Source: a virus
Length of the DNA stretch: 64,000 nucleotides
Direction: 5' to 3' (one strand)
IMG/VR virus record: IMGVR_UViG_3300027754_000039
Coordinates: 117,589-181,588 of that record
Shown: piece by piece, positions 1 to 64,000 of the stretch
How positions within the stretch are numbered: the first letter of the stretch is position 1
Layout of the letters: each line of letters opens with the position of its first letter
Made by a program: the position numbers and the translations under genes
Notes under the pieces: generated by a model
What the model saw: the letters and a program-made list of their open reading frames with translations, nothing else
The model's database searches: none
What the model was told of the DNA's origin: nothing

Positions 1-555
1 TATTGAATCTGAAGATTGACTACCACCAAAGGTAAATGTCGTGTCTCCTGGATTTAATAATAGCAAACGATATTGAGAATATACTGCTCTTGCCGGAGAA
101 TCATTTAATGTTCCAGCAGCTGAAGATCCTGAACCTAATCTATGACCATGAGCTACTGCAAATTGAACTTCTGAAGTTGAAAGAGCAGGATTGGCATTTA
201 ACATATCATAATAATATGTTTTAGATGCTGTAGATTGAGCTGAGCTAGAATAAGCTAATGACATTGTAGCTGCATTACCAGTAAATAAACCAGTCGTTAC
301 AAATGTTTTTTGATTTTCAATGATATCAGATGCAACGTCAAAGCGAGTAAATACTCTTCCACTTGAAGCTACTTGAGATTGTCTAGCTACTTGTGCTACC
401 ATTTCAGCTGCAATAGCACGAGCTCGAGTTTCAATTTCGTTCACTAAATTAGCGTTTGAATTTGGTAATGTAACTGCTTGTATATTTGCAGCTGCAGCTG
501 CTCTAGGTGCTGCCGCTAAATTATTTACCACTAATGGTGTTCTAATTACTCCCAT
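1..555 (-). CDS. Virion structural protein, truncated by the window edge
   Basis: Manually translated; not in ORF track. ATG at 553-555 gives an open frame to the edge (MGVIRTPLVV...QFAVAHGHRLGSGS...SPARAVYSQYRLLLL). Directly downstream of the baseplate genes. Confidence 0.7.
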   Translation of the reverse strand, partial: MGVIRTPLVVNNLAAAPRAAAAANIQAVTLPNSNANLVNEIETRARAIAAEMVAQVARQSQVASSGRVFTRFDVASDIIENQKTFVTTGLFTGNAATMSLAYSSSAQSTASKTYYYDMLNANPALSTSEVQFAVAHGHRLGSGSSAAGTLNDSPARAVYSQYRLLLLNPGDTTFTFGGSQSSDSI

Positions 556-568
556 GTTATTTTTTTAA

Positions 569-1246
569 TTATTGTGCGTTAGTTATTGAAGTATTTGAAG
601 CTGTCGCTAATTGTACTTTTTTAACAGTTAAATTAACAGTTACTCTACCACCAGTTTCATTTCCTATAATAGTGATAGTAGCTACAGAGTCTGCAACTAA
701 TTGCTGCTTAGCAATGATATTAAAGCTAAATCCAACTGCTGATACAGTTTGAGCTGATTCAGAATCTCCAATAAATCTTGGTACTGTAGGACTAACACCT
801 GCATTAACAGGTTGCACTACTTGAAGTGTTGCTGTGTCTGAATTAGATAAAATTGCAGTGTATCCTAATGTAGCATTTCCAGAAGTAAAGTTTGTCGTTG
901 TCGGATTAATAGTCGACTGTTGACCTGGAGATGTTAGCGTTATTGAAGATTGACCAACTTGAATAACTGGTATTCTTGCTGTTTTCTTTGGCAATGTTAC
1001 TAATTTGTAACGCATTACATTTGATTCATCTGCACTAGCTTCTACTAATGGCATATTCTCAATGATAATGCCATAATAATCAGACCCTAATGGGTGTGCA
1101 GGGTTCCACAAATCATAATCAATCTCATCATCTGCTACTGCAAATTGAGTGATTTTAAATTCATCTTTTCCGCGAGCTAGCAATTCTCTTCCTTTTTTAG
1201 TAAGAATTGCGTCAACGGTTATTGTACTATTATTTAAGTATCCCAT
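569..1246 (-). CDS. Baseplate/tail-fibre attachment protein
   Basis: N-terminal ILTKKGRELLARG...ITQFAVADDEIDY resembles tail-collar/fibre-proximal N-termini. Lies in the baseplate cluster with a late-type motif upstream. Confidence 0.55.
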   Translation of the reverse strand: MGYLNNSTITVDAILTKKGRELLARGKDEFKITQFAVADDEIDYDLWNPAHPLGSDYYGIIIENMPLVEASADESNVMRYKLVTLPKKTARIPVIQVGQSSITLTSPGQQSTINPTTTNFTSGNATLGYTAILSNSDTATLQVVQPVNAGVSPTVPRFIGDSESAQTVSAVGFSFNIIAKQQLVADSVATITIIGNETGGRVTVNLTVKKVQLATASNTSITNAQ

Positions 1247-1311
1247 CTTGTTTATACCTTTTTAATAAATATAGACTATTGAAAAATTCAGATTTATATT
1301 TAAGAATCATT

Positions 1312-4300
1312 TTATCCAATCCTGGAGTTTGTAGATCTACCTGATGTTGCTCTGTCTATTGTTGTTAATTGATTATTTGCAAACACTACTTGATTTGGAT
1401 TTACTTGCGTCACTTTAACTACAGGTCCTCCGTCGACAGTTTGTCTTGAATTTGCGTTAACTGCCGATCCTACCAATTTAGAACCGTTTAATCTAGCATT
1501 TGCATATCCAGTTCCTTGAAATTTATTTCCTAAACTAGCAGTTACCGGATATGGAATTAATGAACTACTATATGAAGTTACAGATTCGTATATATAAATG
1601 TCGGCAATTTCTACGTCTTTGATAGAGGTAATTTTATTTTTTAGTGTAAATTTAGGTCCGGTTAATGTAACCGCGTTTGTGGTTTGATATGTTCCCACGC
1701 CATTAATAGGTATATTTGCTACTATTGAAGTAGTAGCAAAATCTATCACATCTATACTTACCGGGTTACCTGCAAATGAAGTTACTTCAAAATAACAATA
1801 CAGTGATCCTGTATACGTGGCTGGCATTGTAAAAGTTACTTTATCTCCTGGCATTAAATAAGCTACCGTAGCATCATACAATCGCTGTACCAAGGCAACG
1901 CTACTGCTAACATTTGTATATGAAGAAGTAAATGAATATTGTCCAAACGGTCTTTGATCGTATATAGTAGTTTGAATAGGCTTATAAGATCCTGATTCTG
2001 TTATTTTATATTTATCTATGTATCTATGCTGAACCCATGAAGTTCCTAGCTTATCAATGTCTGTGGTATTATTTTCAATAAGACCGGCATAAGATTGATA
2101 TTCAGAAGTCATCGCTAACGAGCTACTCATTACTCCTGTTAAATTAGGAAATATACTAGAGTCTGCAACGGTTATTGGTTGAGTAATTAATCCATTTAAG
2201 TTTTGATATACTCCAGAAGCTGATACGTCATTAACTGCATTTAAAGTTACATCGTGCTTTAAATTTTCAATTACAGGGTTGTTAATAAGTTTAACTTTAC
2301 TTCTTTCTAAAACATTTGGCTCTACAACTAATCCTACAATTGCATTTGCTCTTTTAGGAAGTAGCTGCTTAATATACTTAAATAAAGTAAAGTCATAAAT
2401 TTGAAGAGCTCTGAAATACGCTTCAAAGTCATTTCTATTTTCATACTTCTTCCAGTAATTAATTGCAAAGTTATTTAGCTTTGTATAATTGTCATTTAAA
2501 ATATCTCCTGGGTCTCCGATATAATCGTCAATTTCAAAATATCCTAATTGATTGAATATGTCTTCATTGATTGCAGTTTGAGGGGAGAAATAAACTCCTA
2601 CTCTATTAGAGTCTAAAGAGTATCTGTCAAATGATGATTTCTCAATTCTTGTTTTAGTATTTAATCTTTTATTAACATCTAAACTAGCAGATTCAATTCT
2701 TACTTTGTTTGAATATAAACTAGAAGCTCCTAACGAAGGAGATGGTGTGTAATATGTTTCTTCAAATCCTTCAAATACTATTGACCCTGAACTACTTCCA
2801 AATCCATTGAAGAAAAGTGAACCTGTATTAATAGTTTGATTAGGGTGAGTTGACGATTGATAAAATGAACCACTCTTTATTGTTTTATCTGATAAAGTAA
2901 ATCTTTGCAATAAATGATCAAATGGCTTAGCAGCTTCTTCTCCGGTTGTTAATAAAGTTCTATCAACATTATAAGTGTATGTATTTGGGGATGCTGCATG
3001 CTCTTGAATAGTAGCGTTATTTAGCGACCCAGACCATAAACGAATTTCTTGAAAGTGACCATGAAACTTACCTAGAGAAGATATAGTAGTGCTATTAACA
3101 AATACTGGAGTTATTGCTCTAGATCCTGACGCAAATGTTATAGTCGATTGCTTAAATGGATTAGGCGCTCCAATTACACTAGCAGATACATTATATATTG
3201 TATTGCCGTATAAAGATTTTACTACATTCAATGAAGAAGTTAAGTTGTTATTATTAATAACGACGCTAATCCAACTATTGTCAAATATTTCTAAATTAGA
3301 TGCTGTAATAGCTTGACCAGTTATACCATTAAATAATGTAATAGTACCTTGATTATCATCATTGGTTTCTTTGTTAAGAATTAAATTATAAACATCGTCA
3401 ATTGATCCACTTTTAATAGATAAAATGTTATAAGGAGTTCCTACACCATAGATATAGTTATTATCCGTTTTAAACCGGAATTCCAAGGTGTTAGCATAAA
3501 CATAAGTCTTAGCACCATTTATGAATTGGCCGGCTGTTAAACTTAAGCTACCAGTTTGAGAAAGCCATGCATAATGGTATTTGTCATGCACATATTCAGG
3601 ATAATGATTATTATCAGTGAATGTGCTAGGACCGCCATATTCTTTAATCGTTAATACGGTAGAAGGTATTCCATAACAAGCCAATAAAGCTTTTATAGAT
3701 CTAGAAGTACCCTTTGATTTTAATATATAAGGAAGATTGTTTACAATTCTTCTCCAAATTTCTTTAGTATTTTTTTCATCAGTAATCGTAGTAATATTAT
3801 TAACGCCACTTTCCAACGCTACGCCATTTTCATCAACAGCTAAAGCATATTTCCAAAGCTCAGAAGTTGATTTGCCATTTAATAAATCAAATCCTAAAGA
3901 TTTAGCAACATCGTACAGCAAATTATCTGGCATTCCATCTTTTGGATTTTCTTCTCGAGAATGTATTGACGTAAGTGCTTTAATATATGTCCATAATATA
4001 TCAAAATGTTGCCCCATCATATTAATAAAGAGCAAATACTCTTCATTATCTGTAGATTCCTTTATATATAAAGGAACAGTTTCTATTAATTTATGAATAT
4101 TATTATAATCAAAAATTTCAGCAATCTCTAATAAATCATTATAATATATCTGCCCGGTGTTAGAAGTTGAAGAAACTTGAGTTGCAAAATATCCATAAGG
4201 GTCAGGTGCAGCTCCTAGTGTCCATTGAGTAGCTGCCGTACTCCACATCGTAAAAGCTTCGTTCCATTTCAATGCAGTCGGAGTTGTCTTTGGCCATGGA

Positions 4301-5487
4301 TTAACTATTCTAGGAGTATATGACCCCGTAGTTTCATTAACGTGTGTATATAAAGCACTTCCCGTTGATTCGAAAAATAAATATTTTTCAAAATCATCAA
4401 ATCCACTAACTACACGATTTCGTTTAATGTAAATATCAGCTAAATTAATTTGAGTTATATCTCCTCCATTAACTTGAGATATAGTTTGAACTTGAGCTGA
4501 ATAATATTCAATTAATTCTAATTTATACTTGAAGTTTTTAACTCGTTCAACGGCAGAGCCATAATGAATAAAACTATCAAATATTCTATGATTGGTATTT
4601 AATTTTATTCCTGCTAATGAACCGGAAAAGTAATTGTCGATTAATTGCTGCGATGTTTGTACATTTTCAGTAAGTAAATTATTCCAATTTTTAAAGCTAG
4701 TAGCTACCGAACCTCCATCAAATTCTTCTAATTCAAAATTAGGACCAGCTAATGCTGTAACTGGATCTGGAATATGCTGTGGTATAATCGATACCGTATC
4801 TAATACTGATTCAATTATTTCTTCTGAAACCCATAATCTAGATTTCTCTCCATACTTAGCTGGTAATGGGGCATACAATCTAACAATAATTTCAGGCGTT
4901 GGCCCAAAAGTATCAAATCGCATATTAATTATTTGATACGTTTCATTAAAACCAAAGTTTAATAAAAATGAATCAAATACATCGTCATTGGTTAGTAAAT
5001 CATTCCAACGATTACGAAAAGAATTTAATTGATCACGTAAAGTGATGCTTTCATTATCAGATAATTGAATTCTTAATTCTCGTCTAGACGGAGAAATTTC
5101 TTTAATCCAAAGCTTTTGACCTTTATAAGAGCCTAATAAATTATTAAATAAATTGTATACTACTTTATATTGACCTCTATGTATTCCTAAGCCATCTAAT
5201 TCAGTATTAGTATCAACTGATAAATGTTGGTATGTTAATGAACTAGTACCGTTAAAATCAACGCTATAATGAGTATCGTGATTACCTGTTAAATAAACAC
5301 CGTCTGGAGTATATACATGTAATTCTAAATCCGCAGTTGAATTAAGATTGGTCTCACCGGTTGATTTAAACTTAATAGCAAACTTTCTAGTATCTAAAAG
5401 TTCTTTATCAACAGACTCTAATCTAGATACCTTTATAGTATTAGTTGAGTTTAATAAATCTTGCTGATTAGTATATACTGATAACAT
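1312..5487 (-). CDS. Large baseplate wedge protein (gp7/P2 gpI-like region plus a possible LamG-like beta-sandwich)
   Basis: 1391 aa. Motifs LLYDVAKSLGF...RRIVNNLPYILKSKGTSRSIKALLACYG; beta-rich region ending GHFQEIRLWS; next to gp6/gp25-like genes. Confidence 0.55.
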   Translation of the reverse strand: MLSVYTNQQDLLNSTNTIKVSRLESVDKELLDTRKFAIKFKSTGETNLNSTADLELHVYTPDGVYLTGNHDTHYSVDFNGTSSLTYQHLSVDTNTELDGLGIHRGQYKVVYNLFNNLLGSYKGQKLWIKEISPSRRELRIQLSDNESITLRDQLNSFRNRWNDLLTNDDVFDSFLLNFGFNETYQIINMRFDTFGPTPEIIVRLYAPLPAKYGEKSRLWVSEEIIESVLDTVSIIPQHIPDPVTALAGPNFELEEFDGGSVATSFKNWNNLLTENVQTSQQLIDNYFSGSLAGIKLNTNHRIFDSFIHYGSAVERVKNFKYKLELIEYYSAQVQTISQVNGGDITQINLADIYIKRNRVVSGFDDFEKYLFFESTGSALYTHVNETTGSYTPRIVNPWPKTTPTALKWNEAFTMWSTAATQWTLGAAPDPYGYFATQVSSTSNTGQIYYNDLLEIAEIFDYNNIHKLIETVPLYIKESTDNEEYLLFINMMGQHFDILWTYIKALTSIHSREENPKDGMPDNLLYDVAKSLGFDLLNGKSTSELWKYALAVDENGVALESGVNNITTITDEKNTKEIWRRIVNNLPYILKSKGTSRSIKALLACYGIPSTVLTIKEYGGPSTFTDNNHYPEYVHDKYHYAWLSQTGSLSLTAGQFINGAKTYVYANTLEFRFKTDNNYIYGVGTPYNILSIKSGSIDDVYNLILNKETNDDNQGTITLFNGITGQAITASNLEIFDNSWISVVINNNNLTSSLNVVKSLYGNTIYNVSASVIGAPNPFKQSTITFASGSRAITPVFVNSTTISSLGKFHGHFQEIRLWSGSLNNATIQEHAASPNTYTYNVDRTLLTTGEEAAKPFDHLLQRFTLSDKTIKSGSFYQSSTHPNQTINTGSLFFNGFGSSSGSIVFEGFEETYYTPSPSLGASSLYSNKVRIESASLDVNKRLNTKTRIEKSSFDRYSLDSNRVGVYFSPQTAINEDIFNQLGYFEIDDYIGDPGDILNDNYTKLNNFAINYWKKYENRNDFEAYFRALQIYDFTLFKYIKQLLPKRANAIVGLVVEPNVLERSKVKLINNPVIENLKHDVTLNAVNDVSASGVYQNLNGLITQPITVADSSIFPNLTGVMSSSLAMTSEYQSYAGLIENNTTDIDKLGTSWVQHRYIDKYKITESGSYKPIQTTIYDQRPFGQYSFTSSYTNVSSSVALVQRLYDATVAYLMPGDKVTFTMPATYTGSLYCYFEVTSFAGNPVSIDVIDFATTSIVANIPINGVGTYQTTNAVTLTGPKFTLKNKITSIKDVEIADIYIYESVTSYSSSLIPYPVTASLGNKFQGTGYANARLNGSKLVGSAVNANSRQTVDGGPVVKVTQVNPNQVVFANNQLTTIDRATSGRSTNSRIG

Positions 5488-5526
5488 CCTTTAATATAAA
5501 TATCTTAAATAGATATTCTAGGTATC

Positions 5527-6540
5527 TTAAGTGCCATAGCTAGACCAAACAACATTTGACCCATCATATAAATTTAATATACCTGAGTCTGTTAATTGAA
5601 TTCTTGCTTTTGATGAAATGTTTCCAACAAACACTCCCCAAGTACGTTTGAACGGTGTAGATACGTTATTATAATCAACTCTAACTACTTCTAACAATCC
5701 ATTACTTCCAGGAGTTATTTTTAATCCCATAAAGCGGCCCGGGCCATCTTGTTTGCCGTCATAGCCTCTGCCCCAAACTATAGATTCTTCGCCAAGCGCA
5801 TTTCCATTATAATCATAATTACCAGTGCGTATTATAAAATTACCATCTCCTTGCATTATACCTTTTGCCATTCTATTTCTAGATAATAGTATATTTCTAA
5901 TACGATCTCCATTAGCACCGGTTTGGTTAGAATATAATTCACTTCCAGCTACTAACGTATCACTAACGATATTATCTCTGCCCGGGTCAACTGCTAATGC
6001 TAATTGATCTCTTAATGAAGCTATTTGTGCATTTAACTCGTCTATCTGTGTAGTTAAAACTGCTTTATCTGCTCGATTACGCTGAGTACCTGATTCTAAT
6101 GAAGCTACTTTATTTTCTAAAAATGCTAGAGTTGAGTCTAAATCTTCCGTAAACTCCTGTATCACAGCATCAATTACTTGATTAAATTTGACATTGGATG
6201 TTTTTGAAACATTTAAACTAATTAAAGTTTTTTGATTAGTTAAATCTTTATTTTTATCAATTAATACAGTTCCATTAGAACTTCTATCAAACGGTTTGTA
6301 TAATAATGGATCTATTTGGTCAGGGTTTATTTGACCAGTAACGATTTTATCGGGATCAAATTCATGTAATTCATAAATCCTATCCGGTGCAGGTTTAGGT
6401 GCTTGTGCAGGTTTAGGTGCTTGTGCAGGTGGCACTTCAATTAATTGAAAAGACTCTACTAAAGATTTAGGTGCTTGTGCTGATACGACCTGCGCAGAAT
6501 TGACAATTTGATATTCAGGAGTTTTTGAGATCGTTCCCAT
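5527..6540 (-). CDS. Virion protein with Pro-rich repeats, coiled coil and C-terminal bulb-type (B) lectin-like domain
   Basis: PAQAPK repeats; coiled coil LENKVASLE...LRDQL; MQGDGNFII and LTDSGILNLYDGSNVVWSS resemble B-lectin repeats. Confidence 0.6.
   Translation of the reverse strand: MGTISKTPEYQIVNSAQVVSAQAPKSLVESFQLIEVPPAQAPKPAQAPKPAPDRIYELHEFDPDKIVTGQINPDQIDPLLYKPFDRSSNGTVLIDKNKDLTNQKTLISLNVSKTSNVKFNQVIDAVIQEFTEDLDSTLAFLENKVASLESGTQRNRADKAVLTTQIDELNAQIASLRDQLALAVDPGRDNIVSDTLVAGSELYSNQTGANGDRIRNILLSRNRMAKGIMQGDGNFIIRTGNYDYNGNALGEESIVWGRGYDGKQDGPGRFMGLKITPGSNGLLEVVRVDYNNVSTPFKRTWGVFVGNISSKARIQLTDSGILNLYDGSNVVWSSYGT
6385..6435. repeat. 18-bp coding tandem repeat (PAQAPK)
   Basis: tgcaggtttaggtgcttg occurs twice plus a partial copy; a further partial copy lies near 6467-6481. 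Confidence 0.85.
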
Positions 6541-7658
6541 TATTTAATTATTTTAAATGTAAAGTCCGATGCATTGAAATATTCAGTTATGTCGGAAAAT
6601 TCTGCTTTAATTTCAAATTTGTAATATCTTTCCGGATACAACATTGTCGTGTAAAAATCAAAATAAGCTCCTGATACATTAGTATTAACTTGCGTAAATG
6701 AACTATACGGTATAACTATTTGATCGTTATGCGCGTCTTTGATTTGATAATATGAATTTCTAGGCAAAGCTTTTTGAGTAGCAAATGAAGAATTTTGTGC
6801 AAATGAAGGTCTAGGATATCTAGGTCGAGACCCTAATAATATTCTAGTTTTTTTGTCTTTTATCAATTCTCCTTTAAATGCTCTAGTATATAGTATTGGG
6901 CTGTCTTCGTAAGTTATTAAAGACATTGATCCTGTATTGTAAGTAATAGATCCTGTCCAACTAATATATAATTGAGGTTCAAATACTGTATTAGTATCTG
7001 AAGAGTAAAATTGAATTAGCGTTTCTGGATAATTACTAGATGATATAGCTGTATTATTAAATGTCAATACAACTCCATTATTAGTGTATACTTGATTATA
7101 CCAATTTTGTACAATATTAGTAATGTTGATATCAACAGTGTCTGTAGTTTTATATGCAAATGACTGACTTACTGTAGACCCCGTAATAAAAGTTCCGCCA
7201 CCTGGATACGTTTTATCATTAAATACTATTTGAGAATTAGCTGCTAATGACGCAGACCATGTCGTAGTTCCGTAGCCGGCTGTCGACATCCAAGTAGCTC
7301 CGTCGGTAACTGCTGTGCTAGCAATTAAACCCACAGGCGATGCTGCATATCCTGAACCGTTTTCCCAGTTAACTGACACAGGTTTAGCTTCGACAGTATA
7401 TGATTTAGGTAGCTGTGATTCTTGAACCGTATATAATTTTAAGCTAGCTGATACGCTAGTAATTGGTATACTATTTTCAGATAATATTGATGATAGGGCT
7501 GTTAAATCAAACTTAATTAAAATTCTAGATTCTGTTAAATCTGCAGTTGTCACGTCTCCTTGTTTACGGAGTTCTAATATCTCATCTAATCCTGAATTTC
7601 TGTACGGATCTTTTTCGTATATTGTTGCGTCTTGTAATGCTGGTATTGACCAAATCAT
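6540..7658 (-). CDS. DNRLRE-like domain virion protein
   Basis: DATIYE...N.G...SRILIKFDL...SASLKLY...W.NG.G pattern of DNRLRE/CBM96-like domains. Confidence 0.6.
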   Translation of the reverse strand: MIWSIPALQDATIYEKDPYRNSGLDEILELRKQGDVTTADLTESRILIKFDLTALSSILSENSIPITSVSASLKLYTVQESQLPKSYTVEAKPVSVNWENGSGYAASPVGLIASTAVTDGATWMSTAGYGTTTWSASLAANSQIVFNDKTYPGGGTFITGSTVSQSFAYKTTDTVDINITNIVQNWYNQVYTNNGVVLTFNNTAISSSNYPETLIQFYSSDTNTVFEPQLYISWTGSITYNTGSMSLITYEDSPILYTRAFKGELIKDKKTRILLGSRPRYPRPSFAQNSSFATQKALPRNSYYQIKDAHNDQIVIPYSSFTQVNTNVSGAYFDFYTTMLYPERYYKFEIKAEFSDITEYFNASDFTFKIIK

Positions 7659-7669
7659 AGTTAATTATT

Positions 7670-9544
7670 TTAAAGTGATACTACCTTACCAATTATATCT
7701 CTATTTAAGTTTTTAATTTCAAAAATACTAGGGTCCAATGAAGGATATATAACTCCTGCTTTTGTAGCAGCGGCGATGTCATACACATTTCCAGAGTAGC
7801 CTTGAGTAGCGTTATATAAATTAACAATTTTTATCGAAGGTACTGACTGAACTCCTTCAACTCTATCTAAATCTGTATATATTTTTGATAATATTATAGG
7901 CTGATTAATTTGCCATATTTTAGAGTTAAAACTAGTTTTTAATTTATCAATACATTTTAATAAAACTTCATTTGAATTATATTCTGGAAGAGTAATTATT
8001 TCAAACTGCAATCCTATATTAATTATATGCGCATTTTTAATATTTACTGCATCGGTTAATATTCTATAGCTATTAAGATAAGTTTTTAAATTTTCTTTTA
8101 CTGCATCATTTAAAACTGTTAAGCTTCCATTTAAATCATATCCTAATGTATATAAATTTAATGCCAATGGGTTTGGAATCATTTCTTGACCGTTATCTGG
8201 ATTAAGTTGCTGATCCTGTATGATATATGCTTTCGCAACCGAACCAAATCTAGACGGCATTGAATAAGCTCTAATAATATAATCTTGTGCTGTTACTGCA
8301 CGCTGCTGTGATGCAAAGGTAGCCATTGCATTTTGCCTAATCTCTTCAATAGACTCTTCACTCTTACCGCCTATTGCTGGTAGTGGGTTTGTGCACGCTA
8401 CAGACGCTTTAATTCTACTTAATAGTGCTATACTTAAATTTTGTGAGTCAATTTGATATTGTATAGAATTAATATTTTTTAATGTAAATGAAGCTACGTT
8501 TGATTCAATTCCGCCACCTGTAGTATATGAAACTGTTAAAGTAGTATTAGACGGCGCTAACCCATATGTTTTAGTGTACATAAAGTTTGACGGGTCAATT
8601 GGATGATCAAATTGAGTTCTTAATCCATTTAAACTAGATCCTACATTATCAGGATTTGGAATAATCTCTTCATCGTCATTATCTGATACTCCCGGGCCAA
8701 ATTGAATTTCTAATTTTTTGTCTGATCTAAATTTAGTAATAAATCGTCTAGCAGTTTTCTTTAATTTTATTAAATAAGGTACGTTTGTATATACTGATAA
8801 ATCAGGATCATTTTGTATAGTGTTTGCTATTGATTCAAATACAGTGTCTTGAGCTAGATAAGGTACTTCAGTCCATGAATTATTATCTGAATCTGTTATT
8901 GACACTATTTCAATAACATCGGCAGGATTTAATAATATTTTATCAAATCTTTTAGCAGACGCAAAATCAAAAGTTTCTGTACGAAGTGTTCCTGCAATTG
9001 CTTTTACTTTTTTCTTAAGAAGATAAAAATCCGGAGTGCTGTCTACGTCATTAATTTGATAAATACTTACATCCGTAGGATCAAAACTGCTAGAAACTTT
9101 AAAATTAACTAAAGATAAAGTTCTAAATTCAAGCTCCGTACCCTCCGCTCCAATTAACATTCCTTCTTTCAATGTTAATGCATAGTCCCAATCAGGTACT
9201 TTTCCGTCGACAGTGGTTTTGGCTGGTAATAACTGAAATACATCTATATCAACAGTCGCAGGTATTTTATTTTTAGTTCTATATCCTAAGTTAGCAGATA
9301 AAGCTAATACATTTCCACGTTCAGAGGCCAATGGCATTAGCGATTCTTTTAATTGACTATCAGTATAGTATGACAATACATCTCCTACATATGATGCCAT
9401 TTCAATAAACATCATACCAGGTGATGATTCGTTAAAATCATTATAAGTATTAGGAAAATAGTTTTTAGAAAACTCAATTAAGTTTGCTCTAAATTGACTA
9501 AAATCTTTATTTAGATATCGTATATCTTTTTTTATTTGTGCCAT
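7670..9544 (-). CDS. Baseplate wedge subunit, T4 gp6/baseplate-J-like
   Basis: DFSQFRANLIEF...GMMFIEMASYVGDVLSYY and GG...ESIEEIRQNA...QQRAVTAQDY motifs. Confidence 0.85.
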   Translation of the reverse strand: MAQIKKDIRYLNKDFSQFRANLIEFSKNYFPNTYNDFNESSPGMMFIEMASYVGDVLSYYTDSQLKESLMPLASERGNVLALSANLGYRTKNKIPATVDIDVFQLLPAKTTVDGKVPDWDYALTLKEGMLIGAEGTELEFRTLSLVNFKVSSSFDPTDVSIYQINDVDSTPDFYLLKKKVKAIAGTLRTETFDFASAKRFDKILLNPADVIEIVSITDSDNNSWTEVPYLAQDTVFESIANTIQNDPDLSVYTNVPYLIKLKKTARRFITKFRSDKKLEIQFGPGVSDNDDEEIIPNPDNVGSSLNGLRTQFDHPIDPSNFMYTKTYGLAPSNTTLTVSYTTGGGIESNVASFTLKNINSIQYQIDSQNLSIALLSRIKASVACTNPLPAIGGKSEESIEEIRQNAMATFASQQRAVTAQDYIIRAYSMPSRFGSVAKAYIIQDQQLNPDNGQEMIPNPLALNLYTLGYDLNGSLTVLNDAVKENLKTYLNSYRILTDAVNIKNAHIINIGLQFEIITLPEYNSNEVLLKCIDKLKTSFNSKIWQINQPIILSKIYTDLDRVEGVQSVPSIKIVNLYNATQGYSGNVYDIAAATKAGVIYPSLDPSIFEIKNLNRDIIGKVVSL

Positions 9545-9999
9545 TATATTATTACTTCTTCAACGGTTGTAGATGTTACTAAAAATGTAACTGGTTTATT
9601 AACTTCTTGCTCATTAACAGATACCTTTAATGATATTGTTATTCCATGTTCTTCATTTGACGGTCCTGCTGCTATGACAGTTTGAACTATTAAATCATTA
9701 ACTTGAATATATGGTAACCAAAATGATATAGCTTCTAATATAGAAGATTGTATTTGTTCTTTTAATAAATCCGTATTTTGTTCAAAAAGCGAATCTTGAA
9801 GACGTGTACCAAATAAAGGTTGTAATACTCGCTCGCCTTGACGAGTAAGTATTAAATTTTTTAAATTTGAAAGTGCTTGCTCTTCAGTGGAATAAGATAA
9901 ATCAAATAGTATTCCAGTCTTCCCAACTAAAGGAAGCTTAATACCAATTGCTACATTTTCTTCTAAATCTATAGGATTATATCTTATTTCGTATGACAT
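9544..9999 (-). CDS. Baseplate wedge protein gp25-like (GPW/gp25)
   Basis: NLKNLILTRQGERVLQPLFGTRL...I..AISFWLPYI motif. Confidence 0.85.
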   Translation of the reverse strand: MSYEIRYNPIDLEENVAIGIKLPLVGKTGILFDLSYSTEEQALSNLKNLILTRQGERVLQPLFGTRLQDSLFEQNTDLLKEQIQSSILEAISFWLPYIQVNDLIVQTVIAAGPSNEEHGITISLKVSVNEQEVNKPVTFLVTSTTVEEVII

Positions 10000-10484
10000 T
10001 AGTTACCTTTTTTCTTATCCATTGCTTTTATCAAAGACGAATAATCTCTTGTTAATGCTTTTACAACTGCCGCGCCTGCTTCTGTTTCAGCTAATTTAGA
10101 AACATCAACTCGTCTACCTTCAGTATCATACGTTGGTATAATTGATTTTGCGGACGGCGCCGGTTTACGACCCATTGTCGGCCACTCTTCAAAATTATTA
10201 TAATCTATACTTTCATCTAAACTAGCACCAGCATATTCATTTCTAAAACCAGCTGTGTCATTTAACAACTCATTTAAAGTTGGGTTCTCAGTGTATTGTT
10301 TTTTAACCGGTGTCTTGGCGATTACTTTAGTTGTAACAGCCGGTATTACAGCTTGTGTATATTTGGCGGTTGTTACTCGTTCGTTTATTATAGGAGTTAT
10401 TTTACTTAATTCCGTACGTACGGCATTCGAAACTTCTTCACGAATAACTTTTCTAAGTGCTTGTATAAAATCCTTTGAATTCAT
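9999..10484 (-). CDS. Hypothetical late protein with LRKVIREEV-type N-terminal motif
   Basis: N-terminus resembles the second leader class of the 47-55 kb array; late-type motif at 10500-10507. Confidence 0.55.
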   Translation of the reverse strand: MNSKDFIQALRKVIREEVSNAVRTELSKITPIINERVTTAKYTQAVIPAVTTKVIAKTPVKKQYTENPTLNELLNDTAGFRNEYAGASLDESIDYNNFEEWPTMGRKPAPSAKSIIPTYDTEGRRVDVSKLAETEAGAAVVKALTRDYSSLIKAMDKKKGN

Positions 10485-10520
10485 GTTACTGTCTTTTAAA
10501 TAAATATCTTTAATGTATTT

Positions 10521-11879
10521 TTATGCCTTTGTAATAGACCAACTGTTTTTCATTCCAGCTGCTACTAATTGTTCCCAAGTAAACGGAGTTGTATTTGAGG
10601 CCGCGGACTTACCTTGATACCAAGAGTTTCCTACATAGAAAACATCTGCGGCTTTGTCATAACGTCTTATATAAATAAAATGTCCTCCTTTAGAATATGG
10701 AGTTTTACCACTTCCGACTGAAGTTACATATCCTCCTTTTAATAAAGTAGCTACTGCCTTTGCTTTTACTTTTCCAATAGCCTCTCCTTTACATTTATAT
10801 AATGAAGGAACTTCTGTCATAAGTGACCAACTACTGCCAACATTTTTGACGTGATACTTTCCATGAGTCTTAGCAAACTCTCCTGGATTAATAGAAGCAT
10901 TTCCTGTTAAATTTCTCAACACAGATGCTAGCGCGCATATACCACACCCACCCTCTTGTACATCTGAATATGAAATGTCCGGACCATATACTGTTTTAGA
11001 CCAATTCGGAGCTTTGTTTTGTCTAAATACTAATTGACCGTCAAAAAAATGTATACCTGACGATTGCTCCTGCGGTGTTAATCCTTTAATTGGGCCGAAG
11101 CTAAGAGAGCCAGCTGCGTTAACTGGTAGTTTAGGTCTAGCTGGAGGGTCAGCAGCTGGAAGAACAAATCCTAAAATTGTACTAACATTTGATTGTACTA
11201 ATTGCAGCTGCGTGTCAACAACTTCAGCACATATAACATTATGAGCATTGTCGCCATCTAATATTTGCACTACACATCCTAAATGATGCGCAGTTACGAC
11301 TTCTCTTTCAGTGGCGCCATATATAGCAGCTGCCCCGACTATTGGATTAGCTATTAATCTATGAGTATCCTTTGCCCACTTAAGCCAGCCGGCGGCTGTT
11401 GAAGCTCCTTCAGTGGGAATTGGGGCTCCCGCTTCTATAAACCAAGTAGTCACCGCTGCTGCATGCCATGGAGCTTTACCCGGACGGCATTTGACATTAC
11501 CTAACATTACGTCGACACGTGGACCACTTAATGAACCTGAAGATGCTTCTCTAACTAAATCATTAACATCTTTATTAGCAATCGTAGCTACTTTAATTCC
11601 GGTATCAATTGTTTTGTCATTTAATGTAGTTGTATTACTAAATCCTTCTTTTGATTCGTTAGGAAAATCTGATTCTAAAAATTCAAAAAAATCTTCTGCC
11701 GGATCATCCTCTTCTACATCATCTCCAACATCATCAATGCTCCCATCACTTTCTGCTTGCGAACCTTCGTCATCCAAAGCTTTTTCTTCATCTGGAGTTA
11801 ATTCTGCTTTTTGAATAATTACTTTATTCAATTGAGCATTTTCTATAATTTCGTCGTCTTCTATTACTACGCCTGGCAT
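10521..11879 (-). CDS. Baseplate-region protein: acidic N-terminus, degenerate CHAP-like domain, C39-like cysteine peptidase
   Basis: PWHAAAVTTW...GAAAIY...HHLGCV is CHAP-like with His in place of the catalytic Cys; GCGICALASVL...GGHFIYIRRYD is C39-like with Cys and His intact. Confidence 0.6.
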   Translation of the reverse strand: MPGVVIEDDEIIENAQLNKVIIQKAELTPDEEKALDDEGSQAESDGSIDDVGDDVEEDDPAEDFFEFLESDFPNESKEGFSNTTTLNDKTIDTGIKVATIANKDVNDLVREASSGSLSGPRVDVMLGNVKCRPGKAPWHAAAVTTWFIEAGAPIPTEGASTAAGWLKWAKDTHRLIANPIVGAAAIYGATEREVVTAHHLGCVVQILDGDNAHNVICAEVVDTQLQLVQSNVSTILGFVLPAADPPARPKLPVNAAGSLSFGPIKGLTPQEQSSGIHFFDGQLVFRQNKAPNWSKTVYGPDISYSDVQEGGCGICALASVLRNLTGNASINPGEFAKTHGKYHVKNVGSSWSLMTEVPSLYKCKGEAIGKVKAKAVATLLKGGYVTSVGSGKTPYSKGGHFIYIRRYDKAADVFYVGNSWYQGKSAASNTTPFTWEQLVAAGMKNSWSITKA

Positions 11880-11890
11880 TGTTTTTTATT

Positions 11891-13267
11891 TTAAATTACA
11901 CTTCTAACTTTTTCTAAAGTTTTAATTTCTTGATCTGCTCTATTATGCAAATCTTTATTCGCATTTTTTTCATCTGCTGTTAATTCAGGATCTGCTGCTT
12001 TTTCAGCTGCTTTTTCTTTTTCTTTTTGGGCCTTAGCAACATCAGCCTCTGTCATTTTAAAATCAGGCTCGGGTATATTTTTAAATTTAGCAGATTTTTC
12101 TTTTGTTGCTATTGCTTTCTTTTTAGTAAATGCAACTTGACTTAATAAAGTCGGTTCAATTTGAGCTTTTAATCCTTCAATTAAAGCCCATTGCGGTGCT
12201 GCTATTAATGGAGAGCAAGGGCCTACAGGCGATATTGGAGCTAGTGTGCCTAAAGCTTGAATTAAATTTTCCATCCAAGTTTTAAATGCGTTACCTAATA
12301 TCAATGCTTCTTTTGCATCAGTACCTAATTCAATTTTATCAGCATTTAATGATATAACGTCTTTCGCATCTAATGCAATTGTAGTCTCTGAAGATAATCC
12401 AATTCCGTTTTTTGCAAATGCTATAATTTCTTTTTGAGTACTATTAAATACAATCCTGCCTGAAGATATCAATGTTTGTGGAGTAGTTCCCCAATTCTCA
12501 TCTTTCCAGGAAGTTATTTTATGTTTTTTAATTGCAGTTAGCAATCCAGAAGCTTGTTCAAATTCTAATTTTTGCCCTGATGCTTGTACAATTATATTTT
12601 CTTCTTTAGTAAAGTCTTCAGTTACAAAGTCATTAATTTTTTTAGTGTCTTTACTTTGAGTAGTATTTCTAAATATAGTAATTGGAGAGCCAGGAGCTCC
12701 TGAAAATTTAGCGGGCACTTTAAATCCTCCACTTTTAGGTGAAGTTGAAAATCTAATAGAGTTTCCGTAACGACCTGATAATATTACATCTCCTATATAA
12801 TGCTGTAACGGTTTGGACGCTGCATTCTCTTGAAAATTTACATCAGGCACAGGATCTTTTTCTTTTTTGCTGTTACCCGTTGAAGTTTCATTATAATCTT
12901 TTGAGTCTCCACTTTGTCCTTGAGTAGTAGTTATTTTAGATACTGACGGTATAGAATTGTGATGTATACTGGACTGTAAACTTACAATGTCTGTATAATA
13001 ATAAGTTGTCGTTTTTCTCGTACCCGAAGCATATGAGCTCGGAGCTTGAATAATTAAAACAACTTCACCTACAATTGGTATACGCAGTATATTATAATTT
13101 ATCGGAATTGCTGTAATTAGCGTAACAGACTCGTCGTCATTGGATATAGTATTATCTAATATCTTTACTTTAATGCCATATACCAATGAAGGATTATTGT
13201 CAGTATAAATTACTTCTTTAACCTCAGCTGAGAAAAATGGCGATGCGTTACTATTATTATCTGGCAT
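11891..13267 (-). CDS. Baseplate central spike/hub, gp5/gpV-like
   Basis: OB-fold-like N-terminus (IPIVGEVVLII), GRYGNSIRF, beta-helix-like stretch, then ALILGNAFKTWMENLIQAL. Confidence 0.7.
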   Translation of the reverse strand: MPDNNSNASPFFSAEVKEVIYTDNNPSLVYGIKVKILDNTISNDDESVTLITAIPINYNILRIPIVGEVVLIIQAPSSYASGTRKTTTYYYTDIVSLQSSIHHNSIPSVSKITTTQGQSGDSKDYNETSTGNSKKEKDPVPDVNFQENAASKPLQHYIGDVILSGRYGNSIRFSTSPKSGGFKVPAKFSGAPGSPITIFRNTTQSKDTKKINDFVTEDFTKEENIIVQASGQKLEFEQASGLLTAIKKHKITSWKDENWGTTPQTLISSGRIVFNSTQKEIIAFAKNGIGLSSETTIALDAKDVISLNADKIELGTDAKEALILGNAFKTWMENLIQALGTLAPISPVGPCSPLIAAPQWALIEGLKAQIEPTLLSQVAFTKKKAIATKEKSAKFKNIPEPDFKMTEADVAKAQKEKEKAAEKAADPELTADEKNANKDLHNRADQEIKTLEKVRSVI

Positions 13268-13268
13268 A

Positions 13269-13703
13269 TTATACTAATCCGTCTTGTATATCGTTTAATT
13301 CAGATTCAATTGAATTTTGTTTAGAAGTTAAATCAACCACTTTAGCATTGATCTCTTGAGTTGAGCCGGTAATTTCATCTAACTCACCCATTAACTGTTT
13401 TTTCTCTTCATCAGATAACATCCAAGAGTTGCCTGTCTCTGCTTGTACTTTACTACTAGTAGAAACTAACCTCTGCACAACAGCGGCTAGCTTAACAAGG
13501 TGTTCATCATTCTTAACACCTACTTCTAAATATTCTTTTATTAACGGAACTATTACCGTCGCATCTCCGACATTTTTAATTAGAGGTCTTAGCTCTCCAA
13601 TCATCATATTTATCTGGCGGTCCTTTTTAGAACTGTTCGAATAAATATCTTTCATTAAATCGGAAAATGACTTACCTTTAAAAATTTCTACATCAAAATC
13701 CAT
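13269..13703 (-). CDS. Hypothetical alpha-helical protein
   Basis: 144-aa ORF filling the gap between the sigma-like and spike genes; late-type motif at 13716-13723. Confidence 0.55.
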   Translation of the reverse strand: MDFDVEIFKGKSFSDLMKDIYSNSSKKDRQINMMIGELRPLIKNVGDATVIVPLIKEYLEVGVKNDEHLVKLAAVVQRLVSTSSKVQAETGNSWMLSDEEKKQLMGELDEITGSTQEINAKVVDLTSKQNSIESELNDIQDGLV

Positions 13704-13724
13704 ATATCCTTTAAAATAAATATC

Positions 13725-14537
13725 TTATTCTAGGAATTCTGACTTTTTAAATTTAGCGTGATTTAATGTTGCTCTTCCCGTGTGCTTGTAATTGGTATAC
13801 ATTTCTATATAAGCACTTTTCATAATATTAATAACTCGAGTGATATATTGAGTCTTAACTCCGGTACGGTCTCTTATTAATATATAAAGAGCTTTCTTAT
13901 TGAAGTTTTCTATATTTTCTCTGTTGCGAAATAATTCTAATACTGAATCTGCAACTCCAATATCAGGTTGCTTTTTAAAAAATAAAACTAAATTGTCATC
14001 CATGTATGTTGTGAATAAATCCATGAATTCTTTTTTCTCGTTTAATTCGTCGTCACGCATTACTTCATTGATAACATTTCTATTATCATCAATTGCTTCA
14101 GGCTGTTCCGTATTTTTAAACTTATTATAATTCCCATTGTTATGGATAATTAAATAGTTTTTTGCTATGATTGAAAAATACGAAAATGCTTTACCTTTAT
14201 TAGGATCTGTGTATTTATGAATTTTTTCATTTAAGAAAGCAACTACTTCATGTTTTACATCTTCATATGGAATATCAAAATGATAAAACTTAAAAGTATG
14301 AATAATATTTTCAACTAACTTATCCAATGGATATTTAATTTTTTCTTCGTAAAGTTTATTACGCTCTATTTCATCTTCTAAAAGATTATAAAGCAAAATA
14401 GCATTTTCAGTGTCTTTTGTAAAGTATTGTTTTGTCTTTGGCTTACGACCTCGAGTTTTTGGAGCTTCCGGTTCTATTGCTACTACAGCTTCAACAGTCA
14501 CTTCACTAACTGCTTCTTGATTAAGTTCTAAATTCAT
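13725..14537 (-). CDS. Phage sigma factor, T4 gp55-like (late transcription)
   Basis: QYFT...ENAILLYN and YEDVKHEVVAFLNEKIHKY...GKAFSYFSIIAKNYLI resemble sigma region 2 of gp55-like proteins. Confidence 0.6.
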   Translation of the reverse strand: MNLELNQEAVSEVTVEAVVAIEPEAPKTRGRKPKTKQYFTKDTENAILLYNLLEDEIERNKLYEEKIKYPLDKLVENIIHTFKFYHFDIPYEDVKHEVVAFLNEKIHKYTDPNKGKAFSYFSIIAKNYLIIHNNGNYNKFKNTEQPEAIDDNRNVINEVMRDDELNEKKEFMDLFTTYMDDNLVLFFKKQPDIGVADSVLELFRNRENIENFNKKALYILIRDRTGVKTQYITRVINIMKSAYIEMYTNYKHTGRATLNHAKFKKSEFLE

Positions 14538-14832
14538 ATACTGATTCTACTGTTTTAGTTAAGTCCGAAGACAATTCTTTTATTTCTTTAAATACAAAAC
14601 CTACCTCGTCGTCTGCTTCAAAAGCTCCACGAATGTCTAGGTCTTTTAATTGAGTTTCAGTCTCTAATACCTTCTCACGTATCTCATCTAATTTATCTTG
14701 ATAATATACTACAGTCTCTTCTAAGTCCTCATTTTGTTTAACAAGATTCCACATTCCATAACCCATAAATCCAATTACGGCTAAGAAGAAAATTATAATT
14801 AATGCTATCATATTATCCGAATATTTTATCAA
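14521..14832 (-). CDS. Membrane-anchored coiled-coil protein
   Basis: N-terminal hydrophobic helix followed by heptad pattern. Confidence 0.55.
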   Translation of the reverse strand: MIKYSDNMIALIIIFFLAVIGFMGYGMWNLVKQNEDLEETVVYYQDKLDEIREKVLETETQLKDLDIRGAFEADDEVGFVFKEIKELSSDLTKTVESVYEFRT

Positions 14833-15553
14833 ATGCTGTTTTTAAGTTATCATCACCAATTGGATCATTAAATCCTCCTAATTTAGATTTTGCTTTTGTT
14901 GGAGCTACTTCTACTATTTGTGGAGTGTGAGTTAAATTACCTTCAATTAAAGTAGCTAAATGATCAGCGTGATGTAATAAAATAGGCAAATCAGTTTTTA
15001 AAGAAAATTCTGGCATACCTGCCATTAAATAAGATTCATTACCTTTTCCATATAATCCGTCATGCAATTTAATTGCTAAATATTCATTCTCTGAAAATTT
15101 AACTCCATATTCTTGTAATAGAAAAATACTTCTGTCCGGAACTTTCATAAATTGCAATGCAGGATTAATTTTATAAATTTGTCCTCTCTTTACGTGCCAA
15201 TCTGAATCGTTTGGAACATAATAATCTTCAGAGCTAGAACCTACTTTACCTAAGTCATGATTAATAGCTGCAAATACTACTTCTTCCAAAGTAAATTTAT
15301 TTGTGCCGGCGCCTGCTTCAGTCCATACTTCAAATAATTTAATAGCTGTCTTTACAACTCTATTAACGTGATCGATATATCCTCCTGGAAAGCAGTTATG
15401 CCTAGTTGAATGTGACGATGCTGGAGCTGTTAAAACTCTATCAGACAATTCTTCATACATTTTAATTAGCACTTCTTTACGTGTGCCAGAAATATATTTT
15501 TCAATATATTCCATTAACGTTTTCCATTGCAATTCTGTATCTTGTTTTCCCAT
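14813..15553 (-). CDS. HD-domain phosphohydrolase
   Basis: HNCFPGGYIDHV...NHDLGK...IKLHDG...LHHAD. Confidence 0.85.
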   Translation of the reverse strand: MGKQDTELQWKTLMEYIEKYISGTRKEVLIKMYEELSDRVLTAPASSHSTRHNCFPGGYIDHVNRVVKTAIKLFEVWTEAGAGTNKFTLEEVVFAAINHDLGKVGSSSEDYYVPNDSDWHVKRGQIYKINPALQFMKVPDRSIFLLQEYGVKFSENEYLAIKLHDGLYGKGNESYLMAGMPEFSLKTDLPILLHHADHLATLIEGNLTHTPQIVEVAPTKAKSKLGGFNDPIGDDNLKTAFDKIFG

Positions 15554-15556
15554 AAC

Positions 15557-16204
15557 TTATATTACTTGATCAATTAAACCTAACTCAGCTGCTTTAGCTG
15601 CGGTCATATAATAATCTTTTCTACATGCTTTGCGCCAAAACTCTTCATCATGTTTTGTTTTGGCAGCCATCATTTTATAAAAGTCTTCTTCTAACTCGTC
15701 AATATGTTCTGCATTTGCTTTAATGTCGGCAGACTTACCAAATATATTAGCTGAAGCTTCGTGAACCATAATAGTAGTATTTTTAGAAGCAGCTCTTATT
15801 CCAGTACCACAACATAAAATCATTGCACCTGCTGACATTGCTCTTCCTCTTGCAATAACATTAATTGGCACTGATACTGATTCCATATAATCAATAATAC
15901 CTAAAGCTTCGTACACGTCACCCCCATTGGAGTTTAATAACAATGTAATTGGATCTTCTTTTTTATCTTCAGGGCGATGTTCTAATATTAATCTAACTTT
16001 TGAAATAAAATCGAAGCAATTGCCTAACATTATATCTCCATGTAAATAAATAACAGAGTCGGTAACACTAACGCCATAGTCTATTTCATTATAAAGATCT
16101 TTACTTGACTTTTCGTCTTTTTTATCTTCTAACCTTTTCTTTTTAGATTCAGGCTCATCGTCATACAAACCTTTGTAGACTGTGTTATTATTTATTTTAG
16201 TCAT
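15557..16204 (-). CDS. clpP: ClpP-like serine protease
   Basis: SNGGDVYEALGIIDYM, AMSAG (Ser), IMVHE (His), RKDYYMTAAKAAELGLIDQV. Confidence 0.88.
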   Translation of the reverse strand: MTKINNNTVYKGLYDDEPESKKKRLEDKKDEKSSKDLYNEIDYGVSVTDSVIYLHGDIMLGNCFDFISKVRLILEHRPEDKKEDPITLLLNSNGGDVYEALGIIDYMESVSVPINVIARGRAMSAGAMILCCGTGIRAASKNTTIMVHEASANIFGKSADIKANAEHIDELEEDFYKMMAAKTKHDEEFWRKACRKDYYMTAAKAAELGLIDQVI

Positions 16205-16259
16205 ATTTTCTATTTATCTACATAATATATGAAATTAATATTAAGTATCCTAATTTTTC

Positions 16260-16790
16260 TTACATTAATTTTTTAAGCTGTCTGTTAGCTTTAGATAGCG
16301 ATCGCATTAACTCAGCTTTTTTACCTTTACGAGTTTCATGAAATAATTGAACTTTTAATTTTTCAATGTCTTTACCTAAGTCATTAAATGCATCTGACTT
16401 CTCTTGTTTAGATAATTTTTTCTTTTCTGGTTTAGGTTCAATTACCGTTACAGGCAACGTACCTTTTAGTGAAGGCTGTTCTTCTCCTTTATGATATACA
16501 GTGCCGTCTGTGGCTACATATTCTTTCATAAATTTCCAACCTTTAGGTTTATCTGATTTTGGAATAGATGCTCTGACTACAGGACCTTCACATACAGCAG
16601 CTACGCATTTCCAGCATATTACTGCATTAGCGTCATTACCTACTACAGTCCATGTATTGCATATACGCTCTCTATAATATTTGCCTCCTGGTTCGGAATT
16701 TTGGCAAATCATAAATCTACGACCTTCAACCATTTTAGTTGAGAATTTAGTCGTAGCGTATTGTGGTTTTACTTTTTCTACTTTTTTCAT
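16260..16790 (-). CDS. Hypothetical protein with Cys pairs (possible Zn finger) and basic tail
   Basis: ICQN...IC...CWKC pattern; ORF tiles with neighbours. Confidence 0.5.
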   Translation of the reverse strand: MKKVEKVKPQYATTKFSTKMVEGRRFMICQNSEPGGKYYRERICNTWTVVGNDANAVICWKCVAAVCEGPVVRASIPKSDKPKGWKFMKEYVATDGTVYHKGEEQPSLKGTLPVTVIEPKPEKKKLSKQEKSDAFNDLGKDIEKLKVQLFHETRKGKKAELMRSLSKANRQLKKLM

Positions 16791-16803
16791 AACCTTTATT
16801 TAA

Positions 16804-17904
16804 TTAATATGTTTTAGAATTGTCTTCGTTATATAAATTTTCTTTTAGCTTCTTTTTTTCTAAACTTTCCTTTCGCTCCTTATCAATTTCACGGCGTTTA
16901 AACTCCTTTAAATCCTCCTTGTTTCGGGGCTGGGATATTGTTATTACTGCCTCCGGTTCAGGCTGTGTCAAGGGGTGTTCTGACGGCTGTTCAACCACAT
17001 TATACGTATTATAAGGGTTAGTATCTACAAAAAAATCAGGTTTGAATGGAAATTCATCTTCTTCTGGAAAATTAATTTCTTTTTGAGGTTCTTCTTTTGG
17101 ATTATTATCTTCTGAGTTCTTAGACATAAAATTAAATGCTAGCACCATGCAAATTGCTAATGGATCAAATACAATAATAAAAAGTAATATTAATACATTA
17201 ACTACACTATCCATATCTACATTTAAGACTCTAGATATATAAGCTAAAGAACCTAATTCAGATGATATTTCATTTTTCAATCCTAATTGAGTTATAGAAA
17301 CTTGCGTTTTTGAAGCAGAGTCGGAATATGCTATTACTTTTTTATTTAATTCATCAATGTCTTTGTTTAAAGTCTTAATAGACGCGTCAGTTTCTTTTGC
17401 TGACCGATCAGCTGAGCGAGACGATCGATTTGAAGTTACTAATTGGGTTGCTCTTAACTCTTGAGAATTTCTAATTGAAGTTAAATTGGTTAACTGAATA
17501 TTTTTAGATTCTAATTGAGTTTTAAATGTGTTGGCTGATGATTCAAAATATAATTTTTGAGTTGATAAACTGTCAGTTTGAGTGCGAGTTAAATCATATT
17601 TAGATTTTGTAGTTTGATAAGCACCGGATAAAAATCCATAAATACCAATTGAAGTAATCAATGCAATAATAGTAATAGCAATTAATAAATAAAATCTTAA
17701 TGTTTTATTTACAATTGTCCAAAATCTATATAGAAAAGAAGCAATTACTAATTTTGAAGCTTCTAACGTCGATGTCATGACAATGACAGCTACAGCAGCG
17801 CCGGCGAATAGTTTAGCTAATCCGACAATAGAAAAGAAAGCAGCACAACCCGCAAGGGAAAGTGCTACTATTCCTACAAATATCTTAAGTGCCAATTTAT
17901 TCAT
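16804..17904 (-). CDS. Multi-pass membrane protein with long coiled coil
   Basis: Three N-terminal TM helices, a coiled coil, and a TM helix with IVFDPLAI. Confidence 0.6.
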   Translation of the reverse strand: MNKLALKIFVGIVALSLAGCAAFFSIVGLAKLFAGAAVAVIVMTSTLEASKLVIASFLYRFWTIVNKTLRFYLLIAITIIALITSIGIYGFLSGAYQTTKSKYDLTRTQTDSLSTQKLYFESSANTFKTQLESKNIQLTNLTSIRNSQELRATQLVTSNRSSRSADRSAKETDASIKTLNKDIDELNKKVIAYSDSASKTQVSITQLGLKNEISSELGSLAYISRVLNVDMDSVVNVLILLFIIVFDPLAICMVLAFNFMSKNSEDNNPKEEPQKEINFPEEDEFPFKPDFFVDTNPYNTYNVVEQPSEHPLTQPEPEAVITISQPRNKEDLKEFKRREIDKERKESLEKKKLKENLYNEDNSKTY

Positions 17905-18076
17905 TAGGCTCTAATCCTAAACGTTCGACGACTAGTTCAATTTCTTTAATAATTAAAGCTAGGAATTGTACAGCTTCAGTGCCGGACATATCCGAATTTG
18001 ATATCGATCGTTGTAAGGTTTTCAATTTAGTAGCTTGAGCTTCTAATTTTCTTACGGTATGTTCTTTGTATCTCAT
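17897..18076 (-). CDS. Small hypothetical protein (59 aa)
   Basis: Manually translated MRYKEHTVRKLE...LGLEPNE*; overlaps the start of the next gene. Confidence 0.6.
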   Translation of the reverse strand: MRYKEHTVRKLEAQATKLKTLQRSISNSDMSGTEAVQFLALIIKEIELVVERLGLEPNE

Positions 18077-18186
18077 AAATTTATTTTTGTTTTTTGTTTG
18101 ATTTTTTTAAACGTTTGTATAATTATAAATAATATATATAATAGTGAATATAATAATAATTATTAATATAATAATATTATAATATA

Positions 18187-19098
18187 TTAATTGGTGCCAT
18201 GCAAAATTCTATAATTTAAAAGGGCCAATTCTTTACCTTTCGCTTCAATCATCACGTCAATATCTAAACCAAAAGTATCAATATAATTGGTTATTAATAC
18301 TGAATGAGCTCTAGGATTAATTGTGGAATCATTTTCATGAAGAGCTCTTGACTCTGAATAATGAGCAACTGGCCTTACGTCTTTCCAAGTAGACATAGCC
18401 AATTTCAAAGCTTCTTCTGCTGACTGACCTCCATCATTAAATGTATGGTGATGATAATCAAATACAATTGGAATTCCTGCGTGAGCATAAATCAATTCAT
18501 GTAAGTCTTTAACTGAATACATAGAAGCTTTATCGTCATTCTCAATAGTCAAGCGAGAACGAACTCCTTCAGACAACCTAACAAAATTCTTACACCATGT
18601 TTCAGCTGCACTATACTTATCTCCATACGTCGCTCCTACATGTATATTAATTTTATTATACGGAGTTCGAGAAAGACCCATTAAGTCAAATAGTAAACCA
18701 TGCATTTCTAAATCTTTAATAGTATTAATAACTACAGACTCTTTAGGAGATGCAAGTAAGTTAAATGGACCTGGATGAGTAGTAATGCGAATATTATTAT
18801 CCTTAGCAAATTGACCACAACGAGCTAAGACAGTTACTATCTCTGCATAGTCAGGGAACTGAGTTACATCTACTTTATTGCCCCATGGAAACAAATCACT
18901 ACCTAAACGAAAAAAATGAATTCCATTTAGTAAATTCCATTCTAAAATTAATTCTAAATCTTTTGCATTGGCTAATGCTAATTGAGACGCGTGGGCTATA
19001 CCCTTCTCTTTCAATGTAGCAGCTCTCATTGCTCTGCCAGTAAGAATACCTCTCTTACCTAATGTCATGTTGATGCATGCGTAACCTATATTTGTCAT
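18187..19098 (-). CDS. uvsE: UV DNA damage endonuclease
   Basis: IGYACIN, FFRLGSDLFPW, HPGPFNLLASP, HVG, LTIENDDK, FDYHHH, HYSE, MIEAKGKELAL. Start moved to MTNIGY because a promoter lies at 19118-19149. Confidence 0.92.
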   Translation of the reverse strand: MTNIGYACINMTLGKRGILTGRAMRAATLKEKGIAHASQLALANAKDLELILEWNLLNGIHFFRLGSDLFPWGNKVDVTQFPDYAEIVTVLARCGQFAKDNNIRITTHPGPFNLLASPKESVVINTIKDLEMHGLLFDLMGLSRTPYNKINIHVGATYGDKYSAAETWCKNFVRLSEGVRSRLTIENDDKASMYSVKDLHELIYAHAGIPIVFDYHHHTFNDGGQSAEEALKLAMSTWKDVRPVAHYSESRALHENDSTINPRAHSVLITNYIDTFGLDIDVMIEAKGKELALLNYRILHGTN

Positions 19099-19150
19099 TG
19101 TATATTTTTTATTTAATTTAAGATAAGATATTCTATTGAATGTACCAAAT

Positions 19151-20722
19151 TTAATTTGGCAATTCATTTACTTCATCTTCTACTAGCTCCGCTTCACTTA
19201 CTTTGCGGCAGATGTAAGTAGTTTCGTTTTTGCGTAATACTACATCACAATCCAATAGGGTTCTAAGACCATTAGCATCTTTAATTCGATGGGATACGTA
19301 TTTTTTGATGACTTCTACTAGGCCACCTTCCCATTGGATAAATTCTCTTTGTATAGTAACCATAATTAATTATTAGAAATTTTTTCATGTCGCCCTATTA
19401 AAGTAAAGGCTTTACAAAACTTTTGCTGTTTAAATACTTCCATTGCAATATCTGAAAATTTATATGCAATCATTATACAGCCATCCATGAACATTTCTGT
19501 AATGGCTTCATTTAAAAACTCTTGCGAATTGGAATTTAATATTACTCGATTGTTAACGATTAACACATTAACTTTAGCATCTGGATTTATACTTCCAGTT
19601 ATAATAGACGACAGTTTATCTTTAAAATGCTCAATATCAACTTCAAAGTCAGGGTGAGTTTCATACTCACTATCATTTTCGAAATTCGTATCTTCCGAAC
19701 CTATTCCATAAGCATCTACACAAATTAAATCGTATAAGAATAGAATCTTTTCATCCTTTGGTAGACTCGCGAAAAAATCGTAGTCTTCTTGATCGATTAT
19801 ATATTCATTAAAATTCATACGCCTTCCCCTTAATAATTATCTCAGAGCAGAGCCAAGAAGGATCTACTATTACTTTAATTTTATTAAAGATTTCAGGTCG
19901 ATTGAAAAATCCACGCAGTATTAATGATCTAGCATCTAAATCTTTTTCTTGATTAGCAAAATTTAATTTTACTAACTCTTCTTGCTCCAATGCACTGCGA
20001 AGGAACGATATAATATCATTAGCCATACTTCTTCCAAATAGTGTTTAAGACTTCTGTAATTTCCTTTGTCAATGAATACCCGTCGTTTACATATTTAATA
20101 CATACATATACAGTTAAATGTTCATTACATTTTGTATCATTGATAGAGTCTGATAACTTATATAGTTTAGATAAAACTTTAAGCTTAATATCTTTCTCCG
20201 CATAACCCATAGAATCAAACTGCGCTGCAATGGCTTCTTCTAAAAGAATTGAATCTACTGCTGACATTAGTTTATTGTCTTGCAATGGAATATTTCTTTC
20301 TGCTAAATTTCTTAGTGCGTCTGCAGCTTCAGTTTGATCTAGTAAACTTTTAATAAACTGCTCAAATGGAGCCGGTTTCATTAAGCTTCTTTTTTCTTGT
20401 AAGGCTTTTTAGACTTAACGGGGGCGCCCATTACTGGATTAGCTTTTTTTGGTTTAGACTCACCCATTACTGGATTTGGCATTGACTTAATTGATATTCT
20501 AGATTTGTCTTTGCAAGATTGCAAATCAGAACGTAAAGTTCTAATATAATCTTTATCAGCAATCTTTTCAGCTTCTATACGTTTTGTATGTGCGCGTAAT
20601 AAATCATTAACTGATTCTTTAGTTGCAATTTCTTCCATTGCAATTTTTAATTTACTTTTTTGACCTAAGCCATAAATTGTCACTGCAATTAAAGCAGCAA
20701 CTGTTACGATTGTAATAATCAT
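19151..20722 (-). CDS. Five small hypothetical genes (19151-19363, 19366-19818, 19808-20026, 20019-20381, 20381-20722)
   Basis: Tightly tiled or overlapping minus-strand ORFs; no recognisable family; the last has an N-terminal TM helix. Confidence 0.6.
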
Positions 20723-20740
20723 TTGTTTTTGTTTTTTTGT

Positions 20741-21514
20741 TTATTTAAAAATAAAGAAAGTTACGTCACCGATCATATAATCTGTGCGACAAACTACTTT
20801 AGTATATTTACTAACTAAATAAGTTAACCAATCAGCTGTGTTATGCACAATTAATTGATCAATATCGGATTGGTTCATATCGGCAGGAAGCCCTGTCAAT
20901 AAATTAAATGCAACTCCGATAGTAGCATTCTCATACATTTTATCAATTACCGTTTTACCATATTCAAACATATCAGGATGATCGTTTAAATTGAACAATC
21001 CAGAACCAAATACCCAATCATGTTGATTAAGAGTGGTTGCAGTAAGAATGTCATTCCCAGATAATTTATTTAAAAGCACGGGATATTTTCTTTCAGCAAC
21101 TGAAATCATATTTGCATTGAAATCTATGCCTGTATAATTAATATCATCTTGCTCAGGAAAGAATCTACGCAGGTATCCATATAAGTCAGCACGCCCACAG
21201 CCTACATCTAATACAGAATAGCTAGGTGAGTAAAATAACAGCAATGCCGAAAAAAGTAATTCTTGTTCATTAGTGGACATCCATCCAGCAATTTCAGGAG
21301 CATTTAATAAATAATCTTCCGAAAAATCATCTAGATTAGCAAGCTCAGATGCTACTTCTTTTTTAGGTTCTTCTATAGCCTTATTTTCTTCGTTTTCTAA
21401 AATCTTAAAATCTTCTAATGAAGCTTGCTCAAAGTCTTGAAGCATTTGAGCTTCTTCCTCTGCAATTTTAATTTCTATTGACTCTTTTTTCGAGCCAAAA
21501 AGGTTTTTAAACAT
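20741..21514 (-). CDS. Class I SAM-dependent methyltransferase
   Basis: VLDVGCGRADL...YTGIDF...DWVFGSGLFN. Confidence 0.85.
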   Translation of the reverse strand: MFKNLFGSKKESIEIKIAEEEAQMLQDFEQASLEDFKILENEENKAIEEPKKEVASELANLDDFSEDYLLNAPEIAGWMSTNEQELLFSALLLFYSPSYSVLDVGCGRADLYGYLRRFFPEQDDINYTGIDFNANMISVAERKYPVLLNKLSGNDILTATTLNQHDWVFGSGLFNLNDHPDMFEYGKTVIDKMYENATIGVAFNLLTGLPADMNQSDIDQLIVHNTADWLTYLVSKYTKVVCRTDYMIGDVTFFIFK

Positions 21515-21528
21515 AACTTTTTAATTTA

Positions 21529-23425
21529 TTAATAAATATGATATTCTTTTGTTTTTCGCGATTCTCTAACAGATTCTGTCTTTGATCTTCTAGCTTCTAC
21601 TCGAGCAATTTTATTTTCCATATTCATTCCTTCAATTCGTAAAGGATGAGTTCTGTTTAAATTTTGATTGGACTTTGCTCCTATTTGTGCCATTTCCCAA
21701 GCTTTAATAGGATTGGTAGTAGGCAATATACACCACTCAGCTAAAATGTCTTTTGGTTGCAAACCATCCTGCTCCTGCATAATAGTATAGTGAGTTTTAC
21801 CAATAGCAGTTAAATATGCTCCTGGGTATTGCTTACACACCTTTTTCTTGTATTTTTCAATTAGTTTCTTCTCCTGTACTGACAGTTTATTCATGATATA
21901 ATACTTTATATACGTTAATGTTTAAGATTGTTATAGGGTTAGGAATTAATAATTATGGATAAATAAATTCCTGAATAAGATCCTATTACAGATCCTATTA
22001 CATACCCTATCCATTGATGAAATGCATCTCCGGATTGAGCAATTTTTCTAATTACAAAAAAGTTCATCGAAGCAATTAAAAAATCTGCCAATGCGGCTTC
22101 ATGATAATGCAACAAAGCAATTGCTCGATAATTTACACATATTAATGAATAAAGTACAATTTGTATTACTGCTAAAATAACAGCTTCTTTAATTTTAACT
22201 TTCATTAATCTTCAATTTTCAATTCTTGATTGACAGTCTTAATTAAAAGAAAATCTTCTTTGGATTTCTTTTCCAACGACGCTTTTTTAGTTTCAGCATG
22301 CTGCTTACTAATAAAAGTTCCAATGACAGCATCGCCTTCTTTAAGTGCCCAGCAAGCTCCAAATTTTTCATTGGTAGTTGGCACAATACGGTATTTAGAT
22401 TTTTTTGGCATCATATTATTTTACGTTAACGATATCATCTCTGTGAACAAAACTTACTTTTGATGCGTCTTTCTTTACAGCAATTTTCACAGCTAATTCC
22501 ATTAAGTCATTGAAATTGAATTCATAAGAAACGTCTGTCACTCGAAACAACTCTCCTTCTACATAATAGAATAATTGTTCTTTATTTAAAATAATTCCAT
22601 AGATGCCGAATTTCACAGCATTTGTTTTAACTTGGTCTGCCATATATTTATTTTTTATTTTCTATATATAAAAATAATTAATTACTTTCATAATACCAAA
22701 TTTTCTTTTGGATATTTTAAGATTTCTTTTGAAATTATTAGTGTAATGTATCCTTTTGAATTAAAGTATCCAAATGAATTACAGGCTGAATGGAATCTAT
22801 TATTTTTATTTTTTTCTTTTTAATAGGCTTAACTGGTTCTGGTTCTTTAATTGTGTCTATTATAATTTCTTTTGGCTTTATGTTAATGAGAGCTACTTTG
22901 TGAACTTCAGGAATTTGAATATTAGCTGGTCGAGAACTTACAAAAGCTACAATAATAAAAATAATTACAGGCATTGACAATAATGTCAATCCTAAATAAA
23001 ACAAAGAATTAAATTTTTTCATCGGATAGATTTTTAAATATATTCGCTAGCGAATGCTTAACATTGGAACGAATTTCCATTTCCATAGCTTCTCTACGCT
23101 TTTCAACTTCAATGTCAAACATTCTAATAATAGTTTCCATTGGTTTACCCCACATACTAATATTATAAGAGTATTGATGATTAACGATTGTAATTAAATT
23201 TGACTCAATGATAATAAATAATTGCTCATCGTGACTTTTTATATATCGCTTACCTGATATAGGAGAAAGTAATAACACGCTAGATTCTTTATGAATAAGT
23301 GCTTTGCAAACTGAAATACATTCTCTTTCATATTCCGATTTTTCATGTTGATTTGGCTTAGATTGAGTAGCCTTTAACACTTTAAGTGCTACTTTTTGTA
23401 CAAATCTTTTTATTTTATGCATCAT
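21529..23425 (-). CDS. Six small hypothetical genes (21529-21894, 21939-22205, 22205-22414, 22416-22643, 22738-23022, 23009-23425)
   Basis: Tiled minus-strand ORFs; 21939-22205 and 22738-23022 contain hydrophobic segments. Confidence 0.55.
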
Positions 23426-23438
23426 AACTTTTTATTTA

Positions 23439-23753
23439 TTAATGGCGAGGTACTACTATTTCTACTTTTTGTCTAGGGTGCAATGTATGCACAAATTTAA
23501 TTAGCTCATCAGTCTTAACATTAAAATACAATTGAGTTATAGATAGTTCTTGAATTGGTTTAGCAAATTTGCCATGTACTGGATTCAATTCATATTCTGA
23601 ATGGTCATAATAAGCAACTGACTTAGCATTATAAAAGATAGTGTCATTTTTTGTTGACCATTTTACAAATTCAGCTTTACTGATAATCTCTTTATCAACT
23701 GAACAACTTCCTAGAGCTATTGCAAGCCCTATAATCATTAATTGTTTTTTCAT
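23439..23753 (-). CDS. Putative lipoprotein
   Basis: MKKQLMIIGLAIALGS^C lipobox. Confidence 0.65.
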   Translation of the reverse strand: MKKQLMIIGLAIALGSCSVDKEIISKAEFVKWSTKNDTIFYNAKSVAYYDHSEYELNPVHGKFAKPIQELSITQLYFNVKTDELIKFVHTLHPRQKVEIVVPRH

Positions 23754-23771
23754 AATCTATTTATTTATTAG

Positions 23772-23793
23772 TAGTCAGGACAGCTATCTGACT
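23772..23793 (-). pseudogene. Minihelix remnant of the AGTCAGG tRNA-like family
   Basis: AGTCAG-ATAGCTGTC-CTGACT-A: acceptor stem only. Confidence 0.55.
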
Positions 23794-23908
23794 AAATTAA
23801 TATTCTAGCAATAAGTCCTAAGACAAACCCCAGTATCAGAACAGTGTATACTTCCTTTTTCCATTTGGAATATTCTTTATCAAAATCTTTCATATTTTTT
23901 AATTTTAG

Positions 23909-23979
23909 TAGTCAGGACAGGATTCGAACCTGTACATTTAGAGCAGCGCCCTTTGTGTTTACCGTTTCACCACCTGACT
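23909..23979 (-). ncRNA. tRNA-like RNA A (non-canonical anticodon arm)
   Basis: Acceptor AGTCAGG/CCTGACT + A73; D arm GTGA..ACAC; T arm ACAGG-TTCGAAT-CCTGT; the anticodon arm is only AGGGC-GCT-GCTCT. Confidence 0.75.
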
Positions 23980-24197
23980 ATGGTGGGATCGCTATTTTTA
24001 AAGTAGGTGCTCTCCCACGAACTACTACCTTTTTCTGTTTATTGTTGAGTTACAAAAGATAAACGTCACCCAATCTCACCCTCCTTATAAATCCTTCCTG
24101 TGCACAGAACAAGAAACTGGGGAGGTGTTGTTTCTACTTTTCAGAGGCTTAATCTCCCTCATTTGACCGTTTAGCAGGTTGAAGCTGCACTTTGGCG

Positions 24198-24269
24198 TAC
24201 TCCCAAGCAGAATCGAACTGCCGTTTCATCCGTGAAAGGGACGTGTCCTAACCCCTAGACGATAGGAGC
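24198..24269 (-). tRNA. tRNA-Glu (TTC)
   Basis: GCTCCTA/TGGGAGT acceptor; CGTCC-CTTTCAC-GGATG anticodon arm; GGCAG-TTCGATT-CTGCT T arm; A73; CCA not directly encoded. Confidence 0.9.
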
Positions 24270-24272
24270 ATA

Positions 24273-24407
24273 TTAACGCTTATGAAAGCCTTTGGTCTTA
24301 ATATGTCTTTCAGGTTTACGCGTTTCTTCTTTTTTCTTAGTCTTTAAAGTCTCCATCCACTGCGTAAGACATTCAATTTTTAATTTTGTGTTTTTTACCT
24401 TTGCCAT
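24273..24407 (-). CDS. Small basic protein (44 aa)
   Basis: Manually translated MAKVKNTKLK...KGFHKR*. Confidence 0.45.
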   Translation of the reverse strand: MAKVKNTKLKIECLTQWMETLKTKKKEETRKPERHIKTKGFHKR

Positions 24408-24420
24408 GTTTTTTTATTTT

Positions 24421-24954
24421 TTAGTTATTAATCCAAACGTACTGTTTATTTAAGATGCGATTAGCATATTGGTTTATACGAGGTTTGCCAGTATTATAAG
24501 CTCCAAAAGCTAAGCCCCAATTTTGATATTTAGTATGTAATGTATTTAATAATTTCATTGAAATCATTACATTTAAATCAATATTAGAACGTAATTTATT
24601 TTTTTCAACTGCAGTGCCATATACCATCTTTGCTGTTGCTGGCATTATTTGCATTGGGCCTAAAGCTCCACATACAGATTGCTGTCTATGATTATAAAGA
24701 CTATCTAACGGGCCTTTGTATCTAGTTTCTTGATATGCTAATGAAAATGCATATTCTTCTGGAATATTATATTCTAAAGAATATTTTTTAATATAAAAAT
24801 ACATTTGTTTAGCTGGAGGAGACGTTGTAATTGTAATACTATCATATCCTAATAAATAAGGATCTGTGAACCCTATAGATTTTGTATTATTTAATGATAT
24901 TGAGCTATACAAAGCGACGCCCAAAGTTACTGCGACTGCTGTTAATTTAATCAT
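24421..24954 (-). CDS. Lytic transglycosylase (SLT domain) with N-terminal signal/anchor
   Basis: LAYQET (catalytic Glu), GPMQIMPATA, GAYNTG. Start moved to MIKLTAVAV. Confidence 0.85.
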   Translation of the reverse strand: MIKLTAVAVTLGVALYSSISLNNTKSIGFTDPYLLGYDSITITTSPPAKQMYFYIKKYSLEYNIPEEYAFSLAYQETRYKGPLDSLYNHRQQSVCGALGPMQIMPATAKMVYGTAVEKNKLRSNIDLNVMISMKLLNTLHTKYQNWGLAFGAYNTGKPRINQYANRILNKQYVWINN

Positions 24955-24985
24955 AACTTTTTTATTTTTAATAATTAAATATATA

Positions 24986-25252
24986 TTATTCATTTGTATT
25001 ATCCAAATTTTCTTTTGACCGATCCCAAATATTTGCAAACCTTTCAGATCCATTTATTCCTATATGCACATACTTAGTACCGTCATGTATTGACTGTGCT
25101 TTGTAAATCCATCGCTCTCCATTTTTCTTAAGCTCTAAAATTTTACAAACATAGTCGGCGGTTAAAAAAGTTACTGTAACAGTGTCTCCTATTTTAAAAG
25201 AAGGCTTTTTCATTTTCTCCGGAGGAGCTGTTTCTCTTTTCTTTTTAGCCAT
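24986..25252 (-). CDS. Small SH3/KOW-like hypothetical protein
   Basis: FKIGDTVTV followed by short beta strands. Confidence 0.45.
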   Translation of the reverse strand: MAKKKRETAPPEKMKKPSFKIGDTVTVTFLTADYVCKILELKKNGERWIYKAQSIHDGTKYVHIGINGSERFANIWDRSKENLDNTNE

Positions 25253-26538
25253 TATACAGTTCTTTTATTACCATGAATTACCTTTACCGTCGGAAATCTT
25301 AAACTATAATTTCCTGATTGGTTTTGAGTTTCTTCGAAATATTTAACGGTAATTATTTTATCAAGTATTTCATTTGGATTAGCTTTAAAGAACTCACGCT
25401 CTTCAATAGTAAAGCCAGATCCTACTGAAACTCTATTACCTTTATGCTCTATTACTACATTGGATAAAACATCTTTTGTAATTTCCAATCCATTCTCAAT
25501 CATTCTAAAAGGACCAAACTCTAAATCAATTACTGTATATTCAGCATCGTGAAATGATTTACACTTAAGCATATTTTTAGTACGTTTACCTTCATAAACA
25601 CGATTTTTACGCAGGATCAATCCTTCCCAACCTTTATTATCCGCTGATGTCATTAAGTCGGTAAATTGTCCAGGTTCTGTGATGATTTCCTGGGTTACCA
25701 ACTCTAAATACTTCATATCCTTAATTAACTTACATAAAGCATGGTATCTTAAAGAGTAGCTGCTAGCTCCTATCTTATCTCTGAATTCTTGACCTGTGAT
25801 AATATCAAATACTAAATACTTAGGATTGTCAATAGTATGATCCTTCTTACGAATTTGTTTCATAACACCTTGAAAGTCATCTGACCCGTCTTTGTTAGTT
25901 AAGCAAATTTCTCCGTCAAGCACTACATCCTTCATTCCTAAGCTAGCAATTTCATCTTCAACCTTTTTAAGAGTTTCAAATTGGTTACCTTGACGAGACC
26001 AAAGTGATACTTTGCCATTTTCATCTACAACACCTAAGCACCTTACTCCATCTAATTTTCTAGAAGCATACCAAGTATCTGCTGCAAAATCAACTTCTAC
26101 ATCTTCAAATGGAGTTGCTAATGCGACATCAAAGGTTGGAATTAAATCTGGAATGATTTTGTTAATTAAACTATCACCCATTCTAATTTCCAAATCCTTA
26201 CCAATAATCTTATAAATTAAATTTTTAAATTCTTCATGCTCGTAGCAAAAGTTATTTACAGAATTAATAGCTTTGTGACCAGTTACTTCTCGCTTACGTA
26301 AAATGTCAAGCATTTCAAACAAGTCCTTAAACTCATACAACACACCTAAGTCTTCACTGTAATTCTTTTCAAGAGTAGCCGGCGTTACATAATATTGATA
26401 AAATGGATTATATGTATAATACAATACCTTTTTAATGAACTCGTCATCTTTATACTTTTCCAAAATGACCTTTTTGTCATTTGTACTATTAGTTGAATTA
26501 AGCTCATCAACTACCTTTTGTAACAATTTAAAATCCAT
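25252..26538 (-). CDS. lig: ATP-dependent DNA ligase
   Basis: SRKLDGVRC (KxDG), VLDGE, FDI, EGLILR, KCKSFHDAE, LRFP; host-type promoter at 26562-26593. Confidence 0.93.
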   Translation of the reverse strand: MDFKLLQKVVDELNSTNSTNDKKVILEKYKDDEFIKKVLYYTYNPFYQYYVTPATLEKNYSEDLGVLYEFKDLFEMLDILRKREVTGHKAINSVNNFCYEHEEFKNLIYKIIGKDLEIRMGDSLINKIIPDLIPTFDVALATPFEDVEVDFAADTWYASRKLDGVRCLGVVDENGKVSLWSRQGNQFETLKKVEDEIASLGMKDVVLDGEICLTNKDGSDDFQGVMKQIRKKDHTIDNPKYLVFDIITGQEFRDKIGASSYSLRYHALCKLIKDMKYLELVTQEIITEPGQFTDLMTSADNKGWEGLILRKNRVYEGKRTKNMLKCKSFHDAEYTVIDLEFGPFRMIENGLEITKDVLSNVVIEHKGNRVSVGSGFTIEEREFFKANPNEILDKIITVKYFEETQNQSGNYSLRFPTVKVIHGNKRTV

Positions 26539-26599
26539 ATCTTATTATTTTTGTCTATACATTAAGATAAGATATCCTTTTCAATGTACCAAATTTATT

Positions 26600-26815
26600 T
26601 TAAAGATTTTCAAAAGAATTATCTATGCATTTAGATTTCAAATGAATTACTAAATTCCTTTTGGTTTCCAAATTTAAATCAGTATAGGTATTTAACCATG
26701 ACTCGAATTGTGATACTAATTTAGTAGACGTTCTCCATTGATCAATGGAATTAGAAGAGTTGATTATTTTTTCAACCCATTGTGTGATATACGTATAATT
26801 TGATTTTTTATCCAT
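26600..26815 (-). CDS. Hypothetical protein
   Basis: ORF with a host-type promoter layout upstream (about 26820-26851). Confidence 0.55.
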   Translation of the reverse strand: MDKKSNYTYITQWVEKIINSSNSIDQWRTSTKLVSQFESWLNTYTDLNLETKRNLVIHLKSKCIDNSFENL

Positions 26816-26852
26816 ACCCTAAATATAGGGTATTCATTTGGAAGTACCAAAT

Positions 26853-27284
26853 TTATTTTTTGATGGATCTTTCTCCTTTATGCTTGTCTATTTGATCAAG
26901 TATATTGTTTAGAAGCTTGGTTTTTATAAACCCTGCCATTGAGGCATTTTTAAGAGCACTGATGATTTGAAATATTAAAAATGGAGTTATGATAACTTCA
27001 CTTAACCAAGCAGTTCCGGTAAATCCTTTCTCTACCATTAGCGTAGCAGTTAATATAACAATCCAAGTAAATATATTTCTTAATACTTGAATGGCTTTAT
27101 AAGTCTTGAATCCTTCTCGTTTGATGCCGGCAATGATCCCAAAGAATCCGTCCATGAACATAACGGCTATCACTGCCATGTATTGTTCTATATTATTTGT
27201 CGTGACATCAAGTATATATGATAATACATATGCCGTTGATGCTGATATAGCGGCTATTAACCAGGAAAGTTTTGCACTAAACAT
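26853..27284 (-). CDS. Putative holin (phage holin family 4-like)
   Basis: Three TM helices; D.FFGIIAG and IISALKNASMAG motifs; basic C-terminal tail. Confidence 0.65.
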   Translation of the reverse strand: MFSAKLSWLIAAISASTAYVLSYILDVTTNNIEQYMAVIAVMFMDGFFGIIAGIKREGFKTYKAIQVLRNIFTWIVILTATLMVEKGFTGTAWLSEVIITPFLIFQIISALKNASMAGFIKTKLLNNILDQIDKHKGERSIKK

Positions 27285-27573
27285 TATTCTATTCTTAAGA
27301 AACGTTATTATTAATAATACAAAACTTTTGTAATAATTTTATTATAAATATCGTAATAAAATAAATTAATTGAATTTATTAATTGTTATTTTACAAAATC
27401 AGTATATAGGTTTTCAAGCTCGGAAATTATACCCAGTAATGCTATTAGTAATATACTAGCTATTCCAATTTTATCTAATACTGATTTCATATTTTGCCCC
27501 ATCCTTGGTGAATCCCACATTTAATTCTATACGACTCGATTATTGCTAAAAAATTAATTATCTTTTTCATAAT

Positions 27574-28824
27574 CTAATTGCTTAAAGGTGCTTTAATACT
27601 TGGATGTGATTGATAATTACTTAATTGCAAATCTTCTTCTAATAAACATCTACAAAAGTTTTCATCGTTAAATGCTTCAAATACTTTAACAGCATCTAAC
27701 GGTCCTTCACCACACTCACCACCTTCATAAGGCCAGAACTCTGTATTGATGTTTAATGTTGGTAGTTCAAATCTATCTCTACCAATCTGTTCTTTAGCTT
27801 GTTCAATATGATTTGAATATAAATGTGTATCACCTAAATTTCCAATCAATTCATCAGGAACCATATTAACAGCTTTAGCAATGATTTCTAATAACAATCC
27901 ATAAGATGCTATGTTAAATGGTAAACCAAGGAATGTATCTACTGAGCGTTGATTCCATATTAAAGAGATTGTTCTGGTTGGTATTTTGTAAGGTGTGTTA
28001 TCTACATTAGTAGGAACCATCATATCAGCTAAAGGCCCATATTTTTCTTTCCATATTGGAAGAGCTAGTTGATGTCTTTCTTCCATACTCAACTCTCTTG
28101 TATAAACTTGAAATCCATAATGACAAGGTGGAAGTGTCATTTGGTCTAATTCTCCAACATTCCAGCTATTAACCATTAATCGTCTTGAATCTGGATTTGT
28201 TTTAAGGTCGTTGATTAGGTTTGCGATTTGGTCTATTTGTTTAATTTCAACATCATACTTATGTTTTCTATAATTCATCATTCCGTCACGACTTACATAT
28301 GTGTTATGATTACTTAATTCATATGTTTCCCAACTTCTCCATTGCTTACCATAAATTGGACCTAACTCACCCCACTTTTTAGCAAACTCATCATCAGTTT
28401 TTATTTTGTTGATGAATTCTTCTTGTGTCAAATGACGAGTAGGGTGAGGAGATACTATAGAACGCCCATTTAACAAACACCAACCTTTATCCCTATTTTG
28501 ATAAAGAATGTTTGTATGATGGTCGTGTATTGTTGCTAGTGGATATTTTGTATAGTTCTTATAAGCATCACCATCCCATATATGGCAATCATTATCAACA
28601 AGGAATTTAATGTTAGTACTCCCTTGGAGGAACCATAACAACTCTGTTGCGATAAGCCGTAGTGGTATCTTTTTGGTTGTGAGTAAAGGAAACCCATCAC
28701 TCATTTTATGACGAATCTGTCTTCCGAATATACTTAAAACCTCACCATTACGAGTATTCTTCTTCACTCCATTATCTAAGATGTCTTGGAGTAGGTCTGT
28801 GTACTGTTTATCTAGGTTGTTCAT
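27574..28824 (-). CDS. thyA: Thymidylate synthase with large insertions
   Basis: GFPLLTTKK, ELLWFLQG, LGPIYGKQWR, PDSRRLMV, LPPCH, QRSVDTFLGLPFNIASY, GDTHLYSNH. Confidence 0.95.
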   Translation of the reverse strand: MNNLDKQYTDLLQDILDNGVKKNTRNGEVLSIFGRQIRHKMSDGFPLLTTKKIPLRLIATELLWFLQGSTNIKFLVDNDCHIWDGDAYKNYTKYPLATIHDHHTNILYQNRDKGWCLLNGRSIVSPHPTRHLTQEEFINKIKTDDEFAKKWGELGPIYGKQWRSWETYELSNHNTYVSRDGMMNYRKHKYDVEIKQIDQIANLINDLKTNPDSRRLMVNSWNVGELDQMTLPPCHYGFQVYTRELSMEERHQLALPIWKEKYGPLADMMVPTNVDNTPYKIPTRTISLIWNQRSVDTFLGLPFNIASYGLLLEIIAKAVNMVPDELIGNLGDTHLYSNHIEQAKEQIGRDRFELPTLNINTEFWPYEGGECGEGPLDAVKVFEAFNDENFCRCLLEEDLQLSNYQSHPSIKAPLSN

Positions 28825-29473
28825 TTTGCTTGTATTGTAGTAACATTAACTAACTCAGGTAGTTTACCTTCGGTTGATATTAATTTTTGATATTTTTCAT
28901 CTCCAACTATACCATCTATAGTCCATTCAGTTTTAATACCATTTTCATATAGTGGTATTGAGTATGTTGAAGGTAAGGGTTTAATAAACTCTTTACCATT
29001 TAAGTCCCATTTTTTATCTAGGTTGTTCATCTTTATTTAGTTTAGCAAATTTATGGATTGGTTTAAAATTGTCGTAAGGCATAAATTGTTCTATTATTTC
29101 AAATTCTACTTCTAGTCCATCATAGCTAGCATCAGTATCGCGTATGAATAATCCGGCAGCGTCATCAGGATGTAATGGTAGCATTCTTATACCATTTCCA
29201 TTTTTAGTGGTTGTGTCTGCCCACCATACCACCCAGTCAGCCGGTTCTATTCGTTTTACTAAACTACCTTTCATATTTTATTCTGTATATGGTTTCGTGA
29301 TTATTTTCTTTTACTACTTTTATATATTCCTTATTAAAATCATATGACTCTAAGTTATCCCACCTATCACTAAAACTTACTGTTGTTAGATTTGGTTCAA
29401 AGCTTTTTCCCCTAAGTCGAACTTCTTCCATATACTGATTTAGTTCAGATTGGGTTTTAATTAGTCTGACCAT
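28821..29473 (-). CDS. Three small hypothetical genes (28821-29030, 29014-29274, 29264-29473)
   Basis: Overlapping tiled ORFs; the first shares its first 18 nt with thyA. Confidence 0.55.
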
Positions 29474-29606
29474 TAATAATCTCGTTTAATCGTTTAATTT
29501 CAGCGATTACATCATCACCTAATTCTATTTTGGACATCATTGTTAAGTCCATTACTTGAGAGTGTAATACTTTGATTAACTCATCTTTTGCTTCTTCTTT
29601 GTTCAT
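29457..29606 (-). CDS. Small protein (49 aa), paralog of the C-terminus of 63598-63960
   Basis: Manually translated MNKEEAKDELIKVLHSQVMDLTMMSKIELGDDVIAEIKRLNEIINGQTN*. Confidence 0.7.
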   Translation of the reverse strand: MNKEEAKDELIKVLHSQVMDLTMMSKIELGDDVIAEIKRLNEIINGQTN

Positions 29607-29630
29607 AACTTATTTGTTTAATTTTAAAGT

Positions 29631-29655
29631 AAAAGGGCGGGATCCTTGCCCCGCC
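29631..29655 (-). terminator. Intrinsic terminator
   Basis: GGCGGG-GCAAGGAT-CCCGCC-CTTTT downstream of the lipoprotein gene. Confidence 0.7.
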
Positions 29656-29672
29656 TCTTAAATCATCTTAAC

Positions 29673-29849
29673 TTAGTTAACTGAAGTCGTGTCTACTGCT
29701 AATACTGACTCAGTTGTGATAGCAACTGTAGTGTCACAAGCAACAGCACAAGAATCAACCGGAGTTGTTTCAGAAGCTGGAGCGTTTGAACTACAAGAAG
29801 CGAATAATGCAACTGCAGCAATAGCTAGAACGAAAATTGAATTTTTCAT
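29673..29849 (-). CDS. Small Thr/Ala/Asp-rich lipoprotein (58 aa)
   Basis: Manually translated MKNSIFVLAIAAVALFAS^CSSNAPASETTPVDSCAVACDTTVAITTESVLAVDTTSVN*. Confidence 0.8.
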   Translation of the reverse strand: MKNSIFVLAIAAVALFASCSSNAPASETTPVDSCAVACDTTVAITTESVLAVDTTSVN

Positions 29850-29902
29850 TTTTCTTTTTTATTAATTGTTAAACATAAATATAAGGTACCTTTCTTATAT
29901 CG

Positions 29903-30273
29903 TGGACCCGGAGAGATTCGAACTCTCGTCCAAATTAAGTACTTCAATAAATTCATTTACAAGCTTAGTCTTGTTTTTCTAAACAGACAAAATAATCAAT
30001 TTTTTGGATCTTTAGAGAAATTGATAAAAACTGTGCAACCAGATAAGTCAGGCCTACTTCACTGTTTGTGCCCTTCTGTTCCTAGGATAGACACACCCCG
30101 TTAACTATGCTGCTATTGCAACTTCGTTGCTTACGAAAGACAATGCGTCTTCGAAAGTGAAATCAGAGATTTCGTTTGCGTTTAAGCTTTTATATAGGTT
30201 ATTAAAGAGTTTCCAATACTAACTCTGCTTGCATTTAAAGTAATACGCTTAACTGTCAAAACCGGTCGGGCCC
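29903..30273 (-). ncRNA. ssrA: tmRNA
   Basis: 5' GGGCCCG pairs with 3' CGGGTCC-A including G3-U70; T arm GAGAG-TTCGAAT-CTCTC; tag ORF 30105-30179 reads ANEISDFTFEDALSFVSNEVAIAA*; promoter at 30286-30317. Confidence 0.95.
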
Positions 30274-30322
30274 ATATTACTAGTATAAATATATAAATTT
30301 CTTATGAAACTTCCAAATTAAA

Positions 30323-30709
30323 TTAATAATTCGGATCTATTTCATCATCTTCAAAAAGAAGACCTTCATCTTTAGTTACATCTTCTTCAACTACTACAGG
30401 CTCTTCAATTAAAGAGTTAGATATTGAAGGAATATTAATGATATCATCACTAACATCAGGAATGTAAGTTTCATCAATTTTATATTTCTTATAAAACAAC
30501 CGAGTTAAATAAGTGTCAATACATTGATTCATTGCCACATCTACCTGCAGTTCTGAATATACTTTAGTGTCTTCACATAGAACATCGTATGTAAACTTTT
30601 TTCCAACTGGTCGAGCAAAGACTACCTTGCCTACTAATTTTCGCTCACCGAATCGTATTACTACAGGTTGGTTATTTGCGAATTTTCTTCTTTTAGATTG
30701 TCTTGCCAT
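30323..30709 (-). CDS. Hypothetical protein (SH3-like N-terminus, acidic tail)
   Basis: Tiled ORF. Confidence 0.5.
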   Translation of the reverse strand: MARQSKRRKFANNQPVVIRFGERKLVGKVVFARPVGKKFTYDVLCEDTKVYSELQVDVAMNQCIDTYLTRLFYKKYKIDETYIPDVSDDIINIPSISNSLIEEPVVVEEDVTKDEGLLFEDDEIDPNY

Positions 30710-30714
30710 AATAA

Positions 30715-30918
30715 TTATTCTGCGCTGTAAACGTCAATGATACGAGATTGAGAAACTGATTTCACTTCAAAGTCTTGAGGATAATCTTTAAACTTATCAT
30801 GTACAATTGCTTCTGCATCTGTTACTGACTCTGCTTTTACTAAATACGTTTCTGATTTTTTCTTTACATGACCTTTGTCATTTGTAAATTCTAATTTTAC
30901 TGTTGCTGTGTAATACAT
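30715..30918 (-). CDS. DUF4494-like protein
   Basis: YYTATVKLE...G.VKK..ETYLVKAESVTDAEA...FEVKSV..S.I.DVY pattern; start moved to MYYTAT. Confidence 0.7.
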   Translation of the reverse strand: MYYTATVKLEFTNDKGHVKKKSETYLVKAESVTDAEAIVHDKFKDYPQDFEVKSVSQSRIIDVYSAE

Positions 30919-30928
30919 ACTTTTTATT

Positions 30929-31141
30929 TTATTTGTTAAACGATTCAATGATTCCTTTGAATAATAATACTATGATTAGAGTGATGATAACTGCTACCGA
31001 TGGTATCCATAATGGCGCTGTTACCCACCACCAGGACCATTTAGCTACTTCACCCCAACCACCAAGCTTAAGTGTTAGAAATATAAGGAATAGAATTGTT
31101 CCTATACCAAAGCCTGTTGATGTTGTTTTGCTTTCTGCCAT
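30929..31141 (-). CDS. Small two-TM membrane protein
   Basis: GFGIGTILFLIFLTLKL...WSWWWVTAPLWIP; promoter at 31162-31193. Confidence 0.7.
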   Translation of the reverse strand: MAESKTTSTGFGIGTILFLIFLTLKLGGWGEVAKWSWWWVTAPLWIPSVAVIITLIIVLLFKGIIESFNK

Positions 31142-31193
31142 TTTATTTATTTTCTATATTGTAAAGATAAGATATTCTAATGTAAGTACCAAA

Positions 31194-32376
31194 TTAAAAA
31201 GGAATTTCTTTTAAATAATCTTTCAAGCTTCTTGTAAACTGAATTTGAAATATTTCCTGTAATCTTTCGTAGGTAGCATTTAATAATGTAGCTGCATCAT
31301 TTGGTATAAGAAATAATTCTCTATACATTGAATTTCTAATGTCTATCACAAATGTAAGAAGTAATCTAGATATTGTAACGCTATCCTGATTTTCTATTTG
31401 GTTTGCCGCTATCGTCAGCATATCTATTAATAAATTAAGCTTGCAGATAATTTCTTCTCGCTTAGATAATTTATCGTTAGGATATACATTATTAATTCGT
31501 TTAGGATCTTTAAGACGCTCTGCATAATATCTATCTAACTGATACCATTTTGGATCTATTTCAATTCGAAATTCTATTTTAATTAACTTAGAAGCTTCTA
31601 ATAAAGTAAATCGCTCAACAAGCGTCAATGCAGTTCTGTATGCATCTAATGTCATAGGGGTTAAAGGGGTTTTATTCGTTTCTTTAAAGAAATTACTCAT
31701 TTCAATCCTGATACTATATATAATAAACTAACTAGCGATAACGGAGATACATACCCTACGGAATTTGCTTCTCCAAACTTTTCAGTGATGTTGTTTTTAT
31801 TTTTGTCATAAACTTCAACTTCACAGTCAGGTGTCATATATCCTCCAAACCTTGCGCCCATAATTACATGTAAATCAGTTTTGTCTTCTAAAGAAAAAGT
31901 TGATTTAGTACCCATACCATTCTTAACTATTACAGTATACATATTTGGAAAGGTTAATTGAAACCCATTGCCAAAGCACTTAAGTAATGGCTGATGATTT
32001 AATATTTGCATTAGTTGTAATTGATGTTGTTAAGCAAATTTTGTACTCGACCTTTTTCAGTCGGTTGATAAAAAATTTCCATATTGTCTTCATTGATATA
32101 AGATTCAATCATTCCTTTTTCTTGAAGACATTCTAAGTGATAATCAGTTACGGCATATTTCATACTGTCGTCAAATTGATCGAAACTCAACTCTGGATTG
32201 TTTCTTTCTAAATAATTTTCCATTGCCATTATTTCAATAATTTCAATTAACAGCGTTTCAAATTTGTTACGATCTTGAATTCCAGATTCATTTAACATTT
32301 CCATATATTCTTCATATCCGAATATATACCGTTTCATGGACTCTACATAAACTACTACATCATTTGGCTTTTTCAT
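31194..32376 (-). CDS. Three hypothetical genes (31194-31700, 31697-32011, 32011-32376)
   Basis: Tiled, translationally coupled ORFs. Confidence 0.55.
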
Positions 32377-32383
32377 ATATGTT

Positions 32384-32692
32384 TTATTTATTGGTTACTG
32401 ATTTAATGTGTTTGCAAGTTCTATGATAATTAAATCCTACACAGCTGCATGAATTACCACGCTTACTATCTATTACAACATCGTAAATATCTCCTTTAGA
32501 TCCCACAACTTTATGCATTGTCTTCGAAGCAACTTTTATAGTTTTCTTTAAGCCTACAATTTCAATATCTGAAAATATAGTTCCATTTGGAACTTCTACC
32601 CAGCCCGGGCACACAAATGTTTTATCTCGAAAAGACATTATAGTAAATGCTCCTGTTGGCATTACTTTATTAGCTGGTATTTTAATTTTCAT
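32384..32692 (-). CDS. SWIM zinc-finger protein
   Basis: YDV...SCSCVGFNYHRTCKHI fits CxC-xn-CxH. Confidence 0.8.
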   Translation of the reverse strand: MKIKIPANKVMPTGAFTIMSFRDKTFVCPGWVEVPNGTIFSDIEIVGLKKTIKVASKTMHKVVGSKGDIYDVVIDSKRGNSCSCVGFNYHRTCKHIKSVTNK

Positions 32693-33077
32693 TTTTTGGG
32701 CTATTGTTAATTAACAATTCTTCTACTATTTTATTATCAATAAATCTAGATACAGAACAGAATTCTAATTCTACATCATCTTCAATATTTTTTTTAAGGT
32801 CATTATATTGAGCTTCATTTTCTAACGATCCACATTGAGTAGCAATACTATGATATACTTTTAATCTATAAGCACCATAAGGATTTTTAAGTTCTTCAAT
32901 TTTCCAATCTTCTTCTGTTAATTCAGATAATTTCTTATCTCTATTGATAATAGTTGCTGAACGATGATATCCACAATTATTACAATTAATATACTCTTCT
33001 CCTGTTTTGTAATAGAAGTCGTCATACGCTTCGTGTTTACAATTTGGACATTCAATGCAATCAAGTACGCTTCCCAT
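32682..33077 (-). CDS. Zinc-ribbon hypothetical protein
   Basis: ECPNC...CNNCGY; promoter at 33103-33134. Confidence 0.6.
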   Translation of the reverse strand: MGSVLDCIECPNCKHEAYDDFYYKTGEEYINCNNCGYHRSATIINRDKKLSELTEEDWKIEELKNPYGAYRLKVYHSIATQCGSLENEAQYNDLKKNIEDDVELEFCSVSRFIDNKIVEELLINNSPKNEN

Positions 33078-33134
33078 ATATATATTTTTTAATTTCTTAT
33101 TATTAAGATAAGTTATTCTAATGTAAGTACCAAA

Positions 33135-33704
33135 TTATTTTCTCCAATATTTAAAAGATTCTTCAATTTCTTTTGAAACCGATCCTTTTAAAATGTTAGG
33201 TTCATATTTTCCATAAGGATTATATTTCTCTGGTTTCTTTTGAGAAATTTCTTTTGTATGAATTGCATTGATTAATTTTAAAATTTTTTGAAATTGACCG
33301 AATGATATTACTCTTTCGCTAACTTTCTCCGAAAGAAACCTATTTAATTTGTCTATACCAAGCAATTCATATAGGTCCATAGCCTTAATACCTATTTCCT
33401 CAAAAGTTGCTGCATCGGCTTGAAATATAAATCCAACTGCTAGCCCATTTGACTTTGCTCCACCTGATACTCCAGGTTTCATTCCACGCATTGTACCAAA
33501 GCCGGCGCGTGAACTCATTCGATGAAATTCTTCTGCTTGTTTTTTATCTTTGATAACACAAACTTCATTTCCTGTCTTATGGTGTATAACGTGACCGCCT
33601 GACCATTTTTCTTCTGTAGAGCAGTTTATACAAGTAGTTGCTGTTGGTAATACCTTAAGACGACCTTCTGGTATTGTAATATCACATAATTCGCATTTTT
33701 TCAT
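33135..33704 (-). CDS. Protein with N-terminal DksA/TraR-type C4 zinc finger
   Basis: CELCDITIPEGRLKVLPTATTCINC; promoter at 33709-33740. Confidence 0.7.
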   Translation of the reverse strand: MKKCELCDITIPEGRLKVLPTATTCINCSTEEKWSGGHVIHHKTGNEVCVIKDKKQAEEFHRMSSRAGFGTMRGMKPGVSGGAKSNGLAVGFIFQADAATFEEIGIKAMDLYELLGIDKLNRFLSEKVSERVISFGQFQKILKLINAIHTKEISQKKPEKYNPYGKYEPNILKGSVSKEIEESFKYWRK

Positions 33705-33740
33705 ATCTTTAAGATAAGTTATTCTAATGAAAGTACCAAA

Positions 33741-34118
33741 TTAAATTTTACTAATCCAAATAAAAATTTTATTATTAGTTTGAATGTTACTAAACGTAAC
33801 TTGAATGGATGTTGTTATGGAAGTAATGTTATTTGATAATGACCCTGAAATATTTCCAAACGCAGTGTTGTGTATAATTAAAGAATGTGTTCCATTTGGA
33901 ATAGTAGTGCATGAATAATCCTTCTCTACTCCGTTAATATAGCATTTATTATCTTCATAAAAGTCTAAGGTATCGCCTAGAGCAGTCGGTATTGCAATCG
34001 TATTATAAGAGTATCGATCCATTGTCCAGACTGTACCTTTTAAAGGATTAGGCGCCGGAGTTATGGTCTTTTTTTTACAGGAAGATAATAATATCAACGC
34101 AATTAGTACGTACTTCAT
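33741..34118 (-). CDS. Putative lipoprotein (lipocalin-like)
   Basis: MKYVLIALILLSS^CKKK...NPLKGTVW. Confidence 0.65.
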   Translation of the reverse strand: MKYVLIALILLSSCKKKTITPAPNPLKGTVWTMDRYSYNTIAIPTALGDTLDFYEDNKCYINGVEKDYSCTTIPNGTHSLIIHNTAFGNISGSLSNNITSITTSIQVTFSNIQTNNKIFIWISKI

Positions 34119-35648
34119 ATCTTAATTTTATTTTGCATTACAGTAATACATTTAACGTCGGTACCGGTACCAACCCTGCGCTGATAAGATACTGTTTGAT
34201 AATAGCCAGTTACCAATTTCATATGCTGGGTTATAGTATCAAAGTTAATATTACCATAATCTGAAACTTCTAAATACTTTAAATAGCTAGCTTTAAGCGG
34301 ATGATCCAAATCCAAAGCTCGCACCCAACGTTTAATTTGCCGAGTAGTTACAATAGAACCTGTCGGAGCTGTATGTTTAAGAAACTTTTCAAACTCCTCT
34401 ATAAATTCTTTGTATCTTGAATCCATCTTATTATAATTTTTGAACTTGTTCCATGATATCAGTTACTTCATCTTCAGACAAATATCCAATCACGTCATTG
34501 GTGACAGAAGTATTGTATGTCAAATTCCCATGCTCATCTAGCACAGCTAGTTCATATAGACCTTCTTTACCTCCATATGTAAATGAAGTGCGAACTACGG
34601 ATACTCCATAGTCATTATCAAATGATAATCTTGACTGAATACCTTCACCCATGGCGTGAGTCTTGAATTCTAAATCTTTAAATGTTTTCATGTTATTTAT
34701 TTTTAAATAAAATTATTCCTCCTGTTAATGTAAGCCCAACTCCAATAGCACCAATACCATAGTTAAGAGCTAAATCTTTTGATAAGCTATATCCATTATA
34801 ACCATTAGGTAAATTTCGATTAATTCTTGATCTTTCCAACCAATAATTAATAGCACTGAACATTACACCTGACGCTAAAATCAAAGCTCCATTAGTGCGT
34901 AGCTCGTTAGGGTTTCTAATGTGTAAATTAATTTCACGAGTTTCGTTACCACGACTTAACATGTAAACCTTTGTCGAGTCCAACCCTCCAGCTTTACAAT
35001 ATAAAGTGGATAGGATAAATGCTGATATTAATATTTTTTTCATTTCTTTAAAATAAGTATTTCATTTGTATCTACCAAATTTATTTTACATCATTGTCAA
35101 TCCAACGCATTGATTTGTATAATTGCAATTCTAATAAGTCTAATAGGTAGTCTCTGATTTCTTCATACTCCCAACCTTCTTCAAGCATATCTTCCGTAAT
35201 CTTACTGATACTGAATTTTAATTCGATTAATGCTGTTTGGTTTATTAAGCTTTCAATTCGCTCTGTAGTGTGTTTGTCTAATCTCTTGTCCATAATATTA
35301 TTTTTATTTATCAAATCCAACAATTCCAAATTCAACTTCTTTACAAAACCCTTTTTCAACAAGGGTAGAATATTCTTGAGCTAACCACCAAGCTTGCAAC
35401 CTATCAACTTCTGCATGCATCTCTTCACGAATCTCTTCTCTGGCCATCATAGCAAATGTATAACCAGTTATGGACTTGGTCATCTCGTTGAGTTCTCCTG
35501 CTGTCCATTTGCGATTGTTAATAGCTTTTGTTATGTTCTCTTTCATCCGCGCAACAACCTTATCGTTATGTGCATACATTTCTTTACTGAATGGACGAGT
35601 GATAGTAACTCCATACTGCTCACCTAATACTTTTACTTTTGTTGCCAT
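34115..35648 (-). CDS. Five small hypothetical genes (34115-34426, 34431-34691, 34693-35043, 35081-35362, 35304-35648)
   Basis: Tiled minus-strand ORFs; 34693-35043 has a signal peptide and TM helices; promoter at 35048-35079. Confidence 0.55.
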
Positions 35649-35737
35649 AATATTATTTTTTAAGTATTAAAATTAATTTTAAAAAGCCGGCCATTATATA
35701 CAGCGCAGCTACTGCAACAGCTACTACTATTGCAATA

Positions 35738-36133
35738 TTATATAGTTTCTTTTCCATTGTTTTTACAGATTTCTATTAGTTTATCTAGACAAGCTTGTTC
35801 TGCTTCTTCATAGGTTTTTGCCCATCTATAACTATACTCACTAAGTTCCTCATCTAACCTATAAACATGAACTTTATACAAAAGAGTTAAGTCATCTGCA
35901 CGTTTATCTGCATAAACAGAGTGGTAAAGTTCATGTTTCTCTCTAAAAAACTTGAAAGCTTGTTGGTAGAGTGGTGCTAAGATGTAATCAAATTCTTGTG
36001 CATTTTCTTGATTTTTGCATTCTTCTATTCTTAACAGAATGTGCTTTAAATCATGTTTTGCTAAGCAAGGTTCATCAAATCCTAACTCTTTTAAAGCTAA
36101 GGCTTGTATGTATGTTATAAATTCATTTTCCAT
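35738..36133 (-). CDS. Phage hypothetical protein
   Basis: EFITYIQALALKELGFDEPC...APLYQQAFKFFREKH...TYEEAEQACLDKLIEI; promoter at 36168-36199. Confidence 0.6.
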   Translation of the reverse strand: MENEFITYIQALALKELGFDEPCLAKHDLKHILLRIEECKNQENAQEFDYILAPLYQQAFKFFREKHELYHSVYADKRADDLTLLYKVHVYRLDEELSEYSYRWAKTYEEAEQACLDKLIEICKNNGKETI

Positions 36134-36200
36134 ATTATAAGTCCAAAAGTTTTAATTATTTATATTGTTAATTTAAGTATTTCATTTGTATGTACCAAAT

Positions 36201-36776
36201 TTATTTTTTAAGTGTTATCGATCCTCCCTTACTACACGCCATACAATAATAACCAGCCCAAGTGCTATGATGTTTAACCTTCATTCCACGCTGATTGCAA
36301 TTCGGACACACACCTTGCAGCGTAGTCGAGTTCGAGTTTAAAACTCGCTTCAGTCGCTCCGCGTTTCGTTGCATGTAACTCTTTTGCTGCGGTACACTTT
36401 TTTGCGGTAAAACTTTTGCAGTTGCGTTTGATACAGAACCCACGAATACATTTGATTGCGGCGGTGGCGCAGCCGGCAGTGCATGCGCGTGTTGCTCGGC
36501 GCGGCGTTCGGTTCGACGAAATTTTGCATTGCCTTTGTAGAACAATCCTTGCGAAGCCTTCACAGCTGCAAGCAGCATGGTCATTTCTTCCACACTCAAT
36601 TCAATTTCTTTTTCAGGGTGAAATGCACATTTTCTCACGACTTCCCATTGCTCATCGGTCACCAAATCCACATCAAGTTTGCGAATAAATAAATGACCTC
36701 CTTTAGGCGAGGCAATTCCAACACCAGCAGACTCGATAGAATCCATCCAGCGATTTGTTATTTTACATACAGCCAT
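36201..36776 (-). CDS. Hypothetical protein with C-terminal zinc ribbon
   Basis: CPNC...CMAC; visibly more GC-rich than its neighbours. Confidence 0.55.
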   Translation of the reverse strand: MAVCKITNRWMDSIESAGVGIASPKGGHLFIRKLDVDLVTDEQWEVVRKCAFHPEKEIELSVEEMTMLLAAVKASQGLFYKGNAKFRRTERRAEQHAHALPAAPPPQSNVFVGSVSNATAKVLPQKSVPQQKSYMQRNAERLKRVLNSNSTTLQGVCPNCNQRGMKVKHHSTWAGYYCMACSKGGSITLKK

Positions 36777-36777
36777 A

Positions 36778-37422
36778 CTATTTACATTTTAAATAAATAC
36801 ATTCCATTCCATTGCCATCGGTAAATTCTTCCGTAATGATATATCCTAATTGAGATCTTGTTGATAAATTGAAATTTGCAATTTCTTCATCAAGCGCTTT
36901 TTGTTCCATTGCGTAAATGCAAAATTCTCGATAATCAACTTCATCATTTTCAGTCCACCCACTATAAGATTCATTAACTTCTGCTATGTGCGCTATACAC
37001 GCTTCTAAAATTTCTTCCATGTTTTTTAGTTTTAGTTTTTTAATTATCAATTGATTAAATATACGTTAAAAAATTGCGTAATCCTTAAGATATATACTCT
37101 TCATAAATTTCCCTTAATCCATCTTCATCAATAATGAATGGATTCTCATCAGAACATAATCCAAATCTTCCATTATCATAACACATAAATTTATCTACTT
37201 CGAATTGCTCTATTTGAAATCCGTTTTCAATTAATTTTGCTAATACTTGTTCTGTTGTCATATTTTTCATGTTTTTTAGTTTGAAAATTCTTTTGTAATT
37301 AATTCGAGCCCTTTTGCATATTGCGCTTCAGTACAGTTACCAACAAGACGCATGGCATCTAAAATAAATTTTGCGTCTTTTTTAGTGGGCGCAGATTCCA
37401 CCATTGCTTTTATCTTTTTCAT
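36778..37422 (-). CDS. Three small genes (36778-37050, 37085-37270, 37276-37422)
   Basis: Tiled ORFs; the last was manually translated (MKKIKAMVESAPT...KEFSN*) and follows promoter 37458-37489. Confidence 0.55.
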
Positions 37423-37457
37423 AGTATGTTGTTTTACATATAGGAATTACCTATACA

Positions 37458-37566
37458 TAAATTTAAGTAATTAATTGCCAATTACCAAATAGTAGCGAAA
37501 GATAATTGACTTGAGAATCAAGGAGTTACGAAATAGCGGTATAACCTTTTGACACTCAATTGGATA
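37458..37566 (-). promoter_or_regulatory. Promoter + tandem palindrome element E1
   Basis: -7 box 37458-65, -33 box 37486-89, TTGA-nnn-TCAA cores starting at 37511 and 37549. Confidence 0.75.
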
Positions 37567-38177
37567 CATTTGCGGCATTCTATAACCGCCTATCATCCCT
37601 AGAGTGTATTAAGGTATTGACCCGGGGAAGATCGACTGTGTACGGGGTGTATTTGAAGGTGGGTTTTCATGGTCTATATGTCATTGATACTTAAGTGGTT
37701 ATAAAGACGTAATGTATTGATACTCAATAGGTTGCGTGATTTCCATTATATAAAGGCCTGGGTTGGGGGAAGAAATAGCCCGCAGATTGTTCAGATTTTA
37801 TTTGGTAGTTTGAAAAATTTTACTATGAGAAGACCGGCGCGGTTTACCATAGGTCGTTCTATAGCTAGCGCCAGTAAATTAAATTTATTGCATTGGGCTT
37901 AGGCAAAGAGCCTAAGGGGAGTTATAAGGGCACCTTATCCTCCCAAAACCAGGTCTATATGAAAAAACTTATTGTCTCAATTGATACGTGGTATAGGCCC
38001 CAGCGACCGAATATTTTCATTGGGTTTCAGTGATATTCACCCTTGATTTACGGGGGTTGAAACCCTTGATATACTAGGGTTTTACGTGATTTACCCTTGA
38101 TCTATAGACTGATATCTAGGGAGTACCCTAGGTCTACACCCGTTAAACCCCTTGATTTACATAGGGTTTGTATAGGT
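37567..38177. other. Non-coding, GC-enriched region with palindromes and CCCTTGAT repeats
   Basis: No credible ORF. Palindrome cores at 37684 and 37717; CCCTTGAT at 38040, 38063, 38094, 38149 (fifth copy at 38195). Confidence 0.6.
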
Positions 38178-38633
38178 CTACCCTAGGTTGATAACCCTTG
38201 ATGCATCTCTATAAGGTTGCGCCATGATTCGAAATGCTGGATCCATACCTATATTGATGTAAGATGTCCAATGGCGTATCCATTCTGATTTGTATACTTG
38301 AGTAAATTCTCGAGTAGCTATATTGAGTTCTCGAGCTATATCGAGTCCTTTACTCCAAGCTTGATACTCTTGCTCTATAACTAGCGCTTGATCTGATTTG
38401 CTGTATCTATATATAGATAGTAGTTCACTATTAGAGCATTGAGTATGCCCCGCTTCGTGTAATAAAGCGCATAGTAACTTTTGAGTATGCGTGTATTGTT
38501 TAGGAGCGTGTATTGTGTCTGTATCTGTATCTAAATAATAAGAGCTGGAATCGTATTTTACAGAGTAGCCCCGGGAAGAGAGATACTTCTCTATTCTTCC
38601 CTGAGCAATTTTAAAGTCTATGATATTAAACAT
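38178..38633 (-). CDS. HEXXH metallopeptidase-like protein (ImmA/IrrE-like)
   Basis: ALLHEAGH followed by EQEYQAW. Confidence 0.6.
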   Translation of the reverse strand: MFNIIDFKIAQGRIEKYLSSRGYSVKYDSSSYYLDTDTDTIHAPKQYTHTQKLLCALLHEAGHTQCSNSELLSIYRYSKSDQALVIEQEYQAWSKGLDIARELNIATREFTQVYKSEWIRHWTSYINIGMDPAFRIMAQPYRDASRVINLG

Positions 38634-40797
38634 TACGAACGAATAATTTATTCAATGATAATGATAATTGAGTTAAGTTATTGATGTCAATCATTTCTGC
38701 ATTCTTACCATACATTTCTTGAAAACGTATACGAGAACGATCCAAACCATAATTGCTGTCTGATACAAAATAGGATAACACCTTGATGCCATTCTTACGC
38801 ATTTTGTCTACTTGTGCTTTGGTATGCTTAATAGCATAGTCACCACCGTATTGGATATTTTGATCTGAGTATCCTGGCTCACCGTCTGATATATTAATGA
38901 AGTACATTTCTTTACCATTAGCCGATGCAATAACCTCTTTCATAACAGCTTGAAAGCATAACCCTTCAGGAGTGGATCCACTACAACATACTGCATAAGC
39001 CTTATGTCTAAATTGCTCGAACTTATCTTTACGTGAATCATATACAACCCACATCAAAGGAGTTTGATTACCATAATTACCCATTGTACCTCTTGCGGAT
39101 ATAACTACATCCATAGATGATATCATTGATGCTGCTTTGGCAATGGCTATTGAAGTTTTCATTGAAGCTTCCCATTTAGATCCATGCATTGATCCTGACG
39201 CATCCACTGATATATGTATTAGTGAAGGAGTCACTGTATTGTGTATAGTTTGAGTAAATACATGATCATTACCAAAGCCTAATTCTGCAACCAATCTTCT
39301 GTCAATGCGACCTGTTTCCATTCTTGTTGTCTTAAGAGTTCTATCTTCATCACGCGTCTTTAAACGCTTACCTAATAGTGTACCTAGAACAATACCTTCA
39401 GCAACATAATCTTTACCCCAACCATTGGTAATATTAGCTTTATATTCTTCTGGGTCTTGAGCTTGAGAACCTAACAGGTCAGAATCAATTAAATTCTTAT
39501 TAATTCCTTTAACTACTGTGCAATTAGTTCTATTTCCATTATGTCTATTGCTAGTGTCATTTGGAATATCGCCACCCACAGACTCCAAAGTCATATTAGA
39601 TTCAGCAGCGGCATTTACTTTATTAGCTTCTGACTTAGATAGTGATTTCTTTTTAATCTTACCATCTAAAAAGTCTTTTTGCTTTTGTATAGCGTCTGCT
39701 AAATCCTTAGCCTTTTTAGCCTGCTTAGGATCTACCTTACCTTGTTGTGCTTGAGCGTCACCGCCATCTTCAGATGTACTCTCTCCCTGCATATCCATAT
39801 TAGGATCTGCTCCTGCTCCACCCATTTCATCATTCTCATCTTCATTGATGTCAGCTCCGTTGCCACCATCTCCTGGATTTGTTTTATCTTCTTCTTCGGG
39901 CTGACCGTCCCCAGGACCACTGCCTTGAATTCTATCCAACCCACCAATGTCATTACAAATAGCTTTGAATACCTCGCCGGCTACTTCAAATACTGCAGAG
40001 GTAGACTTAAGGCGAGAGATATCTCGAATATTAATAAGATCCCATATCTCTTGCAATGCTGGTAGAGTATTAAGCTGTCTATTAGGATTGGCAAAGTTAA
40101 CAATATGGAATATGTAATCATCCCAGGTGCGTTCACATTTCACTCCACTAAGCAATGCCTCGTCTATTTCCTTGGCATTGAAATACTTATCATACAAGGC
40201 TTTGTAATAACCTTGATACCCAGGAGCCGAATCATACACAAATCTATCTATACGTCTATCCTCAATAATATTAACTAGATCTTTAATCTTAGGTGCTACG
40301 TCATATCCGTCACAGACTTGTCCCGGAAAGTAATTAGTATGCCATTCCTTCATTCTTTCTATAAAGCTAGAGGAAGTTAATAAATTTGTTTTAGTGACAG
40401 TGAAATCGGTTAAGGCAATATGACTACCTTCGTGTAATGCTAATCCTACAGTGGCGTCAAATTCTTTCTCATCCAATTTAGCTGAGATAACTACTTGCTT
40501 ACCGTCCGTATAGGATTGGTTACCTGAAGAATACATAACCTTAATGTCATCCTTATTGGTTACAATTCTAACGAAGTTACCTATTGCTCTTTTATAAGCA
40601 GCTAGCTTAACAATATTCACGGTAGCTTTTTCCTTAATGGAAAGACTGTCATCCTTTGCTAGGAAATCGTCATCCAACCAAAAGCTGGAATTGGAATAGG
40701 TTGATTTATAAGGACTTTTATACCCCGAAGAGTAATACCCTGATGTCCATTTATTTACTTGCTTAGTAAGGGCCTTGGTGCTAAATTTCTTTGCCAT
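38626..40797 (-). CDS. vWA-domain protein with N-terminal HEXXH region and acidic linker
   Basis: GLALHEGSH; NIIEDRRID; MIDAS DASGSM, TPEG, ISDGEP. Confidence 0.85.
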   Translation of the reverse strand: MAKKFSTKALTKQVNKWTSGYYSSGYKSPYKSTYSNSSFWLDDDFLAKDDSLSIKEKATVNIVKLAAYKRAIGNFVRIVTNKDDIKVMYSSGNQSYTDGKQVVISAKLDEKEFDATVGLALHEGSHIALTDFTVTKTNLLTSSSFIERMKEWHTNYFPGQVCDGYDVAPKIKDLVNIIEDRRIDRFVYDSAPGYQGYYKALYDKYFNAKEIDEALLSGVKCERTWDDYIFHIVNFANPNRQLNTLPALQEIWDLINIRDISRLKSTSAVFEVAGEVFKAICNDIGGLDRIQGSGPGDGQPEEEDKTNPGDGGNGADINEDENDEMGGAGADPNMDMQGESTSEDGGDAQAQQGKVDPKQAKKAKDLADAIQKQKDFLDGKIKKKSLSKSEANKVNAAAESNMTLESVGGDIPNDTSNRHNGNRTNCTVVKGINKNLIDSDLLGSQAQDPEEYKANITNGWGKDYVAEGIVLGTLLGKRLKTRDEDRTLKTTRMETGRIDRRLVAELGFGNDHVFTQTIHNTVTPSLIHISVDASGSMHGSKWEASMKTSIAIAKAASMISSMDVVISARGTMGNYGNQTPLMWVVYDSRKDKFEQFRHKAYAVCCSGSTPEGLCFQAVMKEVIASANGKEMYFINISDGEPGYSDQNIQYGGDYAIKHTKAQVDKMRKNGIKVLSYFVSDSNYGLDRSRIRFQEMYGKNAEMIDINNLTQLSLSLNKLFVRNV

Positions 40798-40821
40798 ATC
40801 TTATATATTAATGTCTATTCA

Positions 40822-40918
40822 TAAATTTAAGTATTTACTTTCTAAATTCCTAATCTTTTCGAAAGATTTACGGCTTGATACTCAATGAGTTATAAGTCAT
40901 TGATACTTAAGTAGTTAC
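40822..40918 (-). promoter_or_regulatory. Promoter + tandem palindrome element E2
   Basis: -7 box 40822-29, -33 box 40850-53, cores at 40875 and 40900. Confidence 0.85.
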
Positions 40919-40925
40919 GGTATAT

Positions 40926-40949
40926 AAGGAAAGGGGGTGCAACACCCCC
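40926..40949 (-). terminator. Intrinsic terminator after the AAA gene
   Basis: GGGGGTG-TTG-CACCCCC followed by TTTCCTT. Confidence 0.65.
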
Positions 40950-40968
40950 ACTCCAACCATAAAAAATA

Positions 40969-42105
40969 TTATTTTGCTATATCGTCTGCTCCGAATAAAT
41001 CACTTTTGGTCTCTTCAGGATTAATACAATATTTTTGTACTATTTGTTTTACATAGGTACGCTCCGAGTCAACTCCTCCATCCTCGCTAAAGAAAGGATA
41101 TATACCAACCTCAGCGGCTTCTGTCAAACTAAACCCATCATATATTAATGATGTCAACTCCACAGCAGCACGAGTGGATAGCGAGTTAGTCAATTTAGGA
41201 TTAGATGACTTACACTCCTTACGAGTTTGAGAAGCGATCTCTGCAATTGCTTGCACAGCTTCTGTCTGCGCTGCTGGATACTTCATCTTTAATAAAGCGA
41301 ATTCCATTTGCTCATCTAATTGATCCATTTCAATAGTGATGAATCGATCCTGCAACGCTCTATCCATTACACGAGTGGAAGTATACTCATTACCTACGTT
41401 TGCTGTGGCAATGAAACTCACACCTGGTGCTACCTTAATAGTCGGAGCTCCGTCTTTTTCATCAAGGCGTAAATACCTTTGATTAAGATCCAATACAGTC
41501 ATTAAGATGTTCCAAGCTTCAGGATGAGCTCTAGATAATTCATCTAACAGGATGACTGCATTTTCTGTCTGGATTGCTTTAACGAATAATGACTCCGCAA
41601 AGTAAGTACCATCTTCTTTTGAGAAGTGAGTATTACCTATCAAGGTAGCACGCGGATCTTGAGTGGCGCCTAAGTTAAAATAAAAGTCTGGACGCTCCAA
41701 TGCACTAACTAAATACTTAGCGGCCATTGTCTTACCTGTTCCTGCAGGACCTGTCATCATGATATTCCTACCACGCATTGCTGAGCGTACAAGATATTTC
41801 CATTTCAGGTCACTCATGATTAACTGCTCCGGCTTAAGACCAGTGGAGGCGTGGATGAATGTTTTCATTACATCATGCTCGCTATTAGCAGCTATCAATT
41901 CCACAGGAGTGTCTACCTGTGCTTGCATTGCGCTGGTCGCAAATGCCCATTCATTGGTTACATTATCCAATACTAATTGTGCTCCCTTTTCTGCCGCTGC
42001 ACGTCTAAGTGAGCGATCAATTTGGTTAGACACATCCTTACCTTCAGCGGTAATGGCTTTCAAAAAACGACCTTCTTGGGTCACGGTTGCAATTGTTACT
42101 TTCAT
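40969..42105 (-). CDS. MoxR/CobS-like AAA+ ATPase
   Basis: Walker A GPAGTGKT; Walker B ILLDE; FIATAN; DRALQDRF; STR. Confidence 0.9.
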   Translation of the reverse strand: MKVTIATVTQEGRFLKAITAEGKDVSNQIDRSLRRAAAEKGAQLVLDNVTNEWAFATSAMQAQVDTPVELIAANSEHDVMKTFIHASTGLKPEQLIMSDLKWKYLVRSAMRGRNIMMTGPAGTGKTMAAKYLVSALERPDFYFNLGATQDPRATLIGNTHFSKEDGTYFAESLFVKAIQTENAVILLDELSRAHPEAWNILMTVLDLNQRYLRLDEKDGAPTIKVAPGVSFIATANVGNEYTSTRVMDRALQDRFITIEMDQLDEQMEFALLKMKYPAAQTEAVQAIAEIASQTRKECKSSNPKLTNSLSTRAAVELTSLIYDGFSLTEAAEVGIYPFFSEDGGVDSERTYVKQIVQKYCINPEETKSDLFGADDIAK

Positions 42106-42137
42106 ATTTTTTATTTTTATGGTTAATTCCTTCTTCT

Positions 42138-42235
42138 TAAATTTAAGTATTTAATTCCTTATATCCTAATCTTTAGGCAAATTAAATGCCTTAGTACTCA
42201 ATGAGTTATATAACCCATTGGTTATCAATTAGTTA
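42138..42235 (-). promoter_or_regulatory. Promoter + tandem palindrome element E3
   Basis: -7 box 42138-45, -33 box 42166-69, variant cores at 42191 and 42218. Confidence 0.8.
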
Positions 42236-42690
42236 TTTTTTCTAAAGGCATAGCAAGACCAATATTTGGATCCTACTGCCTTATATTGCGCTTGGCTATA
42301 TAAATTAGATCTAGACCAATCCTGATTAATGTGACCCACTGTCATATTAGCTAACATATCACTGTCAATAGTGGTAATTTTATTACCTGTTCTTGCAAAC
42401 ACCTTAAACCAATAATCCGAACCTGCCGGCTTGAATTCTATTGTTTGTAAAGCACCTTTTTGAAAATTAGTAAACAAATCTAATGCATTAGCCCATTGTA
42501 TTTTATTAAATCTTACAAAACCTAAATCATCTACTACGGTCAAACCTCCTTTGGTTTTAACTATTGCTCTATATGAGCCTTTGCGGCCTTGAATATTGTC
42601 AACTCGAGCTCTTTGTATTTCTGGAGTTACTACTACTAATTCCGGGGTTGTATATTCCGGGTTGAATGGGGTGGTTTTCATCTTTTTCAT
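42229..42690 (-). CDS. Hypothetical protein
   Basis: ORF between E4 and E3; its stop codon lies inside the E3 palindrome. Confidence 0.65.
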   Translation of the reverse strand: MKKMKTTPFNPEYTTPELVVVTPEIQRARVDNIQGRKGSYRAIVKTKGGLTVVDDLGFVRFNKIQWANALDLFTNFQKGALQTIEFKPAGSDYWFKVFARTGNKITTIDSDMLANMTVGHINQDWSRSNLYSQAQYKAVGSKYWSCYAFRKNN

Positions 42691-42716
42691 ATGTCTTATT
42701 TATTAATGTCTATACA

Positions 42717-42823
42717 TAAAGTTAAGTATTTAATTCCTATAATCCTAATCATTTGACAAAATAAGGCCATTGAGTATCAAGGAGTTACAGAAATCTGCAT
42801 CTTATTGAGTATCAATAAGTTAC
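42717..42823 (-). promoter_or_regulatory. Promoter + tandem palindrome element E4
   Basis: -7 box 42717-24, -33 box 42745-48, cores at 42770 and 42805. Confidence 0.85.
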
Positions 42824-42840
42824 AGTAGGTTTCATATACC

Positions 42841-42890
42841 TGTTGGCCCCTTACTCCTACCGGGGGTTCCGGGATCGTTCCTACCGAACA
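42841..42890 (-). ncRNA. Putative promoter-driven small RNA
   Basis: GC-rich folded segment directly after promoter 42894-42925; no ORF. Confidence 0.45.
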
Positions 42891-42990
42891 TGATAAAGAT
42901 AAGAAGAATTTTTCAATCTACCAAATCTATTTTACAGTAGGAAAGGATGCCACCCCTGACATCCCCTCCATTAGACATGAACAATATTTG

Positions 42991-43073
42991 TAGTCAGGGC
43001 AGGAATTGAACCTGCTGCCGTGATGGTAATGTTACAAATTTCTCACGAGCGCAACCATTGCGACTACCTGACT
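42991..43073 (-). ncRNA. tRNA-like RNA B (Tyr-GTA-like loop on an extended, bulged arm)
   Basis: AGTCAGG/CCTGACT-A; T arm GCAGG-TTCAATT-CCTGC; arm TCGTGA-GA-AAT-[TT GTA AC]-ATT-ACCA-TCACGG. Confidence 0.7.
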
Positions 43074-43286
43074 AAGCCTTACCTTGAGATTACTGGTAAG
43101 TAGTTATTTCGGTTTTCTATTTCTACAAAACCTGCGAGGCATCCCTCATGAAAAGTACCAACACTACTAGGAGAGAATGTGTCCATCTCTTTATCCTAAG
43201 AAGTCCCGCTCTGGCCGTAGACTTTCTGCCAACCTATTGTTAAATGAGTCTTAGGTCAAAGACTGCTGAGTATCTCTTACTCATTG

Positions 43287-43372
43287 TAGTCAGAACAGGA
43301 TTTGAACCTGTATCTTTAGGGCAACGCCCTTTAGGGCAACGCCCTTTGTGTTTACCGTTTCACCACCTGACT
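43287..43372 (-). ncRNA. tRNA-like RNA C (near-copy of A with a duplicated hairpin)
   Basis: Same D arm as A; 15-nt AAAGGGCGTTGCCCT tandemly duplicated in the anticodon position. Confidence 0.75.
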
Positions 43373-43485
43373 ATATTTAGGAAAGCAGAAGATGGGTGTG
43401 TGGACATCTACTTTTACGATTAGCATTACTTTGACTTCATTCAGTCCCCTCTCCCGCATGAGCAGTATTCCCTAATCAACCTTTG

Positions 43486-43554
43486 TAGTCATAGCAGGAC
43501 TCGAACCTACACCTTCCCAATACGAATTGGGGCTCTACATTGAGCTATATGACT
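43486..43554 (-). ncRNA. tRNA-like RNA D (6-nt anticodon loop)
   Basis: AGTCATA/TATGACT-A; GCTC..GAGC D stem; CCCAA-TTCGTA-TTGGG; GTAGG-TTCGAGT-CCTGC. Confidence 0.7.
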
Positions 43555-43626
43555 AACCCGGTTTTGCCTCGGAAGGCAGAGCTGCGATCTTCGGCGTCAC
43601 AGTAGCCAGCTTAGACTGAACAGGAA

Positions 43627-43971
43627 TTAAATAATAACTCCAAACACGTCTGCCATCTTTTCAAAATGTTCTTTAAAAATTCTACGGTTCATAATTTCCT
43701 TACCGGTAGCGTCTTTAAAGATCACATTCAACCTACGTCCAGTTGCATTAGCGCCTGTTACCTCGATTGTGTTACACTCTACCACGTTACCTTTACCTTG
43801 ACGGAAATTAACCGATTTTGCATCTACCGATGTCAACTTCATTCCAATTAAGGTTGCTGAAGGATTGGATTTTGCTACTTTAGTCGCTACTTTCTTAGTA
43901 GCTACTTTCTTAAATGCTGCTTTTAAATTCGCGCCTTGCGCTGATGTTGCAGTTACTGTTGCTGTACTCAT
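43627..43971 (-). CDS. Small basic protein with KKVAT repeats
   Basis: AAFKKVATKKVATKVAK; promoter at 44000-44031. Confidence 0.6.
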   Translation of the reverse strand: MSTATVTATSAQGANLKAAFKKVATKKVATKVAKSNPSATLIGMKLTSVDAKSVNFRQGKGNVVECNTIEVTGANATGRRLNVIFKDATGKEIMNRRIFKEHFEKMADVFGVII

Positions 43972-44027
43972 AATTGTTATTTTTTATTTTTATTATACTT
44001 AAATATAAGGACCTTTTTTCAAAGATC

Positions 44028-44885
44028 CTAATCATTTTTAAAATTCATTTGACTTAAATTATTTCTAAAAGTATCTTCATCTTTTGACCCCGGAAGGTTA
44101 AAGGATACTCTAGATAAAGATCCGTTAGGATATACTTTATATGCTATTTGAGCTCCATTTACAAATTTAGTGCGAACTATATCATAACGATTACCGTTAC
44201 CGTAATTACTTCTTCTTCCTTTACTATCATAACTTGTTTCATACCCATAATCGGTAGTGACTTCAGCGTCAGGATACTCAGCCTTGAAACGATCCACAGT
44301 AGTCTGTAAAGCATTTTTCTTATTCAATTCAAGCTTACGTGCATTATCAATTTTATCATTAGCAGTCTTAATCTTTTCCATTACAGATTTCACTCTGGAT
44401 AAAGCTTGCGTTTCTTGTTTATAGTCAATCCCAGGTCCACAGATATACATTTTATATCCTTTTGATTCTCCTTTTGATCTCCAAGATGAGCTATATACAA
44501 TTTGCTCATCAACTTTAACCTTTTGACCATCCTTATGGGATATGACAGCCGATTGACGTTCAAACACTTCCGACCAAACAATAATACATACCGGATTAGC
44601 TTCGCTATTGATATAGTCGCCGGTTACTTGAGCAGTCTCTTCCCAGGTTTTAATATCCATTGAATACTGAGTGGTATCAAAGTCTATCAAATACTTTCTC
44701 GCAGCGGCTATCTGCTCCTGGTCTTTCTTTTTAGTTGCAGCGATCTTGTCCTGCTTTGCTTTGATCTCTTTTTCCAATTCCAAAGCCTTTTTGGCTTCGG
44801 CTTCTTTTTTAGCTAACGCTTCCTTTTCGCGGATTAACGCTACCATTTCTAATTCTGCTGGGGTCAATTCTAGTGTCTTTGTCAT
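44028..44885 (-). CDS. Hypothetical coiled-coil protein
   Basis: K/E/A-rich N-terminal helix; follows E5. Confidence 0.65.
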   Translation of the reverse strand: MTKTLELTPAELEMVALIREKEALAKKEAEAKKALELEKEIKAKQDKIAATKKKDQEQIAAARKYLIDFDTTQYSMDIKTWEETAQVTGDYINSEANPVCIIVWSEVFERQSAVISHKDGQKVKVDEQIVYSSSWRSKGESKGYKMYICGPGIDYKQETQALSRVKSVMEKIKTANDKIDNARKLELNKKNALQTTVDRFKAEYPDAEVTTDYGYETSYDSKGRRSNYGNGNRYDIVRTKFVNGAQIAYKVYPNGSLSRVSFNLPGSKDEDTFRNNLSQMNFKND

Positions 44886-44918
44886 GTCTTTTTTTTATAA
44901 ATTAATAATGTCTATACA

Positions 44919-45017
44919 TAAAGTTAAGTATTTAATTCCTATAATCCTAATCTTTTGAAAAGATTTTCCTATTGAGAATCAAGGAGTTATATAACCTATT
45001 GATACTCAAGTAGTTAC
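44919..45017 (-). promoter_or_regulatory. Promoter + tandem palindrome element E5
   Basis: -7 box 44919-26, -33 box 44947-50, cores at 44972 and 44999. Confidence 0.85.
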
Positions 45018-45157
45018 ATTTTTCCTTCTAACACAGCCCCAAAAGTGAGTACTGCAACCAATATTACAAAGAAGCTAATAGCTATTAATGCTGTGCATAT
45101 AAAGTCCTTTGGGTTTTCCATGTACGCTAGCTTTAGCGCGGTCATCATTTTTTTCAT
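45014..45157 (-). CDS. Small membrane peptide (47 aa)
   Basis: Manually translated MKKMMTALKLAYMENPKDFICTALIAISFFVILVAVLTFGAVLEGKM*; the stop is the TAA of the palindrome arm. Confidence 0.6.
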   Translation of the reverse strand: MKKMMTALKLAYMENPKDFICTALIAISFFVILVAVLTFGAVLEGKM

Positions 45158-45250
45158 ATAGTCTTTTTTTTAAATAACACAGGAGGGGCCGATCCTTACT
45201 CTTATATGGCAGTCTCGCCTAGGCATTGATTTTTGAACCTCCTTAGGTTA

Positions 45251-45481
45251 TTATGCTTTTTTAGTTAAAGGAGTTGCAACACCGGCGATCATTTTATGAG
45301 GAATTCCTGCTATGATAATATATTTTGCTACCACGGCAGAACCTGCTGTCATTGGTACTCTCTTGTAATTTGATTTATACGAATTTTTGTCTTTTGCACA
45401 CAAAGCTAAAAAAGTAGCTTTGTCAATTTTTGCCATTTTTACCGGTTTTGAACTTTTGTCTGAATTTGCTGTCTTTGTCAT
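45251..45481 (-). CDS. Small Lys-rich hypothetical protein
   Basis: Follows E6. Confidence 0.55.
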   Translation of the reverse strand: MTKTANSDKSSKPVKMAKIDKATFLALCAKDKNSYKSNYKRVPMTAGSAVVAKYIIIAGIPHKMIAGVATPLTKKA

Positions 45482-45516
45482 AATCTAGGTTTTTGGTTTA
45501 TATTAATGTCTATACA

Positions 45517-45614
45517 TAAATTTAAGTATTTACTTTAATATTACCAAATCATTTGGTAAACAAAGGCCATTGATAATCAAGCAGTTACGTAACTCATTGA
45601 TACTCAATGCGTTA
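45517..45614 (-). promoter_or_regulatory. Promoter + tandem palindrome element E6
   Basis: -7 box 45517-24, -33 box 45545-48, cores at 45570 and 45597. Confidence 0.85.
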
Positions 45615-46526
45615 TTTTTTCACCACTGTATAATGATATCTATACCCGTCATGCTCCTGTTTAAGATATCCTTTATTAATAAGGGTTTCGCGGATCGGAT
45701 CATACTGCTGGTTCTTATATGCTGTGACCTTTCCTGATACTAAGGATCTCCCCTCCCATGATTTGAATCTAGCCAATTCAGGAAACTTAGCAATTTCAAT
45801 CATTCTATCCAAAGCTCCACGAGTATGGATCTTAGTTATCTTGTTGCTATATATATAGGAAAGGACCTGATGCATTGCTGCTCGCGAATTTGCGTTTATA
45901 CCTCTTTTCATATTAATTAAATTTAATGTAAAATGCTGGATCGTTTGTACTATATCTATATCCCGATCCATGGTTTTTAGTTATATAAGCCTCCACGTTG
46001 GAAACCATTGATCCCATTGACGTTTGCTTCAGCTCGCTATATATACGATCCGCAATGGTATGCAGAAGTCCAATGGATATACCTTTACCATACCAAAGCT
46101 TGGTTCGATACCCTTTCGCTCTCGGCTCTGTGAACATCCTAGAATAGGAAAGATCAAATTGGTCTACTGCTTTATGTATTGCAGTGAATAGCACTTTTTT
46201 CTGCTCCACGCTTAAGTGGTGGTAGTTTCTTCTGTCTTTTGGATTGATATTCATGGTATATATTATTTAATAATGGTTACGTCTTTAAACTTAATAGTAG
46301 CAGTGGTCTTATTGAGCATCATATCGAAGGTATACAAATCCATTTTGGTATCGCCCATATAGCTAACATTCATAGATCTATGATCTCCAGTAACATACCC
46401 ATTACAAATTACAAACACCGTTGGTGACCCACAAAACATTTGTCCTTCAACATGGAACTTTGTACCTGGGGTTTCCATAATCTTACGAAACTCTTTACGC
46501 GTCATTAGGTTATTTATCATCTTCAT
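45612..46526 (-). CDS. Three hypothetical genes (45612-45911, 45913-46254, 46263-46526)
   Basis: Tiled ORFs downstream of E7; two starts moved to internal ATGs to avoid overlap with a neighbouring gene or the promoter. Confidence 0.6.
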
Positions 46527-46543
46527 ATTTTTATGTCTATACA

Positions 46544-46641
46544 TAAATTTAAGTTATTTATTCCTATTTACCAAATCTTTCGGTGAAACTAACCTATTGA
46601 GTATCAAGCAGTTACGTAACCTATTGATTTCCAATAGGATT
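46544..46641 (-). promoter_or_regulatory. Promoter + tandem palindrome element E7
   Basis: -7 box 46544-51, -33 box 46572-75, cores at 46597 and 46624. Confidence 0.85.
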
Positions 46642-46753
46642 AGTTTACCAGCAAAAATACATTTGGCAGAGTGGAATTAATTACTTATATTATTCAAGTA
46701 TGTATGATGCTATATATATAGAGCGACACCGCCGTAAGAAAACTAAAAGAATA

Positions 46754-46785
46754 TTTGGTAGAACCGGAAGAGTTCTTTATATTAA
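46754..46785 (+). promoter_or_regulatory. Host-type promoter of the HTH gene
   Basis: TTTG-N20-TATATTAA, 53 nt upstream of the ATG. Confidence 0.7.
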
Positions 46786-46838
46786 TGTATAATAAATAAT
46801 AAGGGGCTATTCCCTAAAAACAACAAAAACAAAAAGTT

Positions 46839-47039
46839 ATGTTATCAACAGCAAACAAAGTGTATGTAATTGCGTCTCGTCAACGCAGAGGAGATGTTAC
46901 TAAAACCGCAGAAAATACTGGTTTCAGTCCATCTTACGTGTCTCGTGTATTTCGTGGCATTCGCAATAACGAAACAATCCTTTCTGAAGGGTATCGTATT
47001 GCTTCTCGTAGAATGAAAAATATCGATCCTAACGGATAG
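46839..47039 (+). CDS. Small helix-turn-helix DNA-binding protein
   Basis: GDVTKTAENTGFSPSYVSRVFRG HTH pattern; own promoter; not antisense to any gene. Confidence 0.75.
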   Translation: MLSTANKVYVIASRQRRGDVTKTAENTGFSPSYVSRVFRGIRNNETILSEGYRIASRRMKNIDPNG

Positions 47040-47552
47040 TATTATATTGTTCTATATATAGAGCGAGAGATTGAATTGGGATTGGCATCGACGTCGATCC
47101 CTTTTCTCATGTTGAGATCGGTCTATTAGGAAAGAAAACGGACTATAGAAAAAAATTGAAGATTCGATATATATTCATATTTGATTACCGCCTTCTCTAC
47201 TAGTCTTAAATCCTATTCAAATCAATTGCGTATACAACCTGTAGTCTACTTACATTCTAATAGGGTAATAGATATTACCTTTTCCATTCCGACTATATAC
47301 GTTAATCTGCAAGGTGCTAGATATAGATTCCAATTCCGGCTTTTCCACTACATTTGACTGTGAGCGCAGCTGTGCCTGAAGAGTATATACATATATATTC
47401 TATCGCTCTATACTCGTATACTCTTTAATATTATTGTTATTATCTTTATATAGAGCAATATATAGTATAGTATATAGGGTCGTTGTATATGAAGTATTTG
47501 TCTAGCGAACCCTGTTCGTCTCCGCAAAGATTCAGTAGAAAATATACAGTTG

Positions 47553-47580
47553 AAAAGCTAGCAGGGTCACTACTAGCTTT
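47553..47580 (-). terminator. Terminator at the end of the leader array
   Basis: AAAGCTAG...CTAGCTTTT hairpin. Confidence 0.6.
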
Positions 47581-47584
47581 AATT

Positions 47585-48001
47585 TTATTTAACTTTTTGT
47601 ATAGGAGCAATAACCTTATCTAGAAGTTTAGTTAACTCTTGTTCCGATCCATCGGTTAAAGTTGAAGCGCCAACTAAACTTCCTAAAGTTGATCCTTTAG
47701 GGCCGACAATAACATAAAGTTGATCCAGTCTAGGAGCTCCGGGAACTTTTTCATTTCTAACTACAATGCCATATTTATCACCTATATCATAAACGTAATA
47801 AGTATTAGTTTTTGTATGTTTACCTATAGGAGAGTTTTTGTTTGTTTTATGAATTAGCTTTAAATTCAATTGCTTATCCTTTGCATATTTTTCAAGCGAG
47901 GATTGTACAGAAGTAAGTTTCCATTCAGGATTGTAATAAGTTTCCTTAATTACTTTTTGAATTTCTTCCTTAATAATTTTTTGTAGCTCTGATTTTTTCA
48001 T
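47585..48001 (-). CDS. Leader-class protein (MKKSELQKIIKEEIQKVIKE)
   Basis: Shared leader; late-type motif at 48019-26. Confidence 0.7.
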   Translation of the reverse strand: MKKSELQKIIKEEIQKVIKETYYNPEWKLTSVQSSLEKYAKDKQLNLKLIHKTNKNSPIGKHTKTNTYYVYDIGDKYGIVVRNEKVPGAPRLDQLYVIVGPKGSTLGSLVGASTLTDGSEQELTKLLDKVIAPIQKVK

Positions 48002-48032
48002 TGTGTTTTATTTTATATATAAATATCGTTGT

Positions 48033-48524
48033 TTAAATCTTTACTATTACCGATCCATAGCTGTCTTCAAACTTCGCAGTTGGTATTTGCTTTTTGATAA
48101 ATGCCATGTATAAGTCATTTCTCTTAAAGCCTTTCTCGCCTTCCTTTTTTAAAGGCTCATACATAATGACTTTTATCATTTTGTTACGATTTAAATAATC
48201 TTTTATGATATCGACTATGGTAGACATAACTCGATACATTTCTCCTTTATTGGATACCGTAAACACATCGCCAGTATAATCGCCGGCCATGTTTGGCTCT
48301 GCACCGGGTATGATACCAAAGGACACGTCAATAGCTGCTAGTTCTTTATTATCATCATGAAAGTCTTCATATACATAATTCTCCAAAGCGACTTTATATG
48401 AAGTGTCTTGATCTGTTTTAAATGCAAAAAATACAGTATCTTCTTTAGTGAAAACTTTTTTCCATTTGTATGGAGTGGTTGTTGCTTCACCTACTTCTTT
48501 TAATATGTCTTTGAGTTTGATCAT
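48033..48524 (-). CDS. MIKLKDIL-leader protein, paralog family X
   Basis: NKGEMYRVMSTIVDIIK...RNDLY..FIKKQIP; similar to 48524-48997. Confidence 0.75.
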   Translation of the reverse strand: MIKLKDILKEVGEATTTPYKWKKVFTKEDTVFFAFKTDQDTSYKVALENYVYEDFHDDNKELAAIDVSFGIIPGAEPNMAGDYTGDVFTVSNKGEMYRVMSTIVDIIKDYLNRNKMIKVIMYEPLKKEGEKGFKRNDLYMAFIKKQIPTAKFEDSYGSVIVKI

Positions 48525-48997
48525 TATGATAGTGTTACACGATACTCCCCATGTCTGTAATCAACTTGAGCGTTAGGTAATTGCTTTTGTATATATGCTT
48601 TGTAAAGGTTGGCTCGACGAGTGTCATCTTCATAATTTTTATCAGGAACAAACTCAATTATCTTAACCGGCGGTTTACCTTCTTCAGCTATTTTAGCAAT
48701 ACAGTCCTTGATAATAGCAATTACAGTAGCCATTATTTTAAATTGCTCTCCTTTATTTGTTACGTCATGAAAGTCGCCTTCATCAGTTTTAAACATTACT
48801 GATACAATATTGTATCTGTCCTCGCTGGCTGTATTTACTGCCAATATAACTATGTATTTTAAATTGGACTCTGTCGTAAAATTGTAAGTGCGAATGTGTT
48901 TTCTTTCGTCTTGAAATAAACGTGGAGTGTATTTAAACTTGTATGGAGTGGCAGTGCCTTCACCTACTTCAGTTAATATGTCTTTGAGTTTGATCAT
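48524..48997 (-). CDS. MIKLKDIL-leader protein, paralog family X
   Basis: VTNKGEQFKIMATVIAIIK...RANLYKAYIQKQLP. Confidence 0.75.
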   Translation of the reverse strand: MIKLKDILTEVGEGTATPYKFKYTPRLFQDERKHIRTYNFTTESNLKYIVILAVNTASEDRYNIVSVMFKTDEGDFHDVTNKGEQFKIMATVIAIIKDCIAKIAEEGKPPVKIIEFVPDKNYEDDTRRANLYKAYIQKQLPNAQVDYRHGEYRVTLS

Positions 48998-49003
48998 TAT
49001 GAT

Positions 49004-49486
49004 TTACTTATTAGGCACAATATCTTTTACTTTATCAACAGCTATAATGTATTGTTTTATATTGTCAACTTTCTCATTAGGACCTTTAAAGGATATACGT
49101 TCTTCCTGCTCATCATATTGGCTAGTAGCATCAAAAAAGTTTCTTCTATCAGATTCTGATTCATCTTCTAACCAATCGTATTCCCAATTATCCGTATAGT
49201 CCCAGCCTGGTACGTATGCAAAAGGTTGTATTTTGTATTTGTTAGAAAGTTTATCGCCGTCAATCGTTATTCTATAATCTGTTTTTACATTCCAATTATT
49301 ACCTTTTCTATGAAAGTTTTTATTTCGAGTAAATGATATAAAATATAAAGTATGATCTCTATAGCTTTCAGTCGTTATGTTAAGTTCGTTAGAATCTAAA
49401 ATACTCTTTAATCCAGCTTTTGATGTATAATGATACAAAATGCCAACTTGTTTTGCCTCGTTTAGTATGTCGCGTAGTTTTATCAT
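49004..49486 (-). CDS. MIKLRDIL-leader protein, ADP-ribosyltransferase-like fold
   Basis: LYHYT...ILDSNEL...ISFTR...DEQEERI. Confidence 0.55.
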   Translation of the reverse strand: MIKLRDILNEAKQVGILYHYTSKAGLKSILDSNELNITTESYRDHTLYFISFTRNKNFHRKGNNWNVKTDYRITIDGDKLSNKYKIQPFAYVPGWDYTDNWEYDWLEDESESDRRNFFDATSQYDEQEERISFKGPNEKVDNIKQYIIAVDKVKDIVPNK

Positions 49487-50301
49487 ACCGTATGTATTTT
49501 TGTAATTAAAGAAGCTGGTAATCTGCCTTTGACTGCAAATTGTGAGGTCATTCTCATTGATTGTATTGCTGATGTAGTATCTACTTTTCCATGTTGCATT
49601 ACAGCTAACATTTGAATCATACTCATATTAGATTGAAAGTCATCATCTGCTGTAATCATTGACATTGGTATATTATCTACTTCAATAACAATAGGTTTTG
49701 TCTTAATACCCATTTTCTTATACGATTCAACTGCGTGATCTGCATAGTATGCTGCTCTCTGATAATCAATTGACCAATATGTTTTATCTTGAGAATCAGG
49801 ACCATAAAATTTATCCCATTTAAGAATTTCTTGATCTGTTTTAGATGGCGGAGTAATTCCTATTTTTTGAATAGATTCTAAATCTTTTGTTGTAGTACCA
49901 TGAAATGCTTTAGGAACTACATTGGAAAATGTAGCATCATATTGAATGAAGTCGGCAATTTTCAACGAGCCAATATTCTTTTTAACATTGGACATTGGAA
50001 TGTCAATTTTCCAAGTCATATCAACTAATTTAGCTTTAAGCATATCTTTAACTGCTTGTTGCATTTTTAAGATATCTTTGAAACTAGACCAATCATCATA
50101 ATCTTGCAGCTCAACTATTTTCTTTACAGGCTCAACACTCATAGGAAATATTTTATTCAAAACCATAGGTGGTGTCGCACCTGGTGACATAGCAACTAAA
50201 TCTCCATTGTTCCAAATTATGATATATGGTTTAGTTGTGTCAATTTTATCTATGTTTTGTATAGACTTTAATTCAAATAGTATGTCTTTGAGTTTGATCA
50301 T
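49483..50301 (-). CDS. MIKLKDIL-leader protein, H-type ADP-ribosyltransferase-like domain
   Basis: AFHGTT..DLESIQKIGI.P...TYWSIDYQRAAYYA...PIVIEV. Confidence 0.65.
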   Translation of the reverse strand: MIKLKDILFELKSIQNIDKIDTTKPYIIIWNNGDLVAMSPGATPPMVLNKIFPMSVEPVKKIVELQDYDDWSSFKDILKMQQAVKDMLKAKLVDMTWKIDIPMSNVKKNIGSLKIADFIQYDATFSNVVPKAFHGTTTKDLESIQKIGITPPSKTDQEILKWDKFYGPDSQDKTYWSIDYQRAAYYADHAVESYKKMGIKTKPIVIEVDNIPMSMITADDDFQSNMSMIQMLAVMQHGKVDTTSAIQSMRMTSQFAVKGRLPASLITKIHTV

Positions 50302-50307
50302 TTTAAT

Positions 50308-50631
50308 TTATTTCTTAACAAAAAAGTAGTGAGTATCATCATTTATAAAAATAAAATACACATCACTTTCTTCAGAGTATCTATATTCTGGTGTATATTT
50401 AGGATCAAGATCTGCTTTTTTTACCAATTTGTAATTGTCACTTGAAGGATCAATATGTAACCAAAACTCATCTTTAGATATTTTTTTAGCAGTATCCCAA
50501 GAATTGAAAAAATCTTCTTCATTGTCAAAAGCATTATTTATACATTCTCCATACTCATCAAAAGAGTTAGTACACGTACCTATGTAAATATAATCTTTGT
50601 TTTCCTTTAATATGTCTTTGAGCTTGATCAT
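50308..50631 (-). CDS. MIKLKDIL-leader protein, unknown domain
   Basis: Leader then YIGTC..SFDEYGEC. Confidence 0.7.
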   Translation of the reverse strand: MIKLKDILKENKDYIYIGTCTNSFDEYGECINNAFDNEEDFFNSWDTAKKISKDEFWLHIDPSSDNYKLVKKADLDPKYTPEYRYSEESDVYFIFINDDTHYFFVKK

Positions 50632-51113
50632 TTATATAAAAAATAATACGTGCCGTTATTAACTTGCTTCATTTCCAACTTAGTTGCTATAAGCGGAGCC
50701 ATCTTTTTATACAAATCTTTTCTAGAAGCTTCTTTAGCTGAAAAGAATATAAGATTGGATTTTTCTCGTTTGATTTTATCAACTACTGCATTGATAACAA
50801 TACCGAAGATCTTCGCTGCATCAGAACCTCCTAATCCAGTAATACCTTTACCCTTTTTAACATCTCTAAATTCAACATGATATCCTTCGCCATCATTAAA
50901 CATATCAAGTACTTCTTCAGGTAATAGTTTGCCCGCGGCGATAATAGCATTATCTGGCAAATTTAGGTATTCTAAAGAAGTAATGTCTATTGCATATTTT
51001 TGATTGTTAGGGCCAGTAAAGGTAGCAGTGAAATCTGTTTCTTCACCCTCACGCCATCTTATTTTTTCTTTGGTATCAAATAGCTCTTTTAAAAGTAATT
51101 CTAGTTTTATCAT
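50628..51113 (-). CDS. MIKLELLLKE-leader protein, distant family X paralog
   Basis: GLGGSDAAKIFGIVINAV...IFFSAKEASRKDLYKKM. Confidence 0.65.
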   Translation of the reverse strand: MIKLELLLKELFDTKEKIRWREGEETDFTATFTGPNNQKYAIDITSLEYLNLPDNAIIAAGKLLPEEVLDMFNDGEGYHVEFRDVKKGKGITGLGGSDAAKIFGIVINAVVDKIKREKSNLIFFSAKEASRKDLYKKMAPLIATKLEMKQVNNGTYYFLYK

Positions 51114-51114
51114 T

Positions 51115-51474
51115 TTATTTATTTTTAATTAACAACTCTCCTAACACTTCAATTCTACCAACTAACTCTTGAAAAGCTATTTGTTCAATAGACATTGTTT
51201 TGTTAGTAGCTTCGTATAATTGATTTAACAACTCTACATATTCTTCACGAGCCTTAGTTAAATCCAATTCTCCTTCAGCGGCTTTTTCATAGTAAGGTAG
51301 TTTTACCTTGTAATGATGCCAAGTTAGCAAAGCTAATCCACCTTTTTCTTTAGTAGTGTCTGTAATTGATTCAGCTCCGCTTAATCGAGTATCTGCAAAT
51401 TCTTCAAACGCTTTTTCTGATGTAGTTTCCTTTTCTTTAGGAGCCTCGGATAGTATGTTTTTGAGTTTGATCAT
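51115..51474 (-). CDS. MIKLKNIL-leader helical protein
   Basis: Leader; late-type motif at 51481-88. Confidence 0.7.
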   Translation of the reverse strand: MIKLKNILSEAPKEKETTSEKAFEEFADTRLSGAESITDTTKEKGGLALLTWHHYKVKLPYYEKAAEGELDLTKAREEYVELLNQLYEATNKTMSIEQIAFQELVGRIEVLGELLIKNK

Positions 51475-51496
51475 TTTAATATAAATATGTAAAAGA

Positions 51497-51796
51497 CTAT
51501 TTAATTTCTACATTTAAACCTTGACGCAATAAAGCATTGCATATAGGAGTTAGCTTTTCTACCGTGCCTGAATACACTACACACTTACCATTAAGATGTA
51601 CTGTTAAAGCCATTTGTTCTGCCTCGATAAGTTTTTTATTGCAATACTTTATTAAACATGAAATTACATGATCAAAGCTGTTCACGTCGTCGTTGTAAAG
51701 TATTAACGAGCTTGCAGGTGGCTCCATTGCATTGCTTATAAGAGTATCCATAATAGTATCTATGTCTTCCTCTATTTCTATTTCTGTTGAGTTCAT
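51497..51796 (-). CDS. clpS: ClpS N-degron adaptor
   Basis: LILYNDDVNSFDHVISCL...AEQMALTVHLNGKCVV. Confidence 0.88.
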   Translation of the reverse strand: MNSTEIEIEEDIDTIMDTLISNAMEPPASSLILYNDDVNSFDHVISCLIKYCNKKLIEAEQMALTVHLNGKCVVYSGTVEKLTPICNALLRQGLNVEIK

Positions 51797-51807
51797 ATTA
51801 GTCTTGT

Positions 51808-52092
51808 TTATCGACCTTCATATTGCCATAGCACAGCATTACAATATGCATGCACAGCACCTTCAGTCATATTTGTATAATGATCATGTTGTAAGTGAAT
51901 TGGATACGTTAAAAATCCAGGAGGGAATAGTTTCCAATCAATATCTTTACTTGTAATTTGTTCAGGAGGATTTGAATCCAACGTCTCTTTACAATACATA
52001 CAACAATTGTTTTGCTCTTTAATGTATTGCATTCTAACTTCTCTTCTTTGTTGTTGTGTTAGCTTTGTGTAATCAACTGGTAAATTATACAT
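51808..52092 (-). CDS. Endonuclease VII-like (His-Me finger) protein
   Basis: CMYC...HLQHDHYTNMTEGAVHAYCN. Confidence 0.7.
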   Translation of the reverse strand: MYNLPVDYTKLTQQQRREVRMQYIKEQNNCCMYCKETLDSNPPEQITSKDIDWKLFPPGFLTYPIHLQHDHYTNMTEGAVHAYCNAVLWQYEGR

Positions 52093-52165
52093 ATATCATT
52101 ATTTACATAAATATAATTTATTACTTTCAAAGTGCCAAATATCCTTTTGATAAATTCAAAAGAAA

Positions 52166-52195
52166 TCAGTAGAAAAAGCATAATTATGCTCTTTT
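52166..52195 (-). terminator. Terminator with TTTTCTACTGA tail
   Basis: AGCATA-AT-TATGCT followed by TTTTTCTACTGA. Confidence 0.55.
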
Positions 52196-52204
52196 AATAT
52201 TAGT

Positions 52205-52402
52205 TTAAATTAAATCTTTTAGCTTGATAATATCTTCTGATTTAGGTTCCATTAACTTTTCTATTCGCATAGTAAGTAAAGGTCTTCCATTTATAATTGG
52301 AAGTCCATATTCATCATACTCAATAGATTTAACTTTAACTCGCTTGTTTTTAAATCTACCTACTCGTACGATATCTCCTATTTCAATTGGGATCTTTATC
52401 AT
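52205..52402 (-). CDS. Small KOW/SH3-like protein ending in IKLKDLI
   Basis: IEIGDIVRVGRFKNKRVKV; leader-like motif at the C-terminus. Confidence 0.65.
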   Translation of the reverse strand: MIKIPIEIGDIVRVGRFKNKRVKVKSIEYDEYGLPIINGRPLLTMRIEKLMEPKSEDIIKLKDLI

Positions 52403-53316
52403 TTATTTTTAACTGACTTAATAAATTGTTGGAGAGCTTTTGCATATTCTCTATTAAGACTAAAGCCCATAGGAGTATCTGTTAAGCTATCAGAGTTATC
52501 GTATACTTCAATTATATCTTCAACACTATATACTGGTGAGAACTTTTCCTTAGCTGCTAATTTATTATATTTATCAACCATTGGTTTAAAGAATGGCGCA
52601 GCTTTAGTTAGCTTATGAACAAAATTGTCTTTAGGTTCAAATTTCCATGTATTTAAAAAAACTTGGGAATCAACATATGCTTCAAAAGTACCTTCACCTC
52701 CTATCCTTATAGTTTCTTCTTCACTTGGTGGGCCATCAAATATAATCTTAAGTAACTCAGGGGTAAAAATAAAATCATTATTTATTTTAGTAGCATATAC
52801 TACACGAACGCTATTCTCATTATTAGCAGTACCTTCAAACTTAAATGCAACTTTTGGATCTATAGTCCAAGATTGTGAGTTTCTTATTGGACTATACTTT
52901 AAATTTTTAAAACGAAATACCTCTCTACCACCTACTTTAACAATTGTATATTGTTTTTTCATAAATGCAAATCTGAGAGAATCTGTTTTTATAGATGTAC
53001 CTCGATATGCCATTTTACCAATAGGAGGTTGTAACACTTTAGGAAACTCTTTAGCTAAAGTTTGTAATAACTCTTTATTCTTTGCAAAGTATTTTGCAGT
53101 ACTAGAATCAGAGCTACTTAGCCAATCACTAATGACTACATACATCTTACCTTCCCATGGAGTATCAGGTTCTACTGGCTCTTCAGGTGCTTTTTGCAGC
53201 TTAGTTAAGTCAGGATCCTCTCCAAACAAAACATTACCAACTTTTTTTTGTATAGCTGGAGGAAGAGCTTCATATAAAGCCTTTACTTCCTTAAGAATTT
53301 GTTTATTACTCTTCAT
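52399..53316 (-). CDS. Leader-class protein with R-S-E type ADP-ribosyltransferase-like domain
   Basis: MKSNKQILKE; AYRG...SQSWTIDPKVAFKF...SEEETI. Confidence 0.65.
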   Translation of the reverse strand: MKSNKQILKEVKALYEALPPAIQKKVGNVLFGEDPDLTKLQKAPEEPVEPDTPWEGKMYVVISDWLSSSDSSTAKYFAKNKELLQTLAKEFPKVLQPPIGKMAYRGTSIKTDSLRFAFMKKQYTIVKVGGREVFRFKNLKYSPIRNSQSWTIDPKVAFKFEGTANNENSVRVVYATKINNDFIFTPELLKIIFDGPPSEEETIRIGGEGTFEAYVDSQVFLNTWKFEPKDNFVHKLTKAAPFFKPMVDKYNKLAAKEKFSPVYSVEDIIEVYDNSDSLTDTPMGFSLNREYAKALQQFIKSVKNK

Positions 53317-53333
53317 ATTAATAAATATCTAAA

Positions 53334-54008
53334 TTATTTCTTCTTCGGAAGGTTATTTAATCTCTCCTGGTAATAAGGACCTGTCTTTATCTTTTGATCT
53401 TTCAAAGACTTTTTATCATTATGCACAGGAACAGGTTCTCCAGTAACTTCATCTATGTAATACTTTTTATTGGCACCCCATGGAGACCCTACATAAATAA
53501 AATAACAATTGAAACAAAGAAATTGAACATTCTCCAAAGCATAGTTTTGTTTATTACCATCTATCCAATGCATCTTAAGTGGCATATCATAATCATATTG
53601 CCTACGCTCTTGAAACCCACAACAGTCACATCTCTCTTGCTTCCACCCTTCATTTATCAAACGCTTTTTAAAAGAATGCAAATTGAATTTAGGATGTTTA
53701 TTAGCAAATATCTCATCGATAGGTGTTGGCTGAAATGCCCAAGGTGCTGAAGCTTTTCTTCTATATCGAGTTTGAGGAAGTACTAATCGTTTAGCAAATC
53801 CATTCTCTTTGTGTAATTGATATAGTGTCTTACCTGTTGGCTCGTCAATATACATCTTAGCATATTTCTTCCAGGTAGCAAATGATACATGTAACCAAAC
53901 TGCCGCTTCTGAATTAGAAGTTGTATTGGCCATTGCATAGCGCAGCTGCGATTCCTTTAATTCATATCCCTTGTATTGTCCAAATGTACCTTTTCCATTT
54001 ATTCCCAT
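53334..54008 (-). CDS. HNH endonuclease-like protein
   Basis: RCDCCG...LKMHWIDGNKQNYALENVQFLCFNC. Confidence 0.75.
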   Translation of the reverse strand: MGINGKGTFGQYKGYELKESQLRYAMANTTSNSEAAVWLHVSFATWKKYAKMYIDEPTGKTLYQLHKENGFAKRLVLPQTRYRRKASAPWAFQPTPIDEIFANKHPKFNLHSFKKRLINEGWKQERCDCCGFQERRQYDYDMPLKMHWIDGNKQNYALENVQFLCFNCYFIYVGSPWGANKKYYIDEVTGEPVPVHNDKKSLKDQKIKTGPYYQERLNNLPKKK

Positions 54009-54054
54009 AAACCTTATTTTAATATAAATATAAGATTGTTATATATTCGGCCAA

Positions 54055-54083
54055 TCAGTAGAAAAGCTAGCAAAAATGCTAGC
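54055..54083 (-). terminator. Terminator with TTTTCTACTGA tail
   Basis: GCTAGCA-TTTT-TGCTAGC followed by TTTTCTACTGA. Confidence 0.65.
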
Positions 54084-54096
54084 CTTCTATTTAATT

Positions 54097-55008
54097 TTAG
54101 TTAATTTCTTTAACCATAGTTTTTAAATCTTCTTCTGATAAAGCTACAAATACATAAACACCTGGAGCGTCTGTTGCATAAAACATATAATCGCCTGGAT
54201 TAACTCCTGTCGATCCTTGACCAATCTCTCCTAAATACTTATATTCATTATATTCATCAGTTCCAGCATCTAATACTTTATATGTTTTATTAACCCATAA
54301 AGCTGTCATTCTACCTGGTCCTGTAGGGATAGCAGCAATTTCAGATACTGACTGTTTAGCTTGATGTGCTGCTTGAACACTTGCTAATGTAGGTAAAGGC
54401 TCTCCAAATTTTCTTTCGCCACGCTCCCAAGCATATCCTTCTTTCAAAGTCTTTTTAGATTTGCTAGGCTTTTTAGATTCCATAAATTGGTCATCACCCA
54501 TCTCTTCCATTTCTTCAAAATACTCTTCAATGCTTTTATAATTTCTTGACACTGCTTTCCATTCGTCATTCATTTCTTTAACAGCAGTCTTTATTTGTGA
54601 AGGACTAGCATATTCAAAAGTTGGAGAAGACATTATGAAGTCTCCGATTTTATCTAAATCATCTTTTGTAGCTACTATTTCACGCATACCTGCCATACCA
54701 CCTGACATTCCTCTTATTCTTCCTAATCCATCATCTAGAGCCATTTCAATAGCATCATCTAGATACTCATCTAACTCAGGAACTTTATTCACTAATTTTA
54801 AATTGGCTTTTGGATCGGTAGTGCTCATTATAATACTTAACTCATCCTTAATGTCTTTGACAATCTCTTTTGCACGTTTTGCATCTTTACCACCCTTTTT
54901 CATCATAGCATGTAAAATAGCTACGTTTTCTTTTGGATTACGATAAGTTTCAGTTAAAGCTTTTTTAACTTCTTCTCTAATTACTTTTTGTAAGTCTAGT
55001 TTGTTCAT
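54097..55008 (-). CDS. Leader-class multidomain protein (MNKLDLQKVIREEVKKALTE)
   Basis: Leader plus internal xxE junction-like motifs (FME, TLKE, SVSE). Confidence 0.7.
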   Translation of the reverse strand: MNKLDLQKVIREEVKKALTETYRNPKENVAILHAMMKKGGKDAKRAKEIVKDIKDELSIIMSTTDPKANLKLVNKVPELDEYLDDAIEMALDDGLGRIRGMSGGMAGMREIVATKDDLDKIGDFIMSSPTFEYASPSQIKTAVKEMNDEWKAVSRNYKSIEEYFEEMEEMGDDQFMESKKPSKSKKTLKEGYAWERGERKFGEPLPTLASVQAAHQAKQSVSEIAAIPTGPGRMTALWVNKTYKVLDAGTDEYNEYKYLGEIGQGSTGVNPGDYMFYATDAPGVYVFVALSEEDLKTMVKEIN

Positions 55009-55014
55009 TTTAGT

Positions 55015-55344
55015 TTATTTTACTGGTACTCGTTTAATCTCTGTCTTCGTACGCACAATAGCTGTCTTATCTAATTTCTTAGCAACGTCACTTAATTTAG
55101 TACCCATTACCGTAGCACCTGGACCTGCAATATCAACTACTACAGTGTCAGGTTTAACGCCTGGCTTAATAGTTAATTTAACAGGATAGTCTCTTTTCAT
55201 TTCAGGTCGCTTAGTAAAAAGTTCTAATTCCTTAGTAATCTCTTTAGCTTTTTGAGATGTAATTACTATTCTACGAAACGCATCTTCAGTTAATACATTT
55301 TGAATTTCTTCTTTTATTATTGCTCTTAACTCTGATGCTTTCAT
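55015..55344 (-). CDS. Leader-class protein (MKASELRAIIKEEIQNVLTE)
   Basis: Leader; late-type motif at 55388-95. Confidence 0.7.
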   Translation of the reverse strand: MKASELRAIIKEEIQNVLTEDAFRRIVITSQKAKEITKELELFTKRPEMKRDYPVKLTIKPGVKPDTVVVDIAGPGATVMGTKLSDVAKKLDKTAIVRTKTEIKRVPVK

Positions 55345-55407
55345 TGTTTCAAAAAATTGTCTTGTTTGATATTCGTCGCCTACGTTAATAAATATGTAGT
55401 TTATTAA

Positions 55408-56691
55408 TTATTGTATAACTTTTACAATCTTTCCATTTGAGTAGTGATGTAAAACTAATCCTTGATAATCAGAAGTTACTGGTCGTCCCAGTAAATCTGT
55501 TATTTTAATAAGATCAGCAAGTTGCTCAGAGATTTTATTATCAATGTAAATTATATTTGAGTAGGTAAATGTTTGATTAAAATCAACTTGTTTTAATCTG
55601 TAATAATTAATTACATTTTTTATAAATGTATAGTCTTCAAATAAATAAAAACTTGGGGTACTAATTGTGCCTGCTCCTTTTATATTAGCAATGTCATTCC
55701 AATTTATACCGTCAGTACTTCTTTCTAATTCATAAAAATCATTTTTAGTTTCTGTAGCTGTAATCCAAGTTAAGTTATTATATTTGTCTTTGTTTTTTCC
55801 TTCAAAATTAACTAATTCAATTGGTAAATTACTACACATAGCTCCGGAAGTAGCACTTAAAACATAATTACCATAAACTGATGTTGATGAATAATATCCT
55901 ACACTTATAAAATAAATTATACCCATTCCTGAACACCAAGTTACTGTTGAATAAAGACTACTTAAAGCACAAACACCATCATCATCATTACAAGTAACTT
56001 CAATCATGCTATTTAATACACTACAAGACCCAGTATATACTCTTATTTCAGTATCAAAATTTGTAGATGCGTTACAAGTTGATGCTGATAATTGAGTATT
56101 GTTTCCTACTACTTTATACCAAACATTTGAACCAAAAGTACCACAATTTGATATAGATGTAGGTACATCACTTATTGCTCCATTAGTTGATAAAACTCCA
56201 CTATTGTAAGGTAAACTAGTAATATTCGTAGCATTAATACAATTATCATTTGCTATAATAGAAACAACACAAGTTTCTCTATAAGTAAAAATAGTGCTTG
56301 AAGATAAATTTGCGCAAGAGTAGTTTGTTAATAATATTGAGTATGCTCCTGAGGTTGCGCAAGCCCAAACAATAGATGCTTTGGTGCCACTACAAATAGG
56401 ACCATTATCGTCATTTGAAGTTACTAAAATTGCGGTTACGGGGTTAGTACCAGAATATAGTCTTAAATAAGTATCATTTGCATTAATACTAGTGCAACTA
56501 CTTAATGTGTAAGTACAGCCGGCAGTTGCATTAAATGTCCAATATCTTTTAGCATTAGCACTAACGGTAGTACTTTGCATTATTGCATTAGGAGTAATAA
56601 CTCCCATATTTGTTAAAGAAACTGTGCTACAAAATTGGGCTTTAGTAATTAAAAAACTTAAAGTAAATATTATTGTTAATAGTTGTTTCAT
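55408..56691 (-). CDS. Secreted Cys-rich protein with LPIEL Ig-like domain and type A-like T9SS CTD
   Basis: Signal peptide A^Q; LPIELVNFEG...W.TATE..ND...ERS.DG...YYRLKQVDF; KITDLLGR...GKIVKV tail. Confidence 0.8.
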   Translation of the reverse strand: MKQLLTIIFTLSFLITKAQFCSTVSLTNMGVITPNAIMQSTTVSANAKRYWTFNATAGCTYTLSSCTSINANDTYLRLYSGTNPVTAILVTSNDDNGPICSGTKASIVWACATSGAYSILLTNYSCANLSSSTIFTYRETCVVSIIANDNCINATNITSLPYNSGVLSTNGAISDVPTSISNCGTFGSNVWYKVVGNNTQLSASTCNASTNFDTEIRVYTGSCSVLNSMIEVTCNDDDGVCALSSLYSTVTWCSGMGIIYFISVGYYSSTSVYGNYVLSATSGAMCSNLPIELVNFEGKNKDKYNNLTWITATETKNDFYELERSTDGINWNDIANIKGAGTISTPSFYLFEDYTFIKNVINYYRLKQVDFNQTFTYSNIIYIDNKISEQLADLIKITDLLGRPVTSDYQGLVLHHYSNGKIVKVIQ

Positions 56692-56727
56692 TTTAGTAAA
56701 TATTATTGTTAATAGTTGTTTTATTTT
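56662..56727. repeat. 33-bp tandem duplication at the gene junction
   Basis: agtaaatattattgttaatagttgttt(c/t)atttt twice, one mismatch. Confidence 0.9.
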
Positions 56728-59700
56728 AATAAAGTAACGTGTCCTATTTTTTCTATTTTTACATTAGCATTGTTTATTGCTATTATTACATATACATACA
56801 CTCCATTTTGACAATATATACCTTTAAATGTTCCATCCCATCCCTTAGTAATATCAGTACTTACAAATATTTGCTCACCCCATCTATCATATATCCACAT
56901 TTTGTATGTTTTAATACCAGATCCTTTTGGTTTAAATACATCATTTTCACTATCACCATTAGGAGTAAAGGCATTTGGGATATATAATAAAAATTCTTCT
57001 TTAATTTCAAGTATTTTAGTTATTGTGTCTTTACATCCAAACTCTGTAGTTACAACCATAGTAATTGGGAATTTATCTTGCACATCATAAATTCTTGTTG
57101 GAGTGAATTCGGTTGGAGTGTCTATATTACTAAATTCCCAATTGTAAGTATAATTTTTATTTAATGGTGAAGGATAAAACGTTACTTTATTTTTAGAAAC
57201 AGTGGTTGGATCTTGCGGATCCCATATAAAATTAGCAATTGGAGTTGGATAAACATTTATAACGTTTGGATATTTGAATATTTCACGGCAGCCATTAGTA
57301 CCAGTTGACACTGTTTCTAAAGTGTAACTTCCTGCAGGTAAACAAATAATAATACTATCACCATAATACACTTTATCCTTATTAAATACGTAATTTACAA
57401 ACCCAGCATCTTTTATTTTTGAATTATATAATGCACAAAATGGTTCACATTTATTAGCATTTACTTGAAAGTTAGGAATAGGAGCACTATTTACATTTAA
57501 TGTAAAGGTATGGTTTAGAGTATATTGAGGGCAAGAAACATCAAACACAGATATATTGTAAATCATTGTTCCAATACTTGTACCAATTTGTATACTTCCG
57601 TTTGCGCTAGATAGTCCTACTTCTGGTATCCAATTGTAAGCATAATTTCCACTTCCATTTCCTGCTTGTGCGGTTATAGTAAAGCTATCTCCTTTACAAA
57701 TTGTTTTATTTGAAGGAGTATTTTGCCAAACAATAGGATTTAATACTTGTAAGTTAGTACTTCCATAAGTTTTACATCCGTTTAAATCAACAGTTAAGTT
57801 ATAAGTTCCTGTGTTTAATAAATTAACATTAGGTATAAATAAATTTTGTGTAATTGAATTATATCCAGGACCTGTCCAAGTATATGAAGAAGCTCCTAAT
57901 GGACCAGTAACATTATAATTACTATTGTAACATAACTGAATGTATGGAGTTAATGTAAAATTAATTTTAGGATTAACTAATAATGTAGTTGTATTTGTGT
58001 TATAACAAGTTATATTTCCATTTGTAAATGCAGCTGTAACTGTATAATTTCCATTCCAACTTGAATTTAGATTTTGGAAATATGTTATTGGTTGGGGTAC
58101 ATTAAAATTATTAGGGCCGGACCAAGTGTATGAAATAGCTCCTTGAGCTGTTGCTGTTAAAGCAGCATTGTTGTTTTCACAAGCAATTATTTGTGGTATA
58201 ACAGTTATTGAGTTAACTAGTACTATAGAAAGATTTGTTGTGTTATAAGTTGTACAAGAAACTGAACCAATACTAAATACTGCTGCTATGCTATAAGTTC
58301 CATTTAAGTTTGGTTGAGCATTAAATGTATATGAAGGTAATGTTCCCGTAAATCCATTTGTGGAAGTCCAAATATAATTAGGATTTCCTGCTGCTGTAGC
58401 TGTTATTGATATGTTTGTGTTTGGGCAAGCATTTTGAAATGGTATAACAGAAATCTGATTCATTGGAACAACAGATACATTTGATACTGCCGTTGAAGAA
58501 CAAACTAAGGTAGTGCTAGGACTTGTAAACGTAGCTGTAACAGAATAGTTGCCTGAGTTAGCAGGTGTTACTGATATTAGGATAGGATTTTGTTGAGTAT
58601 TATTATAATTAGGTCCTGTCCAACTAAATGAATTTGCTCCTAATACACTTGCATTTAAGTTTACATTTGTGCCTTGACATTGAGTGTAGGTAGAAATTAC
58701 AGATACTTGTGCTATAGGTACTATTACTAAATTACTATTTGAAGTTGAACTACAAACACCACCATTTGTAAATGTATTTACTACCGTAACAGAGTATGTT
58801 CCAGTATTATTTGGAATTGAACTTGCAATTAATGGATTTGCAAGATTAGAATTAAATCCATTTGGTCCAAACCAATTGTAACTAGTTGTACCGGCAGCAC
58901 TTGTTGTAACAGATAGTGAAACAGGCGAGCCTTGGCAGACCGGTCCGGTATTTGAAACAGAAGTTATTGTTGGTGTAGGGTTAACAGTTACTAAAGTTGT
59001 TTGAGTTCCAACACAACCAGCTGTATTTGTAAATGAAACTGAATAAATAGTTGATGCAATTGGATTCGCAATAACGTTAGGTCCGCTAATAGTATTTAAG
59101 GTTGCCGGCGGAGCCCAAGTATATGTTGGAGCACCGTTTGCAGTTAAGGCAGATGTATTTCCCGAACAAATTGTACCGCTGGTAATTGTAATAGGATTTA
59201 ATGGAGTTGTAGTAACTGAAACAACAGCTGTTCCTGTTTTACAACCAAGGTTATCAGCAACGTTAACAGTATATGTACCAGATGTTAATCCGGTTGCAAC
59301 TTGCGTATTTTGATTCGTAGGAGTCCAAGTATAAGTATATGCTGGATTACCTCCTAAAACAGTAACAGTAGCATTTGATGTAGGACAAGATGGTGTACTT
59401 AAAGCAGTAACAGTTAAACAAGGACCAGTTTGCCAAAACATACCCGCCATATTTAATGAATAACAGTCGCCGGTACTTGTAATACCATAGTTTGCGGTTG
59501 TTTGTCCGTTTACTGCTGGAGCACCAGGTGCAGGAATGTAATCCCATATTTGCTGGCTTGCAATAGGAAACCCTGCATTATTTACAAGGCTATTCATACG
59601 TAAGTTAGGAGAAGAAATCCTTTGTAAATCTCCTACCAACATAAAATTTTGAGTTGTTGTAGGATTACCACAAACATTAAAACCAGTAATTAAACTGTTA

Positions 59701-60398
59701 ACTGAACCTCCAACACCTACCTGACAGCCATCGGCAATAACAATACTACCAGTAATGTTTAAAGCAGGGTCAACATATACTATAAATAAAGTCGCACCAT
59801 CAGTATCCTTTGAAGGAGCTTGAGGCATAACCGGACAACCAGAAAGTGTATAAGTACCATTACCAGTAATAACTGCAGTTACATTAGCACGAGAAGTCCA
59901 AGAGCCATTATAACCCCAGCATTTATCAGTATGAAAACCAATTTGTGTCATTGCAAAAACCTGATTAACAGCAGAAGGATTTACTAAAGTAGCATTAAAA
60001 TTACCTGAACCTGTTGGGCCAGAACCACCGGCATACAAAAAAGCTGCTTGAATAATAGCTCCTACAGGTATTCCGGAAACAATAATAGGACAAGGTTGAG
60101 TTGTACCGGTTCCTGGAGGAACTCCGCTAAAAACTCTTTTATGTAAACGGGCCGAAACCTGTGTATAACCCAATCCACAAGCTGTTTGAGTATAGCTGGT
60201 TGCGATAACACCATTACCATTCATTACATTATTTGTTGAGTTCCCTATCGGTCTCAAATTTGAAATAGATGTAGTGTCTGCCCTAGGACAGTTATGACAA
60301 GGGGTACCAGGTAAATGAGCTGGATTTGTTTGAGCTGAGGCTGTAAGGCTTATTATAGCCATACTTGTAATAATAAGCCATTTTAATTTTGTTTTCAT
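56721..60398 (-). CDS. Large adhesin-like protein with Ig/SprB/PKD repeats and type B T9SS (gliding motility-associated) CTD
   Basis: Signal peptide A^Q; repeated YSWTGP...YTVTA units; GGNPAYTYTW; PIANFIW; YIPNAFTPNGD..NDVF...IYDRWGE...WDGTF..GVYVY. Confidence 0.9.
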   Translation of the reverse strand: MKTKLKWLIITSMAIISLTASAQTNPAHLPGTPCHNCPRADTTSISNLRPIGNSTNNVMNGNGVIATSYTQTACGLGYTQVSARLHKRVFSGVPPGTGTTQPCPIIVSGIPVGAIIQAAFLYAGGSGPTGSGNFNATLVNPSAVNQVFAMTQIGFHTDKCWGYNGSWTSRANVTAVITGNGTYTLSGCPVMPQAPSKDTDGATLFIVYVDPALNITGSIVIADGCQVGVGGSVNSLITGFNVCGNPTTTQNFMLVGDLQRISSPNLRMNSLVNNAGFPIASQQIWDYIPAPGAPAVNGQTTANYGITSTGDCYSLNMAGMFWQTGPCLTVTALSTPSCPTSNATVTVLGGNPAYTYTWTPTNQNTQVATGLTSGTYTVNVADNLGCKTGTAVVSVTTTPLNPITITSGTICSGNTSALTANGAPTYTWAPPATLNTISGPNVIANPIASTIYSVSFTNTAGCVGTQTTLVTVNPTPTITSVSNTGPVCQGSPVSLSVTTSAAGTTSYNWFGPNGFNSNLANPLIASSIPNNTGTYSVTVVNTFTNGGVCSSTSNSNLVIVPIAQVSVISTYTQCQGTNVNLNASVLGANSFSWTGPNYNNTQQNPILISVTPANSGNYSVTATFTSPSTTLVCSSTAVSNVSVVPMNQISVIPFQNACPNTNISITATAAGNPNYIWTSTNGFTGTLPSYTFNAQPNLNGTYSIAAVFSIGSVSCTTYNTTNLSIVLVNSITVIPQIIACENNNAALTATAQGAISYTWSGPNNFNVPQPITYFQNLNSSWNGNYTVTAAFTNGNITCYNTNTTTLLVNPKINFTLTPYIQLCYNSNYNVTGPLGASSYTWTGPGYNSITQNLFIPNVNLLNTGTYNLTVDLNGCKTYGSTNLQVLNPIVWQNTPSNKTICKGDSFTITAQAGNGSGNYAYNWIPEVGLSSANGSIQIGTSIGTMIYNISVFDVSCPQYTLNHTFTLNVNSAPIPNFQVNANKCEPFCALYNSKIKDAGFVNYVFNKDKVYYGDSIIICLPAGSYTLETVSTGTNGCREIFKYPNVINVYPTPIANFIWDPQDPTTVSKNKVTFYPSPLNKNYTYNWEFSNIDTPTEFTPTRIYDVQDKFPITMVVTTEFGCKDTITKILEIKEEFLLYIPNAFTPNGDSENDVFKPKGSGIKTYKMWIYDRWGEQIFVSTDITKGWDGTFKGIYCQNGVYVYVIIAINNANVKIEKIGHVTLLK

Positions 60399-60561
60399 AT
60401 ATAAGTTGATTTATTAATAAATATAATCTAATCAATTGAAACGACCGGTCTTTCCATAGACGGTAAGGCCGATTAACTAAGTAATTGTATTAAAGTAATT
60501 CTCATATTATCCTTATTTCTTAAATATAAGATAAATATTTAACAATAACAAATAAATCATG

Positions 60562-60600
60562 AAAAAATCACTCCTCGGTAGCGACACTTTGGAGTGATTT
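60562..60600 (-). terminator. Terminator-like hairpin
   Basis: AAATCACTCC...GGAGTGATTT followed by TTTC. Confidence 0.6.
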
Positions 60601-60750
60601 AAATTAGCCGTAGCTAATAACGGTCCTAATCCGTTATATCTTTTGGATTATTCCATTTTATTTTTTTGTTATCAAAATATTTGAATATTAATATAAGACT
60701 TATAATAGTGCCTATAGTAAATATTGAAATTTCTAATAGCAATTTAGATA

Positions 60751-60978
60751 TTATTCAGCTTTTTTACTGCCAGTAAATTTTTCAACTACATTACCGCCAA
60801 TACAAACCAATACAATTATTTTAACGGCATCAACTAATTCAGCTGATGGTTCAATATCTTTGTGTTGATATGAATTAAGTAACATTGTTATTGCAATAAA
60901 TAAAAAGCCTAAAAAAGCTATTACTCGTTTAATAGAAGTATCACCTCCAGTAAACATATCTTTAATAAATTTAATCAT
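60751..60978 (-). CDS. Small two-TM membrane protein
   Basis: SIKRVIAFLGFLFIAITML...IIVLVCIGGNVVEKF. Confidence 0.65.
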   Translation of the reverse strand: MIKFIKDMFTGGDTSIKRVIAFLGFLFIAITMLLNSYQHKDIEPSAELVDAVKIIVLVCIGGNVVEKFTGSKKAE

Positions 60979-61006
60979 GTTGTGTTTTTTTTTGTTTTAG
61001 TTATAA

Positions 61007-62032
61007 TTATTCTTTGTTTCCTTCCGAAGCGTACTTTACGCCCATTAACGTTCCTACAATGCTAAATGCATTTGTAAGTAATATGCCGAACATGTTTGAC
61101 CATGTTGATCCAATTATTTGAGTATCTTTATTTATTAGCAAGGCAAGCATATACATTAAACTTGTAATCACACCTACTCCCATTATAACATATAAAGCTA
61201 CTTTGACAATAGTACTTATCAATGCCGTTTGTGATTTCTTTTGAAGAACATCTAGATCATTTAGTGCCAATGCTTTTGCTTCTTCAGCTTGTTTATAAGC
61301 TTCTTCAGCAGATGCTTTTGCTATTAAAGCTTCTTCAGCTAAGCGCTCTGACTTTACACTTTCAGCCACGGCTTCGTCTTTTGCTTTGATTGCTGCTTGC
61401 TTTGCAACTTCAGTTTCTGTTAATGCCTTTTCTACTTGTCTGTTAATACGTGCATTTTCTTTTTCGGATCTTTGTAGCTCTATATTCTTTTCATCTGCTT
61501 TTTTAGTTATGCAGTTTATTATCTTAACAGAGTATGCAAATGAATAAAGTGCTGCTAACATTTGTACAAAATCAATTTCAGGTTTAAGCCAATATCTAGA
61601 AGTAAGATTTTCAAGACAAATAACTCCTATTATTTTACCTCTATAAATTATAGGAACATCAAGCATTGATTTGATGCCTAAAGGAATTAAATAAGAATCA
61701 GTAAAGCATGATGTTGCGTGGTGTGTGAGAGCATCTTCAGCTACAATGATTGGATCTGTAAGAAGTGCTTTAAAATATAATTCGTAATTTTTTTTATGTA
61801 ATTCTATGTCTTGATGCCATGCATCTTCAGACTTAACGTAAAGTTGTTGGCATATAATTGACGTTTTATTATCATTGTATAACCAAACAGAGCATCTATC
61901 TACATCTAACGATATAGTTACTTGTTTAGTTAAAGACTTAGCTCCTTCAACAATATTACCTTCATAAAATAAAGGATTACCAGACTCTGTTACAAGTATT
62001 GTCGTAAGTTTTTCAACGTATTTAATAGCCAT
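61007..62032 (-). CDS. GAF domain + coiled coil + two C-terminal TM helices
   Basis: LDVDRCSVWLY...YLIPLGIKSMLDVPIIYRGKIIGVICLEN...W...E..F; A/K/E-rich coil; two hydrophobic helices. Confidence 0.8.
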   Translation of the reverse strand: MAIKYVEKLTTILVTESGNPLFYEGNIVEGAKSLTKQVTISLDVDRCSVWLYNDNKTSIICQQLYVKSEDAWHQDIELHKKNYELYFKALLTDPIIVAEDALTHHATSCFTDSYLIPLGIKSMLDVPIIYRGKIIGVICLENLTSRYWLKPEIDFVQMLAALYSFAYSVKIINCITKKADEKNIELQRSEKENARINRQVEKALTETEVAKQAAIKAKDEAVAESVKSERLAEEALIAKASAEEAYKQAEEAKALALNDLDVLQKKSQTALISTIVKVALYVIMGVGVITSLMYMLALLINKDTQIIGSTWSNMFGILLTNAFSIVGTLMGVKYASEGNKE

Positions 62033-62167
62033 AGTACAGTAATAAATTTCAAACTGCGAAACTTATAAAACAATACTAATACTATTTTATATTATATTAA
62101 TAAATATCAATTACTAACAAAAGAAAACTCAAACGGTCATAAAAAAACCCCAATGAAGGGGCTTAAT

Positions 62168-62479
62168 TTATTTAATTATATTATTTGGCGTAATGTAAAT
62201 AAACGGTACTGAATCTCCAACATGATATTCTTTAATAGATATATATTTTATCGTGTCATCGATAGTAAGTCTATATCTTTCAAAAGGCGGAGTAGTCGAT
62301 AACATATTTATAATTTCGACATTGGTAATTCGATGCCACACTACATCCTTTTTATATCCGTCAGGTATGCCACATGAAGCTAACCCTATTACTATTAAAG
62401 AAATTAGTAATGCCCATGCTATAATTATTATTACTCGTAAATGTTTTTTTATGTAATTACGAAAGTTCTTCTTCTTCAT
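62168..62479 (-). CDS. Putative lipoprotein
   Basis: Basic N-terminus, hydrophobic helix, GLAS^C. Confidence 0.55.
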   Translation of the reverse strand: MKKKNFRNYIKKHLRVIIIIAWALLISLIVIGLASCGIPDGYKKDVVWHRITNVEIINMLSTTPPFERYRLTIDDTIKYISIKEYHVGDSVPFIYITPNNIIK

Positions 62480-62494
62480 ATTTTATTATTTTTA

Positions 62495-63960
62495 TTATTT
62501 AATCCATTCAAAATATCCCATTGTTATTGCTTCGGTAATTGTGAGATTTGAATTTTCTTTCATATACTTTAAAGCCCAAGTCATAACTTCTACCTGCAAA
62601 CCATACTCTTTAGCGTGATCTAATACCTCAGCTACGTTTTTCATATCTTCTATAATGTACTCTGATTCACTGAATAACTGCTCAGTCTCAGTCTCTACTA
62701 ATTTTTTTCTTCCGTTAGTAAAAAACCATCCAAATTTGGTATTAAACCAGTTATTAAATTTTTTTATATCTTTCATTTTACAAATAATTGTATTAATAAT
62801 TCCTTCATAATTTTTTATTTAATCTTCTAAGTTAAGTCCATATTCTTCTATAATTTCTCTAATTATTTCTCTATATTTTTCTGCAATATCCTGTTCAAAT
62901 TCAGGTGCTTCTGATTCAGTATGAATTACACTAATTGCATGTTTGGTTGTTTGTCTTAGTTTTTGATCTAAGTCCCATATAACTGATTTCCATCTATGTC
63001 CATCTAATGCTGTTCTTGCATCATTTGATTCTTCTTGAGAGTCGAACTCTAGTATTATCTTTCCCATTATATAAAGTATTTTTCTTTAACTAGAAATGCA
63101 TATAAACCTTTTACATCTTTACATATTTCTTTACCATCTTTATCATTTGCAGTTAAGTCTTTTTTTGGTTTACCTGAGATTCCATCTTTATCATAAAGAT
63201 ACCAGTTTAACCATTCGTTACCATCTTCAGTTAATAATTCCTCCCAAAGTACTTCAACAGCTCTTTGTATGTCATTCATGACGTCTAATAGATCAATTTT
63301 ACATTTGTAAACTTCATCCATTTTATTATTGTGACCTATCTGATAGTCAATAATCATTTTAAATTTTTCGTATTTCATAACTTTTCTATTTCTTGTTTTA
63401 CTTCATTCCAATAATCAAATCTATTAGTTTCCCATTGAACATTATCACTTCCATTCCAATTATAACATTCCTTGATAATTTCATCAACCGCTATTAAGGC
63501 CGCAACCTTACCTCCATCTGTTGTCAATAGACATTTATTTGAAAACTTATCAACTAACTCAGATGCTTTTTCTCTTGGTGTCATAACTTTCTATTTTTTA
63601 AATAATTTTTATAATCTTGTTTAATCGTCTAATCTCAGCGATTACGTCATCACCTAATTCAATTTTAGACATTGTTGTTAAGTCCATTATTTGACAAAAT
63701 AATAGATTAATTAATTCACTTTTTGCTTTCTCTCTTGGTGTTGTATCCTCTGGCCAATCCTCAGTGTGTTCATATGCTCCATCTGGACCAATTTGAAAGT
63801 CATCTGAAACGTATGGTTCATTTTCTAAACCATCATTTAACGTTACATCCCAATCTTTTAATTCAGCTTCTTTAGACATATCTTTTTGGCATTGGGTGTA
63901 GCCTTTTTTATAAGCAACTGTGTATGTATTTATTGCTATTTTTAATTCTTTTTTCTTCAT
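62495..63960 (-). CDS. Five small hypothetical genes (62495-62776, 62819-63067, 63067-63378, 63375-63584, 63598-63960)
   Basis: Tiled ORFs with shared short modules (TPREKA; SKIELGDDVIAEI). Confidence 0.6.
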
Positions 63961-64000
63961 ATTAGTCTTATTTGTTTAGTGTTTTCATATTTCAAATTGA

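What the first reader, a model, noticed from the sequence alone, without database searches (positions are those of the whole stretch)
23772..43554. Family of tRNA mimics: conserved acceptor and T arms, defective anticodon arms
Seen: four full elements (23909-23979, 42991-43073, 43287-43372, 43486-43554) and a minihelix (23772-23793) share an A1-U72 acceptor stem AGTCA(GG/TA), A73, a preceding T and a following C. The four full ones keep a proper T stem-loop, but each anticodon arm is non-canonical in a different way: 3-nt loop; extended bulged arm with a TT-GTA-AC loop; 15-nt hairpin duplication; 6-nt loop. Elements A and C are near-identical though 19 kb apart. Element D's acceptor changes are compensatory (TA/TA). 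Inference: selection keeps the elbow and acceptor but not decoding, consistent with RNase P/Z processing signals, decoys for tRNA-targeting defences, or sponges for synthetases or CCA enzyme.
Basis: partly seen in the sequence, partly recalled or inferred. Interest (0 to 1): 0.8.

Follow-up and report, generated by a model that had tools for sequence, protein, structure and literature searches.

The report
Phage tRNA-shaped RNAs without anticodons
An uncultured freshwater phage carries four conserved genes for RNAs that keep the ends and elbow of a tRNA but cannot read codons; they belong to a very large phage RNA family whose only studied look-alikes (stable RNAs of phages T5 and T4) still have no known job.

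Summary
Observation confirmed. The window belongs to a 181.6-kb uncultured phage record that CheckV rates complete. It holds four minus-strand tRNA-shaped genes (Rfam tRNA 30-50 bits) that share an acceptor stem, A73 and a T arm. None has a 7-nt anticodon loop. A 22-nt hairpin looks like a remnant.

They are not decaying pseudogenes:
- Each type has orthologues in other phage contigs.
- The A type is 90-96% identical where the adjacent tRNA-Glu is only 63-76%.
- The D type keeps its 6-bp arm through two double compensatory changes.
- One A-type orthologue sits alone between two terminators.

They belong to a large, essentially phage-only family built on a tRNA-Leu-like body with a variable centre. 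It occurs in at least 120 IMG/VR contigs but gave only 28 hits among the genomes of 185,579 prokaryote species. The flanking T and C are not special: all 144 canonical tRNA genes in these contigs have C at position 74.

Closest known are T5 RNA1/RNA2 and T4 rnaC, stable tRNA-like RNAs of unknown function.

Most likely the host tRNA pathway matures them into stable, non-decoding tRNA bodies that act through tRNA-binding partners. A and C carry the E. coli LeuRS identity set. The function is untested. The scan has found this family before on other DNA.

The parts
23909..23979 (-). Element A: 71-nt tRNA-shaped RNA gene. It has a Leu-type D arm and a T arm. The central arm is a 5-bp stem with a 3-nt loop.
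   Evidence: Rfam tRNA 48.6 bits; fold; orthologues 90-96% identical
43287..43372 (-). Element C: a paralogue of A with a tandem 15-nt duplication (units 43333-43347 and 43318-43332). The duplication lengthens the central arm.
   Evidence: Rfam 48.5 bits; alignment A2; fold z -4.2
42991..43073 (-). Element B: 83-nt tRNA-shaped RNA. A compact hairpin stands in place of the D arm, and the central arm is extended and bulged.
   Evidence: Rfam 30.2 bits; model R1 51.9 bits (but B was in the training set); fold z -2.8; orthologue L321:7515-7599
43486..43554 (-). Element D: 69-nt tRNA-shaped RNA with a compensated acceptor variant and a class-I-like D arm. The central arm is a 6-bp stem with a 4-nt loop.
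   Evidence: Rfam 49.6 bits; ARAGORN tRNA-???; orthologues L302/L324 and L325/L326 with compensatory changes
23772..23793 (-). 22-nt hairpin made of the 5' and 3' acceptor halves. It is probably an internal-deletion remnant of an element. It starts inside the stop codon of a 33-aa ORF.
   Evidence: only one comparable truncated copy in 2.7 Mb of related loci
24198..24269 (-). The genome's only canonical tRNA (Glu, UUC), 218 nt upstream of A on the same strand. This arrangement is conserved in L125.
42945..42964 (-). 7-bp hairpin followed by a U-rich stretch, 27 nt after B. It is a possible end of the D-C-B transcript.
   Evidence: read from the sequence; region fold z -2.7; inference
42918..42940 (-). 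Recurrent promoter-like motif holding a TAnnTTTG box. It probably starts the next transcription unit.
   Evidence: inference from the known Bacteroidota -7 consensus
23792..23893 (-). 33-aa hydrophobic micro-ORF. It starts 15 nt after the 3' end of A.
   Evidence: not conserved in the fetched loci

Best explanation
The four elements are genes for non-decoding, tRNA-shaped small RNAs. They belong to a large phage family derived from a tRNA-Leu-like body.

Proposed course:
1. They are transcribed on the gene strand together with neighbouring genes and tRNAs. In some relatives they have their own promoter and terminator.
2. The host enzymes that mature the phage's real tRNAs cut them out. RNase P cuts at the 5' end. 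The 3' pathway for tRNA genes that encode C74 but not CCA trims the other end, and the host then adds CCA.
3. They fold into an L shape. The anticodon arm is replaced by a closed helix, so they cannot read codons.
4. They act through proteins that recognise the tRNA body (acceptor end and elbow).

A and C keep every element that E. coli LeuRS needs, and that enzyme ignores the anticodon, so they are probably leucylated.

My preferred mode of action is competitive binding: a decoy or sponge for a tRNA-directed host factor, such as a tRNA-targeting defence nuclease or toxin, or LeuRS. I rate it only slightly above a 'carrier of a functional central insert' role.

Shown: gene anatomy, conservation, covariation, family size and phage restriction.
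Inferred: transcription, processing, CCA addition, charging and the partner.
For: tRNA shape. Rfam 30-50 bits and cloverleaf folds.

No decoding. No 7-nt loop in any element or orthologue.

Selection on the window's own types:
- A type is 90-96% identical across eight other contigs, against 63-76% for the adjacent tRNA-Glu and about 44% aa for a neighbouring protein.
- D type has two double compensatory changes in the central stem, and the loop keeps its first three bases.
- In the L126 A-type orthologue four acceptor pairs are replaced on both strands.
- Family alignment A5: 97.8% of cells paired, 12 of 15 pairs with double changes, 0 of 500 shuffles as high.

Handled like tRNAs:
- Same flanks as the 144 canonical tRNAs in the same contigs. 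C74 is 100% in those and 98% here, never CCA in the 144 canonical tRNAs and rarely here. T at -1 is 72% against 85%.
- The elements lie inside tRNA clusters in relatives.
- The L126 copy is a stand-alone unit between two terminators.

Host dependence:
- No phage CCA enzyme, RT or RtcB was found; the T4 Rnl1 search was uninformative because its control genomes also gave no hit.
- No co-located protein family in more than 13 of 120 loci.

Leu identity:
- A73, U8-A14, A15-U48 and G18G19 are present in A and C.
- The review PMC9976931 states that these suffice and that the anticodon arm is dispensable for E. coli LeuRS.
- Model R1's best T4 hit is tRNA-Leu.

Body rather than tip under selection. 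In the B type, acceptor, D-like hairpin and T arm are identical in L321 while the tip of the arm has diverged.
Against: - No expression, end-mapping, charging or binding data exist; the phage and its host are uncultured.
- The A-type alignment alone shows conservation but no double compensatory change in aligned columns.
- Four variant rows of A5 came from a scan that required pairing, which inflates the result.
- D lacks G18G19 and B lacks a normal D arm, so the Leu-charging idea covers only A and C.
- The central inserts of the wider family are very diverse. That is as easily read as different payloads as an arms race.
- No antisense target was found in the phage's own genome. That test says nothing about host targets.
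Confidence: 0.5

Rival explanations
1. tRNA chassis for payload RNAs. The tRNA body only provides processing and stability, as in the engineered tRNA scaffold. The central insert is the active part: a regulator, an aptamer or a protein-binding hairpin.
For: - The centre is hypervariable in length (elements of 52-191 nt) and in sequence across 185 unique family members, while the ends stay constant.
- Each central type is conserved among its orthologues.
- Central parts are somewhat more structured than shuffles (mean z -0.6, 8.6% below -2).
Against: - In this window three of the four centres are bare capped helices of 13-16 nt (30 nt after the duplication in C), which leaves little room for a payload.
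- The tip of the B arm diverges while the body stays identical.
- There is no complementarity to the phage's own genome beyond chance.
- No shared motif exists among the centres.
- It does not explain why nearly all members use a Leu-type body.
Confidence: 0.28
2. Pure processing signals (punctuation). The elements exist only so that RNase P and the 3' enzymes cut polycistronic transcripts. This would define mRNA ends as plant mitochondrial t-elements do, and the excised RNA would be a by-product.
For: - The elements lie between co-directional ORFs.
- The upstream ORF ends 72 nt before D.
- A micro-ORF starts 15 nt after A, with an A-rich leader.
- A-rich trailers are common in the family.
Against: - RNase P needs only the acceptor and T arm, yet the D arms and central arms are conserved and covary.
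- B is followed by a terminator-like hairpin, not by an ORF.
- The L126 orthologue stands alone between two terminators.
- The micro-ORFs are not conserved.
Confidence: 0.1
3. Decaying tRNA pseudogenes left over from a shrinking phage tRNA cluster.
For: - This phage has only one canonical tRNA, whereas its relative L321 has seven.
- The 22-nt hairpin looks like a deletion remnant.
- C carries a tandem duplication.
Against: - Orthologues with the same non-canonical arms occur in several diverged phages and are more conserved than a real tRNA.
- Stems show compensatory changes.
- Rfam scores are as high as for true tRNAs.
Confidence: 0.04
4. A DNA-level mobile or recombination cassette. The palindromic ends would be recognised by a recombinase or homing enzyme, which would explain the constant ends and exchangeable centres.
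For: - The 8-nt ends are inverted repeats of each other.
- The same ends flank unrelated centres in hundreds of contigs.
- Homing endonucleases sit in the T4 and T5 tRNA clusters.
Against: - The conserved parts are not only the ends but a full D arm and T arm that fit the tRNA model.
- Stems covary as RNA helices do, including G-U pairs, which are strand-specific.
- No transposase, integrase or endonuclease family recurs next to the elements.
- A-type orthologues are syntenic, so they were inherited vertically.
Confidence: 0.04

Closest known systems
Phage T5 RNA1 and RNA2 (NC_005859, annotated 'tRNA-like stable RNA with unknown functions'); also T5 RNA3 and RNAX
   Same: - They sit inside a phage tRNA cluster among small ORFs.
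- RNA1 aligns to the family model with an acceptor stem, a D arm whose core matches the family's Leu-type D arm, a central insert of about 85 nt and a T arm.
- RNA2 has the family's T-arm sequence.
- Their function is unknown.
   Different: - The acceptor sequences differ, and T5 RNA1 does not have A73.
- Model scores of 25-28 bits are no better than for ordinary T5 tRNAs, so common descent is not shown.
- The T5 RNAs carry long inserts, whereas A, C and D here have minimal capped helices.
- The record annotates the T5 RNAs as stable RNAs; here nothing is known about expression.
Phage T4 rnaC (species 1 RNA) and rnaD, small stable RNAs of the T4 tRNA cluster
   Same: - They lie at the end of the tRNA cluster on the same strand.
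- The 3' part of rnaC has a T arm and an acceptor-like stem, and scores 24.6 bits with model R1.
- Their function is unknown.
   Different: - The tRNA likeness is much weaker (below the Rfam threshold).
- There is no Leu-type D arm.
- The acceptor is different.
Bacterial class II tRNA-Leu (Rfam RF00005)
   Same: - 3-bp D stem, A14, A15-U48, G18G19, A73 and a T loop of standard sequence.
- The best T4 hit of the family model is tRNA-Leu.
- The D-arm sequence of A and C recurs in genuine phage tRNA-Leu genes.
   Different: - There is no anticodon loop and no Leu anticodon.
- A and C have no long variable arm.
- B and D lack the Leu-type D arm.
Engineered tRNA scaffold for recombinant RNA (Ponchon and Dardel design; PMC3753655), and natural tRNA-like processing products (mascRNA; plant mitochondrial t-elements, PMC1920247)
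   Same: The design principle is the same: a tRNA body with the anticodon arm replaced, relying on the cell's tRNA-processing enzymes.
   Different: Those are man-made or eukaryotic/organellar. There is no sequence relation. In t-elements the function lies in the cut mRNA ends, not in the excised RNA.
tmRNA and YrlA-type bacterial Y RNAs (tRNA mimics)
   Same: They have a tRNA-like acceptor and T arm without decoding. tmRNA also carries a large insert in place of the anticodon arm, and one is encoded in this window.
   Different: - tmRNA has the G3-U70 alanine identity, a tag ORF and pseudoknots; here the pair is U3-A70 and there is no ORF.
- YrlA has permuted connectivity (the ends lie in the 'anticodon' stem); here the ends lie at the acceptor.
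- Rfam models of both give no match to the four elements.

Membership tests
Canonical decoding tRNA (RF00005) | Cloverleaf with a 7-bp acceptor stem, a 5-bp T stem and a standard T loop | tested here: met
   48.6, 48.5, 49.6 and 30.2 bits against a threshold of 29; folds
Canonical decoding tRNA (RF00005) | 7-nt anticodon loop with U33 and a 3-base anticodon on a 5-bp stem at the standard distance | tested here: not met
   ARAGORN finds none, or a 2-base 'anticodon'. The Rfam alignments show deletions or insertions in the loop. Folds give 3- and 4-nt loops, or a displaced loop in B.
Phage tRNA-Leu-body RNAs with variable centre (metagenomic family; not found described in the papers searched) | Acceptor AGTCAGG/CCTGACT (or a compensated variant) with A73 | tested here: met
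   A, B and C match exactly; D is compensated at two pairs. The same ends occur in at least 120 viral contigs.
Phage tRNA-Leu-body RNAs with variable centre (metagenomic family; not found described in the papers searched) | Leu-type D arm (3-bp stem, A14, A15, G18G19) and U48 | tested here: inconclusive
   Met by A and C. D has a class-I-like 4-bp D arm without GG. B has a 5-bp hairpin with a 3-nt loop instead.
Phage tRNA-Leu-body RNAs with variable centre (metagenomic family; not found described in the papers searched) | Constant T arm, and a non-decoding centre that differs between paralogues | tested here: met
T5 RNA1/RNA2 and T4 rnaC stable RNAs | Location in a phage tRNA cluster, same strand | tested here: met
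   A lies 218 nt after tRNA-Glu. Orthologues in L321, L125 and L142 lie inside tRNA clusters. For T4 and T5.
T5 RNA1/RNA2 and T4 rnaC stable RNAs | Sequence homology to those RNAs | tested here: inconclusive
   Model R1 scores them at 24.6-28.1 bits, the same range as unrelated tRNAs. The D-arm core of T5 RNA1 matches the family's.
T5 RNA1/RNA2 and T4 rnaC stable RNAs | Accumulation as a discrete stable RNA in infected cells | not testable with these tools
   Uncultured phage; no transcript data at hand.
Substrates of bacterial LeuRS (E. coli identity set, PMC9976931) | A73, A15-U48, G18G19, U8-A14 and an intact D/T-loop elbow; anticodon arm not required | tested here: inconclusive
   All sequence elements are present in A and C, and only some in B and D. 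The rule is taken from the review. Charging itself is not testable here.
tmRNA | G3-U70, tag reading frame, pseudoknots | tested here: not met
   The pair is U3-A70. There is no tmRNA match to the elements. The genome's true tmRNA is at 29900-30273.
YrlA / Y RNA-like tRNA mimics | Permuted tRNA-like module with the ends in the Ro-binding stem | tested here: not met
   The ends are at the acceptor stem. No Rfam match at E up to 1.

The most novel reading that the evidence does not exclude
These are a new class of phage counter-defence RNAs. They would be anticodon-less tRNA bodies that the host matures, and in the case of A and C charges with leucine. They would then soak up or block host factors that attack tRNAs through the body, acceptor end or variable region. 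Candidates are Septu, retron-Eco7 and OLD-type nucleases, or nucleotidyltransferase toxins. The hypervariable centre of the wider family would be the trace of an arms race.
Probability: 0.15. Interest if true: 0.85.

Novelty: new variant of a known kind. Interest (0 to 1): 0.66.

Why it matters
Stable tRNA-like RNAs have been known in T4 and T5 for about fifty years without a function.

This window, with its relatives, shows that such RNAs are not oddities of two laboratory phages. They form a very large, strongly conserved, essentially phage-only family.

It also offers the simplest members yet: a bare tRNA body with the decoding loop closed off. These minimal forms are convenient for direct tests of RNase P cleavage, CCA addition, leucylation and protein partners, and for tests against tRNA-targeting defences.

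If they prove to be decoys or non-ribosomal aminoacyl carriers, that would add a new kind of RNA tool to phage-host conflict.

Tried and rejected
- **Close relatives in cultured phages.** No record in the phage collection holds both halves of the body; only T-arm pieces in ordinary tRNAs matched.
- **Relatives through the neighbouring 153-aa protein.** The peptide scan found none. A syntenic relative (L302) came later through a DNA pattern.
- **Exact search with D's central arm.** It gave only chance hits in coding DNA. The D-arm pattern and a metagenome scan then found orthologues.
- **Antisense or sense matches of the four centres in the phage's own genome.** At chance level.
- **Shared motif among 163 family centres.** None found; an extra T-loop-like hairpin occurs in only 6.
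- **Structure in the spacers between the elements.** z -1.1, -0.7 and +0.9, so not notable. Only the 300 nt after B reach -2.7.
- **Phage-encoded CCA-adding enzyme, reverse transcriptase and RtcB.** Absent.
- **T4 Rnl1.** The search was uninformative, because its control found nothing anywhere.
- **A protein partner encoded next to the elements.** No family occurs in more than 13 of 120 loci, and the top ones are ordinary phage genes.
- **Sigma-70 promoter scan.** Not above shuffles.
- **Conservation of the micro-ORFs.** None.
- **Intron readings.** Group I and archaeal-type introns were rejected by reasoning. The centres are too short, and no anticodon-stem halves flank them.
- **The 2026 preprint on three bacterial tRNA-mimic families.** It covers other RNAs with different connectivity.
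- **The 2023 survey of viral structured RNAs.** It does not describe this family.
- **One coordinate-finding script.** I read the coordinates from get_sequence instead.
Full report
**What is there.** The window is the last 64 kb of a 181,588-bp IMG/VR virus record that CheckV rates complete. It has about 32% G+C, and its genes lie almost all on the minus strand. Neighbouring genes are typical of a large lytic phage: DNA ligase, thymidylate synthase, a lytic transglycosylase and a MoxR/CobS-like ATPase.

ARAGORN and Rfam find one canonical tRNA (Glu-UUC, 24198-24269), one tmRNA (29900-30273) and four further matches to the tRNA model. These are A 23909-23979 (48.6 bits), C 43287-43372 (48.5), D 43486-43554 (49.6) and B 42991-43073 (30.2; threshold 29). 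All lie on the minus strand. The whole genome holds no other copy.

A, B and C share the acceptor AGTCAGG/CCTGACT. D has AGTCATA/TATGACT, changed on both strands. All four have A73 and a normal T arm. None has a 7-nt anticodon loop:
- A has a 5-bp stem closed by three bases.
- C is a paralogue of A, with 6 differences in 71 positions. Its 15-nt hairpin unit is duplicated in tandem, and the two copies pair into one long arm.
- D folds into a 6-bp stem with a 4-nt loop.
- B has a long bulged arm, and a compact hairpin where the D arm should be.

The 22-nt hairpin at 23772-23793 consists of the two acceptor halves with little between them. It begins inside the stop codon of a 33-aa ORF.

**Not pseudogene decay.** Each type has orthologues in other uncultured phages.

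*A type.* Pattern scans with the central hairpin or the D arm of A retrieved A-type genes in eight further distinct contigs. Several of these contigs are syntenic with the window. L125 has the tRNA-Glu, spacer, A-type order, and L145 and L252 carry a homologue of the 138-aa ORF downstream.
- The RNAs are 90-96% identical to A over their whole length, central hairpin included.
- The adjacent tRNA-Glu genes are only 63-76% identical.
- The neighbouring protein is about 44% identical.
- Within the A-type alignment all stems stay paired (97.5% of cells). Changes in aligned columns are one-sided only.
- The L126 orthologue has a re-registered acceptor, GTCAAGG/CCTTGAC, in which four pairs are replaced on both strands.
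- That copy is also a stand-alone unit. An intrinsic terminator precedes it, a TAnnTTTG-like box lies 4 nt before its first base, and a second terminator follows. This argues that the RNA itself is the product.

*D type.* Orthologues are L302/L324 and L325/L326, and L302 is syntenic. They keep the unusual acceptor and D arm. The 6-bp central stem shows two double compensatory changes, and the 4-nt loop keeps its first three bases.

*B type.* The orthologue in L321 sits in a canonical tRNA cluster next to a tmRNA with a similar tag. Its acceptor, D-like hairpin, base of the long arm and T arm are identical to B. The tip of the arm has diverged.

**A large family.** Many carry two to six copies. 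The same pattern gave only 28 hits among the representative genomes of 185,579 prokaryote species. Most are freshwater Bacteroidota MAG contigs.

The 185 unique elements share the acceptor, a D arm of tRNA-Leu type and the T arm. The centre is unrelated between copies, and total length runs from 52 to 191 nt.

In the same 1.04 Mb, a generic scan found 144 canonical tRNAs with other, diverse acceptor stems. Most non-canonical elements use AGTCAGG or one-step variants.

Compensated variants exist, for example AGTTAGA/TCTAACT and AGCCAAG/CTTGGCT, with matching T-stem changes. On a 55-sequence alignment 97.8% of cells pair, 12 of 15 pairs show double changes, and no shuffle reaches this. One caveat applies: four variant rows were found by a scan that demanded pairing.

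The centres are A-rich and only slightly more structured than shuffles. They share no motif.

**Flanks.** All 144 canonical tRNA genes of these contigs have C at position 74 and none encodes CCA. T at -1 occurs in 72% of them. The elements show 98% and 85%. The window's tRNA-Glu and tmRNA follow the same rule. The elements therefore carry the same processing context as real tRNAs. U at -1 is the known preference of bacterial RNase P (my knowledge, not tested here).

**Mechanism.**
- *Shown:* tRNA-shaped genes that cannot decode and are under strong purifying selection. They lie on the gene strand, in or near tRNA clusters, and are restricted to phages.
- *Inferred:* maturation by host RNase P and the 3' pathway plus CCA addition. 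The phage encodes no CCA enzyme, RT or RtcB; the T4 Rnl1 search was uninformative. No protein family recurs next to the elements.
- *Leu identity:* A and C carry A73, U8-A14, A15-U48 and G18G19. According to the identity review PMC9976931, these define E. coli leucine identity. Variants lacking the anticodon and variable arms remain chargeable. A Leu-type body is therefore a natural choice for a tRNA that must stay 'tRNA-like' without an anticodon. Charging remains an inference, and it does not cover B and D.
- *Body or centre:* in this window the centres are little more than capped helices, and in the B type the body is conserved rather than the tip. I therefore lean towards the body being the active part, as a decoy or sponge for a tRNA-directed factor. 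Recent work shows that defences cut tRNAs in the variable loop or remove the anticodon arm, and that phage tRNAs may act as decoy or supplement (PMC13096335). The payload-carrier reading is nearly as likely. Pure punctuation, pseudogene and DNA-cassette readings fit the data poorly (see the rival explanations).

**Known relatives.**
- The T5 record annotates RNA1 and RNA2 as 'tRNA-like stable RNA with unknown functions', and several more stable RNAs lie among its tRNA genes.
- T5 RNA1 aligns to my family model with an acceptor stem, the same Leu-type D-arm core, a centre of about 85 nt and a T arm (28.1 bits).
- T4 rnaC has a weaker tRNA-like 3' part.
- Scores are in the range of unrelated tRNAs, so these are the same design but not demonstrably the same family.
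- I found no paper describing the metagenomic family.
- Earlier agents of this scan described the same family on other genomes. My reading was formed before that look-up and agrees with theirs. The T5 lead came from one of those notes, and I checked it here.

**Verdict.** The feature is real, conserved and non-decoding. It is a new, minimal variant of the phage 'tRNA-like stable RNA' kind, and its function is open.

Noticed in passing
L005-L124 (120 viral loci); window 24198-24269 and 29900-30273: All 144 canonical tRNA genes in these phage contigs have C at position 74, and none encodes CCA (the next bases are mostly AA or TA). The window's tRNA-Glu and tmRNA follow the same rule. This points to a particular 3'-end maturation requirement in these phages or their hosts.
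   Followed up: partly
window 29900-30273 (-); L321:5358-5785: The phage encodes a full tmRNA (101.8 bits). A related contig carries a tmRNA with a similar tag peptide next to its tRNA cluster.
   Followed up: no
window 27574-28824 (-): The thymidylate synthase is 416 aa long, and the 266-position Pfam profile is spread over residues 6-415. That implies an insertion of about 150 aa of unknown nature.
   Followed up: no
window 42918-42940, 35072-35094, 26586-26608 (-): A recurrent promoter-like motif contains a TAnnTTTG box, the Bacteroidota -7 consensus. This fits a Bacteroidota host. A 40-nt stretch around the first copy recurs three times in L126.
   Followed up: partly
L142:407-469 (-): A freshwater-1 RNA (RF02979, 75.6 bits) lies between a canonical tRNA-Leu and the A-type orthologue.
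   Followed up: no
L321:7252-7351 (-); L042:2616-2686; L043:13391-13458; L057:6420-6518: Further non-decoding tRNA-shaped genes have quite different acceptor stems. Non-decoding tRNA-shaped genes are therefore not confined to the AGTCAGG acceptor used to find this family.
   Followed up: partly
L205, L216, L231, L246 and others: Phage tRNA genes with a UAA (Leu) anticodon share the D arm of A and C, yet have only a 5-nt variable region instead of the long arm of bacterial tRNA-Leu.
   Followed up: no
L328:13433-13504 (T5 record 41432-41503): A tRNA-like match (30 bits with model R1) lies inside the 719-nt T5 'RNAX' stable RNA.
   Followed up: no
window 38626-42105 (-): A MoxR/CobS-like AAA+ ATPase (378 aa) lies next to a 723-aa protein that has no Pfam or PHROG match.
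   Followed up: no
L173:6800-6881 (Hymenobacter montanus isolate contig): The only hit in a cultured bacterium is a tRNA-like stretch that carries the family's 3' end, but its 5' side does not pair with it. ARAGORN calls no tRNA there.
   Followed up: partly

Follow-up and report, generated by a model that had tools for sequence, protein, structure and literature searches.

Tandem 25-bp dyads upstream of a phage promoter subclass: candidate docking sites for a host IHF-like protein in an uncultured T4-like Bacteroidota phage

The window analysed here, a 64,000-nucleotide stretch (positions 117,589 to 181,588) of the 181,588-bp genome of an uncultured T4-like Bacteroidota phage (IMG/VR record IMGVR_UViG_3300027754_000039, hereafter G000), contains a hyperplastic block of small genes. 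Comparison with ten genomes turned up homologs for just five of the open reading frames listed from 37 to 47 kb, namely the CobT-like, CobS-like, 153-aa, 114-aa and helix-turn-helix (HTH) genes. The genes and positions to which the argument returns are the following.

38626-40797, minus strand: CobT-like gene, 723 aa (CobT-like by position; no Pfam match)
40969-42105, minus strand: CobS/MoxR-like ATPase gene, 378 aa (AAA_5/CbbQ_C)
44028-44885, minus strand: orphan gene, 285 aa, with homologs directly downstream of dyads in L015, L022, L023 and L144
46839-47039, plus strand: P0001, Cro/Xre-like HTH gene, 66 aa, oriented divergently to E7, with 197 bp between it and the distal dyad

Interspersed with these genes are eight tandem pairs of the dyad TAAC-N3-TTGA-N3-TCAA-N3-GTTA, whose 25-bp consensus is TAACTnATTGATnATCAATnAGTTA.

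37504-37566, no strand: E1 dyad pair, 25-mers 37504-37528 and 37542-37566, centre spacing 38 bp
37677-37734, no strand: eighth dyad pair, 37677-37701 and 37710-37734, spacing 33 bp
40868-40917, no strand: E2 dyad pair, abutting, spacing 25 bp; a GC-rich hairpin precedes the pair on the coding strand
42184-42235, no strand: E3 dyad pair, spacing 27 bp; proximal core degenerate (TTAG..TCAA)
42763-42822, no strand: E4 dyad pair, spacing 35 bp
44965-45016, no strand: E5 dyad pair, spacing 27 bp; distal copy perfect (16/16)
45563-45614, no strand: E6 dyad pair, spacing 27 bp; distal copy a perfect match that overlaps a stop codon
46590-46641, no strand: E7 dyad pair, spacing 27 bp; flanked by the divergent E7 promoter (minus strand) and HTH-gene promoters (plus strand)

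The half-sites TTGAT and ATCAA lie 1 bp apart in all sites, and the half-site consensus, taken over 225 phage sites and 31 sites from a metagenome-assembled genome (MAG), is (T/A)ATCAATnAGTTA. On the promoter-proximal side of the proximal dyad the outer arm GTTA is degenerate in most cassettes. Allowing up to three mismatches, a pattern search of the window found 15 matches where 0.33 were expected, with a maximum of 3 in shuffled sequence. The whole-genome motif scan that an earlier sequence-only reading had proposed as a check placed every tandem site within 37504-46641 and found only scattered singletons matching at 12-13 of 16 positions in the rest of the 181,588 bp. That reading had described seven promoter-linked pairs; all seven are correct, with promoter-palindrome coordinates that check out from 37489/37511 through 46575/46597, but its count was too low, as it missed the pair at 37677-37734. 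No canonical -33/-7 promoter follows this eighth pair, and downstream of it an Rfam search gave no match and folding nothing unusual. Its observation that the distal arm overlaps the upstream stop codon in three cassettes was borne out by the stop codons at 42229 (E3, that of the 153-aa gene), 45014 and 45612.

Seven of the pairs, E1 to E7, precede core promoters of one type.

37458-37489, minus strand: E1 core promoter, TTTGG box to TTAAATTTA box
40822-40853, minus strand: E2 core promoter of the 723-aa CobT-like gene; -33 box TTAGG
42138-42169, minus strand: E3 core promoter of the CobS-like AAA+ gene; -33 box TTAGG
42717-42748, minus strand: E4 core promoter of the 153-aa gene; -33 box TTAGG
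44919-44950, minus strand: E5 core promoter of the 285-aa gene, followed by the 114-aa gene and two tRNA-like genes; -33 box TTAGG
45517-45548, minus strand: E6 core promoter of the 76-aa gene; -33 box TTTGG
46544-46575, minus strand: E7 core promoter, TTTGG at -33

Because the listed ATG of the E7 gene, 46544, sits within the -7 box, that gene probably starts about 25 nt downstream. As the sequence-only reading claimed, the spacing between promoter and palindrome is invariant in all seven cassettes: 28 nt separate the centre of the proximal dyad from the start of T[TA]GG, and 22 nt separate this box from TTAAnTTTA. With the transcription start taken at about 13 nt past the beginning of the TTAAnTTTA box of this Bacteroidota-type promoter, the constant spacing means that the dyads are centred at about -63 and -90; from E1 to E7 the distal-proximal distances are 38, 25, 27, 35, 27, 27 and 27 bp. 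Overall, adjacent dyads prefer spacings of 25, 27, 29, about 38 and about 49-50 bp, and the distances from dyad to -33 box group at 21/32/43/53 and at 27/39. A shared sequence just past the -7 box was also present as described (TGTATAG, in one case TGAATAG), as was the restriction of the palindromes to this interval: some 13 promoters of this general type in the rest of the genome are dyad-free. TTAGG at -33, found in four of the seven cassettes, is in G000 restricted to the dyad block, and the proposal of a dedicated promoter subclass holds, limited to this hyperplastic block of small orphan genes.

The same dyad logo, again in tandem and upstream of promoters, is found in dozens of distant uncultured large phages; in phages other than G000 it was seen at 225 non-redundant sites. 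The tandem pattern occurs in 65 viral-contig stretches and in five among 185,579 bacterial species genomes; a phage record has either no dyads or many, and the reversed-pattern control gave none. Across phages the dyads recur before CobT-like genes (13 loci with homologs of the 723-aa gene), CobS-like ATPase genes and genes of about 285 aa. That distant phages keep the dyad ahead of the same genes speaks for a regulon, as had been proposed. By CobS, the nearest relative of G000 has 74-78% protein identity. Dyads are entirely lacking in the closest relatives, whose promoters are nearly identical, and a TTAGG promoter is present in one of these dyad-free genomes. Since the logo is kept across lineages whose promoters differ completely, the dyad appears to be under selection in its own right rather than as one stretch of a larger patch of homology.

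On the host side, a Saprospiraceae MAG (G047) contains 327 dyad sites with the same logo, against 2 in the control, 70% of them intergenic. This MAG is genuinely bacterial, encoding FtsH, Ppk, PBP and T9SS cargo. Its dyads are single 25-bp sites without flanking similarity, and many are found close to a stop codon or in the gap between convergent genes rather than ahead of a promoter. Like bacterial REP and IHF-binding RIP/BIME repeats, they are high-copy, mostly intergenic palindromes, often near gene ends; they differ from such repeats in having neither stem covariation nor shared flanks and in occurring as single sites. Exact sites were also found in 13 other Saprospiraceae genomes (control, 0). 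Among 400 sampled Bacteroidota genomes there was no enrichment above control, and with it no sign of a general regulon on the host side. The MAG has one DNABII gene, which scores higher with IHF than with HU models and stays below the IHF equivalog cut-offs, and across Saprospiraceae MAGs there are one to three PF00216 genes, one class of which behaves in the same way. In the G047 protein, RNI occupies what we take to be the position of the RNP proline in IHF/HU. In 22 phage records, no PF00216 match exceeded the cut-off; the two sub-threshold stretches lie in G001 and G015, both dyad-free.

What kind of element the dyads are can be judged from their variable positions and their surroundings. 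If they worked at the RNA level, terminating the transcript of each upstream cassette or serving as a processing hairpin at its 3' end, the three distal arms over stop codons would be accounted for, and some of the MAG copies do look like terminators, with GC clamps and T-runs. The N positions, however, pair at 0.35-0.47 in the hairpin comparison and at 0.35-0.58 in that with REP-like stems, as base preference predicts, leaving a stem without compensatory change; the phage dyad RNAs have folding energies of no more than roughly -1 to -7 kcal/mol (-11 in one case), barely above shuffles and without a T-run. Moreover, GC-rich hairpins separate from the dyads precede some pairs, and the spacing is fixed to the downstream promoter, not to the upstream stop codon. 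We regard an RNA role as the least probable of the readings considered, close to negligible; the lack of N3 covariation and the weak hairpins argue for a protein site on duplex DNA and against a terminator, and the view of the dyads as protein-type sites on duplex DNA is supported. A different possibility is that the terminator-dyad-promoter units are mainly recombination modules, in which 50-100 bp or so of near-identity would let unrelated cargo be swapped by homologous recombination and the dyads would have no regulatory role of their own. PeSLs (promoter-early stem-loops), composite terminator/promoter motifs, mediate such shuffling in T4-like hyperplastic regions (PMC4122927; PMC2839356). 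The likeness lies in the repeated composite regulatory units between small variable genes; small orphan genes follow one another in the block, E4 and E5 have a long identical promoter stretch in common, and PeSL-like shuffling is plausible, being consistent with the repeated cassettes of about 100 bp and their orphan cargo. A PeSL, though, pairs an early promoter with a terminator stem-loop, whereas the element repeated here is a weakly folding, protein-type dyad pair, and only some cassettes have a GC hairpin upstream. That the dyads are without a function of their own appears improbable, given a logo conserved where lineages have unrelated promoter sequences, an attachment to the same genes over large distances, the constrained spacing and helical phase to the promoter, and single 25-bp copies with dissimilar flanks in a bacterial genome.

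If the dyads bind a protein, two familiar kinds of regulator come to mind before the one that we favour. Class I activators act from centres near -61.5, -71.5, -82.5 or -92.5, and CRP/FNR sites consist of inverted TTGAT/ATCAA 4 bp apart or TGTGA/TCACA 6 bp apart. The sequence-only reading had invoked a class I activator such as CRP at about -61, and on position it may be right: the estimated centres of -63 and -90 would lie near -61.5 and -92.5, and the half-sites TTGAT/ATCAA are those of FNR/FixK boxes. The protein type does not fit, because with N1 in the core (TTGAT-N1-ATCAA) instead of the N4 that FNR/CRP dimers need (TTGA-N6-TCAA) a Crp/Fnr dimer cannot be accommodated, and FNR boxes have no counterpart of the conserved outer arms TAAC/GTTA; a host activator of this family is thus very unlikely. 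Less remote, but still unlikely in our judgement, is that the dyads are operators of the phage's own P0001, as repressor or activator, which would regulate itself and toggle the cassette promoters during infection much as Cro/CI or restriction-modification controller (C) proteins do at tandem dyads. With Cro/CI operators and C-protein boxes the locus shares tandem dyads beside a divergent small Xre-type HTH gene, here 197 bp away and faced by plus-strand promoters. The P0001 family is restricted to dyad-bearing records (5 of 29, against 0 of 15 dyad-free ones) and lies inside the dyad block in G019, G023, L114, L136 and L262; in 24 of 26 loci fetched by homology, dyads lie within 2.5 kb, usually as a pair about 57 nt past the stop codon, although these loci are mostly closely related to each other. 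AF2 gives a four-helix model with high confidence (pLDDT 93), whose best structural matches, to Xre-type repressors and C proteins, are not significant (E >= 0.5), and there is a weak sequence match to a YdaS/Cro structure (E 0.0035). Against this, and in contrast to Cro and C systems, the HTH gene is missing from many site-bearing phages: by an 80-sequence profile the family is absent from the complete dyad-bearing genomes G013, G036 and G041 and from the 327-site MAG, as it is from the 95%-complete G020, and it was not found in dyad-bearing G007 either. Identity among its members is no more than 35-48%, yet the DNA logo is uniform, which is unusual for a factor co-evolving with its site. The inner half-sites, 6-7 bp centre to centre, are too close for a standard HTH dimer, and the dyads, 25 bp long with four boxes, lie upstream of the core promoter without overlapping it, unlike Cro/CI operators or C boxes.

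Two things that the sequence-only reading did not foresee are the abundance of the motif in a bacterial genome, at more than 300 copies, and the identity of each half-site with the IHF consensus WATCAANNNNTTR, a form in use in 24 papers. Most G000 dyads match WATCAANNNNTTR on one strand only, because their centre is GTA/TAC. The two halves share the central W, so that two AA/TT kink steps (T8|T9 and A17|A18, as placed from the dyad geometry) fall 9 bp apart, as a symmetric IHF-type site requires, and TTA stands at +10 to +12. An IHF site is characterized by kinks 9 bp apart, WATCAR between them and TTR in the flank (10.1101/382655), and the dyad shows each of these features. In phage Mu, IHF bound upstream of Pe, the early promoter, counteracts H-NS repression (PMC8501957); the dyads share with such sites the half-site, the kink spacing and a location upstream of a phage promoter, from which IHF lifts silencing or activates (PMC8501957; 10.1101/382655). 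They differ from IHF sites in being fully symmetric, which implies a homodimer, in their tandem arrangement at 25-38 bp, in a Bacteroidota host and in the additional conserved C4/G22 pair, G22 being strongly conserved where the IHF consensus has N. Canonical IHF is proteobacterial, and we know of no sequence-specific IHF described in Bacteroidota. A DNABII homodimer with preferred sites at early promoters is known in SPO1, a phage with modified DNA, where TF1 offers a likeness to what we propose; TF1, however, is phage-encoded, represses and has its sites over the promoter, whereas the dyads lie upstream and no DNABII gene was found in any of the 22 phage records examined. A protein covering about 35 bp would be crowded on abutting sites repeated every 25 bp.

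Our best reading, a consensus-and-geometry argument that names a candidate binder only, is that a host IHF-like architectural protein would activate this phage promoter class through the dyads, to which we give somewhat less than an even chance; we infer which protein binds, that it activates and does not repress, and when it does so. Each 25-bp dyad would be a double-stranded-DNA site for a symmetric dimeric protein, most likely host-encoded, with a homodimeric IHF-like member of the HU/IHF (DNABII) family as the best candidate. Two sites about 63 and 90 bp above the inferred start would form an upstream control module, serving a special subset of host-sigma-A-type (-33/-7) promoters in the hyperplastic region, and bending of the DNA just above a weak -33 box (TTAGG in four of seven) may activate the promoter or shield it from silencing. 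In this lineage, the phage HTH protein, whose gene lies next to E7, may modulate these promoters or turn them off. The recurrence of the dyad in distant phages and its more than 300 copies in one bacterial genome point to a probable protein docking site. Bound by a DNA-binding protein, perhaps one of the host, it probably controls one class of phage genes, and the module would make a regulon of at least seven transcription units.

When the whole genome G000 (181,588 bp, rated 100% complete in IMG/VR) was scanned, all good matches to the 25-bp palindromic dyad fell within window positions 37504-46641, where they are arranged as eight tandem pairs in a window that forms the final 64 kb of the record and whose genes run along the minus strand. 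A search of the window with TAACYNNTTGANNNTCAANNRGTTA, allowing up to 3 mismatches, returned 15 matches against 0.33 expected, and the extended dyad consensus is TAACTnATTGATnATCAATnAGTTA. The sequence-only reading had described seven pairs, each heading a minus-strand cassette (E1-E7); all seven are there and its coordinates are correct throughout, but it overlooked the eighth pair.

Tandem dyad pairs of the window (positions of the two dyads, minus-strand cassette, spacing)
37504/37542, cassette E1, 38 bp
37677/37710, eighth pair, no canonical promoter behind it
40868/40893, cassette E2, 25 bp
42184/42211, cassette E3, 27 bp
42763/42798, cassette E4, 35 bp
44965/44992, cassette E5, 27 bp
45563/45590, cassette E6, 27 bp
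46590/46617, cassette E7, 27 bp

The spacing to the promoter, claimed to be invariant, is so: 28 nt separate the proximal dyad centre from the start of T[TA]GG in all seven cassettes, and a further 22 nt lead from T[TA]GG to TTAAnTTTA in 7/7 of those listed. The overlap of the distal arm with a stop codon likewise holds in the three cassettes for which it was noted. If transcription starts about 13 nt past the start of the -7 box, the dyad centres lie near -63 and -90. The eighth pair is located in a stretch of about 600 bp without a convincing open reading frame (ORF) (37567-38177, between a 151-aa gene and E1), which also contains a GC-richer segment of about 110 nt; a noncoding RNA sought downstream of this pair gave no Rfam match and no unusual fold (z-score 0.09). 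For the E7 gene (46263-46544, minus strand), the ATG in the ORF list falls within the -7 box, and translation probably begins at the ATG about 25 nt farther downstream.

The promoters of the cassettes are a variant of a type found throughout G000, TTTGGTA-N-CTTAnnTTTAnG, which we take to be the -33/-7 architecture of Bacteroidota. About 13 further copies occur elsewhere in the genome and none has dyads, in agreement with the sequence-only reading for the promoters it had checked outside the block. A -33 box reading TTAGG rather than TTTGG is restricted, within G000, to this block (E2-E5 and an internal promoter at 44030), yet it is not strictly tied to dyads, since TTAGG promoters are also present in G001, a relative without dyads. 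The internal promoter (44030, minus strand) lies in the 3' end of a 285-aa gene, before a 114-aa gene, and is itself without dyads.

As RNA, the dyads fold little better than shuffled sequences (about -1 to -7 kcal/mol, with one at -11) and lack a T-run; moreover, covariation is absent at the three variable positions per arm, both in G000 and in 225 sites of other phages. These properties rule out an RNA hairpin or terminator, and the weak folds and missing covariation identify the dyad as a sequence-specific site on duplex DNA. It is close to certain that the dyads constitute a protein-binding control module that sets a promoter class. Among familiar operators, the Fur box, TetR sites, parS, omega heptads, and MarR boxes have the wrong orientation or spacing, and a literature search with the dyad core sequence found no relevant paper. 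Adjacent dyad centers favor spacings of 25 bp (53 of 182 pairs), 27 bp (21), 29 bp (11), about 38 bp, and about 49 to 50 bp, and distances from the proximal center to the -33 box cluster at 21/32/43/53 bp in one series and at 27/39 bp in another. With its proximal dyads at 27 bp and distal ones at about 54 bp, the G000 lineage has one member of each pair in the 21/32/43/53 series. These distances might reflect placement on a defined helix face relative to RNA polymerase; since a simple pattern served to locate the -33 boxes, they are no more than suggestive.

Conservation was examined in 80 loci retrieved from IMG/VR by relatedness to the E3 CobS-like ATPase (domains AAA_5/CbbQ_C). A subset of them carries tandem dyads just upstream of -33/-7 promoters, and in this subset the protein is 52-75% identical and the promoter sequences are quite different. 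Dyads are all-or-none per record, with 0 in 15 relatives, 2-17 in most others, and 0 everywhere for a reversed-pattern control; the nearest relatives by CobS (L005 and L006/G001) have near-identical promoters and no dyads. The tandem pattern, searched in place of the single dyad, occurs in 65 viral-contig stretches versus 5 stretches among 185,579 bacterial and archaeal species, each represented by one genome. At least one of these 5 is a phage contig binned in error, namely L088 of a Paceibacterota metagenome-assembled genome (MAG), which has a CobT-like gene directly after the dyads; tandem dyads in an Alistipes MAG (L085) and an Oscillospiraceae MAG (L086) probably mark mis-binned phage contigs as well.

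Across phages, the same gene families stand behind the dyads: a 723-aa CobT-like gene (13 loci), the CobS-like gene (8 loci), two families of about 280 aa (7 and 5 loci, the second including the 285-aa gene of G000), and recurrent 153-aa and 76-aa families. Such recurrence in distant phages would not be expected from a homology patch alone and indicates a conserved regulon, upholding the earlier proposal of a dedicated one. An NrdR-like nucleotide-metabolism regulon does not fit, since the large genes encode, instead of NrdAB, a CobS/MoxR-like ATPase and a 723-aa protein that lacks annotation. Megablast and tblastn found no close relative among cultured phages, the best being Microcystis phage Mel-JY01 (52% for CobS).

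A conserved GC-rich segment with CCCCCGGTAGGAGTAAG and CCAACAGGTATAT lies at 42823-42900, before the E4 dyads, and recurs between promoters of the dyad-free L005 (about 2300-2440); possibly it is the 3' portion of an element resembling a tRNA. The window also encodes the following RNA genes.

29900-30273, minus strand, phage-encoded tmRNA (Rfam, 101.8 bits; tag peptide ending in AIAA)
23909-23979, tRNA or tRNA-like gene
24198-24269, tRNA or tRNA-like gene
43287-43372, tRNA or tRNA-like gene
43486-43554, tRNA or tRNA-like gene (ARAGORN call with an odd anticodon loop)

Orphan genes in a hyperplastic run make up the block, whose repeated terminator-dyad-promoter units resemble, in role and place, the promoter-early stem-loop cassettes of T4-like phages (PMC4122927; PMC2839356), by analogy with which they could be shuffling modules. 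However, the G000 dyads are not stem-loops, their conservation is independent of promoter sequence, and they stay linked to the same genes. Shuffling may be a by-product and is not required to explain the dyad element.

The dyad is not confined to phages. A 5.8-Mb Saprospiraceae MAG (G047, the genome behind L089), which accounts for one of the five bacterial hits, contains 327 dyads at up to 1 mismatch where the control gives 2. The corresponding counts are 10 and 0 in another Saprospiraceae MAG, and 13 of 150 other Saprospiraceae genomes have 1-3 exact dyads, against 0 for the control. A general Bacteroidota host regulon found no support in a 400-genome sample, where the forward count was about that of the control, without enrichment. 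Ordinary bacterial genes populate the contigs of G047, among them those for FtsH, polyphosphate kinase, a penicillin-binding protein, and T9SS cargo, and its dyad logo equals that of the phages. Here the dyads are single sites, 70% intergenic versus 25% expected, with many close to stop codons or between convergent genes. In sampled loci (L248-L255 and L288-L307), some extend to terminator-like hairpins. A miniature inverted-repeat transposable element (MITE) is excluded by the unrelated flanks of the copies. This distribution, and the absence from G047 of any homolog of P0001, a 66-aa Cro/Xre-like helix-turn-helix (HTH) protein of G000, make it most likely that a cellular protein recognizes the dyad, at least in the G047 lineage.

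The leading candidate for that binder is a host architectural protein of the IHF type, to which we give slightly less than an even chance. At all specified positions, the dyad half (T/A)ATCAATnAGTTA agrees with the IHF consensus WATCAANNNNTTR, which is in use across 24 papers. The two steps at which IHF kinks DNA lie 9 bp apart and enclose WATCAR, with TTR in the flank (10.1101/382655). A symmetric IHF site needs its dyad axis on W, so that two WATCAA elements share one base, and TTGAT-n-ATCAA is such an arrangement, with its TpT and ApA steps 9 bp apart. The lambda H' site presumably has the same TTG-N5-CAA core. Saprospiraceae MAGs carry genes of the HU/IHF (DNABII) family; the single copy in G047 scores 72 bits for IHF-beta versus 46 bits for HU, both under the equivalog cut-offs, and has Ile at the arm position that is proline in IHF and HU. 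A direct precedent is the Mu early promoter Pe, where upstream-bound IHF counteracts H-NS repression (PMC8501957). However, C4 and G22 of the dyad are strongly conserved, dyads abut at a 25-bp period, and sequence-specific IHF is not known in Bacteroidota. A phage-encoded HU/IHF protein found no support, as no PF00216 match exceeded the cut-off in the phage records searched.

Among phage-encoded proteins, none of the 367 ORFs of G000 is present in all 5 dyad-bearing genomes and missing from the 5 dyad-free ones. The best profile candidate, a 189-aa DksA/TraR zinc-finger protein with an N-terminal C4 finger (33135-33704, minus strand), also occurs in 8/15 dyad-free records and was rejected as the binder; it is widespread in this phage group irrespective of dyads and might act as a modulator through binding to RNA polymerase. 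The P0001 gene (46839-47039) is on the opposite (plus) strand at a distance of 197 bp from the E7 dyads, and promoters of the plus strand point toward it. It is the only gene of 46642-47584, nearly 1 kb that is noncoding on the minus strand and rich in short TATATA and CTCTATATATA-type motifs, unusual in an otherwise tightly packed genome. P0001 has sub-threshold HTH_31 and HTH_3 matches over one stretch and a weak match to a YdaS/Cro structure; its model is confident and has four helices (pLDDT 93), the top folds being Xre-type repressors and C proteins, not significant. In the records compared, its family (588 cluster representatives) is confined to those bearing dyads, always within the dyad block, and 24 of 26 homolog loci, drawn from IMG/VR only, have dyads within 2.5 kb, typically a pair just past the stop codon. 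Yet an 80-sequence profile found no member in the complete dyad-bearing genomes G007, G013, G036, and G041 or the 95%-complete G020, so P0001 is not the general binder. Neither iterated HMMs, that profile, nor a recognition-helix regular expression found an HTH protein of this kind in the G013/G020/G036 lineage. As the binder, P0001 is rated clearly below an IHF-type host protein, and the remaining probability falls to other explanations.

Joining these strands, we tentatively consider a scenario, well short of probable, in which Saprospiraceae-like Bacteroidota possess a new nucleoid or architectural protein with sequence specificity, probably a homodimer of the IHF type, that recognizes a symmetric 25-bp site, amplified to more than 300 copies in one or more host genomes. 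Uncultured T4-like phages in the jumbo range, forming a broad but patchy set, would have copied this site as phased tandem pairs driving a conserved host-takeover regulon (CobS/CobT-like and orphan genes), and some lineages would have added a small HTH protein competing at the same sites. If so, the dyad would also be a marker linking uncultured phages to their hosts.

Upstream factor sites at phage promoters are of a known kind, and this element is unusually well conserved. To our knowledge, hardly anything has been learned about how phages of Bacteroidota control transcription, and the T4-like relatives of G000 have no cultured member. What is gained is a well-defined, widely conserved cis-element with fixed geometry and a defined target-gene set, together with two concrete candidate binders directly testable in vitro with the 25-mer. 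Should the phage HTH protein be the binder, the system would amount to a compact switch of the Cro kind in a T4-type phage that is lytic. Should it be a host IHF-like protein, Bacteroidota would gain their first described sequence-specific DNABII site, a high-copy chromosomal repeat would be explained, and a sequence signature would be at hand for host assignment of uncultured phages.

Follow-up and report, generated by a model that had tools for sequence, protein, structure and literature searches.

The window analyzed here is a 64,000-nucleotide stretch from the 181.6-kb genome of an uncultured T4 relative that probably infects one of the Bacteroidota. It contains an array of genes, all on the minus strand (Table 1), of which 11 carry an N-terminal leader ending in hydrophobic-x-Glu, whichever of the two leader types is present. 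Seven adjacent genes (B to H) began with MIKL(K/R/E)xxLxE, one (start at 53316) with MKSNKQILKE, and three (starts at 48001, 55008, and 55344) with a 20-residue leader, MKxSELxxIIKEEIxxVLxE. The general forms were MIKLKD(I/L)LxE for the short leader (10 residues) and MKxSE(L/F)xxxI(K/R)EE(I/V)xxxLxE for the long leader (20 residues). All 11 start positions and N termini listed in an initial annotation were correct.

The run from H to B was tightly packed, with H first, and its genes were translationally coupled. Elsewhere in the array lay a ClpS homolog, an endonuclease VII-like gene, a KOW-like gene whose body bears a full leader (MIKLKDLLLE) in L048, and an HNH-type endonuclease gene. The last is probably a mobile insert; a 74% identical copy adjoins the arrays of L358 and L359.

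Table 1. Features of the array and associated genes (window positions unless marked as genome positions; A to K, probable cargo genes; the residue after the slash follows the leader)
Feature	Position	Strand	Leader	Description
Cargo A, 138 aa	47585..48001	-	long, MKKSELQKIIKEEIQKVIKE/T	body 13 kDa, pI 9.5; ATATTTAT 25 nt upstream
Cargo B, 163 aa	48033..48524	-	MIKLKDILKE/V	DUF6934-like body; paralog of C
Cargo C, 157 aa	48524..48997	-	MIKLKDILTE/V	DUF6934-like body; family found in viruses only
Cargo D, 160 aa	49004..49486	-	MIKLRDILNE/A	probable HYD1-type ADP-ribosyltransferase
Cargo E, 272 aa	49483..50301	-	MIKLKDILFE/L	C-terminal domain of predicted ADP-ribosyltransferase fold
Cargo F, 107 aa	50308..50631	-	MIKLKDILKE/N	acidic body
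Cargo G, 161 aa	50628..51113	-	MIKLELLLKE/L	linked to B and C by weak DUF6934 and phrog_6387 matches only
Cargo H, 119 aa	51115..51474	-	MIKLKNILSE/A	widespread 'KGGLALLTWHHYK' family; ATATTTAT 14 nt upstream
Candidate late promoter ATATTTAT	51481..51488	-		before the H-to-B run
ClpS homolog	51497..51796	-	none	inside array; Pfam ClpS, 6.1e-17
Endonuclease VII-like small gene	51808..52092	-	none	own ATATTTAT; Pfam Endonuclease_7, 0.0017 (under cut-off)
KOW-like gene, 65 aa	52205..52402	-		C-terminal ...IIKLKDLI (stop) resembles a truncated leader
Cargo I, 305 aa	52399..53316	-	MKSNKQILKE/V	predicted R-S-ExE ADP-ribosyltransferase
HNH-type endonuclease gene	53334..54008	-	none	own ATATTTAT; assigned from sequence motifs; no match in Pfam search
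Cargo J, 303 aa	54097..55008	-	long, residues 1-20 (..LTE/)	mosaic; modules 21-110 (..MRE/), 111-190 (..LKE/), 191-223 (..VSE/), 224-303
Cargo K, 109 aa	55015..55344	-	long, MKASELRAIIKEEIQNVLTE/D	basic body, pI 10.1; ATATTTAT 51 nt upstream
Other ATATTTAT starts	48026 (A), 52114 (endonuclease VII-like), 53328 (I), 54031 (HNH), 55395 (K)	-		
Long-leader-like gene	9999..10484	-	MNSKDFIQALRKVIREEVSNAVRTE/L	outside array, among tail genes; ATATTTAT 23 nt upstream; no match in Pfam search
gp21-family prohead protease	genome 93282-93896			Pfam PF03420, 2.3e-30; phrog_207, 2e-55

The leaders recur far more often than chance would allow. When 241 called open reading frames (ORFs) were scanned for [LIVMF][LI]xE, 12 proteins had the Glu of this motif at residue 10, 6 had it at residue 12, and 5 at residue 20, against a background of 1.0 per position at residues 25 to 60 (Poisson P, ~8e-10 for the excess at residue 10). 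A genome-wide leader scan, proposed as a check in the initial annotation, showed that both types recur, head module included, and the tally of leader-tagged but otherwise unrelated genes came to about two dozen. The long-leader motif is not fully specific, because the terminase N terminus (MSQAKTLKEIIKEEY) resembles it. Leader-pattern scans of IMG/VR, one per leader type, found at least 120 stretches with the short leader and at least 119 with the long leader, with ~90 to 97% of matches at ORF starts (among the matches listed); a reversed-pattern control scan gave 0 matches. Cellular genomes (596 Gb) yielded just 93 leader matches, 62 of them off ORF starts.

Between copies, mean DNA identity was 70% across the leader, compared with 38% in the upstream and 32% in the downstream sequence, and conservation collapsed right behind the leader Glu. 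The conserved entity, on which selection acts, is the peptide, because the invariant residues (I2, K3, L4, L8, and E10) used 2 to 4 synonymous codons each. Among the matches listed, Pro followed the Glu in 0/124 short and 0/97 long leaders. The long-leader search pattern spanned residues 1 to 14 only, so the hydrophobic-x-Glu end at residue 20 was not imposed; the first such motif ended at residue 20 in 104/165 and at residue 19 in 23/165 of the matches listed. It is therefore very unlikely that the conserved start works as nucleic acid (in translation initiation or as a handle for recombining cassettes) with no role for the peptide, a reading opposed by this codon variety, by a Glu that is invariant although the residue before it varies freely, by the avoidance of Pro, and by the retention of an un-searched site at residue 20. 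Points in its favor are that the leaders were the sole stretches still matching at the DNA level between the array and distant relatives, that a truncated leader remnant lies at a likely rearrangement point, and that genes of the run are coupled. Use of the leaders as recombination handles would not conflict with the main explanation given below, nor would it replace that explanation.

Behind the leaders, the bodies were unrelated, as first annotated: BLASTP found leaders alone in common (the paralogs B and C apart), and the alignment of A with K was confined to residues 1 to 24. A paralog trio had also been claimed, of which B and C were clear paralogs, while G was tied to them by weak profile matches (DUF6934 and phrog_6387/16075). 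These three genes are what would be expected if the array were a relic of tandem duplication, its bodies diverged past recognition and its N termini kept for an unrelated structural reason. Such an origin is highly improbable for the whole set, given bodies of different folds or families (DUF6934, three predicted clades of ADP-ribosyltransferases, and others), the short leader's occurrence on at least 87 body clusters (BLAST), and the presence of the same families behind other leaders in other phages.

Single bodies with different leaders across phages were found for D, H, I, and module 3 of J. The D body had a long leader in L087 and a short one in L054, the I homologs L055 and L123 began with MIKLKDILSE in place of MKSNKQILKE, and the H homolog of Flavobacterium phage immuto, a cultured leader-bearing relative, had a different leader (MRLLELLRE). 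A K homolog with a long leader was found in L208. Modules in J homologs were deleted, swapped, or fused exactly behind x-x-Glu joints, and P0185 had the K body fused to the last modules of J. The tag was exchangeable and the sole element common to otherwise unrelated proteins. Comparison of array content in related phages, which the initial annotation had put forward as a check, bore out its expectation, with leaders kept and the genes behind them changed: E, a B-like gene, and H were retained in relatives, and the rest of their arrays consisted of other leader-bearing genes.

The genome encodes a T4-type head module (Pfam Gp23, 3.8e-80; Portal_T4, 7.8e-75; Peptidase_S77, 2.3e-30) in the order portal, core genes, protease, scaffold, and capsid protein, with an acidic scaffold-like gene. 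The gp21-like protease that had been named as something to look for was present; in alignments, its residues matching T4 His85 and Ser140 were invariant, as were the gp23 columns of the T4 E65/A66 site (LVTE/A in this phage). Head proteins had leader-like N termini of their own (capsid protein, MSLHSILNE; scaffold, MKDLLKE), and leader-like gene starts were also found in the core region (MKLKDLLEF and ...FLKE). Across phages, the protease family was detected in 17/28 and 9/19 leader-bearing records, mostly 15 to 60% fragments, and was encoded in 6/7 leader-bearing records that were at least 90% complete. In the complete leader-bearing record G019 (207 kb), no S77 protease or Gp23 was detected. 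This record has one leader match, possibly by chance.

The co-occurrence of leader and prohead protease across phages and the resemblance of the leader to capsid and scaffold N termini bear on whether the shared N terminus instead targets proteins elsewhere than the capsid or controls stability, as a zymogen-type inhibitory propeptide or a Clp/N-end-rule tag. That idea draws on the ClpS homolog within the array, on another ClpS-like gene near an E homolog in L362, and on the N-terminal Leu that a cut behind the leader would expose on E and G. We consider it quite unlikely, since, besides the two points above, N-degron residues were uncommon behind the Glu (among the matches listed) and the leader had no membrane or secretion signal features.

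A late-type motif reported in the initial annotation was real: A, H, I, and K each had ATATTTAT 12 to 51 nt upstream. Genome-wide, it occurred in 49 sense versus 17 antisense copies, most of them 12 to 61 nt upstream of an ATG, and it preceded portal, scaffold, sheath-size, baseplate-region, and tail genes as well as six array units. We regard ATATTTAT as a candidate late promoter.

Three of the probable cargo proteins (D, E, and I) were predicted to be ADP-ribosyltransferases from conserved motifs, a Pfam score close to its cut-off, and low-TM Foldseek matches (models with pLDDT of ~72). D is a probable HYD1-type enzyme (Pfam Tox-ART-HYD1, 2e-5; 25.6 bits versus a cut-off of 25), matched from residue 17 over profile positions 1 to 49 of 97. 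For E, a candidate member of the H-type clade whose C-terminal domain is predicted to have the ADP-ribosyltransferase fold (AF2 model pLDDT, 72), the top Foldseek matches were all of this fold (pertussis S1, Tpt1/KptA, and DarT; 9e-5 to 6e-3; TM, 0.22 to 0.42), and L4, E10, the FHGTT and ADDDF motifs, H134, Y175, and D219 to D221 were invariant in the family alignment. I is predicted to be an R-S-ExE ADP-ribosyltransferase, with R105, S149-W-T151, and E199-x-E201 invariant in 21 sequences and the Vis ADP-ribosyltransferase as best Foldseek match (6e-4; probability, 1.0; TM, only 0.27 to 0.35); it has a further conserved site, L14-x-E16, behind the leader. Neither E nor I matched any Pfam ADP-ribosyltransferase family.

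We put at roughly 0.7 the probability that the array encodes proteins that are expressed late, targeted to the capsid in T4 style, trimmed by the protease, and interchangeable as a set. This was the interpretation of the initial annotation, and it is supported, in that every computational check proposed there favored it. We infer the following course, in which expression would be late. By analogy to the T4 tag, the leader would be an address peptide that docks the protein onto the scaffolding core during prohead formation; the gp21-family protease would cut behind the terminal Glu, freeing each mature product within the head, and would also cleave J and other multi-module proteins at their internal hydrophobic-x-Glu joints. 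Indirect signs of a cut behind the Glu are the lack of Pro at the next residue, the end of conservation at the Glu, and the location of module joints behind x-x-Glu. The mature proteins would be carried in the virion and exit alongside the DNA when the next cell is infected. Because the leaders look like the T4 load-and-cut tag, probable particle-borne proteins can be listed from sequence alone, and this list includes the three predicted ADP-ribosyltransferases. A literature search found no virion proteomics, N-terminal, or transcript-timing paper for this phage or close cultured relatives.

Targeting and cleavage might also serve proteins that act in the particle, whether by assisting the core or scaffold or by condensing or stabilizing DNA, and that would be broken down or kept back instead of being injected. 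Consistent with this, the scaffold and core-region proteins themselves have leader-like N termini, and several of the probable cargo proteins resemble the DNA-associated T4 internal proteins in their small size and basic charge (A, pI 9.5; K, pI 10.1). Three predicted enzyme-like ADP-ribosyltransferase folds, for which the closest analogue (T4 Alt) is an injected enzyme, and a rapid content turnover between relatives that suits host-directed better than structural functions nevertheless make a purely in-particle role unlikely.

In the T4 tag, targeting is governed by positions 4 and 7, which are hydrophobic, and processing by I/L at position 8 and Glu at position 10 (PMC9026906); the tag MKTYQEFIAE was confirmed on two genes in the T4 record. 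The short leader matches this 10-residue N-terminal design at every one of these positions and likewise precedes unrelated bodies, the T-even internal proteins being similarly diverse with the tag alone conserved, and both genomes have a gp21-family protease with a gp20/22/23 head module. The tag itself differs (MIKLKDILxE here), the cargo bodies have no homology to T4 internal proteins, and there are about two dozen tagged genes, whereas T4 reviews describe IPI to IPIII. Also unlike T4, this phage has a second, 20-residue leader class, which falls outside the T4 definition yet has the same site at its end, and tagged mosaics with internal cut-site joints, and its system is known from sequence alone.

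T4 Alt is a packaged and injected ADP-ribosyltransferase that is processed by gp21 at ITE-6 and LTE-619 (PMC5694885). It shares with the predicted enzymes of the array the enzyme type, a short N-terminal propeptide ending in hydrophobic-x-Glu, and a phage with a gp21 protease, and the triad characteristic of this enzyme class, R / S-x-T / E-x-E, is present in gene I. Alt is a single protein of ~70 kDa, whereas three enzymes of 18 to 34 kDa, from three ADP-ribosyltransferase clades, are predicted here.

In the giant phages phiKZ, 201phi2-1, and SPN3US, gp21-like proteases cleave propeptide-bearing ejection proteins at (S/A/G)-x-E (PMC5694885, PMC7411985). The likeness would lie in a related protease that acts C-terminal to Glu on many head-packaged proteins, as proposed for this phage, and in long propeptides that can hold several cut sites. 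The propeptides of those phages are long and have no shared short tag, unlike the leaders of the array, and two positions ahead of the Glu they have a small residue in place of the I/L found here. Their heads are otherwise not T4-type, unlike that of this phage.

Every gene of the array lies on the minus strand, and the N-termini and start positions listed for it in the initial annotation matched the translated genes exactly. B to H, seven adjacent genes, begin MIKL(K/R/E)xxLxE (short leader); I begins MKSNKQILKE; and A, J, and K carry a 20-residue leader, MKxSELxxIIKEEIxxVLxE (long leader). Of 241 ORFs called in the source record (IMG/VR; 181,588 bp, rated 100% complete, the window being its last 64 kb), 12 have the Glu of the pattern [LIVMF][LI]xE at residue 10, 6 have it at residue 12, and 5 at residue 20. 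Because the background across residues 25-60 of the same ORFs is only 1.0 per position, the residue-10 excess corresponds to a Poisson p of ~8e-10. Scanned for genome-wide, both leader types recurred outside the array, for a total of about two dozen leader-bearing genes. A 354-aa gene carries the leader MKQELITEAARLQKLAGILKE↓A (arrow, predicted cut) and a DGHHRWS motif; its DGHHR part hints at a candidate ParB/Srx-fold protein, at an E value (0.49) below significance.

Positions of the array, leader-bearing genes, and associated features (window coordinates unless stated)
Feature	Position	Strand	Remark
Array	47585-55344	minus	A to K
B to H	starts 48524 to 51474	minus	short leader
I	start 53316	minus	
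A, J, K	starts 48001, 55008, 55344	minus	long leader
J mosaic (residues)	1-20, 21-110, 111-190, 191-223, 224-303		leader ends LTE↓; first three modules end MRE↓, LKE↓, VSE↓
ClpS homolog	51497-51796	minus	
Endonuclease-VII-like gene	51808-52092	minus	
Truncated leader of KOW-like gene	52205-52234	minus	
HNH-type endonuclease	53334-54008	minus	
ATATTTAT	48026, 51488, 52114, 53328, 54031, 55395, 10507, 5503, 1272		first base on minus strand
427-aa protein	55408-56691	minus	
1225-aa protein	56721-60398	minus	
tmRNA gene	29902-30273	minus	ARAGORN
tRNA-like gene	43485-43554	minus	ARAGORN
Further short-leader genes	genome 100653, 100875, 102744		adjoin terminase
Further short-leader gene	genome 71012		
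Further long-leader genes	genome 5573, 51068, 51518, 72548, 127587		127587 is window 9999-10484
354-aa gene	genome 101399-102463 (stretch L005:16399-17463)	minus	
244-aa gene	genome 91999-92733 (stretch L005:6999-7733)	minus	
ClpS-like gene of distant relative	L362:9292-9558		
Leader MENFDLKKFLVENKLT, phage immuto	1803, 103806, 117631, 118632		four genes
Second leader, phage immuto	25061, 111675		two genes

In its layout the short leader matches the T4 tag MKTYQEFIAE, seen twice in the T4 record: hydrophobic residues at positions 4 and 7, an acidic residue at 6, Ile or Leu at 8, and Glu at 10. In the T4 tag, targeting is governed by positions 4 and 7 and processing by positions 8 and 10 (PMC9026906). 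An Asp at position 10 of that tag prevents processing and leaves targeting intact. Between the ten short-leader copies, mean DNA identity was 70% within the leader (upstream, 38%; downstream, 32%), and each of I2, K3, L4, L8, and E10 was written with 2-4 synonymous codons. Conservation of the leader acts at the peptide level; a role as nucleic acid is the weaker explanation, contradicted by this synonymous variation. For both leader samples, conservation ends at the leader Glu, and among the matches listed, Pro never follows it directly (0/124 short, 0/97 long) and is common one to four positions further on.

The genome encodes a T4-type head module in T4 gene order: portal (Portal_T4, 7.8e-75), small core genes, protease (Peptidase_S77, 2.3e-30), acidic scaffold-like gene, and major capsid protein (Gp23, 3.8e-80). 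The scan for a protease resembling gp21, the T4 prohead protease, thus found one; aligned with gp21, it retains H85 and S140, and the capsid protein aligned with T4 gp23 is invariant at columns E65 and A66 (local sequence, LVTE↓A). In T4, the maturation cut that removes the 65-residue gp23 propeptide falls between E65 and A66 (PMC9026906). The phage therefore has a gp21-like enzyme together with a conserved substrate site specific for Glu. Leader-like starts were also seen on the capsid protein (MSLHSILNE), the scaffold (MKDLLKE), and two core-region genes (MKLKDLLEF and ...FLKE). A 244-aa gene between protease and scaffold has an internal KSIKLADLLKE↓GEDL (~residues 55-65) and may encode a core protein with an internal cut site.

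T4-style capsid loading is the best reading of these components and of the sequence logic, both observed; by analogy with T4, we infer the steps of docking, closure, cutting, and ejection. The tag would dock each protein onto the scaffolding core, the shell would form around the core and close, the protease would cut behind the tag Glu and at internal joints, and the mature proteins would remain with the DNA until ejected at the next infection.

Predicted mature cargo ranges from 7 to 35 kDa, with pI values from 4.4 to 10.1. D, E, and I are candidates for three ADP-ribosyltransferase-like proteins in one array. D has a Pfam Tox-ART-HYD1 match just above cut-off; in moderate-confidence predicted structures, the top matches of the C-terminal domain of E were all ADP-ribosyltransferase-fold proteins, and the best match of I was the Vis ADP-ribosyltransferase. 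Invariant positions comprise H134 and an ADDDF motif in the E family and R105, S149-W-T151, and E199-x-E201 in the I family. The obvious precedent is T4 Alt, a head-packaged ADP-ribosyltransferase that gp21 trims at ITE-6 (PMC5694885). The paralog trio proposed in the initial annotation stood for B and C, which belong to a DUF6934-like, virus-only family (a protein atlas places C among such clusters exclusively); the third member, G, is probably DUF6934-like as well, but BLASTP did not confirm it as a paralog. PHROGs and Pfam searches assigned no function to A, F, H, J, K, or the extra leader genes, and no solved structure gave a significant sequence match to B, J, or the 354-aa gene. A role purely within the particle is a less probable reading than loading for delivery, being hard to reconcile with enzyme-like, fast-changing cargo, and the differing folds contradict the weaker idea that the array is a relic of duplication.

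A homolog of ClpS, the N-end-rule adaptor, is encoded within the array, and in a distant relative (L362) an E homolog again has a ClpS-like gene ~0.5 kb away. These genes are the sole hint in favor of the leader being a stability or Clp-linked tag, which we consider weaker than capsid loading. Cleavage after the Glu would leave E and G with Leu at the N-terminus, and the stability of the cargo may therefore depend in part on the phage ClpS.

The 146 short-leader proteins, this genome's included, fell into at least 87 BLAST clusters with 63 singletons (among the matches listed). Judging from the sequences of D, H, and I, the leader in front of a given body can vary from phage to phage. The D body, of HYD1 type, follows a short leader here and in one IMG/VR stretch (L054) and a long leader in another (L087), with the common junction E↓(A/G)KQ(V/I)G; H carries MRLLELLRE in phage immuto, and the I body carries MIKLKDILSE in two further stretches (L055 and L123). 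J is a mosaic of which some homologs lack the first module exactly at LTE↓VVATK, others have the leader immediately before module 3, and others exchange the last module directly after ...(L/I)(K/T)E↓; in one, the K body is joined to the last modules via ...TLKE↓. One replacement module of these mosaics sits directly behind a long leader in another record (L170). Joints in the J family fall consistently after hydrophobic-x-Glu, as would be expected if the protease separates the modules, any order then being tolerated.

Comparison of array content in related phages agreed with the interchangeable set proposed at annotation, leaders being retained and the genes behind them exchanged. In two related stretches (L358 and L359; E, 82% identical), the arrays have E, H, the HNH gene, and a B-like gene in common with this one and lack C, D, F, and G, whose place is taken by four or five different MIKL genes and a series of further long-leader genes. 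A third (L360) has E alone, adjoining head genes. At the DNA level, little of the array except the leaders matched five large, more distant leader-bearing records. Interspersed in the array are an HNH-type endonuclease gene, with a 74% identical copy next to the L358 and L359 arrays, whose content differs, and an Endonuclease-VII-like gene; both may be mobile elements driving array turnover. A KOW-like 65-aa gene ends in ...EDIIKLKDLI and a stop, a truncated short-leader copy in which ATT replaces ATG and the stop falls at codon 9. A hairpin and the Endonuclease-VII-like gene come after it, and the KOW-like body bears a full leader in stretch L048. This end resembles the remnant of a cargo gene that a rearrangement removed, and leaders may also act as recombination handles.

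The motif ATATTTAT, a candidate late promoter of this lineage that differs from T4's TATAAATA, occurs genome-wide in 49 coding-strand versus 17 opposite-strand copies, most of them 12-61 nt upstream of an ATG, and is often extended to GATATTTAT(A/T). Copies stand in front of the portal and scaffold genes and of many genes in the tail region, and the late-type motif described for several array units was recovered upstream of six genes there (K, HNH, I, Endonuclease-VII-like, H, and A). From H to B, stops and starts overlap or abut, and these genes probably form a single unit behind the copy at 51488. Motif placement and gene packing would fit late expression of the array. Sigma-70 promoter sites were not enriched (47 versus 52.8 expected), so that scan is uninformative on timing.

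A back-translated short-leader pattern searched against IMG/VR gave at least 135 matches on at least 120 contigs; 131 of the 135 listed are the start of an ORF of 40 aa or more, and a stop precedes nearly all of these by a few codons. The reversed pattern, used as a control, had 0 matches in IMG/VR. Only 93 matches were found in 596 Gb of cellular genomes, 62 of them not at ORF starts; the convincing ones lie on low-GC contigs from metagenome or single-cell assemblies and resemble phage DNA. The long-leader pattern, spanning residues 1-14 only, had at least 165 matches at at least 119 loci in IMG/VR (149 of the 165 listed at ORF starts), and the first hydrophobic-x-Glu beyond the searched part ended at residue 20 in 104 of these 165 and at residue 19 in 23. 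Among leader-bearing records picked by size, the gp21 family (PF03420) was detected in 17/28 larger short-leader and 9/19 larger long-leader records, most of which are 15-60% fragments, and in six of the seven at least 90% complete. The exception (record G019) has neither detectable PF03420 nor detectable Gp23 and has a single leader match.

By capsid protein, Microcystis phage Mel-JY01 (58%) is the closest cultured relative, followed by Flavobacterium phage immuto (55%). Megablast found no counterpart of the array among 50,697 phage records, and tblastn gave nothing for B, one weak match for D, and immuto alone for H; there is thus no close cultured relative for comparison. Phages immuto, Mel-JY01, and LR756508 rarely show the exact MIKL pattern and use other leader variants. 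Immuto has MIKLIDLLTE, MRLLELLRE, and long MKKSEL... leaders; in addition, four of its genes carry MENFDLKKFLVENKLT and two carry MKKQILSEQFxRMQxLAGIITE, so that the lineage has more leader types than the two found here.

Proteins injected beside the DNA decide the first minutes of infection, including host takeover and escape from defence systems, and to our knowledge such sets are known for few cultured phages only. We put at roughly one in two the probability that the two near-invariant address peptides and the protease-site joints form a sequence-readable loading code in a large clade of uncultured low-GC T4-like phages, packing dozens to hundreds of unrelated families, some as polyproteins cut by the head protease, into capsids for delivery with the DNA. 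If so, the injected arsenal of uncultured phages, here with three ADP-ribosyltransferase classes, could be listed directly from metagenomes, and, should the leaders function as they do in T4, sequence would allow prediction of which proteins an entire uncultured lineage packages. Leader length might also set how much of a protein is loaded or where in the head it sits. The array offers three new candidate phage ADP-ribosyltransferases, its module joints suggest a simple rule of cargo evolution (cut-and-paste at protease sites), and the leaders could become packaging tags for engineering non-coliphage T4-like capsids.

T-even phages have diverse internal proteins with only the capsid-targeting sequence in common (PMC3012670, PMC9026906), so the kind of system is already known. 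In the literature searched, we found no description of the leader string or of such leaders in metagenomes, of its near invariance across hundreds of uncultured low-GC contigs, of the second, 20-residue leader class, of the number of tagged genes, of three ADP-ribosyltransferase-like cargo proteins in one array, or of mosaics joined at protease sites.

Two large proteins (427 and 1225 aa) encoded immediately upstream of the array have Bacteroidota-style signal peptides at their N-termini and no leader; the former had no Pfam match. ARAGORN called two RNA genes in the window, one for a tmRNA and one that is tRNA-like and has an abnormal anticodon loop.

Follow-up and report, generated by a model that had tools for sequence, protein, structure and literature searches.

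Three mutually unrelated ADP-ribosyltransferase-type proteins with a T4-like N-terminal leader in an uncultured phage of Bacteroidota

For a long time, Alt of phage T4, a protein of roughly 70-76 kDa, has been the only injected phage ADP-ribosyltransferase (ART) to serve as a worked example. It is cleaved and packaged in the head at 40 copies (PMC9026906, PMC3012670). The T4 prohead protease gp21 cleaves after L/I-X-E (PMC9026906), and in the internal protein IPIII the targeting sequence is the first 10 residues (PMC9026906, PMC3012670). Comparative genomics predicts that ARTs are commonly packaged in phage heads, among them ARTs fused to MuF and ARTs in polyvalent proteins (Iyer, Burroughs, Anantharaman and Aravind 2022, PMC9503650). 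In bacteria, Tox-ART-HYD1 is an ART toxin domain of polymorphic toxins, with a signature of conserved H, [RK], [FY] and [DE] (Zhang et al. 2012, PMC3482391).

The idea that phages carry ARTs in the head is itself established (T4 Alt; Iyer et al. 2022); what is new in the locus described here is that three ART clades stand behind one putatively cleavable tag, whereas in T4 Alt is the only ART packaged. The locus belongs to an uncultured, T4-like phage of Bacteroidota, and the window analysed comprises 64,000 nucleotides (positions 117,589 to 181,588) of the 181.6-kb virus record IMGVR_UViG_3300027754_000039. Coordinates are those of the window unless the genome is named. This one phage encodes three mutually unrelated ART-type, presumably NAD-using proteins, and offers a compact, testable case of different ART clades sharing a tag.

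The three ART-like proteins and their families

The initial annotation had read three leader-tagged proteins, here called P1, P2 and P3, as carrying different ART-like domains. All are minus-strand ORFs with the quoted motifs, which are present where they had been placed and stand out as the best-conserved residues of their families; each protein does begin with a 10-residue leader ending in I-L-x-E. The ART-like reading stands for all three with unequal strength: P2 has a strong fold match, P1 a moderate one by two independent models with R-S-ExE exactly conserved, and P3 a Pfam Tox-ART-HYD1 match at the cut-off that recurs across its family. The structure prediction proposed as a check recovered the ART split-sheet core by structure comparison for P1 and the ART fold for P2. 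The domains are indeed different, in that the families are unrelated. In profile-profile comparisons the leader is the only part common to the three families, and the proteins are therefore not paralogues.

The features of P1 are:
52399..53316, minus strand: P1, 305-aa R-S-ExE-type ART-like protein
53287..53316, minus strand: leader MKSNKQILKE, 10 aa, ending I-L-K-E
52642..53037, minus strand: ART core, residues 94-225, the span of the ART matches
53002..53004, minus strand: Arg105 (Y-R-G, first strand), the sole invariant residue in 80 diverse members
52870..52872, minus strand: Ser149 (Q-S-W-T; equivalent of the S-T-S motif), at least 90% conserved
52714..52722, minus strand: Glu199-x-Glu201, at the start of strand 201-205, invariant in 26 and at least 90% conserved in 80 members

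The P1 core (residues 94-225) matches R-S-E-clade ARTs both as an AF2 model built with an alignment and as an Atlas model, and the two independent models place it among Vis, arginine-ART and DRAT folds. The model has strands at 102-110, 147-151, 201-205 and 209-216, and the motifs (Y104-R105-G106; S147-Q-S149-W-T151; E199-E-E201) are distributed over it as in the R-S-E clade: Y104-R105-G106 lies within strand 102-110, as an aromatic-R-G on the first strand of the NAD site; Q148-S149-W150-T151 lies within strand 147-151, as an STS-type motif on a central strand; and E199-x-E201 sits at a loop-to-strand junction, as in mono-ARTs of the Vis/C3/Alt/DRAT type. R105, Q148, W150, T151, E199 and E201 do not vary among 26 homologues, in which S149 is conserved to at least 90%. 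In 80 members with identity down to ~22%, Y104, G106, S149, W150, E199 and E201 are conserved at 90% or more; no columns of this alignment, whose mean column identity is 14%, are better conserved than the three motif positions. The superfamily amounts to 392 clusters at 50% identity, with R105, S149, E199 and E201 as its conserved residues.

No Pfam or PDB sequence match was found for P1. Pfam scans with the alignments of 26 and 80 sequences gave no meaningful family; the curated ART HMMs (PF03496, PF01129, PF07357) gave no ART family at E <= 1 for the 26 close members, and for the 80 diverse members at E <= 0.1 nothing rose above noise, the lone ART-related row being DRAT at E 0.069. PF03496 found nothing in the phage genome, and PHROGs contained no match to P1. 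Since motifs and fold fit and the HMMs do not match, we place P1, on its predicted fold and motifs, in the R-S-ExE (arginine-ART/Alt-like) clade as a member of no described family. The parallel with T4 Alt and ModA/ModB is that of an R-S-E-type ART in a T4-type phage with a gp21-family protease; P1 further resembles Alt in its short putative N-terminal propeptide with a Glu after L/I-x at its end, and is weakly similar in structure to Alt-type RNAP-ARTs (BFVD, E 1e-2 to 7e-2). It has no detectable sequence homology to the Alt family or PF03496 and, at 305 aa, is far smaller than Alt.

The features of P2 are:
49483..50301, minus strand: P2, 272 aa, N-terminal domain and C-terminal ART domain
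50272..50301, minus strand: leader MIKLKDILFE, a strict leader in 38 of 46 homologues
49486..49938, minus strand: ART-fold domain, residues 122-272
49900..49902, minus strand: His134 (F-H-G-T-T, first strand), invariant, within strand 128-137
49744..49779, minus strand: Tyr175 to Tyr186 (Y-W-S-x-D ... Y-Y-A), both invariant, 11 residues apart

The AF2 model of P2 (pLDDT 81, pTM 0.80) has its best matches in the NAD lobes of Tpt1/KptA, aligned to the C-lobe only (chain residues 85-180). With its ART fold and its H134-G-T, Y175 and Y186 it fits the H-Y-[EDQ] clade (the diphtheria toxin/PARP/DarT/Tpt1 side). The motifs are F133-H134-G-T, Y175-W-S-I-D and A183..Y186-A187; H134, Y175, Y186 and the ADDDF at 218-222 are invariant in 24 homologues, and the two tyrosines are spaced like Y54/Y65 of diphtheria toxin and Y896/Y907 of PARP1. 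Among the 24 homologues no Glu is invariant near strands 254-258 and 266-271 (Q254 is invariant, and E207 is E or Q), and, lacking such a catalytic Glu, P2 may not be a classical transferase. Membership of the Tpt1/KptA family was considered and rejected: the N-terminal RNA lobe, with the Arg-His-Arg of the tetrad, is absent, the N-terminal domain has its best match in another fold, and PF01885 (Tpt1/KptA) matched neither the 24 members nor the phage genome. P2 also differs from Tpt1/KptA and DarT in having Tyr in place of the second His and an invariant ADDDF loop. A Pfam scan of the 24 sequences gave no meaningful family, and in PHROGs P2 falls in unknown-function families only. By the strong fold match of its model, P2 would be an H-Y-Y enzyme; the solved folds closest to it are those of Tpt1/KptA and DarT, ARTs that act on nucleic acid.

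The features of P3 are:
49004..49486, minus strand: P3, 160-aa Tox-ART-HYD1-like protein, its start overlapping the P2 stop (ATGA)
49457..49486, minus strand: leader MIKLRDILNE, with conserved AKQVG directly after
49430..49432, minus strand: His19 (Y-H-Y-T), invariant in 31 relatives
49325..49336, minus strand: S51-F-T-R54; T53 and R54 invariant, S51 and F52 at least 90% conserved
49100..49111, minus strand: E126-Q-E128-E129, candidate catalytic acidic motif; E126, E128 and E129 invariant

P3 scores 25.6 bits against PF15633 (cut-off 25; E 2e-5; residues 17-65 on profile positions 1-49 of 97) and 25.9 bits in a six-frame search; at E <= 0.1 the profile also finds 22 of 31 relatives (best E 7e-6). 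The score lies above the gathering cut-off, yet the alignment covers just the first half of the model (profile positions 1-50 of 97). The motifs are Y18-H19-Y-T21, S51-F-T-R54 and E126-Q-E-E129, with H19, T53, R54, E126, E128 and E129 invariant in the 31 relatives; the acidic motif may have a catalytic role. His, aromatic, basic and acidic positions are conserved in P3 (H19, F52, R54, D76 and E128) and may correspond to those of the published Tox-ART-HYD1 signature. P3 differs from that domain in its invariant E-x-E-E motif, in a 37-residue acidic/aromatic insert in this phage and in its setting, being phage cargo (leader-tagged or a polyprotein bead) whereas the bacterial domains belong to RHS/T6SS/T7SS toxins with Imm-My6CBD immunity. 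Atlas feature neighbours are DarT/PARP (0.91) and Arr (0.89), which serve as leads only, and the PHROGs assignments are to unknown-function families. At the cut-off, the profile predicts a small Tox-ART-HYD1-type enzyme.

Profiles of the three families and the 80-member P1 alignment gave no ART match in PDB; WD40, Fab and Rtp matches from these searches were dismissed as spurious. With tblastn against 50,697 GenBank phage records P1 and P2 had no match and P3 one weak match, in a 636-kb uncultured phage, and blastn of the region returned short unrelated patches. Searches of the phage for macrodomain, ADP-ribosylhydrolase, ADPrib_exo_Tox, NAPRTase/NadV and Tpt1 genes found none. The P1 family, with its 392 clusters, and the P2 family, with its Tpt1/DarT-like fold, are two families without a Pfam or PDB sequence relative.

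Leader, prohead protease and polyprotein junctions

The leader is conserved as amino acids while its codons vary synonymously; the x position is free, and similarity ends right after Glu10. Among close P1 homologues, 79 of 82 have [ILVM]xE inside the first 16 aa, and 43 of 148 distant P1-family representatives start with MIKLxDILxE. There are 9 type-A and ~7 type-B leader genes in this genome; the major head protein begins MSLHSILNES and the putative scaffold MKDLLKEA. Leader-tagged genes are located in the head module, both here and in related contigs. A 65-aa ORF downstream of P1 terminates ...IIKLKDLI, which resembles a leader remnant.

Both elements of T4-type capsid targeting, an N-terminal peptide ending in L/I-x-E and a gp21-family protease (PF03420, E 2e-31, genome 93363-93812), are present. 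Other viral contigs have the P3 module as well, in 18 long ORFs of 468-1287 aa, and there [ILV]-x-E always directly precedes it. A comparison of IMG/VR loci revealed that related phages carry arrays with the same leader and differing cargo, which we liken to the variable internal-protein loci of T-even phages. As in T4 IPI, IPII and IPIII (PMC3012670, PMC9026906), a constant 10-residue N-terminal leader ending in L/I-x-E precedes unrelated mature parts, and cargo differs among related phages; unlike those proteins, the leader reads MIKLKDILxE, the cargo includes ART-superfamily enzymes, and the arrays are larger.

Packaging and injection weighed against other readings

The initial annotation had also proposed that these proteins are head-packaged and injected. 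This finds indirect support, from the gp21-type protease, the L/I-x-E leader, the polyprotein junctions and a shared promoter-like box; from the protease and the [ILV]-x-E before the polyprotein P3 module we infer packaging and injection with good support. The resemblance of the leader to the T4 head-loading tag makes it probable that several host-modifying enzymes enter the cell with the phage DNA. We consider it rather probable that P1, P2 and P3 are ARTs that are cleaved from their leaders, packaged and injected to ADP-ribosylate host targets. Each would be made, probably late, with the 10-residue peptide ending in I-L-x-E, which, like the capsid targeting sequences of T4 internal proteins, would dock the enzyme in the core of the prohead; the gp21-type protease would remove the leader, cutting after Glu; and the mature enzymes would remain in the DNA-filled head, pass into the next host cell alongside the DNA and there ADP-ribosylate their targets. 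The ARTs of Iyer et al. (PMC9503650) are likewise phage ARTs, especially in myoviruses, that are predicted to be packaged and injected; P1 has BFVD matches that include head-morphogenesis-domain proteins, and P3-type modules are found in multi-module proteins. The delivery proposed here differs, using a short cleavable leader or [ILV]-x-E beads rather than MuF/portal fusion.

It is unlikely, though worth weighing, that the three are true ARTs that stay unpackaged and act in the producing cell like T4 ModA/ModB. The leader would then have another purpose, as translation-start context, as a recombination handle for cassette shuffling or as a ClpS-linked stability signal. Packaging is reached by inference, a ClpS adaptor gene (PF02617, E 6e-17) lies inside the array at 51497-51796, array content varies among related phages, and the ...IIKLKDLI end of the 65-aa ORF hints at recombination at leader DNA, all of which would suit such a role. 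A translation-start role is, however, impossible for the junction that precedes the P3 module inside polyproteins, and the retention of the leader as a peptide through synonymous changes, its agreement with L/I-x-E where the genome also encodes a gp21-type protease, and the position of leader-tagged genes in head modules all argue for packaging.

Less likely still is that at least one of the three has an ART fold and is no transferase. For P2 this could mean RNA-end repair of the KptA/Tpt1 type or binding of NAD/ADP-ribose, which its best matches to Tpt1/KptA NAD lobes, its want of an invariant catalytic Glu and the known phage KptA homologues for RNA repair (PMC9503650) would allow; P1 or P3 could be NADases or inert head-filling internal proteins. 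We regard it as very improbable that P1 falls outside the ARTs altogether and that chance explains both its R...S...ExE pattern and its weak fold matches: R-S-E-clade ARTs are recovered over residues 94-225 from two independent models, the three motifs head the conserved columns even at 14% mean column identity, and the ExE opens a strand and a hairpin strand comes next, the arrangement seen in R-S-E ARTs.

Beyond the packaging and injection of these three ARTs, we offer a broader and tentative proposal, possible rather than probable: that in a large clade of uncultured T4-like phages a portable 10-residue tag, MIKLKDILxE, or [ILV]-x-E beads in polyproteins load swappable effectors into the head, with ARTs of at least three clades recurrent among them, and that P2, as a Glu-less Tpt1/DarT-like enzyme, ADP-ribosylates host nucleic acid, not protein, at injection. 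In that case phages would have, in tag or bead loading of effectors, their own counterpart to the polymorphic toxin systems of bacteria. Should the leader be confirmed, its sequence would offer an easy way of finding injected effectors in metagenomic phage genomes, and it could be a handle for putting foreign proteins into the heads of non-E. coli phages; through the targets of these enzymes, new chemistry of take-over or counter-defence could come to light in Bacteroidota.

A promoter-like box at the leader genes

P2 and P3 are part of a tightly packed MIKL-leader array that runs from 51474 down to 48033. One promoter-like box precedes both this array and P1:
53321..53328, minus strand: ATATTTAT box, 4 nt upstream of the P1 start codon
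51481..51488, minus strand: ATATTTAT box, 6 nt upstream of the first gene of the MIKL-leader array

The T4 late promoter TATAAATA was considered and set aside, as it is not enriched (13 found vs 18.8 expected). ATATTTAT occurs 49 times on the sense strand of the genome and 17 times on the antisense strand, and for 34 of the sense copies a start codon follows within 40 nt. The box is also found upstream of the portal and head-tail adaptor genes.

Folds and classes of the three proteins

The initial annotation had described three proteins of this phage as carrying different ADP-ribosyltransferase (ART)-like domains. All three open reading frames and their quoted motifs lie exactly where it placed them, and alignments of homologues identify these motifs as the best conserved positions in each family.

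52399-53316 (-): P1, 305 aa
49483-50301 (-): P2, 272 aa
49004-49486 (-): P3, 160 aa

Six residues of P1 (R105, Q148, W150, T151, E199 and E201) are invariant among 26 homologues with 46-83% identity, and S149 is conserved in at least 90% of them. Searching 1.84 billion representatives with a profile recovered 392 clusters of the P1 family at E <= 1e-3. When 80 of these 392 were aligned (mean column identity 14%), R105 was the sole invariant residue, with Y104, G106, S149, W150, E199 and E201 at least 90% conserved. Sequence profiles of Pfam and the PDB fail to pick up the family. The P1 model (pLDDT 71.8) matches the Vibrio splendidus ART Vis (E 2.7e-4, prob 1.0), its BFVD matches include Alt-type RNA polymerase ARTs as well as proteins with a head-morphogenesis domain, and an independent model of the core from the ESM Atlas matches arginine-ART (PF01129/PF03496) and DRAT clusters (TM 0.51-0.54). 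R105 is placed in strand 102-110, S149 in strand 147-151, and E199-x-E201 at the beginning of strand 201-205, which forms a hairpin with strand 209-216; the modelled layout is the R-S-E arrangement. The proposed R-S-E assignment is supported by the Vis match, the Atlas model and these strand positions, and by predicted fold and motifs P1 is an R-S-ExE ART outside every described family.

The AlphaFold model of P2 (pLDDT 81, pTM 0.80) has 21 Foldseek matches in the PDB at E <= 1e-3, every one an ART, including pertussis toxin S1, Tpt1/KptA, DarT1 and cholera toxin. In a Foldseek-independent structure search of 48,161 representative chains, KptA and DarT1 rank highest and ART-superfamily proteins fill 47 of the top 50 rows, all across model residues 103-272. 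Both searches agree with the initial reading, and judged from the model P2 adopts an ART fold beyond reasonable doubt. All 24 homologues retain H134, Y175, Y186, A218-D-D-D-F222 and Q254; H134 is on the domain's first strand, Y175 on the following strand, and Y186 11 residues further, the same tyrosine spacing as in diphtheria toxin (Y54/Y65) and PARP1 (Y896/Y907). Near the last two strands no invariant Glu was found in the 24 homologues and the model, so P2 is an H-Y-type ART domain in which a catalytic Glu is not obvious; Q254 is invariant there, and residue 207 is Glu or Gln across the homologues. Identification of P2 as Tpt1 was rejected, as it aligns with the Tpt1 C-lobe only and PF01885 (Tpt1/KptA) has no match in the 24 homologues or the genome. 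Neither P1 nor P2 has a match among 50,697 GenBank phage records.

P3 reaches the Pfam Tox-ART-HYD1 cut-off of 25 bits (25.6 and 25.9 bits), aligning to the first half of the profile only, and at E <= 0.1 the family also matches 22 of 31 relatives (lowest E 7e-6), which supports the ART-like claim for this protein too. H19, T53, R54, G77, E126, E128 and E129 are invariant in the 31 relatives (identity down to 38%). Candidates for the published H, [RK], [FY], [DE] signature (PMC3482391) are H19, R54, F52, and D76 or E128. The nearest named Atlas clusters, DarT/PARP and Arr, serve as leads only. From these sequence matches we class P3 as a Tox-ART-HYD1-type protein.

A ten-residue leader and [ILV]-x-E junctions

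The only feature common to the P1, P2 and P3 families is the leader. The peptide MIKL(K/R)D(I/L)LxE begins nine ORFs in the genome, seven of them contiguous at window 48033-51474 (the MIKL array, including P2 and P3) and two in the head module; the P1 N-terminus, MKSNKQILKE, likewise has 10 residues and an I-L-K-E end. Leader codons vary synonymously, the x position is unconstrained, and similarity stops directly past Glu10, which together argue for selection on the peptide. Among P2 homologues, 38 of 46 carry the strict leader; the count is 74 of 120 for P3 homologues and 43 of 148 for distant representatives of the P1 family.

These leaders bear direct comparison with phage T4, in which gp21 cleaves after L/I-X-E, IPIII has its capsid targeting sequence in its first 10 residues, the internal proteins are otherwise unrelated to one another, and Alt is a cleaved ART, of which each head carries 40 copies that are ejected into the host (PMC9026906, PMC3012670). 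A P3-type module is also internal in 18 long ORFs (468-1287 aa) on other viral contigs, with [ILV]-x-E directly before it in all 18 (for example KITE|AKQVG, ALNE|GKQVG and GLEE|GKQVG). A role in translation start is excluded as the explanation by this internal position, which a protease site fits. The multi-module ORFs would encode 'beads on a string' polyproteins, to be cut up by the prohead protease.

HYD1-type ART module in multi-module ORFs: IMG/VR contigs L013-L027, L037, L058, L060, L071, L075, L081

A second leader type, which is longer and amphipathic, reads M(K/N)K.E(L/F).K(I/L)I(K/R)EE(I/V).K.(L/I).E and is found on about seven ORFs:

window 47585-48001 (-), 54097-55008 (-), 55015-55344 (-)
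genome 5022, 5573, 51068, 51518

Head genes, a promoter-like box and the proposed route

The virus record (181,588 bp, of which the window is bases 117589-181588) is rated complete by CheckV, and its minus strand holds nearly all genes. The head genes are:

genome 93363-93812: T4 gp21-type prohead protease (PF03420, E 2e-31)
same genome: major head protein (phrog_138, E 6e-74)
same genome: portal (phrog_213, E 1e-71)
same genome: head-tail adaptor gene

The major head protein begins MSLHSILNES and the putative scaffold MKDLLKEA. A box, (G/T/C)ATATTTAT(T/A)(T/A)AA, has 49 sense-strand copies genome-wide versus 17 antisense, and 34 of the 49 have a start codon no more than 40 nt downstream; the genome shows no enrichment of the T4 box TATAAATA. 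The ATATTTAT box stands upstream of the portal, the head-tail adaptor, P1 (with 4 nt between box and ATG) and the first MIKL-array gene, and is a candidate late promoter, whose sharing suggests that the leader-tagged genes are co-expressed with head genes.

53321-53328 (-): ATATTTAT box
51481-51488 (-): ATATTTAT box
upstream of 47585-48001, 53334-54008 and 1312-5487 (-): ATATTTAT box

The internal-module junctions, the head and scaffold N-termini and the shared box support a T4-like cleaved leader. Building on the observed folds, families, motifs, leaders and protease, we infer the following route. P1, P2 and P3 would be synthesised late, each carried by its leader into the prohead core, where the prohead protease would then cut after Glu10; the mature enzymes would stay with the DNA in the head, be ejected into the next host and there use NAD to modify host targets. 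Protein arginines are the most likely target of P1; P2 possibly modifies nucleic acid, because its predicted fold is Tpt1/DarT-like.

Head-packaged phage ARTs are established (T4 Alt; MuF-fused and polyvalent-protein ARTs), and packaging-type contexts account for about 44% of phage ARTs (PMC9503650). The novelty lies in the delivery format, a short, predicted cleavable tag or a chain of beads with [ILV]-x-E at their borders; the presence in one phage of three different ART clades on such a tag; and two ART families undetected by Pfam or PDB sequence profiles. Searches of the phage genome gave no gene for a macrodomain, an ADP-ribosylhydrolase or NAD salvage.

A 1225-aa protein (56721-60398, -) has Ig-like repeats and a C-terminal CHU_C type IX secretion domain (E 8.5e-14). 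The protein is a T9SS substrate encoded by the phage, and the domain points to a host from the Bacteroidota. This protein and that of 55408-56691 (-) are both large and secreted-looking, with signal-like N-terminal peptides.

Array neighbourhood and related phages

Related IMG/VR phages have arrays of 6-8 MIKL-leader genes plus 3-7 genes with the second leader (MKKSELRxLIRE...), the latter adjoining the MIKL arrays in contigs L004 and L005. Their array cargo is largely different: P2 is retained, and P1 and P3 are absent from the flanks. In one related contig the P2 homologue is 2.3 kb from the major head gene.

Several neighbours of the three genes were also recorded:

53334-54008 (-): 224-aa Cys-rich protein, no Pfam match; conserved directly upstream of the L004 and L005 leader arrays (74% identity), with 42% identity in a third contig, L008
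52205-52402 (-): 65-aa ORF overlapping the P1 stop codon; weak KOW-like match
48033-48524, 48524-48997, 50628-51113 (-): leader-tagged proteins with weak DUF6934 matches (E 0.003-0.007, below cut-off)
51497-51796 (-): homologue of the ClpS adaptor (PF02617, E 6e-17), located mid-array among the leader-tagged genes

The 65-aa ORF ends ...EDIIKLKDLI, akin to the MIKLKDIL leader, and may be a scar from cassette recombination at leader DNA. The three DUF6934-like proteins look like paralogues. Cleavage behind Glu10 would leave Leu as the first residue of some mature cargo (P2, LKSIQ; 50628-51113, LFDTK). Such an N-terminus is a ClpS N-degron, and it is conceivable that the phage ClpS is tied to cargo stability after injection.
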